DNA from: an uncultured Gemmataceae bacterium
Lineage (GTDB): Bacteria; Planctomycetota; Planctomycetia; Gemmatales; Gemmataceae
DNA: 34,905 nt
Assembly (NCBI GenBank): GCA_963750165.1
Contig: CAVVPN010000002.1
Location: 1 to 34,905 of the forward strand
Direction of reading: 5' to 3'
Shown here: piece by piece, positions 1 through 34,905 of the stretch
Layout of the letters: each line of letters begins with the position of its first letter
Position numbering within the stretch: position 1 is the first letter of the stretch
Made by a program: the position numbers and the translations under genes
The notes under the pieces: model-generated
The model's input: only the letters and a program-made list of their open reading frames with translations
Database searches by the model: none
Told to the model about the DNA's origin: nothing

Positions 1-15
1 GGAATTACCCCAGGA
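1..15. other. Left attachment junction of element A (attP half-site)
   Basis: GG-AA-TTACCCCAGGA: 5-15 is the reverse complement of 18072-18082, and GG at 1-2 matches GG at 18087-18088. Confidence 0.7.
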
Positions 16-265
16 GGATGCGCTGCCGGGCACCGTGGCCGTGCCTTTCACGTTCGGCCGCACGGTGTAGCGCACGACCGGCCGGGAATGGCCTCGAGAC
101 GCGCGTGTGCCGCGCCCGCCGCCACCCAACTGGTTCGTTGGCCGCCTGGCCTCGGCAACGCGGCCCAAACCGTTGTAGGCGAGCGTTACAGGGGGCCGGG
201 TTACGACCCCGACCCTGGTACAATGGTGTTTGTCGGTACGGCCGGCGGGACGCCACCGGCCTGAT

Positions 266-316
266 GAACCCGCCGTGGTGGCACCGCCCCTACTCCGGCG
301 ACCACGCGGCGGGTTC
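266..316 (+). promoter_or_regulatory. Leader hairpin upstream of the wHTH regulator gene
   Basis: GAACCCGCCG (266-275) pairs with CGGCGGGTTC (307-316), extended by TGGT/ACCA; TACAAT -10-like hexamer at 219-224. Confidence 0.35.
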
Positions 317-340
317 GCCGACTTGATGGGAGTACATGAA

Positions 341-1201
341 ATGTCTGATTTTGAAGCCGTTCGAGCCAAGAGCCTTGCAGAAGCCGCAGAGCGTCATAAG
401 CAGCAAGAAGCCGCCCGCGCACAGCAACTGGAACAGGACAGATTGAACAGGCTGTGGGACCGCGCTACCAGCGGCACTGGTCGTCTGCTACGTGAAACCG
501 AAGAGTGGGTTGTCGCCAATCCTGACGGGGAAACTCCGCCGTTTCTGGTGGCATGGTGCGAACGGCTTGCCGAATTGGTCAAGGAACTGGCCGCACGGCA
601 AATGCTGGACAAGTTGACCACACCCCCCACCGGCATTCAAGGTAATGTCCTGGACGCATGGCATTGGGCCGTGGAAATCCTGCGTGCAGCTCGAACTGAC
701 CTGAAGAGTACGGCCCAGTTACTTCGGCAAGCCGCCTGCACGGCACCGACACTCTTCATAACGCGATGGCTAGTTAGCGGATTACGTGAGCAGATTGAGG
801 GGCGCTATGCACCCGAAGTGTCGGCTGACGCCGGGACGGCATCCATTGAGGGAGATCAGCAGCACACCGCGGCCCCAAACGTATCCGACCGTTTCCCAAC
901 CGCCACCGCGGTAACACTACCGTCCCCGCCACAGCAGGAAGGCAACCCGTTGCCGTGGGGTGGGCCTGAGTGGGACGCCCAACCACCGCTGACGAGGCGC
1001 CTGCTCCGGTACATGAACGGCCGGAAATCGGTCCTGCGAAGCGATCTAGAGGATACCGTCTGGGCGGAGCGGGACATCAAGCCCCCGGCCATCCGCAAGG
1101 CGGTTCATAACGCCAACAAGTATCTTGGGAAAATCCCCGACAGCCCCCTCCTAGAGTGTGCCCAGGATGACCAAGGCAACCCCATCGTCCGCTGGGTGTA
1201 G
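341..1201 (+). CDS. Putative transcriptional regulator with C-terminal winged HTH
   Basis: ATG at 341 after GGGAG; C-terminus LTRRLLRYM..DLEDTVW..IRKAVHNANKYL resembles an OmpR-type wHTH; a repeat array follows immediately. Confidence 0.6.
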   Translation: MSDFEAVRAKSLAEAAERHKQQEAARAQQLEQDRLNRLWDRATSGTGRLLRETEEWVVANPDGETPPFLVAWCERLAELVKELAARQMLDKLTTPPTGIQGNVLDAWHWAVEILRAARTDLKSTAQLLRQAACTAPTLFITRWLVSGLREQIEGRYAPEVSADAGTASIEGDQQHTAAPNVSDRFPTATAVTLPSPPQQEGNPLPWGGPEWDAQPPLTRRLLRYMNGRKSVLRSDLEDTVWAERDIKPPAIRKAVHNANKYLGKIPDSPLLECAQDDQGNPIVRWV

Positions 1202-1210
1202 CCACGTCCT

Positions 1211-1247
1211 GTTACCAACAAGTTACCTGGCGTAACTGGGCGGTAAC
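1211..1247. promoter_or_regulatory. Four-box operator array (GTTAC x2, GTAAC x2)
   Basis: GTTACC at 1211 and 1222, GTAAC at 1232, GGTAAC at 1242; ~10-11 bp periodicity; lies upstream of the replication operon. Confidence 0.6.
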
Positions 1248-1298
1248 ACCCGACCGTTAAGCTTGCTCCTGTTCGCCCACTACCAGGAGCAAGCTACT

Positions 1299-1532
1299 AT
1301 GGCCAAATCCACCTGCGACATCCTGCCCGAGATCCCCGACCCGGAACACATCCGCCGCCGGCTTGCCGTCGTGCTGACGGAGGCGGACGTGCTCCGTGCC
1401 CAGTTGCGTGTATCAGCGCGTGGTCAACGTGAGCGCGAGCGGTTGGCCGCCGTGTTGACGAAACGTGCTCGGTCTATTCCACCGCACAACGCTACGCCGC
1501 CCGAACGGACGGAGGTAGACCGTGCCAGTTAA
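1299..1532 (+). CDS. Small helical hypothetical protein
   Basis: AGGAG RBS and ATG at 1299; amphipathic helix IRRRLAVVLTEADVLRAQL. Confidence 0.65.
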   Translation: MAKSTCDILPEIPDPEHIRRRLAVVLTEADVLRAQLRVSARGQRERERLAAVLTKRARSIPPHNATPPERTEVDRAS

Positions 1533-1695
1533 CCAACCCCTCAGCACAGAGCCGGAATCCACACCGGCCGCGGTAGCCAACTGGGTGCCGACTGACCAAC
1601 TACTTGATGCATTGGCGGATCTGCTAATTGAAGCCGCCAGGAACGGCGGCCCCGCAACAGATGATGAGAGCAAGACGGTGCTGCGACGGTCGTAG
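1522..1695 (+). CDS. 57-aa hypothetical protein (not in the ORF track)
   Basis: GGAGGT RBS at 1511-1516, GTG at 1522, TAG at 1693-1695; reads MPVNQPLSTEP...LLDALADLLIEAARN... Confidence 0.55.
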   Translation: MPVNQPLSTEPESTPAAVANWVPTDQLLDALADLLIEAARNGGPATDDESKTVLRRS

Positions 1696-1769
1696 CGCCA
1701 TGAAAGTGAATGGGCCGTTGGTGCGGCTCTCAACACACCAACGGCCCCAAACGACGAGGATTGAACCCA

Positions 1770-2180
1770 ATGTTACCTTCAAAGCGCCATCAGGGCAAGG
1801 GCGACCGCTCGGCCGCGTTCGACTACCGTACTTACCTCGATGAAGTGGTGAGACGCGGGCACTTCTTCACAGTGCCAAGGGGTTGGGCACGGACTCTCGG
1901 CCTCACCACCGCCGCGCTGGTCGCGTACCTGTTAAACTGCGGCCGCAGTTCAGCAAATGATGGCTGGATTCCGGCCTCGGAACGGTTCGTCGAAACTGGT
2001 ATCGGGATGAACGAGGACCGTCAGCGACGAATCCTGGAGTGGCTGGTTGAGGAGAGATTGGCCGAAGTGAAGCACTTCGATCGTTCGGGCATGGGGAACG
2101 TGCGGCACATTCGCATCAACACCCACCGCCTGGAGAACACGGTTCGTGCCCTCCTTCAACAGGAAGGAGGACAGCGGTGA
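1770..2180 (+). CDS. Phage replication-initiator-like winged-helix protein, copy 1
   Basis: LGLTTAALVAYLL..DGWI..ETGIG..RQRRILEWLVEERL..HIRIN pattern resembles the N-terminal wHTH of phage replication initiators. Confidence 0.6.
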   Translation: MLPSKRHQGKGDRSAAFDYRTYLDEVVRRGHFFTVPRGWARTLGLTTAALVAYLLNCGRSSANDGWIPASERFVETGIGMNEDRQRRILEWLVEERLAEVKHFDRSGMGNVRHIRINTHRLENTVRALLQQEGGQR

Positions 2181-2617
2181 TGGCTGGACGTAAGAGACAG
2201 TGCCGCAGTGGTAGCCCACGGCGCCATCGAATGTTCGACTACGAGCGTTGCCTGATGCGCCACGGCTATCAGCCTTACCGCTGCAGAACCAATTACTTCC
2301 CAATCATCACGCCTTGGCTGAGGGTGCTGGGAGTGGACGAGGTGTTCGTGCTTGGACACTTCCTCGCCCTTGCTGTGGAGGGTGACTGGATTGTAGCAGG
2401 CGGGTTCGTGCCGTGGCTCATCATGGAAGCCGATGGCCTCAGCGGCGAACTGCTGCACGGCATGGGTCTGGGGCGGATCAGAGGTGCGCTGAATCGCCTG
2501 ATAGCCCGGGGGCTTGCAGAAACGGCCAACCTGACGGTCGGCAAAGCCGCGCCGACGATGTGCGTCCGCATTGACGTGGACCGACTCGACGGCATGGCCG
2601 CTGCCCTTGAGCGTTGA
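2177..2617 (+). CDS. Phage replication-initiator-like winged-helix protein, copy 2
   Basis: GTGA overlap with the previous gene; parallel pattern WLRVLG..VLGHFL..IRGALNRLIARGL..VRIDVDRL. Confidence 0.55.
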   Translation: MMAGRKRQCRSGSPRRHRMFDYERCLMRHGYQPYRCRTNYFPIITPWLRVLGVDEVFVLGHFLALAVEGDWIVAGGFVPWLIMEADGLSGELLHGMGLGRIRGALNRLIARGLAETANLTVGKAAPTMCVRIDVDRLDGMAAALER

Positions 2618-3333
2618 TGGGGGCCATCAACCTGGGGGCGGCCGCCGTCCAGGCCGCCCCCGTCTCTGCCTACGCCAGATTGCTGCGAAGGGGAAACGCC
2701 GCTGAAGTAATTCACCCCTTCCACGTTGAGCCGGGGGACAAGGTCGTGCTGTTGTGCCGTGTATCGAGTTGTCAGCAGGGGAAGTCCGGCAACCTGCTGG
2801 GGCAGGAACTGCATTTACGGCGTGCCGTGGAGCTACGTGGGGGAGTCGTGGTCGGTGTCGTCAAACACGAATGGTCGGGGCGCGGGCCGGAATGGCTGGG
2901 GAAACTGGCCGCGGCCTGCAACGAAGCACGGAGGCTAGGTGCTACCGTGCTGGCGGTTTCAACGGATCGGTTCATCCGAAGTCGTTACTTCAAGTCTACC
3001 AAAAGGCGCCAATGCCAGGCCCAAGCCCAGCAGCACGACCTGATGGATTTGGCATTGGCCGCGAACGGCGTGCGATTGATGACGTTACTGGACCCGGACG
3101 CGCCACCGGTTGTATGTCGGTCACTGCTGGTCAGGTGCGGCCAGGGCAGTAAGGGCCAGAAGGGGGGCAGACCACGAAAGCCCGACGGGACGCCAGGCTA
3201 CCGGAAGCGCCGGCGCGAGGAACTGCTGCCGCGCGTACTGGAGTTGCGGGGACAGGGGGAATCACTGGGGCGAATCGCAAAGCTGACCGGACTGACCAAG
3301 AGGCTGGTGCAAGAGTGGGTGGGACGGAACTGA
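2614..3333 (+). CDS. Small serine recombinase (resolvase/invertase family) with C-terminal HTH
   Basis: LCRVSSCQQ catalytic Ser motif, EWSGR, TDRFIRS, GGRP linker, HTH SLGRIAKLTGLTKRLVQEW. Confidence 0.8.
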   Translation: MMGAINLGAAAVQAAPVSAYARLLRRGNAAEVIHPFHVEPGDKVVLLCRVSSCQQGKSGNLLGQELHLRRAVELRGGVVVGVVKHEWSGRGPEWLGKLAAACNEARRLGATVLAVSTDRFIRSRYFKSTKRRQCQAQAQQHDLMDLALAANGVRLMTLLDPDAPPVVCRSLLVRCGQGSKGQKGGRPRKPDGTPGYRKRRREELLPRVLELRGQGESLGRIAKLTGLTKRLVQEWVGRN

Positions 3334-3592
3334 CGAGGACCGTACCGTTTTGGCCCCGGAACGACCCAGGCCGAATGCGTTGCGCGTGGGAATTTACTGG
3401 GGAAACGTGCTGACAGGGTGCGGCTACTTGAATGGAAAACCTATACAACAGAACGCCCATGCGCACCCCTCAGAAGCCGCCCAGAACACCACTAGCAAGG
3501 TTAACGCGGCCGTGGCCGGGGATGGGTGTACCCAGAACCCATGCACGCCCCGCAAACCGAGACAGACGGAGATGGGGGTCGATCGATCAGGG

Positions 3593-3636
3593 AGCTACAC
3601 AACTACAGTTACCTTATCCCGAAGTTACAAGTTACA
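3593..3636 (+). repeat. Short (C/T)TAC(A) tandem-like repeats
   Basis: gCTACA, aCTACA, GTTACC, GTTACA, GTTACA clustered in an AT-richer patch upstream of a small HTH gene. Confidence 0.4.
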
Positions 3637-3648
3637 GGGAGTTCGACA

Positions 3649-3813
3649 GTGACAACCCAGGATTGGCTCAACGGGTGGATTGAGAAAGCGCGGGAGCTTC
3701 ACTGGAAGGGCTGGAGCCACCGCCGGATCGCTAAGGCCCTGTTCGAGCAAGGCGTCGGCGTCAGCCTCCCCACCCTGCGACGGTGGACGGCTACTGCCAC
3801 AACCAAGGAGTAG
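3649..3813 (+). CDS. Small HTH DNA-binding protein (54 aa)
   Basis: GGGAG RBS and GTG at 3649; ARELHWKGWSHRRIAKAL..VSLPTLRRW. Confidence 0.65.
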   Translation: MTTQDWLNGWIEKARELHWKGWSHRRIAKALFEQGVGVSLPTLRRWTATATTKE

Positions 3814-3818
3814 AAAAC

Positions 3819-4547
3819 ATGAACGTGACCGAATGGATCGCTGACTTCGATAAGCGTGCGACCGAGGCCCGCAAGGCGCTGGCGTTCGTCTTCCAGTTGG
3901 GCGAGTGCCCACCGCCCCGCACGGCCCAAGACGTGGAAGCCCTGCTTCAATTTCGCACGCGACTGCAGCTCAACGGCCCGGCCGATGAGCAGGCCATTCA
4001 TAAGGCCGCAAGGCGTGCCGCCGAATGGGAACAGGGGCAAGTGGCCCTTGTACTGGAACAGTCCCTCACGGCCGGGGAACGCGCCCTGCTGGGCGACAAC
4101 ACCGGGACGGTCATCGCCGGCGACCTGCTCAAGGAGGCCACCGGCATTTACGACCCTGACCTCGGCGCGGCGATGGCCCTGCTGCTTTCCGCCCTTCCCA
4201 CTGACCACCCCGCCATGCTCCAGCCTGACCAGTGCTATCGGCTGGGGTGGCATAAGGTGCCGGCCTTGGTGCTGGGGCCGCCCGCCTGGACGGCTCCCGG
4301 CAACTTCGGCACCCACTACCAGGCTCGGGCTTGGTATCACGTCGCCACCGCCATTGAAGTCACCCGGCGGTGGCAGGAAAAGCAGTTGGAGCGGCAGGAG
4401 GCCGAACGGCGGGCCGAGGAGTACCGCCAGCAGACCGAGGAAGCCCGGTTCGGCCTCCAGCTGGAGGCCGACCCGCACCACCGCATCAACCAGCTGCAAG
4501 CCCGGGTGCGGGAACTGGAAGGCCAGGTGCCCACGACCGCCAAGTGA
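3819..4547 (+). CDS. Hypothetical protein with C-terminal coiled coil
   Basis: AAGGAG RBS, ATG at 3819, coding-like composition, Q/E/R-rich C-terminus. Confidence 0.7.
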   Translation: MNVTEWIADFDKRATEARKALAFVFQLGECPPPRTAQDVEALLQFRTRLQLNGPADEQAIHKAARRAAEWEQGQVALVLEQSLTAGERALLGDNTGTVIAGDLLKEATGIYDPDLGAAMALLLSALPTDHPAMLQPDQCYRLGWHKVPALVLGPPAWTAPGNFGTHYQARAWYHVATAIEVTRRWQEKQLERQEAERRAEEYRQQTEEARFGLQLEADPHHRINQLQARVRELEGQVPTTAK

Positions 4548-4596
4548 TGTCCACCGAACATATCCAACGTACAACCTTGAACCCAGGGGAAATCCC

Positions 4597-5514
4597 ATGA
4601 ACCATAAAGCACTGATTGACGAAATGGACCGGCGGTGCGACGCAATCATCCGCGCCGTCCGACGGGGCAGCCTGACACCGAACAACGCCTCCAAATTCGT
4701 CGGCCGCCGGGGCTGCCGCATGCTGACCAAGACGCAGACCGAGGCGACCGTATTCAACCAGGACAACTACGCGGTCTTCACTGTGACCACGGCGGACATT
4801 GACCGAGACGGCGATGTCGTGCTACCGCTGGGTATTCAAACCCGCAACTACGCCCGCAACCCTGTCTGGTTCTTCGGCCACCAGTCCCACCCCCACCCCA
4901 TCGGGCGGTGTGTGGGGCCTGACAGACGGCTGGCGTGGTGGGCGTCGGACGAGATCGCCAAGGCCGGCTGCCTGTTCGACGCCGCGGACCCGGACGCCAT
5001 GTTCGTCTGTGACAAGGTGAAACGCGGCTTCCTCAACGCCACGTCCATAGCCTTCGTACCGATCAAGGCCCGCCGTCGCGACGGCGCCAGCAAGGCACAC
5101 CAGCACCACGGCGACGGCCCGGTGGTCGGCGGCTGGCTGTTTGAGGCCGTGGACCTGACGGAAATCTCCATCGTAGGCGTGCCATCCAACGCCGGGGCCA
5201 TCCGGGACAGCCTGGACCGGGAAAAGGCGTTCATCAGCCCTGCACTGCAGAAGGCACTGGCGCCCTACGCGGCCGCAGCCAAGGGCAGGAGCTTTTCCGG
5301 CTGGCGCCCGCAGTGGGAGGGCAGGCACACCAAGACGGCCACGCCCGCCACGGCACCGGCGGGCGGCATTGACCGCTACACCTACGAGCGGGTTCGCCAG
5401 GTTCTTGATCACGTAGAGCGGGCGGCCATCCTCAACGAGGTGGCGACGAAGCTGGACCGGATGCTGGCCAGCCTTGACCAGATACCCGAGGCGCAACCGC
5501 TTGGGGCGGGCTAG
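4597..5514 (+). CDS. HK97-family prohead maturation protease
   Basis: DRDGDVV, NPVWFFGH (His), PIGR, ATSIAF (Ser), LTEISIVGVPSN motifs; the real start is probably 4597 rather than 3856. Confidence 0.88.
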   Translation: MNHKALIDEMDRRCDAIIRAVRRGSLTPNNASKFVGRRGCRMLTKTQTEATVFNQDNYAVFTVTTADIDRDGDVVLPLGIQTRNYARNPVWFFGHQSHPHPIGRCVGPDRRLAWWASDEIAKAGCLFDAADPDAMFVCDKVKRGFLNATSIAFVPIKARRRDGASKAHQHHGDGPVVGGWLFEAVDLTEISIVGVPSNAGAIRDSLDREKAFISPALQKALAPYAAAAKGRSFSGWRPQWEGRHTKTATPATAPAGGIDRYTYERVRQVLDHVERAAILNEVATKLDRMLASLDQIPEAQPLGAG

Positions 5515-5640
5515 CCGGGCGGCCGAGGCCGATTGCTGCGCCGTGCTTAGCGTATGCCGCGCCCCGCCAGACCGGGCCGGGAACTTTGCCGCCTACGTTT
5601 AGGAGGCACGTTGTACACCGTTTTACACGGTTTGAGGTAA

Positions 5641-5673
5641 CGGCGACCGTACCCAGGGCGGGCACGGTCGCCG
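5641..5673. terminator. Hairpin between convergent genes
   Basis: Perfect 10-bp stem CGGCGACCGT / ACGGTCGCCG with a 13-nt loop; no clear U-tract. Confidence 0.4.
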
Positions 5674-5745
5674 GAAAGGTGTTTGCGGCGGTTTGTGGAA
5701 CTATCCGGGTGCCGGCAGGAGTGAAGGGGTATGGTCGCGGTTCAA

Positions 5746-6279
5746 CTACGAGCCTTTGGATTCGGCCGCCTTTGCCAACTTCGTCAGCTCCTGCAACTGC
5801 TTCTGCGTGAGCTTCGCCGGTTCGCCGCGCTGGCCCTTCTTGCCGGCAAGCAACTGGATGCGGACCGTGGTCATGGACAGGCCCTCGGCCCCAAGGGCGA
5901 CCAGCGCGGCGTGCGCCCCCTTGGGGGTGAAGCCCCCGGCCTTGCCCATGGCACGCAGCACGGCGGTAGCGGACTGTTCGTACACCGTGAAGCGGTTGGC
6001 CTTGGTGCTAGCCGACTCGCCTGCGCTGCTCGCCTCACCTGTGGTGTCCGGTTCGGTGCCGGTGGCGTTCTCGGCGGCTGGCTCGGTGGCGCCGGCGCCC
6101 TCAACGGCTGGCTCGCTGGAGCCCTCAAATTCCTCCACCAATTCACGGATGTACTCGTGGTCCACCTGGCCGGCCCCGGCCAGGCGGTCGTTGACAAACT
6201 TGAGGCAGCCTTTCTTCACCGGCTTGCCGGTGATTTCCTTGAGCTGCTTGGCGGTGATGGTGGTTTTGGCGGTGGACAT
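5746..6279 (-). CDS. Hypothetical Lys/Ala-rich protein, possibly DNA binding
   Basis: AAGGAG RBS before ATG at 6279; basic termini with an acidic linker. Confidence 0.65.
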   Translation of the reverse strand: MSTAKTTITAKQLKEITGKPVKKGCLKFVNDRLAGAGQVDHEYIRELVEEFEGSSEPAVEGAGATEPAAENATGTEPDTTGEASSAGESASTKANRFTVYEQSATAVLRAMGKAGGFTPKGAHAALVALGAEGLSMTTVRIQLLAGKKGQRGEPAKLTQKQLQELTKLAKAAESKGS

Positions 6280-6470
6280 GGGTTCGGCTCCTTGTGGTCG
6301 TGCGCCTGCCACAACGGCAGGCTTGTACCAAAACCATATCCGCGTCACACCAGACGCGCAAGCGATACGCGGTGACAGATGGAAAGGCGGACAGACAGCA
6401 ATTCAGGCGTCGCCGCCGGGCGGCAGATCAAAGCAGATTGACGGTTTGGCTCTACGAGAGGAGGTGCAAT

Positions 6471-6881
6471 TTGATAGGTCACGGGGAGAAGTTGTCCAGA
6501 AGGATGGAGGCTGCCATCACGGCGCTGTTGACCGAGCCGACGTTTAGCGGCGCCGCGGCCAAGGCCGGGGTAGGCGAAGCGACGTTGCGCAGCTGGCTGC
6601 GGCAGCCGATGTTTGCCGACGAGTACCGCAAGGCACGGCGGGCCGCACTGGAAGCCGTAATCGGCCAGATGGCCCGGGCCAGCACCAGGGCTGTCCGCTG
6701 TTTGGAGCGGAACCTGCGTTGTGGGGTGCCGGCCGTGGAGGTGAAGGCGGCCCAGGCCCTCGCCGACCTGGCGCTACGGGCCGCGGCGCAGGATGAACTG
6801 GAGCGCCGCGTTGCGGAGTTGGTACAGAAGCTCAGCGCAGGCGAACAGAACCCCTGGGGAGTTAGAAATGAATCTGCGTAG
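6471..6881 (+). CDS. HTH protein, candidate small terminase / packaging-redirection factor
   Basis: GGAGGT RBS and TTG at 6471; GHGEKLSR..AITALL.EPT..AAAKAGVGEATLRSWL HTH followed by helical segments; TerS role is inference. Confidence 0.55.
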   Translation: MIGHGEKLSRRMEAAITALLTEPTFSGAAAKAGVGEATLRSWLRQPMFADEYRKARRAALEAVIGQMARASTRAVRCLERNLRCGVPAVEVKAAQALADLALRAAAQDELERRVAELVQKLSAGEQNPWGVRNESA

Positions 6882-7200
6882 CCTCTTGCGCAAGCTCGAA
6901 AAGCTGGCGGCCGAGGCCGCGGCTGCAACTCCGCCACGGCGGCCGACGCTGGAGGAGTTCCGGCAACTGCCGCTGGAGGAGCGGATCAACATTCTCAGAA
7001 CGCCGGAACTTTGGTCGGGACGGCGACCGGGGATGAACGCGCCTGCCTCCCGGGTCCCCTTGGACCAGTTCCGCCGTCTGCCGTTAGAGGTGCGGAAGCG
7101 GCTGCTAACCTCTCACCACCTGTCCCGGGAAGAGTTTGACGACGCATGCCGAGGGGAACTGGCGAAGCCGCAAACGCCCTCCGCCACGGAGGAAATCTGA
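6868..7200 (+). CDS. Hypothetical protein with internal repeat
   Basis: Overlaps the previous gene; LEEFRQLPLEER / LDQFRRLPLEVR duplication. Confidence 0.65.
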   Translation: MNLRSLLRKLEKLAAEAAAATPPRRPTLEEFRQLPLEERINILRTPELWSGRRPGMNAPASRVPLDQFRRLPLEVRKRLLTSHHLSREEFDDACRGELAKPQTPSATEEI

Positions 7201-7284
7201 CAGCATTGATCTCGCCCGTCGTTTACGTGTCCGAATCGATCAGCTGATTGAAATCAGCTGTAGGCAATCATGTAAGAGGCAACC

Positions 7285-9163
7285 ATGTTCACACCAGGCT
7301 ATTTGACTCGCGAGGAAGCCGAACAGCTGAACGCCCTGCAAGCGCTGGTCGGCCGGTTGCTACGCCAGAGGGACGCCGTGCAGCCCCCCGCCTACCAGGG
7401 GGGCACCTACGGCGGGGAAGGCCACGGCGTTACCCACAACACCCCATTCCACGCCATCATTACCGCCGGTCCCAACTCCAATGGACTCTATAGCTGGAAA
7501 CAAGTCATTGCCTACAGCTACGGACACGGTTACTGGGGGGACATCGGTGGCACGGCCACCCTGGCAACGGGTCCGGCTGACGGGGACGGTAGTGGGGGGC
7601 TGATCGGTGACATGGACAACATTCACCCAGCCTACGAGGCCAATGATAATATTGTGCCGGTGAATACGGTGGTGCAGATGCGGCGGGCCTGTATTGATAC
7701 CAGTGGTTCGGATTTGGACTGGATGTATGTGTTTGATGCGCCCGGTGGGCAATCCACCACCCAGGTCGGGCCTTTGATTTTAGACACCAGCACCACTACC
7801 TACAACGCGCCAACCACCGTGAGCACAACCACGCTCACCGGCGCCGTGCCCGGGAGCGAGTCGCCGGGGTTCGGCACCGCGGACCTGACCCGGGCCACGC
7901 TAACGGACGGGAGCACGGCGGACATCGGCAAGACGGGGTTCACGCTTACCAACGTGACGCCCGGCAGCCAGACGAGCCAGTACAGCGTCACGGTGACCAG
8001 CGCCGGCACGCTGGTCACCCCGGTGACCGTGACGCCGACCGGCCAGACGCTCACCGGCACCACGGCCGCCACCAGCACCGTCACCCCGGCGCTGTCGCAG
8101 ACCATGACCAGCATCGGCACCCCGGCCGGCGGGTTCGGGCTGTCCGACCCGGTGACGCTGACGCCAACGACGGGGCCGGCCGTCCCGGTGGCGAACGTCG
8201 CTTACTCCTTCGCCACCGACGCCACGGCGGCGTCCTACGACACGCAGCTGCAGTACAGCATCACGGACCAGACGGCGACCACGGCTTACTTCACGGTGGT
8301 CAGCACGGCGGGCGTCGTGGTGAACACGGTCAAGGGCCAGCTGACCGGGGCTTCGACCAGCAGCCTGAGCGTTGCGCCAACGGGCTACATCACCGCGGCC
8401 ACGGTCACGGTGACGGGCGTGCCGACGTTCCCGCTACCGGTGGGCACGCTGGTCTACAACGAGGTTGATGACGTGTTGCTCATCAGCAAGAGCGCCGTCT
8501 CGCCCGTCTACTCCGAGTTCGACCCGGGGAGCGGAGGCGGGGGGGGGTATCACGGGTACGCTGACCGGCGGCATGGTGCCAGTGGCCAGCGGCAGCAGTA
8601 CGCTAACCAACAGCACCGCCGGGGATGACGGTAGCAGTTTCTATCTGTTCAAGGCGCTGGGTCTCAACCAGGCGGGTAGCCCGCCCAGCTTCAGCAGCGC
8701 CGGCTCACAGACGGACGACGCCGCCCTGGGGGATGTGGCCTGGGTCGGGCTGAGCGGCGTTGACACGGACTGGACCGGCGTGGAGGCGCCGCCGGCCGGG
8801 GAGACGCGGGTCTACTGGTGCGTCATCACCGCCGCCGGCGTGACGTGGACCCTCAAGCACAACACCGGCAGCAGTCTGGGGAACAGGTTCGACCTGCCCG
8901 GCGGCAAGGACGTGGTAGTGACCGCCGGCGTGGTGTTCGCCATCGTCTACAACACGACGGCCGGCGGCGGCTTCGGTGCCTGGCAGGTGATGACGGCCGT
9001 GGCCCCGCGGCAGACGCCGGCCGGGGTAACCGGCCTGGCGGCGGCCGGCACGGGGACGGCCCTGAAGGACGACAGCACTTCGACGGGCGGCGTCGGCAGC
9101 ACGGCGGTCACGTTCGGCGACGTGGTGGCGGCGCTGAAAGCCTTGAACATCTTGCCGCAGTGA
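7285..9163 (+). CDS. Tail-fibre/virion adhesin-like protein (~625 aa), frameshift at G9 run
   Basis: Thr/Gly/Val-rich beta-type sequence; ORFs 7285-8628 and 8465-9163 join at a Gly linker if the G run at 8539-8547 loses one base. Confidence 0.55.
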
Positions 9164-9164
9164 A

Positions 9165-9575
9165 TCAGCGCCCTGCTTCGGCCAACCAGCGGTCGCCCCA
9201 CTCGTTCTTGACACTGTGTTCGGTCACCCGGCCATCGCGCAGTACGTAGAGGATGTCGTTGAGCCGGCGGCTGCCGTCCCGGTCAGGCTCGATCTTGTAC
9301 CAGACGGAACGTACGACCTGGACGCGGCCGCCGGGCCGAACCCTGAGCCGGGCGGCGAGCCGGCCGTCCAGGTCGTGCGGGCCCCAGGCGACGAACCGCG
9401 CCCCCTCGGCGCTGAGGTAGTCGGCGACGGCCTGCTCCTCCAAAGTTTCAGGCTCCGCCGATCCAACGCGCACCGCGGGCGCCGGACTGAAGACCTGGGC
9501 GCCCGCCAGGTAGCCGCCGGCCGCCCCAAGGGCCAGCGACAGCAGCCAAGCGGCGGCAATCGTTGTACGGTTCAT
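9165..9575 (-). CDS. Exported/membrane-anchored hypothetical protein
   Basis: N-terminal MNRTTIAAAWLLSLALGAAGGYLAGA signal/TM segment. Confidence 0.65.
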   Translation of the reverse strand: MNRTTIAAAWLLSLALGAAGGYLAGAQVFSPAPAVRVGSAEPETLEEQAVADYLSAEGARFVAWGPHDLDGRLAARLRVRPGGRVQVVRSVWYKIEPDRDGSRRLNDILYVLRDGRVTEHSVKNEWGDRWLAEAGR

Positions 9576-9589
9576 AGTACACTCTGGCA

Positions 9590-9626
9590 GCAATAGAATA
9601 TTGTGATACTACAATTATATTATAGG
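9590..9626. promoter_or_regulatory. AT-rich divergent promoter region
   Basis: AATAGAATATTGTGATACTACAATTATATTATA, a strongly AT-rich patch between divergent genes. Confidence 0.5.
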
Positions 9627-9764
9627 GATGGGTCGGCTGGCCCGGCTCGGGGCGCCGTGGCTGCCGGTGGACGGCGGTGCTTTGCAGTGGCGACGGTGTG
9701 ACCGGAGGGCGCTATACTTGGCTACAGTGCGGGGCAGGCCCACATAGGATTACGTGGCGGAGAA

Positions 9765-10292
9765 GTGATTATGGCGATCATGCGTGTCGGTAGGTTTTGG
9801 GCGAATTTCTGTGAAGAGCCCACACCATTCCGTCGGCGCGTAACACGGAGCGTGTGTGCCCTGGCCATTCCCTCGCACTATCAACTGGACGACCATTCCT
9901 GCGCCTTCGTGACCGCGCTCAACGTACTGAAGCACTACCATCCGCTGACGTCGCCAAGGGAACTGCTAGGGATTCTTCAACCGCATCCCGGCACGGGCCG
10001 CGACCAGGGCGCCGTCATCAGGGCCTTGCGGCATTTCGGCGTGGCAGCGAGTGTGCGTGTTGGGTTGGGGCCGCGCGGCATCTTCAACCTGCTGGTGCGC
10101 AACAGCTTGGTTATCGTCACGGTCTGGCCGGAAGGAGACGAATGCGACCACTGGTGCGTAATCCGTGGCATTGACCTTGTGCGGGAGAAGATCTTCTTGG
10201 TCAACCACGGGCAGCGCCGTGGGCTGACGTGGCGCGGGTTCAGGGACGTGTGGTGGCCCCGGGGGCTGGGGCTGGCGTGCGGGAGCGTTTGA
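9765..10292 (+). CDS. C39-like cysteine peptidase
   Basis: QLDDHSC (Q..C), DHWCVIRGID (His), IFLVN; start codon uncertain. Confidence 0.78.
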   Translation: MIMAIMRVGRFWANFCEEPTPFRRRVTRSVCALAIPSHYQLDDHSCAFVTALNVLKHYHPLTSPRELLGILQPHPGTGRDQGAVIRALRHFGVAASVRVGLGPRGIFNLLVRNSLVIVTVWPEGDECDHWCVIRGIDLVREKIFLVNHGQRRGLTWRGFRDVWWPRGLGLACGSV

Positions 10293-10397
10293 CGTGCCTT
10301 CGCGTCGGGAGCTTCAGCAAGCAGTTCCCTTGGCCCTGCCGCGGCCACCTGCGCCCGGTGAGGCATTCGCCGTAAGCGCCCTCTTCGCTAGGGGACG

Positions 10398-12712
10398 CTA
10401 TTCGGCACTTTGCTGTTTCGCGGCCCAGAAACCGCCGTCCCCATCGTTCTCCAGGGTAATCCCCCGCTCGCGTTGAATCCGGTGGGGGACCTGGGCGTTG
10501 ACGGTGGCCGCCATCGAGTTCCGGTCCTTGTGCGTGAACCGCTGGGCGAGCTTATCGACAATCTTCGCTTTGGTGAGTGGCTCCGTGGCGGTAGCCGCCA
10601 GCAGGAATTCGGCGATGCTGGCGATCACCCCGGGCCTACGGGATTTATCACTACCCCTGACGGCGAGGGTAGTGCCGCCGCTACCAGTGAGCTTGCCCAG
10701 GCGCTCAAGGATCATGTCGAAATCTCGGGGGCGGTCGCTGGGGTCTTGCTCGATACACTCCTCCACCAGTTCCAGGAGTGGCTGCCACCGAGGTGGTACG
10801 CACGCCCTGAATTTCGAGCCCAGATGGGTTGCCTTGGACCAGGCGTAAATGCAAGTCTTGCCGAAAGCGTATACGTCGCTGTGGCGGCCGATCCGATCTG
10901 CCGGCAGTTCACCGAGTTGCTCCGGCGGGGCGTATTTGATGGTTCCGGCTACACTTGCGTTGAGGATAGACTTTTCCGTAGACGACAGCCCGCCCTGTGT
11001 TTCCTCATGTTCCCGCCGCAAGGCCAGCCCGAAATCGATGATTTTGACAAACCACTTCTCCCCTTCCTTGCGGACGAGGATGTTGCCCGGCTTGAGGTCA
11101 CGGTGTAGGATTCCCTGGGCGTGGGCCGCCTTCATGCCGCGGGCGATCTGATCGGCGACGGCCAACAACTGCTCCGGTTTCAGGGTGCCCCGCTGCTCCA
11201 CGAATTGTTCCAGGGTGCCGCCCATGAAGTAGGGCATGACGATGTACGGCCGGGAGAGGCTGCCGAGTTCGGCATAGCTACAGTCCAGCACGCCGATGAT
11301 GGCGGGGTGGTTCAGCCCGCTCAGGGCGTGCGCCTCGGTGAAAACCTTGTCCGGTTTTCGGGCCAACTCGGAGACGTGTAGCGCCTTGACCACCACATCC
11401 TTGTGTTGGAAGAAGACGTGCTGGCAGAGAAATACGGTGCCGAAACCACCGGCCCCGAGGATGCGCACTGGCCGGTATTTCTCCATAGGGAAGGGCGCAA
11501 ACCGTTGCCGGTCAAGCGCCGCGGCTTGGCGGATCGCCTCCAAGGCCGCATCCCATTGCTGCCGCTCCAGCGCGGCCAAGTAGGCGTTGTAAAGCACCTC
11601 CGCTTTGGCGCCGGAATCGTTCACCTTGGCGGCGACCTGCTGGAATGAGGTCTGGGCGCCGTCGAACTCCCCGACGCCGACCTGAAGTTTGCCCAGGCCG
11701 TTCAGCAAAGCGGGCATCTGCTGCCGCTGTTCCGCAGGCAGTTGGCGGAAGCGATCAAGCAGCGCGTGGACGGCTTGACGTTCGTCGTCGCCGCGAATCG
11801 AAAAGCTGTTGCGGGGGTTGATCTCGCCGCGCTGCATGCCAGCATTCGCCAGTTGACGCTGTACGTCCTGCAACAAGGATCGCACCTCGCCCGCGTTCGC
11901 CAGGTGCAACTCGTGCAGGCGCCGAATCTCGGCTTGAATGTCCAGCACCGCGTCTTCAAGCCATTCGAGTCGATCGCCCAGCTTATGCAGGGCTTGATTA
12001 AGCCCATCGAACGCCGCGGCTTGGGCGGCGGAGAGTTGTCCTAGGTTGGCGAGCAATTCGGCTTGCCCCTGAAACAGCTGCCGCTGCCCGTCGTACAGCA
12101 GGCTGCGGGCCAGTTCCGCATTCGATTCGACCTCACGACGGAAGAAGTAACCGAAGGCCAGCACCAACAGAGGCGGCCCTCCCTGGGGGGGCAGGAGGAG
12201 CAGTTGGGCCAAGTTAGGGCACTGCGGCGTCAGGGCCTTGGCGACGCCCGCGACCGCTTCGGTCGCGCCCTTGATGAGAGAATGCTGGTCTGTATAGCGC
12301 CGAAAGTCCGCGCTCTGGCGAGCAATATCCGTGCGGTCCATGTTGTCGGCGGAAAGCAGCCTGGCTTTGAATGCCTTGTTGAGTTCGCTCAAGCAGGTGT
12401 CTCGAAAGGTGGGCGGCGATCCCTCAAAGGCGATGGGATTGCTGGTCAGAAAGCGGCCGACCTGCTCACGGAAGGCTTTCTCCTCAGCCGAGGCGAACAC
12501 CAGACGTTTGGCCTTGTCGAAAAGGCCATCACCGGCCAAGGCGACGCCCAAGGCTTTCCACGACCTGTCGTTGGCGGTTGCGAGCGCCGGGGCAGATTCT
12601 GGCTGGGGTCGGTGAAGTGCCGCTCGACGGCCGCCGCCACGCGATCAACCCCCTCCACGCCGAGAACCTGGCGGACACTAAAGCAGACGAGGCTGGAAAT
12701 GACGGAATGCAT
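10398..12712 (-). CDS. Ser/Thr protein kinase with N-terminal helical/TPR region and C-terminal wHTH-like domain (frameshift near 12588)
   Basis: GAGGFG, VVVK, HRDLKPGN, DFG, GTIKYAPPE, SDVYAFG; TPR-like LLNGLGKLQVGVGEFDGAQ; the N-terminus MHSVISSL.. joins after adding one base. Confidence 0.88.
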
Positions 12713-13166
12713 GAGGCGCTCCTCCAAGGGCGCGACTGGCACGTTGCCGGCCGTTTCACGGGCCAGTGTATGCCGGGCGCCAAGTCGTTTCCAGCGATGA
12801 TTTCAGGATTTGCGCAAAAGGGCAGAATGCGGGGGTGGACTGCCGCAGCTGGACGAATGCCGCTGCACGGGAAGGACAATACGAGCCACAGCGACACGGT
12901 GACGCCGAACGCCGCGAAGATCGTGCGGCGCCAGGAAGCGTTGATGCGGGCGGTGCTGGTTGCTGGGGACTTCGGCCTGATCGTGCTGGGCGCCAGCCAC
13001 GGCATGCCGCCGACGGCAACTTCGGAGGAGGTTGCCAACCCCGCCCCCCGGCAATCTTCTGGCCGTACAAGTCATGGGTTGCAAATACTCCTCAACGAAC
13101 CCAGAATGAGGTTGGGCTGTCACTATACAAATGGCAATCGCCCCTACGTCCCACAAGGAGAGCCCG

Positions 13167-14204
13167 ATGCCCCCGTCCATCGCCAGTGAACGGTTCGAGG
13201 AGATCGTCAAGGCCGCCGACCCCGTTGCCAAAATCCTGGGCATGGTCAACTCATCCCCGCCCACCGTCGAGGACGACTGGCTTGACTGCAAGCAGGAGCC
13301 GACCGACTCGAACGACCCCAAGCAGCGCGACAGCAAGATGAAAGGGATGTGGCTGCAGGCGCTGTCGGGGTTCAGCAACAACGAGGGCGGCGTCATCATT
13401 TGGGGCCTTGACGCCAGGAAGGACAGAAAGGACAAGAAGTCGTCCATTGACCAGATAAACGGCGTGAAACCAGTCAACGACCCGCAGGGGTTGCGGGCGA
13501 AACTCCTGGAGTGGCGGCGACAGGCCACCGACCCGCCGGTGGGCAACGTCCAGGTGCAAGCCTACGATCACCCGAGGGAGGCCGGGAAGGGCTTCGTGGT
13601 CTGCTTCATCCCGGAAGGGCCGCACAAGCCGTACCGCACCAACGAGGGCGACCGGTCGCAATACTACCTGCGGACGACGGACAGCTTTGTTGTCATGAGC
13701 CCGGCCATCCTGCGGGCCATGTTTTACCCCCGCACCAGGGCCGTGTTCCACGTCGAAGTTGAGATGAGTTGGGAGTTCTCCACTAGAAACGTGCCGTTTG
13801 CGCCCGCCCATGAGGCCAAAGTCACCGCCGTGGTGCGGGCGACAAACAAGGGAATGGCGACCGCGAAGGAAATTACGGTGCGCTGGGACCACCGCGTCCA
13901 CAAACTGCAAGGTTTGTTCACCCAGATGGGGCATGGGTGGCAAATTGAAACCGGGTACGTCCGGTGCCTGGTGGGCATGAATCCAGGCATGCCGATGTTC
14001 GAAATGGGGACTTGGAGTTGGACCGCTGAGGGCGTTATCCGTACAGACCACCGCGTCACGCCATTCCCTGACGACCCCGAGTTCAGGTTCGCGTTCTACG
14101 CGGAGAACCAGGAACCGCAGTACCTAGTCGCCCGGTTCAGTGCGGAAGAATTAGCTGACAACCGTCGAGTTATCGTAGAGGCATCAACCGGCGAGCCGTT
14201 TTGA
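13167..14204 (+). CDS. Schlafen/AlbA_2-domain protein
   Basis: EDDWLDCK, LSGFSNNEGGVIIWG, PHKPY..YYLR motifs; AAGGAG RBS before ATG at 13167. Confidence 0.82.
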   Translation: MPPSIASERFEEIVKAADPVAKILGMVNSSPPTVEDDWLDCKQEPTDSNDPKQRDSKMKGMWLQALSGFSNNEGGVIIWGLDARKDRKDKKSSIDQINGVKPVNDPQGLRAKLLEWRRQATDPPVGNVQVQAYDHPREAGKGFVVCFIPEGPHKPYRTNEGDRSQYYLRTTDSFVVMSPAILRAMFYPRTRAVFHVEVEMSWEFSTRNVPFAPAHEAKVTAVVRATNKGMATAKEITVRWDHRVHKLQGLFTQMGHGWQIETGYVRCLVGMNPGMPMFEMGTWSWTAEGVIRTDHRVTPFPDDPEFRFAFYAENQEPQYLVARFSAEELADNRRVIVEASTGEPF

Positions 14205-14247
14205 GGTGATGCTAGGCAGTATCCCCACTGGATTTGATGAGGACTGA

Positions 14248-15682
14248 ATGTTGAAAACCTCATTTTATACACAAGCGATGACAGCGGACGGCAAAACCGT
14301 TTCCATCCCGCTTGGCGACTTCCGCCAAGAGAAAGGCCCTTGGCCCATCAAGTTCGGTGTTCCCGTAGAACAGGCCGGACATTGGCTCCAGCACCTGCAA
14401 GCAGAATGCGGGCCTCGAGGCTGGGGCTACTCCAGCACCAGCGAAGCTAACCAAAAGGAGAACAGCGGTAGCATTACGATCCGCGCCGGGGCTATTGTAC
14501 CCTGCCCTGAACTGATCGTTGTTTGGAAGAGGCGCCGAGGTGGGACAATCGGCGTAAAGGCGCGACCTGCCGGAACTCCAGAACTGGATCGACCTACCGC
14601 GGACGAGTTCTTCGCCCGCGTGAACGATCGCGCGCGGCTAAACCAGCTTGAGAAAATTTACTGCCGCAGGGAGATTTACTACGATGGTCTTCCCTGGCTC
14701 GGCGAGTTGTGGCTGGATGATTCGCTCAGGCTCGGTCCACCATCACGGCAATACGAGGAGGCGTTGTGCGGCCCCCGGGTCATCCTTGTGGACGCCGAGG
14801 TTGAGGCGATTGACGGCCACGACGCTGGCTGCGTCTTCGACCTGAAGTTGCGCGAACTGTCGGTTTTCCTCAGCATCGTCATGCGGACGAGCGTGGAGTG
14901 TCCCAAACTCGGGCGCGAGTGGGTGTTCGATGTCTTACCGGACGGACAGGCAAATAGCGAGGCTCGCCAACTCGGCTACCACGAACCGAACCGCCTCTCC
15001 GCAATGCCAGCGAAAGGAACGTCACCACCGATTCCGCTCCATCCTGTCAGCAGGCCAGACTTTTCCGAACCAGTCATCTACTGCGAATGGAAGCAAGAGA
15101 AACTGCCCTGGGACGTGGTGGACCTGTGGCGAGCCTACACCTCGTTATCGGACGAAGCGCGACGGCGATTCTTACAGGCCGGCAACCTTTATCGCCGGGC
15201 CATCTCACTCGGACGCGACGAGCAGACGCTCCGCGTGGCCCTGATGGTGGTCACCTGTGAGGCGCTGAAACTGCCGGAGCAGAAGTACGACGGGCATAAC
15301 GCCGCGAGCGTCGTCCAGGCACTGCTGGGGAACGCCGCCGGAGCGGTAATACTCGGGAAGGACGTTCACCCCTTGGGGGTCCGCAACATGCACCTGCACC
15401 GCGGGGAGTTCAAGGGAGGTGAGTTCCTGAAGTTGGTCACCGAGTCCAGCGACCGCGACCCCACCTTCGACCAGCGTAGCAGAGAACTTGGCGCCATCAC
15501 CTGCCGCCATCGTCGAATGGCTGAGGAAGGGCGGCACCTACACCCTGCCGCCGAAACGGTTTGCTGCTCGCACTCGTTGGGGCCGAGGAACCATCACCCT
15601 TCTGCTTATGGCAGCCGGGGCCATCCTTGCTGGCGGCGCAGTCCTCGGCTGGCTTCTCCACGGCCTATTTGCCGGAAGTTGA
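14248..15682 (+). CDS. HEPN-like (ApeA-type) protein with C-terminal TM helix (frameshift near 15500)
   Basis: ALMVVTCEAL and RNMHLH (Rx4H) motifs; the +1 frame continues AAIVEWL..ITLLLMAAGAILAGGAVLGWLL. Confidence 0.55.
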
Positions 15683-15974
15683 TCTGGTCTAACGGCAGGG
15701 GCTGCCACTACCACAAATATGGATGGGCCAACGAGCTTTGCACCGGTGGTCACTGCGGCCGGGGGCCACGCGGTAGCGGCCTCCGCGTGGCCCCCGGGCT
15801 TTGCTCTCCAAACCGTTGGGCCGGGTAGCTTACATGCGCCCTGACGGCGCCTAAAGGGGTGGGCCAGGTATGCCCCGAACACCAGACGCCCCAGCCGCTG
15901 TTATCATTCTCGTCCGTGCTTTACTGGACACCGTGCCAAGTCCCATTCTACCGTCTGGCCATCCCTCTGTATTG

Positions 15975-16019
15975 TTTACCCAACCTCGGTTGCCCTGCCC
16001 AACCACGATTGGGTAAAAT
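15975..16019 (+). promoter_or_regulatory. Promoter with two palindromic operators upstream of XRE-integrase
   Basis: CAACCTCGGTTG (15981-15992) and CAACCACGATTG (16000-16011); outer inverted repeat TTTACCCAA/TTGGGTAAA; TTGCCC-18 nt-TAAAAT. Confidence 0.55.
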
Positions 16020-16060
16020 GGGCAGTGGAGGTGCGCAATTAGGCTGTAGGAGGAATTGGC

Positions 16061-16315
16061 GTGAGCGACTTCGGTACCAACCTGAAACGTCTGCGGGCGG
16101 CCAAGGGGCTGACGGTCTACCGTCTGGCTCAGCTGTCCGGCGTGACCGAACAGAACATCGCCAAGCTGGAAGAGGGGGGCAACCCCAAGCTGACCACGCT
16201 GGTCAAGCTGGCCGCTGGCCTGGGCGTGCCCGTGGCCGAACTGATTCCCGCGGCCAAACCCGCCCGCAAAAGCAAAGCGGCCGGCAAGGGTGTTACCAGC
16301 ACCCCGCCGGCCTGA
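16061..16315 (+). CDS. XRE/Cro-C1 family repressor
   Basis: LKRLRAAKGLTVYRLAQLSGV..IAKLEEG.NPKLTTLVKLA; AGGAGG RBS. Confidence 0.92.
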   Translation: MSDFGTNLKRLRAAKGLTVYRLAQLSGVTEQNIAKLEEGGNPKLTTLVKLAAGLGVPVAELIPAAKPARKSKAAGKGVTSTPPA

Positions 16316-16344
16316 ACACCACGACCCTGGATAGGAGGATCGCA

Positions 16345-18146
16345 ATGTCTGCCAAACAGTTTAACCGACCCGCCACCGCAAACGGCAAGACCGTGCGTGT
16401 GGCCTGCTACTACCGCATGTCAACGGCTGAGCAGGACGGCAGCATCGACCGCCAGCGCAGTCAGGTCCGGCCTTACTGCAAACAGAAGGGCTACGCCATC
16501 GTCCAGGAGTACGTTGACGAGGGCATCGCCGGGGACCGCGACGACCGGCCCGGCTTCCTCAAGCTGATGGCAGACGCCAAGGCCGGCCTGTTCAGCCGCA
16601 TTGTGTTGGACGAGCCGAGCCGGCTGAGCCGCGCCGACCCCCTCGACTTTCTGGCCAAGGTCGCCCACCCCCTGCGGGCGCAGGCGTTACCGTCGATACC
16701 GTGGCAGACGGCGAGCAGGGCTGGGACGACCTGGCGGCCATCATCATGGCCACCGTCAAGGCTGACCGCAGTTCGGGCGAGGTCAAGAAACTGTCGCACC
16801 GCGTCCTGTCCGGCATGGCCAAACTCGCCGCCGGCGGGCACGTCCTCGCCGCCGCTCCCTACGGCTACAAGATCGAGTATGAAACGGTGGAGTTGCCGGG
16901 CAAGCCGCCCAAAACAAGGCCCGTCAAACTGGTGTCTGACCCCGCCCGGGCTCGTCACGTCACCTGGCTGTTCTCTACCTACGCGGCCGGCGGGCGCACC
17001 CTGGACTCGCTCTGCAAGGAACTGAACGCCCGCAACGCCCTGCCCCCGGCCGGCAACGGCGGCCGCCGGCCCAAGTACGGCCCGAAAGGGCCGCCACGCT
17101 GGACCCGGTACGTCGTAAGGACCATCTTGCGCAACCCGCGGTACACCGGCTGCCAGGTCTGGAACTGCCGCACCCGGAGCAAATACCACACCCTCGCCGA
17201 AGGGGGAAGGCTGGAGGTCAAGAGCCGACACGGTGAGGGGAGTAAGCCCCTGCAACGCGAGCCGTTCAACGACCGCTCTGCATGGGTGGTCGTCCCCAAC
17301 GCTCACGAACCACTTACCGACCAGAAGACTTTTGATGCCGTTCAGGCCCGGCTGGCAGACCACTCCCACAGCGGCCGCGGCTCCAACCTCGGCGCCTACC
17401 TGTTCAGCGGCCTGGGCGTTTGCCTGCACTGCGGCCGTAGTTTGAAGGGCGCCAGCAAGGGCGGCCGGCGCTACTACATTTGCGCTGCCTACGATGCGGC
17501 CGGTGTCAAGGTGTGCCAGTACGGGACGATCAGGGAGGACGTGTTACTGGCCAAGCTCTTGGAGGTGATGAAGCAAACCTTCCTTGACCCCGACCACCGG
17601 AGCGACCTGCTGGCCCGCGCCAGGGCCAAGCTGGAGCGGGAAGTCCGGCCCGAGACTTTGGAACCGCTGCGCCGGCAGCTGGCCAAGTTGGAGACGGACA
17701 TTGCCCACGGCAACCGCAACCTGCTGTTACTGCCGCCGGAGCGCGTGGCTGTGGCAGTGGAGACGTTGAAGGCGTGGGAGGCCGAACGGGACCGGCTACG
17801 GGAGGAACTGAACGAGCGCGAACACGGCTCGCCGGTAACCGACCTGGAGGCCACCTTCAGGGCTGTCGAGGAGTGGCTGGGCCAGCTGGAGGAGTTGGTC
17901 AAGCGTGGGGCCAAGCTGGGCACGTTGCCGCGGCTGCGGGACGCCATCCGGGCAGGGCTGGCCCGGTTCGCGGTGCGGTGGGAACACCGACGCATGAAGA
18001 AACGGGTTCGACACGACTTGGCCGACGGCGTGTTCCACCTGTGGGACGCGCGGGGGGTCGTGAAGCAAGTATCCTGGGGTAAACACGGTTGGCCGTCCAC
18101 CCGACACACGAACCGCCAGGCGCCCTGGTTGTTGATGAACTTGTAA
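16345..18146 (+). CDS. Large serine recombinase/integrase (frameshift near 16678)
   Basis: YYRMST, DEGIAG, DRPGF, SRLSR; PYGY, ILRNPRYTG, HEPL; zinc ribbon YLFSGLGVCLHCG..YYIC..C; coiled coil. Confidence 0.93.
18072..18088. other. Right attachment junction of element A
   Basis: TCCTGGGGTAA-ACA-CGG, where capsid coding similarity ends. Confidence 0.72.
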
Positions 18147-18886
18147 TGTTCGCTGAAGGCGATCTCGATCATCTGGCGGTCGCCCACCAGGTAGTGCTGC
18201 AGGTTGAGCAACAGGATGTCGCCGAGCGTGTTCAGCGCCGGCAACTTTTCGCTGACCACGATGGGGATGCCGAACAACTGCATCCGCGGCGCGTCCTGGG
18301 CGTTGCTCAGGAAAATGTTGGGGCTGCCGGCGGCGGTGGCGGCCATCGTCAGCAGCTTGACCAGCACCGTCGGGTGGATGGCCCAGACGCTGCTGCGGGC
18401 GTTCCAGCCCGGCAGCATGCGGCCGAGCATGCCGCCCACGTCCGCCAACGTCACCGCGCTCGCGCCGGAGCGCGTCACGGACACCAGTGCCGTCGCGTTG
18501 AGGATGCCCAGCGGTTTGCCGGCGCCGTCACCGCGCAGGAAGGCGTAATCCTTGTACCAACCCAGGGCGTTGCCGAAGATTTGCAGCAGCAGTGCCTCCA
18601 GGCCGACGGCGTTGTCGTTCAGCAGCGCGTTCGAGGCGAGCGTGTAGCCGCTCAGCTCGTGGGCCGTCAGGCGGATCTGCTTGAACGTCGGCTCCTTCTC
18701 GGTCAGCTGCTGCGCCTCCACGGACCAGGTGGCGGTGACGCCACCGAAGTACGCGGTGTCGCCGGCCTGCGGCGGCGTGGTCACGTCCAGGGCCGGGATC
18801 TCGATGGACTGCGACGCCATCGGCACCCGCGTCGCCCGGCTCTCGACCACGCCTGTCTCCGCCGACAGCATCAGCAGATTCGGCAG
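18086..18886 (-). pseudogene. Internal fragment of an HK97-fold major capsid protein gene, cut at both ends
   Basis: EPTFKQIRLTAHELSGYTLASNALLND, AFLRGDGAGKPLGILNA, WAIHP, LFGIPIVVSEKLP, YLVGDRQ, WRFVCRVDGQP; lacks both the N-terminal GGY.VP region and the C-terminal tail. Confidence 0.9.
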
Positions 18887-19003
18887 GGACTTGGTTGCGT
18901 ACAACCGGGCGGTAGGCAGGTTGCAACCGGCGGAATTCCAAGGGATTTCGCTACCGGCTGGTTGCGGAGACACCTTCCATCCGCCTCCCGCCTGGTTGGA
19001 ACT

Positions 19004-19023
19004 GTAACAGCTTGTGTAACACC
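19004..19023 (+). repeat. Integrase arm-type site, left copy
   Basis: GTAACAGCTTGTGTAACACC, 17/20 identical to 34801-34820. Confidence 0.7.
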
Positions 19024-19024
19024 C

Positions 19025-19059
19025 GGGGCCGGGCCGCACGGCGCTGCGAGCCCGGCCCC
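19025..19059 (-). terminator. GC-rich hairpin closing the leftward operon of element B
   Basis: GGGGCCGGGC / GCCCGGCCCC 10-bp stem, 30 nt downstream of the stop at 19089; weak U-tract. Confidence 0.45.
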
Positions 19060-19088
19060 AATGGTTGACGTGTGAAGCATTCGGCGGC

Positions 19089-19478
19089 TCAGTCGGGCGG
19101 CGCGTCCTGCCCGGGGGGCCAGGCCCGGCGGACGCAGCGCGCCGCCGCCCGTAGTTGCCCCAGCGCCTGCCGCAGTCCCGGCGCCCGCCCCAGCTTCAGC
19201 CGCCCCACCTCCAGGGCCGCCAGCAGCAGCGCCGCCCGCGCCCAGGGCCACGGGCCGGCGTCCGGCCCCGGCTCCACGACCAGGTCGGCGGCGCGGCCGA
19301 ACAGCAGCCCCTGAAAGCCGACGCCCACGGCGTGCAGCCAGCACGCCGCCCCCTCCAGGCGCGCCTCGACCGCCAGGGAGCCGTCGTACACCCGGGCCGC
19401 GGCGAACAGGCGGGCGCCGGCCTCCCCCCACTGCCGCCTGAAGTCCGCCCACAGCGCCTCGGTCAACGCGTCGGCCAC
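19089..19478 (-). CDS. Hypothetical protein
   Basis: GGAGGGG RBS and GTG start directly after the tape-measure-like gene. Confidence 0.6.
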   Translation of the reverse strand: MADALTEALWADFRRQWGEAGARLFAAARVYDGSLAVEARLEGAACWLHAVGVGFQGLLFGRAADLVVEPGPDAGPWPWARAALLLAALEVGRLKLGRAPGLRQALGQLRAAARCVRRAWPPGQDAPPD

Positions 19479-19493
19479 GTCCCCTCCGGTGCC

Positions 19494-21816
19494 TCAGTCC
19501 CCGCCCGGCGCGATGTCCAGCACGTCCACGCCCTGCGCCCGCAACTCTTCCAGGATCGCCTGCAGCGTCCGCTGGCGGGCCTCGCCCTGCTGCTCGATCG
19601 CCGCCAGGGTGCGGGCGGCGCGCTCCCGCGGGTCGTTGGCGCGTTCCTCCTCCCGGTAGCGGTTGACCGCCTGGATGGCCTCCCGGCTGCCCAGGGCGAC
19701 GCCCGTCGGGTTCTTCGCGACCTGGACGCCGCCGGCCGCCTGCTCCAGCCGCTCGAACGCCGCGTAGGCCGCGCGGGCGTAGCCTTCGACGCCGTCCGCC
19801 GCGTCGAACCACAGTTCGTTCAGTCGGGCCAGCTCGTCGTTGAACAGCTCCAGGGGGGAGCGGTTGGCCAGCGCGGACTGCGTGCGCTGCAGGGCGCGGA
19901 AGGCGTTGTCGGCCGCGATCAACTGTTCCTCGCTGGCGCCCTGCACCTCCAGTTGCCAGGAGTGGAAGGCCGCCGCCGTCATGGCGGCCTGGCGCTGCTG
20001 GCGTTCCAGGTCGCGGGTTACGTTCTCGAAGGCATCGACGTCGATGCCTTCCGGGCCGCCCTGCGCCGCCGCGCGGGCGCGGACCTGGGCCTCGGCGTAG
20101 CGCAGCAACTGCTCGATGGCGCGGGTGAACCCCACGTCCGTGGGCGCCGGCCGGTTGAGCCGGTCGCGGGCCGCGTTCACCGCGTTCAGCACGTCGGTCA
20201 GGTCACGCAGGCGACCAGCCAGGTTGGACGCCTCGCCGATGGTCCGCGGCATGTCCAGCGCGTCAAAGGCGGCGCGGGCGAGCCCGGTCGGGTCCATGTC
20301 GGCGATGCCGCGGGCCGCGTCGTAGGCCGCCGTGTAGGCGTTGCGCAGCCCGTTGACGAACGTGTCAACGCCCTCGACGCACTTGCGGATCGTCTGGTAC
20401 AGGTTGAGCCCAACGGCGACGATTTCCAGTGTCACCGAAGCGACCATCTTCAGGCCGGCGGCCAGGACCAGCACCGCGTTCTCGCCGGCGTCGCGGAAGT
20501 TGCCTTCGACGTTCGAGGAACTGTGCACCAGCATCCGGAACACGTCGGCGAGGTCCTGGAACGAATTGAACACCTGCTCGAACGTCGGCCCGAACCGCTC
20601 CAGGCCGGCGTTGAAGCCATCGACGAACCACCTGGCCAGGTGGCCGATCTCGTCGAAGCCGGCGCGGACGGCCTCGAACAGCGGCTGCGCCAGGTTGATG
20701 GCCTTGTCGAAGCCGGTCGCGATCCCCTCCCATACCGGGGCCAGGGCGACGCCGGCCCGGACTTCCAGGCCCTGGAACAGGGCGCCCCAGTCGGAGGCCA
20801 TGCGCTGCCGGGCGCGGTTGGCGCCGCCCACGGCGGCGGACTCGGCCCTCGTCACCACCAGGCCGAAGCGCACGCGCCCGTGCCGTGGCCTCGGCGAGCG
20901 CGTCGCCCTGCTGATACAGCAGGGGGGTCACCCCCTGCGCGGCCCGGCCGAAGACGCCGTAGAGCCGCGCGTTGTTCTGGTTGGCGTCGGCGTTGTTGCG
21001 GACGCTCTCCCCGATGCGCGCCATGATGGCGGCGGTGTCGCCGGCCCGGACCATCTCCATGCTGACGCCGAGCCGCCGGAAGGCGTCCTGCGCCTCCAGG
21101 CTGCCGCCGCGGGCCTGGGCGATCGTGCGGTTGAGGCGGAAGAAGCCGGCGGACAGCTCGCCCACGTCCTGCCCGGTCTGGCCGGCGAGCAGCTGCAGCC
21201 CGGCGGCGCTGGCCGTGCTCATGCCGAACTGCCGCGCCATGCGCGCCTGCTCGCGGATGCGGCTCATGCCCCGCTCGCCCATCTCGATGAACGTCTGGGT
21301 CAGCCCGATGGCGGTGTCCTTGACGAAATTCAGCGCGGGGAGGAGGACGCGGTTGGCGGCCAGCGCCGCCACGCCGATGGGGCCGGGGATCTGCTCCAGG
21401 GCGCCGAGGGCGGCCTGGGCCGCGGGGGGCACGCCCTTCAGCTGGCCGAGCAGTCCGTTGACGCCCTTGCCGATGCTCCCGTTCAGGATGGTGCCGACGT
21501 TGCCGAAGGCGTTGCCCAGGCCGGACGCCATCGAGGACGGCAGGGCCTTGAACGCACCGGCCAGGGCCTGCTGCCGGGCCGCGGCCGCCTCCTTGGCCAG
21601 CCGCGGCGCGTCCAGCCAGTCCTGGACTTTCTTGTTCTTGGCGGCCGCGGCCTGCCGGTCCAGGGTCTTGGCGAGGTCGGCGCCGCTGACGCCGCCGCCG
21701 ACGGCCTTGGCCGCCTTGTCCAGCTCCTTCAGCCGCGCCACCGAGCCGTCGATGGACTTCTGGAGCCCGGCGTCGTTGGCCGAAATCAGGACCGCGAGGT
21801 TGGCAATGTTGGCCAT
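19494..21816 (-). CDS. Tail tape-measure-like protein (~773 aa; frameshift near 20878)
   Basis: MANIANLAVLISAND N-terminus, Ala/Gly-rich helical sequence, ARQFGMST..LQLLA, AFRRLGVS, spaced aromatic residues; two ORFs join with one indel. Confidence 0.8.
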
Positions 21817-21900
21817 GACGGGCCGCCCTTTCTATCCCCGGAGTGCAGGCGCCTGCGCCGGGATTCTGCGCACCGGCCGCGCGTACGTCGCCCCGCCTCG

Positions 21901-22245
21901 TCACGCCGGCCGGTTCGTCTTGCCGGCGGCGAGCGCCGCCTCTTCCCCGGCGCTCAGCAGCCCCTTGCGGCGCAGGTAAGCCGTCTCGCCTTCCTTCTTC
22001 ATCTCCCGGCGGGCCGCCTCGTCCTGGTCCAGTTGCCACCACGCGTACGGGCGGCGGCCCGGGTACTTTTCGGTGAACCAGGCCAGGACCGTCTCCAGGT
22101 GGATCTCCCAGGCCACCGCAAAGTCTTCGGGCGTCTTGTAGCCGTCGAAGAACGGCGTGCCGCTCGCCAGGTGCTGGCGCTGGTCCTTGCTCAGAACTTC
22201 CAGGTCCGCGCGGCGCGTCCGTGGCTTGCGTCGTGGCCGCGGCAT
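21901..22245 (-). CDS. Hypothetical protein downstream of TerS
   Basis: GGAGG-like RBS, ATG at 22245, PGRRPYAWW..YLRRKGLL. Confidence 0.65.
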   Translation of the reverse strand: MPRPRRKPRTRRADLEVLSKDQRQHLASGTPFFDGYKTPEDFAVAWEIHLETVLAWFTEKYPGRRPYAWWQLDQDEAARREMKKEGETAYLRRKGLLSAGEEAALAAGKTNRPA

Positions 22246-22247
22246 GG

Positions 22248-22580
22248 TCACTTCCTCCCGGGGCGCGGCGGCCTGGCTTCCGGCGCCGGCCCGTCCAGGT
22301 CCAGCTCGCGCAGCAGCCGCGCGAACGCGATGCGGCTGTCCCGCTCGATGGCCACCTCGGGGCGGGTGCGGGGCTGGCCGAAGCGGTCGTTGTAGGTCAC
22401 GCCCTGCCTGTCCAGCACTTCCCGGGCCTGCTCGGCGCGGTCCCACGCGCTGCCGGCCAGGGCCAGCAACCGCAGGTGGTGCTCGTCCAGCTCGTAGGCG
22501 GCGACGACGTTGTTCCACCAGCGCTTCGTCGCCGCCCGCAGGTGCCGCGGCGGCGTCTGTTTCTGCTGCTTTCCGGCCAC
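22248..22580 (-). CDS. terS: P27-family terminase small subunit
   Basis: PPRHL..KRWW..AREVLDRQGVTY.DRFGQPRTRPEVAIERD..LLRELDL. Confidence 0.85.
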   Translation of the reverse strand: MAGKQQKQTPPRHLRAATKRWWNNVVAAYELDEHHLRLLALAGSAWDRAEQAREVLDRQGVTYNDRFGQPRTRPEVAIERDSRIAFARLLRELDLDGPAPEARPPRPGRK

Positions 22581-22804
22581 GAAAACGGCCCTCCCGAACG
22601 TCCCAAGACGGCCCCCGACACCGCGCCCGCCCCGGCGATCCTGACCGGGCGAAACGACTCCCCGGCGCAGCGCCGGGGGATGACCAGTCGGCGCAAAGTC
22701 CGACGGCCTCAGAAACTTCCACCACGGGTTGCAACCTCACCCGGTGCTGTACACCTCACCAGATGCCGGCCGTGGTGCCTCGCGGCGTCGTGCCGGTATT
22801 CCGT

Positions 22805-22895
22805 TTTGGTTTCCGTACGCGAAAAATCGCGCGAGCCAGGCGTTACGGTCATGACTTTGCCTGCCCAGAGAGGTTGATTACCCTGGTAGGGGTCG
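22805..22895 (-). other. Candidate cos/packaging site
   Basis: Non-coding gap upstream of terS; the minus strand reads CCCCTACCAGGG..GACCGTAACGCC..CGCGCGATTTTTCGCG, resembling cos regions of P27-TerS phages. Confidence 0.35.
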
Positions 22896-22995
22896 TGGCC
22901 GTGGTGTCGGGGGTGCCGCTGGGCCATGCCGCTTGGGGCGGCTGGGCGTGGCTCCTGACGTGTGTGTGTGATGGGCCGGGCTGGTGCTGCCCGGT

Positions 22996-23382
22996 TCAGT
23001 TGGGCGGCGCCGGCGGCTGCTGGGCTTGCTGCTGGTGCTCGTCGAGGGTCGGCCCCAGCAAGCGCCGCAGGGACCGCCGCAGCACGCGGCCTTCCTCGGG
23101 GTGCTGCTGGAGGGCGTGCTCGATGCCGAGCAGTTGCAGCGCCAGGTCCCGTACCGACTGCCGCCCGATCGCGGGTAGGACGCCGCCGCCCAGGGCCCGC
23201 CGGTCCTGCTCGCGCACGTCCGGGTGAACGTCGGTCGGGGCCGGGCGACAACCGCCCGGCGCGCCCTGGTCGATCTCCAGGGGGGTCCCGCACCGGCCGC
23301 AGGCGCGGAAGGTGCGGTCGTGGGATTCCAGCAGGATAACCTGCTGCCGGCAGGCGGGGCAGGTCACGATGATGTTCGCCAT
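22996..23382 (-). CDS. Zinc-ribbon protein
   Basis: CPAC..CGRC at the N-terminus. Confidence 0.65.
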   Translation of the reverse strand: MANIIVTCPACRQQVILLESHDRTFRACGRCGTPLEIDQGAPGGCRPAPTDVHPDVREQDRRALGGGVLPAIGRQSVRDLALQLLGIEHALQQHPEEGRVLRRSLRRLLGPTLDEHQQQAQQPPAPPN

Positions 23383-23413
23383 GATGGGGTCTCGATGCAG
23401 TGTCAGTGGGCTG

Positions 23414-24373
23414 TCACTTGACCAGCCGGGCCATGATCTCCAGCGTCTTCTTCTGCCGCTCGCGCTGCTCCGCCCGCAGCCGCAATACGTGGGCGTTCGC
23501 CTTGCGGGCCGAGGCCCGCTTGCCGGTGCCGCTCGTGCCGGTGCCGAGCAATTTGGAGGTGAACTCGCTCGCCGTTTCCAGCCGGTCGAGCATTCCCGCC
23601 CGCAGCCCGTCCTTCGCCGACACCAGCATGCCGCGGCCGAAGTCCCGCTCCACCGTGGCCCGCTCCTTGCGGCGGTTGACGGCCACGTTCTTCACGAAGT
23701 CCTGGTAGAGCGCCACCACCTGGCGGCGGAACTCCGCCGCGGCCTCGGGGTCCAGGTTCTCATAGGGGTTGCCGCCCGTCTTCAGCGGCGGTTCGGCGAT
23801 GATGGTCACCTTCTCCCCGGCCTTCTCGAGCGCGCCGGCGTGGGACACGTGCAGGTCGTAAACGCCGATGGAGCCGACCTCGCAGGACGGCATCCCGACC
23901 ACCTCGGAGGCGGCCGACGCCAGCCAGTAACAGGCCGACGCGCACAGCGGATCGACGTAGGCCACGACGCGCCTGTCCGACCGCGCCTTGCGGATCATGG
24001 CGGCCGTCTCGGGTACGCCGGTGCCGCTGCCGCCGGGGCTGTCGCAGTACAGCACGATGGTGTCCACGCGCGGGTTGCCGACGGCGGCCTCGAACTGCTG
24101 GGCGAACGCCTGCAGGTCCGTTCCGCCCAGCAGCATGCCGAGCAGGCTTTGCTTGTACTCGATGATGCCCTGCAGGCCGAGCACGGCCACGGCGCCGCCG
24201 CGCTGGTCCTGCTTGCCCTTGACGTCGTAGGTCGCCAGCTTCGGCGCCTCGCCCCGCTGGCGTGCGGGCAGCGGCTGCCGCAGCAGCGCCTCGACGCGGG
24301 CCAGCGCCCGGCCTTCGAGCAGCCAGAGGCCGCCGGCGGGCAACTGCGCCTCCCTCGTGGTCCCGAGTCTCAC
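23414..24373 (-). CDS. S49-family (SppA / lambda gpC-like) head maturation protease
   Basis: DSPGG, ASACYWLAS, GSIGV motifs; GTG at 24373 overlaps the upstream stop (GTGA) with a GGGAG RBS. Confidence 0.87.
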   Translation of the reverse strand: MRLGTTREAQLPAGGLWLLEGRALARVEALLRQPLPARQRGEAPKLATYDVKGKQDQRGGAVAVLGLQGIIEYKQSLLGMLLGGTDLQAFAQQFEAAVGNPRVDTIVLYCDSPGGSGTGVPETAAMIRKARSDRRVVAYVDPLCASACYWLASAASEVVGMPSCEVGSIGVYDLHVSHAGALEKAGEKVTIIAEPPLKTGGNPYENLDPEAAAEFRRQVVALYQDFVKNVAVNRRKERATVERDFGRGMLVSAKDGLRAGMLDRLETASEFTSKLLGTGTSGTGKRASARKANAHVLRLRAEQRERQKKTLEIMARLVK

Positions 24374-24897
24374 CTGCGGTGACTCCCCAGCGTCGCGTAC
24401 ACGGCGGCCGCGGACAGTTGCCGCAGCCCATCCACCTCCGGCGTCGCCAGCAGCCGCCGGGCCAGCGCGAACAGTGCCCGCTCCTGGCGGGCGAGCAGCC
24501 GGCGGGCGTCGCCCACGGCCATGTCGAAATAGGTCGTGACGTTGACGTTCACCGGCAGCCGGTCCAGCTGAGCCATCATGACCTGCCAGTCGTTCTTCAC
24601 GGCCAGGTGGCGCTGCAGGGATTTCATGCCCCAGGGGTTCGTGCGGGCGCCGCCGCCGTGCACGATCTCCGCCATCGGCCCGGCCGCGGTGACGAGCAGT
24701 TCTTGGCGCACGCCCTGCTGCCGGTACGAGGCCTTGAAGCTGACCGCCCCGCTGTGCCGCCCGTCGTCGTGGCGCAGCAGGCGAACGCTGTCGATGGGGA
24801 AGCGGCTTTCGCCCTGCCCCCACGAAGCGAGCGCGTGACCGCTCTCGTGCAGGGCAACGGCCCAAGCGTCCGCGCTCACGTCGGCCGGCCGGTCCAC
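24370..24897 (-). CDS. Stand-alone HExxH metallopeptidase (M41/FtsH-protease-like)
   Basis: VALHESGHAL, AAGPMAE, ND motif and C-terminal ALARRLL helix. Confidence 0.72.
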   Translation of the reverse strand: MDRPADVSADAWAVALHESGHALASWGQGESRFPIDSVRLLRHDDGRHSGAVSFKASYRQQGVRQELLVTAAGPMAEIVHGGGARTNPWGMKSLQRHLAVKNDWQVMMAQLDRLPVNVNVTTYFDMAVGDARRLLARQERALFALARRLLATPEVDGLRQLSAAAVYATLGSHRR

Positions 24898-24900
24898 GCC

Positions 24901-25464
24901 TTACTCCTCGCCGGCGATGTAAGCGCGCTGGCTTTTCGCGTGCCACACGTACTGCCGCGCGAATTCGATCATGTCGTTCGGGCAGACGCGCCGGCAGGCC
25001 CCGGGGAAGTGGTCGTGGAAACTCGCGCCCGTGAGGCGTTCCACCTCGAGGGCGAACGCCTTCATCGCGTCGCCCGCGTCAACCAGCCCTTCCAGCGCCG
25101 CCAGCACGTTCCCCAGCAACTTGCGGTGCTTGGGCTGCAGCTGCTGGTACAGCGCGACGTTGCCGCGTACCGCGGCCTGGTCGAGCGCCGCGGCCTGTTC
25201 CTTCACCGCCCGGCGAAGGGCGGCGACCTTGACCTCGGCGTGGCTCAGGCGCGAACTGCGGCTGTCCAGGTGCTTCGCGACGGCCTTGTCGTCGCCGGCC
25301 ACCACGAGCCGCAGCAGCTCGGCGTCGTCGCCGGCGGCCTCGGCCCGCTTCGCCGCCAGCACCTCAGCCTGCGCCGCCGCGAGCCGTCGCCGCAAGTCCG
25401 CCAACTTCCGCGCCGCCTCGGCCACCTCCGGGTGCTCGGCCGCCGCCGGGAACGTCTTGCTCAT
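24901..25464 (-). CDS. Coiled-coil hypothetical protein
   Basis: Ala/Leu heptad-rich sequence; operon position. Confidence 0.65.
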   Translation of the reverse strand: MSKTFPAAAEHPEVAEAARKLADLRRRLAAAQAEVLAAKRAEAAGDDAELLRLVVAGDDKAVAKHLDSRSSRLSHAEVKVAALRRAVKEQAAALDQAAVRGNVALYQQLQPKHRKLLGNVLAALEGLVDAGDAMKAFALEVERLTGASFHDHFPGACRRVCPNDMIEFARQYVWHAKSQRAYIAGEE

Positions 25465-25493
25465 GGTGTGCGTTTCCACGTGGTCGTTGAGGG

Positions 25494-25594
25494 GGGTCAG
25501 GAGACGACGGTGCCGTTGCGCCCTTTGTCCCGGCAAATTTGCCGGGACAGAATTTGCCGGTGTGCCGGGTCAGGAGACGACGGTGCCGTTGCGC
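25494..25594. repeat. 28-bp direct repeat flanking a 45-bp insert that contains a perfect 24-bp palindrome
   Basis: GGGTCAGGAGACGACGGTGCCGTTGCGC at 25494-25521 and 25567-25594; TGTCCCGGCAAATTTGCCGGGACA at 25526-25549. Confidence 0.9.
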
Positions 25595-25836
25595 AGCCCG
25601 TTCATGAGCAGCTGCCGAAAATATTCCAGCCCCTGGTTGAGCCGGGACGCGGGGCCGCCGACGCCGCCGGTATCGAGCCGCACGCGCCGATCCGCGGCCT
25701 CGTCCACCAGCCGGGGCATCCTGGCGACCAGGGCGTCAATGGCGGCCGCGGCCGCCGCGGTCAGCGCCGTCAGGTCCTCCGGCTCGGCCGGGTGCCGGTG
25801 GCGGTGCTCGCGCACTTCGTGTTCCAGGTACTGCAC
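25570..25836 (-). CDS. Hypothetical protein
   Basis: GGAGG RBS and GTG start; operon context. Confidence 0.6.
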   Translation of the reverse strand: MQYLEHEVREHRHRHPAEPEDLTALTAAAAAAIDALVARMPRLVDEAADRRVRLDTGGVGGPASRLNQGLEYFRQLLMNGLRNGTVVS

Positions 25837-25850
25837 GCCTCGGTCCTCCG

Positions 25851-26069
25851 CTAATCCAGCACCACCAGACTCCCCGCGGCCTGCAGCTCGGCCAGCACGC
25901 GCCGCGCGTCGCCCAGGGCGGCACGCAGGCGCGTCAGCGCCGCCGGCTGCACGGCGAGCTGCTCGCCGTCGAGGGCCGGCAGGGCGACGGCCTCGGCGAA
26001 GCGCTCGAGTACCCCGGCCAGCGCGTCCAAGCGCGGACTGACGTCATTGGCCGACCTGCGGGGCCGCAT
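25851..26069 (-). CDS. Hypothetical protein
   Basis: GGAGG RBS and ATG at 26069. Confidence 0.6.
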   Translation of the reverse strand: MRPRRSANDVSPRLDALAGVLERFAEAVALPALDGEQLAVQPAALTRLRAALGDARRVLAELQAAGSLVVLD

Positions 26070-26146
26070 GACTTTTCCTCCACTTGAACGTTACGGGGCG
26101 CCAGCGCCGCCGGGCAAACTCGGTGCCCAAATTCCGGTTGCCGCGG

Positions 26147-26473
26147 TCAACTCGACCGGCCAGCGCAGCAGCCGCCAGCGCCCCGGCGCTTGCGGAAGGC
26201 CCAGGCCTCGAGCCGGCGACTCGGGCAGGCGAGCCACGTCACGACCTGCGGCAGCGCCAGCAGCAGCGGCGCCGCCGTGGCTTCGTTGAGAAAGCCGGCG
26301 TCAGAAAGGTGCACCGCCAGCGTCACGTCGGGGCGCACGGCCAGCAGGTCGATGAAACCGTGCAGGCGCGAGCGCGAGCGCAGCGTGCCGACACGCCGGC
26401 GGACGATGGCGGCGTGCCAGCCGTCGGCCTCCAGGGCCAGTATCGCGCGCTGCAGCGGGGTGCTGTCGGCCAT
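26147..26473 (-). CDS. PD-(D/E)xK-fold, Holliday-junction-resolvase-like protein, possibly degenerate
   Basis: LEADGW..LHGFIDLLAVRPDVTLAVHLS..LEAWAFRK. Confidence 0.5.
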   Translation of the reverse strand: MADSTPLQRAILALEADGWHAAIVRRRVGTLRSRSRLHGFIDLLAVRPDVTLAVHLSDAGFLNEATAAPLLLALPQVVTWLACPSRRLEAWAFRKRRGAGGCCAGRSS

Positions 26474-26477
26474 GAGG

Positions 26478-26684
26478 TCATTTCTCGGGAGGGGTCGTTG
26501 CCGTCGCAGCCGCCTGCACTTCGGCCTGGTCGGCCGGCACCTCGGCGGCGTTGACGCAGCGTAGGGAAAGTCCCCTAAGTGCAAATTTGAGCAGCCGCGC
26601 GACGCGGCGGCCGACGGGTACGGGTGATGCCGACGGCCTCAAATGCAAGATCACGTCTCCGGGCTGCTTGTCCACGGGCATCAC
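26478..26684 (-). CDS. Small hypothetical protein
   Basis: GTGA overlap; LHLRP..RRVARLLKFALRGLSLRCV. Confidence 0.6.
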   Translation of the reverse strand: MMPVDKQPGDVILHLRPSASPVPVGRRVARLLKFALRGLSLRCVNAAEVPADQAEVQAAATATTPPEK

Positions 26685-26968
26685 CTCGGCTTTCTGGGTC
26701 GGGCGGCCGGCGCAGGCGCGCCGTTGCCGTTGGCGTGGCCGTCGTCGAACAGCGAGCCCTGCTCGGCGTCGCCCTTCGCCCGGGCCGCGGCCAGGGTCAG
26801 CACGCCGGCCAGCTTGTCGAGCTTGGTTGCCGCGGCGTCCACGGCCAGGGCGGCACGCGCCACGTCGAGGCCCGGCAGGTTGCCGGCGTGCGGGGAGGCC
26901 AGCAGGGTGTCGAGCTGGTCGAGGGCCTTACGGGTGTCCGCGACGCGCTGACGAAGGTCGTGCAGCAT
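26681..26968 (-). CDS. Helical hypothetical protein
   Basis: GGAGG RBS and ATG at 26968. Confidence 0.6.
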   Translation of the reverse strand: MLHDLRQRVADTRKALDQLDTLLASPHAGNLPGLDVARAALAVDAAATKLDKLAGVLTLAAARAKGDAEQGSLFDDGHANGNGAPAPAARPRKPR

Positions 26969-27021
26969 GAACGTGGTCCTCCGGGGGTTGCTTGCGGCCG
27001 GCGGCCGCGGGGTTTGCTTGT

Positions 27022-29741
27022 TCAGTTCCCTTCCCAGGCGTCGCCATCCCCTGCGCTTGAAAACTCATTCTCAAAATTCTCAGAATTGCCGTCGTGGCGG
27101 CCGTTCGACGATTTTTGAGAATATTGGGGAGGGTTTTTCAACACGGCGGGATGGACTTCGTACCAGCAACTCGGGCGGCCGCGGCCGGACTGTTCTTTGC
27201 CGTGCTCGGGTCTGATGATGCCGTGTTTCTCGATCAGTTGCAGCACGGCGTCAAGGGCCTGGACGGTCCGGAGGGCCTCCGCGCCTTCGAGCGCCTGGTG
27301 TGCGTCGCGCTTGGTGAACCGCTTCAGTTGGCGCTCCATGATCCAGCGGACCACGCGCCGCGCCGCGGCCTGTGCCGGGTCGGCTTCGATGACGGCGTAC
27401 ACCTTGCGGGCGTGGGCCTTGAAGTAGGCTGTTAGGCGGTAGGCACGATCCATGCTCTCGCCGTCCACGTCCTGTACGTCCCGGTTGGCGCACACGCAGC
27501 GCAGGCAATGCACGATCAGGGCCAGCCGGCGCAGTAGCCGCGCAGCTTGGCCCACGGGCCTACCAGGTGCGCGGGGAAATCCTCGGCGTTCAGTTCGGCG
27601 GCATGGGCCTCGGTGAACAACTTCCATTTGCGCCTGCCGTCCTCGGTCAGGTTCAGAAAAAAAGGCCGCTGGCGCGTCTCCTCGTCCTCCCCGTCTTCCT
27701 TTTTCTTCTTCTCTTCCACCATCTCCCACGTGAGCATTTTTTGCACCACGTCTACCCAGGCTTGTTTTGCCGGTTCGGTCACGCCGAGCCACGTTTCCCC
27801 CCTGGAAGGCAACTCGTCCGGGTAGGCCAGCAGAAAACGGTCGAGAAACCCGTCATCGGGGGCCTGCCTGCCCTTTGCCCCGTCGCCCAGCAGTTGACGC
27901 AGCACCGACGGCTGCAGGCCGCCACAGATCGAGACGAACGGATCGCTGACGAACAGTGGCGCCCCGTCGCGGATGCGGTCGCTCTTGCGGTCGATCATGA
28001 TCGTCTCGCCGGCCCACAGGGCGAGGTAGACCTGGCGGTCCTGGCCCTTACCGTTCTTGTACTGGTTCATGCTCGTGACCAGGCTGACCAGTTCATCCCG
28101 GACCATGCACAGCCCCCGAGACGTGTCCTGCAGGGCAAGCCCCAGGCTCTCGGTGGTGATGTCGGCCACGATGCAGCGTCGCAGGACTGGCAGCGGCCCG
28201 CGGTCGTCCTCTTTCTTTTCCTTCCACTCCAACATCTCCTTCCGCCACGTATCCAGGTAGCGCCGCTGTGCCTCGTCGAAAGGGCGGCGGAGCATCTTCA
28301 GGGGCGCTGACTTGCAGGTGCCGGGGCGGCCGATGGGCGCGGCGTAAAGACACGGGGCCTGGGTGTGTCCTTGCGCGAGCGTCAGGTGGTAGGCGTTGCC
28401 GATGGCACCCCCGGCCATGGCCAGCATGGGCACACCGACGTAGTCCGGAGGGCAATTCATCGCCTGGGCGGTTTCCCGGACCAGCGCCTGCAACTTCGCT
28501 GGCAGCACGTCCACGGGGAACGGCGGCACGGTCGGCACCTCGCCGAGGGGGATCGGGTCGGGCCAGTCCGCGGCGCTGGCGGCGGAATCGGCCTCGCCGC
28601 CTGACGCCTCGGCCCGCGTCGATCCGGCTTCCGGGGGCGCGCCCTTCCTGCCGACGCCCGACAGGTCGCGCGGCTTCTTGATGCCGGCCTCCAGACCGCT
28701 GCGGATCGTCTTGCGGATCTCGCTTTCCTTGAGCCCAGCCTGCAGCGCCGCGCCGTACAGCGCGGCCTCGACGCTTTCCCTGGATAGGACCCCGGCCCCG
28801 ACCAGCGTGCCGAGGTTGAAGGCCGATTGGTTGAGCTGGTTGTTGCGGTTCTTGACGGGCGCGCCGCTCACCGCGGCCACCTCCTCGGCGAACGCCCTGG
28901 CGACGTACGCGCGGACGGCGTGGTCATCACTGCCGGCGGTGCCGTCCGGGGACGGCGGCCGTGGCGGTTCCGGCGCCGGGTTGGCTGCCAGCCATCGGCG
29001 CAGGGCCTCGGTGTTCGCCGCCGCCGCCGCCGGACACCACTTCGGGGATTCCCCCAGGCGCGACGGGCGATGATAGCGCGGCGCGGCGCCCGACCCCTTG
29101 CGGTTCGCCGTGCCGTAGAGTCGCCAGATGCGGCTCGGGTTGTGGACCGTGACGTCCACGTCGGCGCTCGCGATGCTGTGTTTACGGTCCAGCGCCTGCA
29201 GCACCTGGCGGACGAACTCCTTGTTCACGCCGCCGGCGTCGTTCGGCAGGCGGATCGGGTAGCAGGCGTGAGCGCCGTTGCCGCTGTCGGCGGTGACCGG
29301 GTTGACCAGGCCCGCAGCCTGCAGGTCGTGCTGGACGGCTTTCAACACCGGCGCGACCGACGCCCGTTCCTCCGCCGTGGCCATTTCGTTGGCGGCCCCC
29401 TCCGCCCTGGTCGGGTCCACGTCGATGGGTAGCCATAGCAGCTCGGCAATGTGGTCGTCGCTGGCTGACTGTGCTCTGCCCAGCACGGTGACGTCGATCG
29501 GGTTCAGCGTGAAGTAGACGTTGCAGCCCTCGCGGCCGAGCTTCACCGCGCCCATGACCGCGGCCGCGACGTCGCCGCCCTGGTACACCTTCGGCACGAC
29601 TTTGCCGTTGGGCCTGAACGCGCGGACCTCGAAGGCGCGGCCGTCAGGGTGGAAGGCCCGCAGCGTGGCCTCGATGTCCAGTCGGTTCGGTTCCAGGTGG
29701 CGCGGGTCGGTGCCGGTGCCGTTCGCCGAGGGGGTCGTCAT
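27022..29741 (-). CDS. Primase-helicase replicase (RepB'-like primase + DUF3987/YfjI P-loop; frameshift near 27529)
   Basis: IDVD, DSGNGAHA, NPSRIWRLYGT; RNNQLN; GRPGTCKS Walker A, DITTESL, RDEL, DGFLDRFL; one added base gives YCARLALIVH and a C-terminal wHTH. Confidence 0.87.
27067..27122. repeat. Iteron-like repeats in the 3' end of the replicase gene (candidate ori)
   Basis: ATTCTCAAAA (27067), ATTCTCAGAA (27076) and inverted TTTTGAGAAT (27113) in an AT-rich patch. Confidence 0.55.
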
Positions 29742-30076
29742 TCGCTACCCCCCCCCTTGCGCCGGCCCCCCGCCCCGGCACCGCCGCGCGCGGAGTTGGC
29801 GGCCGGTGCCGGGGCGCCGTCGGCCGGACAGGCGCAGGGCCTGCCGGCGGTCTTGCGGCGGACTTGGGCGGCGGCGATCCACCGTTTGATTTCGGCGCCG
29901 GTGATCAGGTAGTGGCCGCACACCCGCGAGGGCACCAGCCGGCCCTCGCGGACTTCGCGGCGGATGCTGTTGCGGGTCAGGAACGGCAGCGCCGCCAGCA
30001 ACTGAGGCAGCGTGTAGACGTCGTCATCGTGGACGGCGATCGGGCCGCCGCCGGGCGGTTGGGTTGAACGGCTCAA
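29738..30076 (-). CDS. Excisionase-like HTH_17 protein
   Basis: VYTLPQL..SIRREVREGRL..HYLITGAEIKRWI; GGAGGT RBS. Confidence 0.75.
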   Translation of the reverse strand: MSRSTQPPGGGPIAVHDDDVYTLPQLLAALPFLTRNSIRREVREGRLVPSRVCGHYLITGAEIKRWIAAAQVRRKTAGRPCACPADGAPAPAANSARGGAGAGGRRKGGGSE

Positions 30077-30088
30077 GTGACACCTCCG

Positions 30089-30298
30089 TTAAGCGACGAA
30101 GGTGCCGCGGAGGTGCTTGTACTCCTTGCGCCGGCGGTCGGCGGCGAGGGCCTGGCGGGCGCGCTGGAGGTCCGCCTCGGTCCACTCGTAGTGCCCCAGC
30201 CGGTTGCGGCCCGGTTCGGGGATCTTGCCACGCATGATCATTTGACAGACGGTGGCGGCGATGACGCCGAGGTCCGCGGCGATTTGACGGGTTGTCAT
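30089..30298 (-). CDS. MerR-like HTH protein
   Basis: MTTRQIAADLGV..GKIPEPGRN..YEWTEADL. Confidence 0.75.
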   Translation of the reverse strand: MTTRQIAADLGVIAATVCQMIMRGKIPEPGRNRLGHYEWTEADLQRARQALAADRRRKEYKHLRGTFVA

Positions 30299-30837
30299 CG
30301 GGGGGTTCCCTTCTCTCGCCGCGGGCCGTTGGCCGAGGAAGACGCGGCGCGTGTTATCGCTCTCCCAGACCGCCTGCGGCGACCAACGCCGCGGCCGTCT
30401 CGGGGCCTGCTGCAAGAGGCGTTCACCGTGGCCTTCTCGGGCCACGGACGTTGGAACGCGGCCGTGCGTGGTACTGATAACGGTTCGGCGAAGCGGCCTG
30501 GCAACGTGGCCGCACGCCATTCAGGGATGACAGATGGACAGACAGGAACTCACAGGAAGGTAGCGCGTCAACAACAATAACAGCAAACCGCGAGCGCGGC
30601 AACCTTAATTGTCATGGCCGCCGGCGCGGTGATGTTAAACTTTGCCGGTTTGATCCCAACCAGGTGCCAGGCGGTGTCAGCAAGTGCTTACCGCTTGGTT
30701 TCGGTGTTAGGTTCCACCCGCCTCTTATCCCGTTGCACTATTCGCGCGTGTTAGTTTCGGAGGCCGCGGCACGCTGGGCGTGGGAGAAAAAAGCGGCCGC
30801 CGGCAATGTGTGCACCGGCGGCCGCGGGCCGTGACGG

Positions 30838-31080
30838 TCAGGGCGCCTGCACTTCGGCCTGGTCGGCCAGCCGTTGCAGGTGGGCCTCCAGGTCGGAGCG
30901 CCGCCATCTGACACAGGAAGCGGATAAGCGCAGGGGCGTCGGCAACTGGCCCTCCTCCACCCAGCGCCACACCGTCCGCGCCCCCACCCCGAGCAGCTCG
31001 GCGACGCCATGCACGTCGAGCAGGGCGCCGGCCGCGGCCGGCTGGGATCCCCGGGCGCCCGGCCGCGCCGCGCGCAGGCC
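30838..31080 (-). CDS. AlpA-family regulator (start uncertain)
   Basis: LLDVHGVAELLGVGARTVWRWVEEGQLPTPLRLSASCVRWRRSDL. Confidence 0.8.
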   Translation of the reverse strand, partial: GLRAARPGARGSQPAAAGALLDVHGVAELLGVGARTVWRWVEEGQLPTPLRLSASCVRWRRSDLEAHLQRLADQAEVQAP

Positions 31081-31391
31081 CGCGCCTCCTGCACCCGGGA
31101 CACGCGCAGCGGCGGGGGCGGCGCGGGCTGGACGAACGGCATGGCGGGGCGGAGCTCCGCTTCCGGCTCGGCCGGGCGCACGGGTTCGTGCGGCGGCCAG
31201 ACGCGCGGGCAGCCGCACTCCAACCAGCGCAGCAACATCCACTTGACGTAGCACAGCCGTTTCGGGCTCGGCCTGACGACCATGCCGGCGGGCAGCATGC
31301 CGCACTTTCTTTGATTTCTCAGCGTTGTCACGCCGACGCCAACGTAGGTGGCGGCTTCTTCCTCACTCAGCACGGCGGGGACGATACTCAT
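31075..31391 (-). CDS. Second AlpA/Xis-like HTH protein (3' end uncertain, possibly fused to the next domain)
   Basis: AAGGAG RBS; LSEEEAATYVGVGVTTLRN..GMLP..LLRWLECGCP. Confidence 0.6.
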
Positions 31392-32061
31392 GGCTTGCTC
31401 CTTGCGCGGAGGCGGCGCAGCGCCTCCCGGGGGTTGAAGGGTTCGTCGTCGTTCTCGTCCTCGGGTTCGGTCAGCAGCACGCGCAGCGCCGCCAGGGCGC
31501 GGTCGCGCAACTGCTGGACGCGGGAGCGGCTGACGCCCAGGCGGTCGGCGGCCTGTTCCAGCGTCCGGCCTTCCAGGTACGTCGCACGCAGGACCGCGGC
31601 GTCCCGCGGCCGCAGCAGCGCCAGGCCGCGGGCCAGGTCCTCGCCGCCCAGCCAGCCGGGGCGGTCCTCGTCCTCGGGCGCCGCCACGTCGAGGCCGTCG
31701 CCGTCGTTGAGCTCGGACAGGCACGCCGACGGCCGCCGCTGCAGCGACCGAGACAACTCGCGCTGCAGCGTTCGGCGGACGGCGAAATAAGCCAGCGTGG
31801 AGAACGTGGCCACGGCTGGATCCCAGGCGCGGCGCAGCGCCACAGGGTCAGCAGGCCCGCCCGCTCCAGCTCGTCCAGGTCGGCGGGGCGGTCGCCCGGG
31901 CCGCGGCGGCGCAGCAGCCGGCCCATCAGGTGCAGCACCAGCGGACGCCACTGGCGGATCAGGCCGTCGATCTCCTCGGGGCTGCGCTCCACGGGGCGCT
32001 GGACGATGCCGAAGCGCCAGTAACGGCCGCGGCCCGGCGGGGTGTCGGTCGTCGTGGTCAA
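31388..32061 (-). CDS. Sigma-70 family RNA polymerase sigma factor (frameshift near 31831)
   Basis: Region 2: WRPLVLHL..DELERAGLLTLWRC..WDP..FSTLAYFAVR; region 4: TLEQAADRLGVSRSRVQQLRDRAL. Confidence 0.85.
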
Positions 32062-32747
32062 GGGACACCCCCTTCCAGGGCGCGGCGGCCCCGGTCGGTC
32101 AGGCGGTGGCCCTGCGGCGTCTGCAGCACCAGGCCGGCGCGCTCCAGGTCGCGGAGGCGGCGGCCGAAGGCGCCGGAGAGCGGCCGGCGCAGCCGGGCCG
32201 CGATCACCTTGCGCGGCAGCGGCCCCGCGGCCAGCAGGCGCAGTAACTCCAGGTCCTCAACGCCGGCGCCCGGCTGCTCGCCGGCGTCGGGCGGGGCAGC
32301 TGTAACGGGGGTGACAACTGATACGGGGGTATCAGTTGCCGGCGCCGCGGCGATCGCCGGCGCGCCCAGGGCGGCGCGGCCCAGCGCCGTCAGGCGGTAG
32401 CCGCCCGCGTCGTGGCCGTTGGCCACCAGGCCGCGCTCGAGCAGGCGGCGCAACTTGGCCCTGAACGCGGAGCGGTAGGCCGCGCCCAGCTTGCGGGCCA
32501 GCGCCTTGCCCAGCAGCGGGCCGTCCCGCAGCGCGGCCAGGATCGGCCGGGCGGACGGCGGGAAGTCGGGGGGGTCAACTGAGTAGGGGTACTCAGTTGC
32601 CGGCTGCGCACCGTGGCCGCGCAGGGCCTGGGCGACGGCCAGCAGCAAGTCGGCGAGCGCGGGGGTCAGCACGTCGAGGGGGGAGACTTCGGGGGCGGCC
32701 GCGGCGGGCGGCCGGTCGGGGGAATGGTTGAGATGCAGGGTCGTCAT
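32058..32747 (-). CDS. Tandem winged-helix DNA-binding protein
   Basis: Two similar units, LRDGPLLGKALARKL..LLERGLV..YRLTALG and LAAGPLPRKVIAARL..LERAGLV..HRLTDRG. Confidence 0.75.
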   Translation of the reverse strand: MTTLHLNHSPDRPPAAAAPEVSPLDVLTPALADLLLAVAQALRGHGAQPATEYPYSVDPPDFPPSARPILAALRDGPLLGKALARKLGAAYRSAFRAKLRRLLERGLVANGHDAGGYRLTALGRAALGAPAIAAAPATDTPVSVVTPVTAAPPDAGEQPGAGVEDLELLRLLAAGPLPRKVIAARLRRPLSGAFGRRLRDLERAGLVLQTPQGHRLTDRGRRALEGGVP

Positions 32748-32816
32748 GGGTGGTTCCTCCTTGTGGCGGGCCGCCGGCGCTGCAGGGCGAGGCGCCGGCG
32801 GCCCTTCCTGGTGGGT

Positions 32817-33101
32817 TCAGGCGACGGCCAGCGTCGCGGGCGTGTCATCCACCGGTACCGTGCCGGTCAGCTCGGCCGTCACGGGCAGGGGCACGGTCAA
32901 CGTCACCCGGGCGAAGCGCAGCCCGACGGGGCTGTCGTCGTCGCGGCCGACGTGCTCGTCATAGCTGGCCAGCGCGGCGGCCTGGTCCGGCCCGACGGCG
33001 CTGTCGCCGTTCTCGTCCACGACGATCCACACTTCGACGGTCGCGGTCGGCGCGGCCTTGACGGCGGGGCGTTCGGCGATGACACTGTTGCTCATGGACA
33101 T
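32817..33101 (-). CDS. Hypothetical protein, first gene of the leftward operon
   Basis: AAGGAG RBS; VEVWIVVDENGD. Confidence 0.65.
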   Translation of the reverse strand: MSMSNSVIAERPAVKAAPTATVEVWIVVDENGDSAVGPDQAAALASYDEHVGRDDDSPVGLRFARVTLTVPLPVTAELTGTVPVDDTPATLAVA

Positions 33102-33194
33102 CGACTCCTTGAAACGGGAACCGGGGTTCATCGGGGCCGGGCTGTTGACGCAGCGCCGGCCCTCTTTGTTTCCAGGCAGGGCTTGCACGCGCTT

Positions 33195-33325
33195 GCCTCT
33201 GCTGGTAGAATCATGCTACCAGAGTCATGCGGCAACGTCAAGAGGGCAACTAGCAGAATTCTGTAAGTGGCCGCACTGCTGGCAGATGTCGGCTAGTGGG
33301 ACCAGCGGAGGCGCTGGTATACTCT
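33195..33325. promoter_or_regulatory. Divergent promoter/operator switch region
   Basis: CTGGTAG-N7-CTACCAG inverted repeat (33202-33222) and related (C/T)AGCAG/CTG(C/G)T boxes between divergent transcription units. Confidence 0.5.
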
Positions 33326-33376
33326 GCAGCCGTGTTCCCGAACAAAGAGAGGTGCCGATTGACGCAAGGTGTGCTG

Positions 33377-33637
33377 ATGCCGATCAAGGACCGGGTGAAG
33401 GAGCTACGGACGGCTGCCGGGTTGACTCAACAGGCGCTGGCCACGGCCGCCGGGTTGAGCGTTTCTGCCGTCGTACAGATCGAGTCAGGGAAGATTCCTG
33501 ATCCGCGCGTGAGCACGCTGCGCGCACTGGCCAAGGCCCTTGGCGTGGGCCTGGACGAACTGGCCGGCGAAGAGGATGCGCCCCCGCCCGCCGACCAGGC
33601 CGGGCCGAAGAAGCCGCGCAGGAAGAAGGGCGAGTGA
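33377..33637 (+). CDS. XRE-family repressor
   Basis: VKELRTAAGLTQQALATAAGLSVSAVVQIESG..DPRVSTLRALAKAL. Confidence 0.92.
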   Translation: MPIKDRVKELRTAAGLTQQALATAAGLSVSAVVQIESGKIPDPRVSTLRALAKALGVGLDELAGEEDAPPPADQAGPKKPRRKKGE

Positions 33638-33738
33638 ACCCCGCCCCGCCCTACCCAAAACACCAGCGGCCGGCCGAACTCGCCAGGGAGCCGGCCGGCC
33701 GCTTCGTTCAACCCCTGGCAGTCTACCACGGAGTACCG

Positions 33739-34904
33739 ATGTCTGAGAAGCGCATTCGCGTCTGGACGCAGCGGTTCAAGGACCGCCCGCAGCTGATGCT
33801 ACAGTGGCTCGACCCCGACACCGGCCGGCGCAAGAGCAAGTCGGCGGGCACCGCCGACGAGGCCGAGGCCGAGCAGGCCCGCAGCGACCTCGAATACGAG
33901 CTGAACCACGGCAAGCACCAGGCGGCCAGCCGCATGACCTGGGAGGCGTTCCGCGACCTGTTCGAGGTGGAGTACCTGCCGGACAAGCGCCCCGGCACGC
34001 GCGACGTCTACCGCGCCACCCTCGACCGCTTCGAGCAGCTGTGCAACCCGCGCACCCTCCGCGGCGTGACGGAGCGCACCGTGTCGCTGTTCGCCGCCGG
34101 GCTGCGCAAGGAGCCGGGCGCGGGCACGCGGGCGGCGGGATGATGTCCAGCACGATCAAGGTCCGGCTGCAGTTCCTGCGCACGGCGCTGGGCTGGGCGG
34201 TCAAGCAGAAGATGCTGCCGGCGTCGCCGCGCTTCCCGTCCGTCAAGACGCCGCGGAAGAAGCCGCAGCCCGTCCCGGCCGAGTCCTTCGAGCGCGTTCT
34301 GGCCCGCGCCGACGACGCGCCGACGCGGGCGCTCCTGCTCTGCGGCTGGCTGGCCGGGCTGCGGCTGGCCGAGGCGTTCACCCTGGAGTGGAGCCCCAGT
34401 GGGGCGGCCCCACACCTCGACCTCGGCCGCGACCGGATCATCCTGCCGGCCGAGCTGGTCAAGGGCGTCGAGGACCAGTGGGTGCCCCTCGACCCCGCGC
34501 TGCGGGAGGCGCTGGAGGCGCTGCCGGGCGACCGGGACGGCCGGGTGTTCGGCTTCACCAGTTGCCACGGGCGGCCCCTGACCGCCGGCGGCTTCTCGCA
34601 GCGCGTGACCGAGTTGGCCCGCCGCGCCGGCGTCCGGCTGTCCTACAAGTCGCTGCGCCGCGGCTTCGGCTGCCGCTACGCCGGCAAGGTGCCCGCCCAG
34701 GTGCTGCAGAAGCTCATGCGGCACGCCAGCATCAAGACCACGCTGGACTACTACGCCAACGTCGATGACGCGGCCGAGGAGGCGGTGCTCGGGCCGAAAC
34801 GTAACAGGTCGCGTAACACCACGGGCGCCGGCGACCGCCAGACCGGGGACCAGAATGGCGCAACCCGTTACCGTAACGAAGGCACCGGCGCGGGCGGCCT
34901 TTGA
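33739..34904 (+). CDS. int: Tyrosine integrase (frameshift near 34117)
   Basis: N-terminal arm-binding region WLDPDTGRRKSKS; GLRLAEA (R), VKG (K), KSLRR, MRHASIKTTLDYY (H, Y). Confidence 0.92.
34801..34820 (+). repeat. Integrase arm-type site, right copy (inside the int 3' end)
   Basis: GTAACAGGTCGCGTAACACC, matches 19004-19023. Confidence 0.7.
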
Positions 34905-34905
34905 C

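Follow-up and report, generated by a model that had tools for sequence, protein, structure and literature searches.

A probable large serine recombinase element within a phage-type major capsid gene of an uncultured Gemmataceae bacterium

The window, by which is meant the whole 34,905 nt stretch of DNA analysed here, is an entire contig, C2 (C2:1-34905), its position 1 being the contig start. Within it there is a piece of a phage-type capsid gene that is overlapped at one end by a gene for a large serine recombinase. This raises the question of whether the 18 kb on the recombinase side is a mobile element that interrupted the capsid gene and, if it is, where its ends and attachment sites would be. 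The reading favoured here is that positions 1-18086 are probably an integrated element of about 18 kb, which would have entered the capsid gene through site-specific recombination carried out by a serine recombinase. The features referred to below are as follows.

1..18086, +: integrative element of about 18.1 kb; right end at the break in homology with contig C3, left end predicted
1..15: P' half of the predicted attL, element side, at the contig start; its arm, 5-15, is the reverse complement of 18072-18082
3856..5511, +: protein of 552 aa, residues ~309-453 of which weakly resemble an HK97 prohead protease
10401..12551, -: Ser/Thr protein kinase, cargo (PF00069, 1.5e-38)
16345..18146, +: large serine recombinase gene, adjoining attR; reads through the att site, with its stop codon in the flank
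18072..18107: attR; P half-site 18072-18086 (arm 18072-18082), followed by a B' half of capsid origin
18087..18887, -: part of the interior of an HK97-type major capsid gene, covering residues 148-417 of the 441-aa protein of C3
18888..34905, -: second element, satellite-like, 71.3% GC, on the other side of the capsid fragment
22251-22580: TerS-like gene of the second element
23417-24946: S49 head-maturation protease of the second element
27519-29741: DUF3987 primase-helicase of the second element
33296-33634, +: HTH_3 repressor of the second element
33741..34904, +: tyrosine integrase of the second element (PF00589, 7.4e-14; phrog_1)

The interrupted capsid gene and the attachment sites

Contig C3 of the same assembly carries an uninterrupted HK97-type major capsid gene of 441 aa. 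The region C3:2489698-2490501 is 99.0% identical to window positions 18084-18887, with 8 transitions and no gaps, and these differences represent true divergence of two copies rather than read error. The fragment in the window matches PF05065 (1.8e-35) over profile positions 19-272 of 280. Homology with C3 stops on one side at 18887, where the following ~150 nt look noncoding, and on the other it breaks within the Pro417 codon, with the limit of similarity at 18084. On the minus strand the CCG Pro codon of ...VDGQP is + strand 18086-18088, and it is inside this codon that the earlier note had placed the end of the element. The comparison with C3 bears this out and sets the right junction, 18086/18087, independently. 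Past the junction the C3 gene continues with the Trp codon that the note had expected to adjoin VDGQP, W418 (+ strand CCA, immediately followed by the shared CGG), and 23 more residues.

An empty attB is thereby predicted on C3, centred on C3:2489700-2489701, which would consist of the codons of G-Q-P-W, capsid residues 415-418. The capsid motif was said to be conserved, and as protein it is, GQPW being unchanged in all 30 of the homologous capsid loci. As DNA it is not: the 42-nt site is identical at 22-34 of 42 positions in the 29 other capsid loci, and the central dinucleotide across the 30 loci is CG in 7, CC in 21 and CT in 2. Conservation of the target site is confined to the protein level.

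At the recombinase end of the element, 18072-18082 (+) is the 11-nt word TCCTGGGGTAA, the exact reverse complement of which is at 5-15. Joining 18086 (C) to position 1 (G) generates a central CG with 3 bp to each 11-nt arm, which confirms the perfect inverted arms reported previously about a CG in the Pro codon of VDGQP. There are 2 matches to the word in the whole window, and still 2 with one mismatch allowed, against a mean of 0.24 in shuffled windows, where 2 was reached in 1 of 100 shuffles. A perfect inverted repeat of at least 11 nt was present in 101 of 200,000 pairs of 30-nt segments drawn at random from C3, or ~5e-4, a figure that does not have equal spacing of the arms from the junction among its requirements. 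Chance is unlikely as the source of the arms. Genome-wide there are 9 copies of the word in 9.6 Mb, against ~4.6 expected with uniform base use, and since it is this common the weight rests on its placement at both ends of the element.

The inverted arms and a 5-bp identity to attB are seen in the DNA, while attP itself would be a reconstruction across the contig end. The attP predicted for the circular form is 30 bp or longer, with the 11-nt inverted arms either side of the central CG. Identity between attP and attB is confined to the 5-bp core CACGG, within which (18084-18088) the crossover region of attR lies, and the attB half-sites bear a weak resemblance to the attP arms. The crossover dinucleotide could be any within CACGG. 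The serine integrases that have been studied derive their polarity from a central dinucleotide that is not a palindrome (Rutherford et al. 2013, PMC3783163); the CG centre is palindromic, unlike these, and this counts against it as the predicted crossover.

Integration would have given attR at 18072-18107, which is present, together with attL, which is predicted, as the contig ends at position 1 and only the element half (1-15) is there. The left end of the element is placed by where the contig begins and by the inverted arm at 5-15. The arm favours the earlier suggestion that the window starts at the left junction, the base before which lies outside the contig. The insertion would deprive the capsid protein of its 24 C-terminal residues, with no replacement end provided by the element, which would mean that the capsid gene is inactive while the element is inserted. 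Excision by the recombinase and a directionality factor would, from how serine integrases work, restore the capsid gene exactly.

The C2 contig may be a separate branch of the assembly, either a duplicate copy or an alternative allele from a strain that was co-assembled, and near-identity of the flanking capsid DNA to C3 is the most likely reason why it starts at the junction. There are no other N- or C-terminal pieces of the capsid gene anywhere in the assembly, which fits flanks that have been collapsed onto C3. Other redundant stretches of ~99% identity, between C7 and C4 over 10.3 kb and between C8 and C3 over 2.7 kb, suggest that variant or duplicate branches were kept. The contig starts at GG, two bases within CACGG, which is off the exact point where C3 and the element diverge and makes the branch-point account inexact; C7 retains a 10-kb untrimmed overlap with C4, and the assembler therefore does not always trim at homology borders. 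A search for sequencing runs for window positions 1-6000 listed none. A resemblance to part of the P arm at the start of contig C5 was judged to be chance, C5 being otherwise unrelated.

The recombinase and the content of the two elements

The recombinase gene starts at an ATG at 16345, preceded by GGAGGA, and has its catalytic Ser codon at 16420-16422 in the motif YYRMSTAEQ. The resolvase-type catalytic domain (PF00239, 2.1e-18, profile positions 1-78 of 145) is in the frame of 15859-17022, while the Recombinase domain (PF07508, 4.2e-17) and the zinc-ribbon (PF13408, 2.9e-09) are both in another frame, 16701-18143. There is thus a large serine integrase at the junction, as had been proposed, with all three of its domains, and it matches the phrog_95 integrase at 2.8e-50. 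The change of frame is a -1 frameshift within the catalytic domain at ~16668-16690, beside a C5 run (16668-16672), located by aligning the recombinase with a homologue of 589 aa. Either an assembly indel or real decay may lie behind it, the former being possible since the C7/C4 alignment has 28 gap openings in 10.3 kb, indicating indel noise. The recombinase aligns over its full length to homologues of 575-739 aa, all three domains being present in every one, and this full-length alignment would imply a coiled-coil motif in the zinc-ribbon domain. A phmmer search of the recombinase against PDB sequences gave no match. Without a stop codon of its own, the recombinase frame runs on into the att site.

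Most genes of the 18-kb element have no match to known families. The kinase at 10401-12551 resembles defence-associated kinases (PADLOC mad6, 4.5e-52; PD-T4-6, 4.6e-43). The 552-aa protein, the sole phage-morphogenesis signal in the element, matches phrog_80 (1.4e-07) and phrog_11321 (2.4e-12), with PF04586 (5.6e-4) and TIGR01543 (1.5e-05) below cut-offs; its relatives match in the protease-like stretch alone, at 29-41% identity, and a comparison with the Atlas gave no usable match. The 447-aa ORF at 7285-8625 has one distant homologue, and a single-sequence AlphaFold model was set aside (mean pLDDT 33.6). The ORF at 6294-6878 has a weak, sub-cut-off match to the HTH of an ISL3 transposase. 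Profile searches found no DDE transposase in the element, and no primase, AlpA or terminase gene in 1-16300; 20 ORFs of the element, compared by hhalign with a profile of 24 capsid sequences, all gave probabilities below 1%, and a scan of 17900-19600 found no promoter or terminator.

Beyond the capsid piece, which comes from the interior of the gene, there is a second mobile element; the earlier note had overlooked this. In addition to the genes listed above, the second element carries HTH_17/excisionase-like genes and a protein with sigma-70 region 4. Three compartments can be told apart by GC content: the serine-recombinase element at 63.9%, the capsid piece at 67.3% and the second element at 71.3%. 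The tyrosine integrase is frameshifted near 34120-34145, and its stop codon is 1 nt before the contig end. Its homologues elsewhere are 52-63% identical; no capsid gene was found near them in any of 23 loci, a tRNA-Ser gene is beside the homologue in 5 of the 13 loci scanned, and two of the homologues adjoin a homologue of the host gene C4:860561-861852. A candidate arm-type motif for this integrase was not enriched, with 30 matches against 33.9 expected.

Relatives of the recombinase and other explanations

Homologues of the recombinase are present in 18 of 201 genomes of the family, the best other one having 42% identity. No capsid gene was found beside the recombinase in any of 20 loci (19 around homologues of up to 42% identity, and one other), where a tblastn search with the capsid protein had a best E of 2.1. 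On this point the claim of a new capsid-targeting integrase and att pair is weaker than the earlier note made it. Closer homologues, 8 in number and at 47-59% identity, are found in metagenomes, none of the 8 having a C-terminal tail like antisense capsid sequence. Searches for close relatives in genome, viral and metagenome collections each gave one distant, irrelevant locus, and the exact att patterns were found in none of the viral or metagenome contigs searched. No second instance of a capsid-inserted serine-recombinase element was found in any collection searched, nor was a paper describing one inside a capsid gene found in a limited literature search. The proposed integrase and att pair rests on a single, incomplete locus.

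Other explanations concern chiefly the left end. The right junction could be a real border of an element that runs on past position 1, the inverted match being coincidental or an internal site. There is no flank with which to compare the contig start, and the arm word has those 9 genomic copies where ~4.6 are expected, but an inverted repeat of at least 11 nt is found in ~5e-4 of random pairs, the arms are equidistant from both ends, and serine-recombinase logic needs a P' half-site at the junction, all of which make such an extension improbable. It has been considered, too, whether C2 is a free circular replicon of 34.9 kb, in which 34905 joins 1, the capsid piece was captured, and the element sits in a pseudo-site made up of the 3' end of the tyrosine integrase and the capsid fragment. 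That neither flank is present elsewhere in the assembly would suit a circle, as would the final bases AC, which are the two expected ahead of position 1, and the 8 of 17 positions at which the last 17 nt match the left half-site of C3. The odds of a 2-nt match are 1 in 16, however, a terminal overlap was looked for and none was found, opening by chance at the crossover would be ~1 in 35,000, and the site would be without a capsid C-terminus; a circle is accordingly given distinctly little credence.

The remaining two explanations concern the nature of the borders. An assembly with redundant contigs, indel noise and frameshifts in both integrases might also contain a chimera, joining an unrelated element to a copy of the capsid gene at 18086/18087. 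It is very improbable that it does so here, as a chimeric join would not be expected to adjoin a recombinase gene at a dyad centre with the second arm at the contig start, nor to land within a 5-bp identity to the target. Inverted repeats flanking an 18-kb segment could instead be those of a transposon, for which the weak, sub-cut-off ISL3 HTH match of ORF 6294-6878 might be cited, yet no DDE transposase was found, the arms stop 4 bp short of the borders, the outer bases GGAA and ACAC are no target duplication, and the gene at the end of the element is a serine recombinase. That the arms are transposon termini and not att halves is hardly credible.

Comparison with known elements

An integrated serine-recombinase element, as favoured here, has several counterparts. 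SPbeta in spsM, skin in sigK and A118 in comK are serine-integrase elements that split genes, which are restored on excision. The 18-kb element resembles these in breaking a reading frame, in offering no replacement end and in its three-domain recombinase, and differs from them in its target, a phage-type capsid gene rather than a host developmental or competence gene, and in the palindromic dinucleotide (CG) at its dyad centre. In the half-site model, attP has inverted half-sites about a central dinucleotide and a short identity to attB (PMC3783163). The reconstructed attP would likewise have inverted arms and a short attB identity, although an A118-type half-site is contacted over 25 bp and the symmetry here is limited to positions 5-15.

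PLEs, which are ~18 kb in size, integrate in chromosomal repeats and are not known to do so in phage genes. Those of Vibrio cholerae are satellite-like islands moved by a large serine recombinase, the excision of which is directed by a phage-encoded factor (McKitterick & Seed 2018, PMC6002521). This factor is a plausible model for the directionality factor of the 18-kb element.

The closest precedent is the helper-embedded PICI (HE-PICI). HE-PICIs disrupt late genes of prophages by integrating in them, most often in the major capsid gene, and the disrupted gene is restored when they excise; in one genome there are two within one helper (Tommasini, Mageeney & Williams 2023, PMC10111431). They use one clade of tyrosine integrase with an identity block of ~10 bp, are found in enterobacteria and relatives, and the text of that study makes no use of the word 'serine' (PMC10111431). 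The 18-kb element interrupts a capsid gene, but its integrase is a large serine recombinase that points the opposite way to that gene; neither a primase nor an AlpA gene can be recognised in it, and it does not have the PICI gene order. It is the second element that has an order of integrase, HTH_17/AlpA-type gene, primase and late genes co-oriented with the capsid gene, a layout comparable to that of HE-PICIs. A mobile element nested in another is a fairly ordinary case: lambdoid prophages of E. coli integrate into prophages (PLoS Pathog 2021, PMC8112680), and here too one phage-derived element is nested in another.

A wider proposal would be that the capsid gene of a head-gene cluster conserved in the family is a landing pad for two unrelated elements, one with a serine and one with a tyrosine integrase, that the 18-kb element is the first serine-recombinase satellite embedded in a helper, and that capsid output depends on its excision. 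This is doubtful, though if true it would extend late-gene embedding from an enterobacterial tyrosine-integrase clade to a serine recombinase of a distantly related bacterium with a large genome, and would provide a compact new serine-integrase and att pair with a natural empty site. New serine integrases with att sites turn up in large numbers. The palindromic centre of this one could be used for probing integration in both orientations.

The right junction and the uninterrupted capsid gene

The window takes up contig C2 in full (34,905 bp), with both its ends being contig ends, in an assembly of 9.6 Mb in 12 contigs at ~66% GC. It falls into three parts:

1-18086, serine-recombinase element
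18087-18887, minus strand, capsid gene fragment
18888-34905, second element

When the window is compared with its own genome by blastn there is one strong match outside C2, where 18084-18887 aligns with C3:2489698-2490501 at 99.0% identity over 804 bp with 0 gaps; there are an additional two 77-bp matches at window 12926-13001. The capsid gene on contig C3 is intact, encoding an HK97-type protein of 441 aa (PF05065, 1.4e-39), and lies in a head module of large terminase, portal, protease-like gene, capsid gene, and head-tail adaptor. The capsid protein in the window aligns with residues 148-417 of the C3 protein, which continues with W418 and 23 further residues before its stop. Left of 18084 there is no relationship between the window and C3, and the identity common to the element and its target is 5 bp, CACGG. 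It had been predicted in the earlier note that a Trp codon would stand right before the shared CGG; the window itself starts at position 1, and the uninterrupted C3 copy has exactly this codon.

That the contig starts at the crossover cannot be put down to an arbitrary cut, and the most likely reason is that the capsid flank is nearly identical to C3 and that the assembly graph branched there. All 8 differences within the 804-bp match to C3 are transitions and therefore represent real divergence of 1% between two copies or strains, which favors a branched graph, as does the absence of other capsid ends in the assembly. Further support comes from two redundant stretches at ~99% identity, where C7:9354-19672 repeats the end of C4 and C8:1520-4183 repeats C3:1839010-1841671; they suggest overlaps left unmerged or variants from different strains. 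Against such branching, the first base of the contig lies two bases into the shared core and C7 retains a 10-kb untrimmed overlap with C4. Because there are 28 gap openings in 10.3 kb between C7 and C4, the single frameshifts in both of the C2 integrase genes may be assembly artefacts.

The reconstructed attP and the serine recombinase

The 11 nt of window 5-15 and those of 18072-18082 are exact reverse complements of each other, and these two sites are the only matches to the arm word in the whole window with up to one mismatch. When 18086 is joined to 1, a central CG is placed 3 bp from each arm, and the Pro codon of VDGQP in the minus-strand capsid frame occupies 18086-18088 of the plus strand. 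Both arms and the geometry proposed from the sequence alone, 11-bp perfect inverted arms 3 bp from a central CG in this Pro codon, are thus recovered. Of 200,000 pairs of 30-nt segments picked at random from this genome, 101 had a perfect inverted repeat of at least 11 nt in common. With 9 genomic copies the arm word is not rare, and the weight of the arm evidence is in the position of the word rather than in its rarity. Of the seven copies elsewhere in the genome, four run on into TG and so have a 13-nt word in common (C3:2644099, C4:80115, C11:566697, C12:1036874). The symmetry of attP is confined to positions 5-15, the two sides agreeing, by a manual count, at 2 of 10 positions farther out. 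The dyad center picks CG, a palindromic dinucleotide; going by sequence comparison alone, the crossover could be at any dinucleotide inside CACGG.

Most ORFs of the serine-recombinase element have no match in the Pfam, PHROG, NCBIfam, or PADLOC families, and family-profile searches found no terminase, portal, primase, or recognizable capsid gene in it. The element may be a satellite, a decayed phage, or an island of another sort. Its GC content is 63.9%, versus 67.3% in the capsid piece and 71.3% in the DNA to the right of this. The features identified are:

10401-12551, minus strand, Ser/Thr kinase similar to kinases linked with defence (PADLOC mad6, PD-T4-6)
13131-14201, plus strand, Schlafen AlbA_2-domain protein
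start at 16345, behind GGAGGA, large serine recombinase with resolvase catalytic, recombinase, and zinc-ribbon domains
552-aa protein with a weak HK97 prohead-protease-like stretch

The kinase, the Schlafen AlbA_2 protein, and the 552-aa protein are the three exceptions to the lack of family matches, and the first two may be anti-phage genes. The catalytic Ser of the recombinase is within YYRMSTAEQ, and a -1 frameshift splits the catalytic domain at 16668-16690, in the vicinity of the C5 tract 16668-16672. The closest relatives are metagenomic proteins of 575-739 aa (59% identity), all with the three domains. The final conserved residues, HLWDARG, are about ten codons upstream of the att arm, and the frame has no stop codon of its own before the att site. 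In the integrated state the stop is at 18144-18146, following a tail of 20 codons of antisense capsid DNA, and in the predicted circular form the frame would extend through 87 codons of element DNA to a stop at 262-264. The C-terminus of the protein (window 18050-18146 and 1-264) would therefore depend on the state of integration.

The second element beside the capsid fragment

Homology with C3 breaks off abruptly at 18887, at capsid residue 147/148, near where the Pfam capsid domain begins (residue 142 in C3). The ~150 nt beyond the break are not coding-like and contain a GC-rich hairpin. The genes that follow are:

capsid-gene strand, TerS-like gene, S49 head-maturation protease, DUF3987 primase-helicase, HTH_17/excisionase-like genes, sigma-70 region 4 protein
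opposite strand, HTH_3 repressor and tyrosine integrase

This layout is that of a phage satellite, which may be helper-embedded or may carry a captured capsid fragment. That the second element is likewise inserted in the capsid gene, so that C2 would be an allele of the C3 locus with two interruptions, is slightly favored, as a single cause would then account for both contig ends. Capture of late genes by satellites is described for PICIs in PMC10111431, and it is possible, though less likely, that the capsid piece was captured by the satellite and that the serine-recombinase element then entered that copy. At the 23 loci of relatives of this tyrosine integrase, with 52-63% identity to it, there is no capsid gene close by; a tRNA-Ser gene adjoins in 5 of 13 scanned loci and a host gene in two. 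These relatives are uninformative for choosing between insertion and capture.

The tyrosine integrase gene is frameshifted at 34120-34145, and just 1 nt separates its stop codon from the end of the contig. Paired CGTAAC words at its 3' end (34795-34885), kept in homologous integrase genes from other genomes (L067-L069), may be arm-type binding sites, or just the codons of a conserved RNxSRN peptide.

Related systems and the range of the target

Prophages with serine integrases that split host genes exist. PLE is an existing example of a satellite with a serine recombinase (PMC6002521). Helper-embedded PICIs, as described in PMC10111431, are satellites with tyrosine integrases sited inside prophage late genes, the capsid gene being the commonest target and excision restoring the gene. 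The present element would work in a like manner, but with a serine recombinase and in an unrelated host, and is represented by a single incomplete locus.

Members of the capsid family are widespread among the host's relatives at family level, with 111 of 252 genomes and 63 of 90 genera having one, in most cases as one copy per genome. Identities group by genus and neighboring genes are kept in 23-26 of 30 retrieved loci; the head module has the appearance of a phage-like cluster that has been domesticated or resident for a long time, and may be GTA-like. The earlier note saw a conserved capsid motif as the target, which holds for the protein, GQPW being invariant in 30/30 loci, but not for the DNA, where the 42-nt site is identical to C3 at 22-34 of 42 positions in the other 29 loci and the dyad-center dinucleotide is CG in 7, CC in 21, and CT in 2 of the 30. 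Serine integrases need matching central dinucleotides, for which PMC3783163 cites the primary papers, and most of the related capsid genes would therefore be unusable as targets as they stand. A third, diverged capsid-gene fragment is present at C10:21971-22426, with 47% identity to residues 104-253 of the C3 protein.

Follow-up and report, generated by a model that had tools for sequence, protein, structure and literature searches.

The window, which is the whole 34,905-nucleotide stretch of DNA that we analysed, is an entire contig (C2) of the assembly, so there is no assembled DNA to the left of position 1 or to the right of position 34905. It contains an internal piece of a gene for an HK97-type major capsid protein (MCP), which we call fragment F. 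On one side of fragment F is an island with a gene for a large serine recombinase (LSR), which we call element S, and on the other side is a satellite-like element with a tyrosine integrase, which we call element T. The features are:

1 to 18083, plus strand: element S, an 18.08-kb island with the LSR at its right end (from the terminal inverted repeat and composition)
5 to 15, plus strand: left terminal inverted repeat of S (TTACCCCAGGA), a proposed P' half-site
4597 to 5514, plus strand: S78/HK97-type prohead-protease homologue of S, 305 amino acids in the public record (PF04586)
10398 to 12551, minus strand: Ser/Thr protein kinase of S (Pfam Pkinase, E = 1.5e-38)
13131 to 14204, plus strand: Schlafen/AlbA_2-domain protein of S (PF04326, E = 2.1e-10)
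16345 to 18146, plus strand: LSR gene of S (Pfam Resolvase, Recombinase, and Zn-ribbon; phrog_95)
18072 to 18082, plus strand: right terminal inverted repeat of S (TCCTGGGGTAA), a proposed P half-site
18084 to 18887, minus strand: fragment F, an internal piece of an HK97-type MCP gene (PF05065 and a match to contig C3)
18888 to 34905, minus strand: element T, a 16.0-kb satellite-like element (from the end of capsid homology, the arm-type motifs, and gene content)
19004 to 19023, plus strand: arm-type motif of T, copy 1 (GTAACAGCTTGTGTAACACC), 117 bp inside the left end of T
19025 to 19059, minus strand: G+C-rich hairpin after the last gene of T and before fragment F (-42.3 kcal/mol, z = -1.99)
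22248 to 22580, minus strand: small terminase subunit (TerS) homologue of T (phrog_83, E = 8.6e-8; phrog_1496)
23414 to 24369, minus strand: S49-type head-maturation protease of T (PF01343, E = 1.8e-19; phrog_53, E = 7.6e-59)
27516 to 29741, minus strand: DUF3987 primase/helicase-type replication protein of T (PF13148, E = 1.7e-44; phrog_2373)
29738 to 30076 and 30089 to 30520, minus strand: two small Xis/MerR-like genes of T (phrog_66, phrog_2474)
33804 to 34904, plus strand: tyrosine integrase (int) of T (PF00589, E = 7.4e-14; phrog_1, E = 2.9e-26)
34801 to 34820, plus strand: arm-type motif of T, copy 2 (GTAACAGGTCGCGTAACACC), 85 bp from the right end of T and in the 3' end of int

Fragment F is 804 bp long, and its frame is open, without a start or stop codon of its own. 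The translation (18886 to 18086 on the minus strand) runs from LPNLLML to VDGQP with zero stops. The Pfam model Phage_capsid (PF05065) matches it with E = 1.8e-35 and 123.1 bits (the cut-off is 24.2; the score in a genome-wide scan was 125.1 bits). The match covers positions 19-272 of the 280 in the profile, which is short of a complete gene. A sequence-only reading of this DNA had described an intact-looking internal capsid segment without stops, and we agree, although its exact extent is 18084-18887 and not 18086-18886.

When we compared the window to the 12-contig genome with BLASTN, fragment F was the only region with another match of at least 150 bp. It aligns to C3:2489698-2490501 with 99.005% identity over 804 bp. 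On C3, an MCP gene of 441 codons is uninterrupted, and the aligned stretch is its codons 151-417. Fragment F fits the C3 gene without any indel. There are eight mismatches, scattered from 18089 to 18877, and all eight are synonymous. Because of these spread-out synonymous substitutions, we consider fragment F to be a real second allele, and we ruled out that it is a duplicate of the C3 copy created by the assembly. The homology to C3 stops to the base on the left and on the right, so both ends of fragment F are sharp, as had been claimed.

The intact gene on C3 lies in a head-gene cluster whose order is TerL, portal, protease, MCP, and head-tail adaptor; the cluster also holds Xis and genes of unknown function. 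The features that had been predicted for the DNA flanking the window are found at this intact allele: the N-terminal part of the C3 protein ends with GGYTVPTEF at the T-site breakpoint, and the protease, portal, and TerL genes are upstream. As for the proposed helper, the run of genes from TerL to the adaptor is there, and we did not recognise any tail or lysis genes in the cluster. We also considered that the cluster might be a conserved GTA that is fixed vertically at one place on the chromosome, and we rejected this because the cluster adjoins TGT here and at none of the six other loci examined. Codons 1-146 and 421-441 of the MCP gene occur a single time in the assembly, on C3, and the assembly has a single portal gene (PF04860), which is on C3 upstream of the MCP gene. 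A second copy of the gene must therefore be assumed to be collapsed or unassembled.

Element T meets the capsid gene after codon 150 and element S meets it after codon 417 (GGYTVP.EF|L and RVDGQP|W, where the bar marks the breakpoint). When 11 full-length MCPs and fragment F are aligned, the invariant or near-invariant residues before the T site are G142, G143, Y144, V146, P147, and F150; at the S site, they are R412, G415, Q416, and P417 before the breakpoint and W418 after it. Judging from this alignment, the two breakpoints are within the motifs that the capsid family conserves most strongly. The nucleotide conservation of the 30-nt windows at the two breakpoints is at the 75th and 92nd percentile. 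The G+C content is 63.9% for S, 67.3% for fragment F, 71.3% for T, and 67.8% for the head cluster on C3, to which the value of fragment F is close. The evidence supports the view that fragment F lies between two distinct site-specific elements, whose ends adjoin it and which are unlike each other in recombinase class and in composition.

The 11-bp perfect inverted repeat of S is present just twice in the whole window, and the right copy stops 1 bp short of the start of capsid homology. These repeats would fit the P and P' half-sites of the att site of a serine integrase, as expected. If the ends of S are joined to form attP, then 15/24 or 14/24 positions are symmetric (a score reached or exceeded by 1.3% or 3.7% of random windows); for attB under the double-insertion model, 12/24 are symmetric, and 24% of random windows reach at least that value. 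This symmetry scoring did not discriminate between the two reconstructed models, nor did it separate a central AA from a CACGG common core. On the contig, just 2-4 bases of the left flank of S are present; to its right is the capsid gene, as far as codon 417.

The LSR contains the catalytic motif YYRMSTAEQ. Its domains are split over two frames, so there is a one-base frame break, near 16640-16680. It had been noted that the capsid segment abuts the 3' end of the serine integrase. The end of S does coincide with the end of the segment, but the LSR frame runs 60 nt into fragment F, with its stop codon at 18144-18146, and its final 20 codons are capsid DNA (as mapped to the MCP gene on C3). Among the named NCBIfam models, XisF from the fdxN element comes nearest (E = 4.1e-16, 59 bits versus a cut-off of 375). 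SPbeta in spsM of Bacillus subtilis is reportedly a serine-recombinase intervening element (PMC4191935). Like SPbeta, S is large, has an LSR at one of its ends, and would split a protein-coding gene; a difference is that the LSR frame of S is broken in the assembly.

Among the other genes of S, the prohead-protease homologue scores 22 bits against PF04586 (the cut-off is 21), its homologues also bear PF04586, and it is 28% identical to the prohead protease on C3 (E = 7e-11). A query of the ESM Atlas with this frame returned nothing usable. The kinase resembles the defence kinases PD-T4-6 and MAD6 only within the kinase domain, and its PADLOC and NCBIfam matches are under the family cut-offs. 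A 447-amino-acid open reading frame (7285-8628) has one distant homologue besides itself. Scans with Pfam, PHROGs, PADLOC, and NCBIfam also gave a weak HTH match in S, and they did not identify any hallmarks of satellites (a replication module, TerS or capsid-redirecting genes, or Xis). We did not identify a recombination directionality factor for S. The sequence-only reading had proposed two unrelated satellites. S and T do appear to be separate elements with different classes of recombinase, but S lacks the hallmarks of a satellite.

In T, the DNA just to the right of fragment F (18888-19088) is non-coding and bears an arm-type repeat, as had been noted, and we found the second copy of this repeat at the far end of T. 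The motif is 20 bp long and bipartite, and it has the same orientation at both ends. We spotted it by eye in the k-mer output for the ends of T and then checked it: the window contains two matches, and 0 of 100 shuffles gave any. The number of k-mers that are common to both ends of T was not above background. If joined, the ends of T would form one compact attP without fragment F. A scan of 17900-19300 for consensus terminators and promoters found nothing; it missed the hairpin near the left end of T because the hairpin has no T run.

Except for int, the recognised genes of T share the minus strand with the capsid gene. The start of the S49 protease is approximate, as its open frame reaches 24946. 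T also has a frame change near 20880. T resembles the PICI-type satellites in that it has an integrase, Xis/MerR-like genes, a primase-helicase, TerS, and a head protease within 16 kb, and in that MCP, portal, and TerL are absent by Pfam and PHROG scans. In contrast to those satellites, T is an element for which we did not find relatives in family genomes or viral contigs when we searched with its 459-amino-acid protein (see below).

C2 starts 4 bp before the inverted repeat of S and ends 1 bp past the stop codon of the T integrase. As the contig reaches no further than the outer ends of S and T, the missing parts of the capsid gene and the outer junctions are out of view. The first six bases of C2 (GGAATT) are the same as the sequence of C3 across the right breakpoint (GG|AATT). 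The assembly represents a 9.6-Mb genome in 12 contigs. (The host genome has 45 PSCyt2-domain genes, which points to the Planctomycetota.) Other small contigs represent alternative paths that are 98.95-99.7% identical to the main contigs, and the 99.0% identity of fragment F falls within this range. At least one of these contigs (C8) starts exactly with an inserted element, which is an IS at C3:1839009/10.

On balance, we lean towards the explanation that one copy of the C3-type capsid gene is interrupted by both S and T, as a strain-variant locus. C2 would then be an alternative version of the capsid locus that is intact on C3. S would have inserted into the MCP gene after codon 417 and T after codon 150, independently and in a site-specific manner, so that C2 would consist of S, the middle 267 codons, and T. 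Beyond the outer ends of S and T, the sequence would rejoin DNA that is shared with C3, and the 150 N-terminal codons and the 24 C-terminal codons probably flank T and S on the same molecule. The capsid protein could presumably not be made while either S or T stays, and the gene would be restored if both were excised precisely. We speculate that the production of virions is gated on the excision of both elements (an AND-gate). The fuller picture is tentative: an MCP gene in three pieces because of two elements that each carry a head-protease homologue (S78-like in S and S49 in T), with virions that need both excisions.

Several results favour a double interruption. Fragment F is a second allele that differs in G+C content from both of its neighbours; its edges coincide with the inverted repeat of S and with an end of T, whose two ends share the arm-type motif; and both breakpoints are in conserved motifs. 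In addition, there are alternative-path contigs with ~99% identity that start at insertion boundaries; the N-terminal GGYTVPTEF and the upstream protease, portal, and TerL genes are found on C3; and PICI-type satellites inside the capsid gene of a helper (PMC10111431) are a precedent. Other results count against it: neither outer junction is on the contig; the outer MCP codons and the portal gene are found once, on C3; the att symmetry scores do not discriminate; the match of GGAATT at the start of C2, which would be expected if the contig were circular; the frame break in the LSR; and, as regards the targeting of capsid genes, the lack of MCP homology at the loci of relatives of the T integrase or the LSR (see below).

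It is also conceivable, if improbable, that C2 is a mobile molecule of 34.9 kb, a closed circle or a composite, that picked up a piece of the capsid gene next to an integration site, such as by aberrant excision, and that the copy on C3 is the cell's gene. This would account for why the start of C2 continues the sequence of C3 across the right breakpoint, but that match is just 6 bp and was found post hoc. A randomly cut circle is also unlikely to start 4 bp from the repeat of S and to end 1 bp past the stop codon of int. T has a replication module, C2 has no match to other contigs besides fragment F, and in exact look-ups, five of the seven C2 proteins that were looked up were singletons on their own contig (the other two are not on record), all of which fit a mobile molecule. 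There is also a precedent, as the accessible text of PMC10111431 describes a capsid-embedded PICI with two helper segments at the integration site, in reversed order. Against captured cargo, the crossover of S would need to fall within ~4 bp of the junction of the T end and fragment F, an "illegitimate" breakpoint would have to hit the invariant RVDGQP|W motif, and the arm-type motifs of T would be parted by fragment F and S instead of forming one attP.

Another explanation, which we consider quite unlikely, is that C2 is a dead relic: a second copy of the MCP gene, in some unassembled place on the chromosome, was hit by S and T, its outer parts were later deleted, and the gene is not rebuilt. 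The genome does contain a decayed capsid fragment elsewhere (C10:21971-22426, codons 104-253, 47% identity), related genomes often contain partial matches to the capsid gene, and the broken frame of the LSR would be unsurprising in a relic. But unlike the fragment on C10, fragment F has no nonsynonymous change, stop, or indel, and both of its edges are the ends of elements, not arbitrary deletion points. Least probable, in our view, is a chimera in which S is in the MCP gene of one strain, T is in that of another, and the assembler joined them via the 804-bp repeat. The assembly does contain at least two haplotypes with ~99% identity, and fragment F is a repeat that is common to C2 and C3. However, 12 contigs for 9.6 Mb implies long reads, which easily span 804 bp. 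Also, fragment F differs from C3 within 6 bp of the end of S and within 11 bp of the end of T, so the stretches next to both junctions are from the non-C3 allele.

Satellites that reside in late genes of a helper prophage, most often in the capsid gene E, have been described as helper-embedded PICIs, or HE-PICIs (Tommasini, Mageeney & Williams 2023, PMC10111431). According to that report, one helper has two HE-PICIs, in two different genes, and HE-PICIs also occur inside a late gene of another PICI; those described there are from Enterobacteriaceae with lambdoid helpers, and their integrases form one tyrosine-integrase clade. Like these elements, T (16 kb) combines an integrase gene with Xis-type, replication, and late-type genes (TerS and the head protease), and one of its ends is inside a capsid gene. 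Most genes of T, although not int, point the same way as the MCP gene. Unlike the HE-PICIs as that text presents them, the int of T is opposed to the capsid gene and just one junction of T is visible; the host belongs to the Planctomycetota and the head cluster has no recognisable tail genes; and the second occupant of the capsid gene is a serine-recombinase element.

The sequence-only reading did not know of a described case in which one gene is interrupted by elements with both classes of recombinase. In general, this is wrong: the nifD gene of Calothrix sp. NIES-4101 is interrupted by elements with serine recombinases (CnXisD1 and CnXisD2) and a tyrosine recombinase (CnXisD3) (Uesaka et al. 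2024, PMC11249958). According to that study, nifD is rebuilt only once every element has been excised, and resequencing and PCR demonstrated its restoration. The likeness is that one gene is cut by several elements of mixed recombinase class; the difference, as far as that text describes the system, is that nifD is a cellular gene that is restored in terminally differentiated cells and its elements are not satellite-like, whereas here a virion gene is affected. In a full-text search of the literature, we did not find a virion gene that is held by both serine- and tyrosine-recombinase elements. If the outer parts of the MCP gene do flank S and T, then this would be the first case that we have found of mixed-class occupation of one virion gene. 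The embedding of satellites in a helper's capsid gene would no longer be limited to the lambdoid prophages of enterobacteria, for which it has been described so far, since it would also occur in a distant phylum and with another type of head-gene cluster, and this locus would be a testable case of several phage parasites sharing one conserved target. If the three-piece reading is true as well, the helper would have two gatekeepers embedded in it, in a host outside of the Enterobacteriaceae. If fragment F is cargo or a relic, then the finding is ordinary.

To return to the relatives of these elements, the LSR has relatives in 17 of the 201 genomes from the family (counting the source genome) at E ≤ 1e-20, and the best is 41% identical; scans of genome contigs and viral contigs gave just two short and distant matches. 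None of the 20 loci with these LSR relatives (≤41% identity) has capsid homology at E ≤ 1. When the DNA of T and S was searched for in 40 related genomes, there were short matches or matches to the kinase domain only. The 459-amino-acid protein of T had no match in the 200 family genomes other than the source genome, and neither it nor the primase had relatives in viral contigs; in the ESM Atlas, this protein was similar to unnamed viral clusters only (0.90-0.91).

Relatives of the T integrase with 50-64% identity are found at 41 metagenome loci and one viral locus, and none of these 42 loci has capsid homology at E ≤ 1e-3. The loci do not have a downstream gene in common, except among near-identical contigs. 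A tRNA gene is near the integrase at 1 of the 22 loci that were scanned, at a distance of 1 kb. At 8 of the 18 loci that were examined, int faces a convergent gene and the 3' ends of the two are within ~105 bp of each other; six of these eight convergent genes are recognisable as ordinary chromosomal genes that look complete.

The window contains a genuine piece of a gene for an HK97-type major capsid protein (MCP). The sequence-only reading had described an open minus-strand frame (LPNLLML...VDGQP, 18886-18086) with sharp ends, and both descriptions hold. The frame has no stop and matches PF05065 (Phage_capsid) in Pfam with E = 1.8e-35 over profile positions 19-272 of 280. When the window was compared to the genome by BLASTN, 18084-18887 was 99.005% identical over 804 bp to C3:2489698-2490501, and the homology to this contig ends to the base at both edges. 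No other part of the genome matches the window over 150 bp or more. The stretch on C3 corresponds to codons 151-417 of an uninterrupted capsid gene of 441 codons, where it is preceded by ...GGYTVPTEF and followed by WMRDKVTLADATTTLSPFVGLAPG and a stop. There are no indels between the fragment and the C3 copy, their proteins are 100% identical, and their 8 differences, which are spread from 18089 to 18877, are all synonymous (6 at third positions and 2 at first positions of Leu codons). The fragment is therefore real and sharply bounded, and it is a separate allele whose divergence took place under purifying selection. The synonymous differences also rule out an assembly duplicate of the C3 copy as its origin.

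The fragment lies between S, a serine-integrase island (1-18083), and T, a satellite-like element with a tyrosine integrase (18888-34905). The features that we will refer to are:

5-15: left copy of the inverted repeat of S (reverse complement of TCCTGGGGTAA)
4597-5514: S78-type prohead-protease homologue of S (Pfam 22 bits, cut-off 21; its homologues carry PF04586)
16345-18146: large serine recombinase gene at the right end of S, with Resolvase, Recombinase, and Zn-ribbon domains
18072-18082: right copy of the inverted repeat of S (TCCTGGGGTAA, 11 bp), 1 bp from the start of the capsid homology
19004-19023 and 34801-34820: 20-bp bipartite motif GTAACAG.T.G.GTAACACC, in the same orientation; these are its only two occurrences in the window
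19025-19059: G+C-rich hairpin, 3' of the last gene of T
33804-34904: tyrosine integrase of T, whose stop codon is 1 bp before the contig end
C3:2482121-2495087: intact head-gene cluster (Xis/AlpA, TerL, portal, S78-type protease, the 441-amino-acid MCP, phrog_28483, head-tail adaptor, three unknown genes, and an ATPase)

No assembled DNA extends past either end of the window, since the window is all of contig C2 (34,905 bp, 67.3% G+C, no N; the assembly is 9.62 Mb in 12 contigs). The 45 PSCyt2-domain genes of this genome suggest a member of the Planctomycetota. The flanks that had been foretold are found at the intact allele on C3 (the GGYTVPTEF end, the protease, the portal, and TerL), and within the assembly, MCP codons 1-146 and 421-441 are on C3 only. 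The portal of this cluster is the sole PF04860 match in the genome, and we did not recognize any tail or lysis genes in the cluster. Of the 201 genomes of the family (including this one), 155 have an MCP match at E ≤ 1e-5. The order protease-MCP-adaptor is kept in all six of the other genomes that we compared, along with the portal in five and TerL in three (some of these loci are truncated). The host gene TGT is beside the cluster in this genome but at none of the six other loci, which rules out a fixed chromosomal locus. Because the gene order is kept and the chromosomal place is not, the cluster is a widespread mobile phage-like module, which may be a full prophage, a satellite that forms capsids, or something else.

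T (71.3% G+C) encodes two Xis/MerR-like proteins, HTH and sigma-r4-like regulators, a DUF3987 primase-helicase, an S49 head-maturation protease, and a TerS homologue; we recognized no MCP, portal, or TerL in it. Its recognized genes are on the same strand as the capsid gene, except for the integrase. As had been claimed, the DNA beside the fragment is non-coding (from the hairpin onwards) and bears an arm-type repeat. This 20-bp motif had no matches in 100 shuffled sequences. If the ends of T were joined, they would give a compact attP flanked by arm-type sites. T is therefore discrete, and the capsid fragment is outside it. Near 20870-20900 the coding signal of T shifts between minus-strand frames (from 21816 downwards to 20873-19494), without a fitting stop-start pair; these two genes may be a single gene with an indel, as in the recombinase of S near 16640-16680.

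S has 63.9% G+C, and its 11-bp repeat has no further copies in the window. Its protease homologue is 28% identical to the protease of the C3 cluster, and the other genes include a Ser/Thr kinase, a Schlafen/AlbA_2 protein, and many of no known function. The two elements had been described as two satellites. T looks like one, but S does not, as there are no satellite hallmarks among its recognized genes. Similarly, the serine recombinase does adjoin the fragment, but this is not a simple abutment: its frame enters the capsid DNA by 60 nt. The resolvase domain is in a different frame from the remainder of the recombinase, which implies a one-base break near 16640-16680. Between the kinase and Schlafen genes, 84 bp (12926-13009) share 85% identity with two sites on C11 (1091896-1091980 and 1530655-1530739) and form a short dispersed repeat. 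S and T each have a head-maturation protease homologue, from different families (S78-like at 4597-5514 and S49 at 23414-24369), and neither has a recognizable capsid gene.

Both breakpoints are at conserved motifs. In an alignment of the fragment with 11 full-length MCPs (57-63% identity), the T site is directly after the nearly invariant GGYTVP.EF and the S site is within the invariant run RVDGQP|W. The nucleotide conservation of 30-nt windows at the two sites is at the 75th and 92nd percentiles. Conserved targets are a common choice of site-specific elements, and random deletion end-points are not expected at such motifs. A second, decayed capsid fragment (C10:21971-22426; codons 104-253, 47% identity) has its GGYLVPDEF|LPRL site still uninterrupted.

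With a little better than even confidence, we consider the insertion of both S and T into the capsid gene to be the best explanation for this contig. The ends of S and T are well defined, and each element adjoins the capsid gene with one of them. After site-specific insertion, the second half of the target is by default found at the opposite end of the element, and the outer parts of the capsid gene would flank the far ends of S and T. The agreement of the C3 flanks with the prediction is further indirect support. Alternatively, the contig could be a circular or cargo molecule in which the end of T runs on into the end of S. A precedent for cargo is in PMC10111431, which includes a capsid-embedded PICI with two helper segments, in reversed order, abutting its integration site. 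Also, bases 1-6 of the contig (GGAATT) match the C3 sequence that spans the right breakpoint, or T site (GG|AATT), which would fit a circular molecule; the crossover of S would then be AA. Under double insertion, the GG would be the end of a CACGG core common to attP and attB, and AATT would be there by chance. Scores for att-site symmetry did not discriminate between the two models. We rank the circular or cargo molecule lower because the crossover of S must then lie within about 4 bp of the junction of T and the fragment, an illegitimate breakpoint would land on an invariant motif, and the two arm motifs of T would be separated by S and the fragment (about 18.9 kb). The palindrome at the right breakpoint, GGAATTCC (C3:2490500-2490507), recurs 44 bp inside T (18932-18939). 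This recurrence and that of GGAATT may be due to chance or may be a clue to the crossover sites.

A second haplotype in the assembly also supports double insertion indirectly. C7 and C8 match parts of the main contigs at 99.09% and 98.95% identity, as does part of C6 at 99.72%, and the differences are mostly substitutions. Their counterparts are on C11, C4, and C3. Since these are alternative paths at about 99% identity, the assembly is a mixture of two or more closely related haplotypes. IS and other insertions also differ: C8 starts exactly with an IS element, which in the second haplotype is inserted at C3:1839009/10. C2 (an insertion, 804 bp at 99.0%, and another insertion) looks like the same kind of path, anchored at both capsid sites. 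Indels also separate the alternative contigs from the main ones (6 gaps in 2,666 bp and 30 in 10,338 bp), so the apparent frame break in the serine recombinase may or may not be real. The proposed AND-gate, in which virions would form only after both elements excise, also rests on this recombinase, which has a broken frame in this assembly.

A doubly interrupted capsid gene would be a variation on known kinds rather than a new category. Among the satellites described in PMC10111431 are ones embedded in helper late genes, most commonly in capsid gene E; one helper has two embedded satellites in different genes, and others lie inside another PICI. According to PMC11249958, nifD of Calothrix NIES-4101 is cut by elements of two serine recombinases and one tyrosine recombinase, and its restoration was demonstrated experimentally. 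Full-text literature searches for capsid genes disrupted by two elements, or by one with a serine integrase, found nothing relevant.

The C2 proteins that we looked up are singletons by exact match, and no related genome that we searched carries S or T. T-integrase relatives at 50-64% identity occur at 42 loci, none of which is beside this capsid family; the known targets of this clade are chromosomal gene ends, not phage late genes. In 8 of the 18 loci examined, at most about 105 bp lie between the 3' ends of the integrase and of a convergent gene. We could recognize six of these eight genes: PSCyt2/PSD1 (twice), TauE, DUF3754, a LeuA-type gene, and a ferredoxin. Thus, this clade sets its integrase at the edge of the element that faces the target, as T does. 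A 59,880-bp metagenome contig has the same integrase region at both ends, inverted, and looks like a fold-back assembly artefact.
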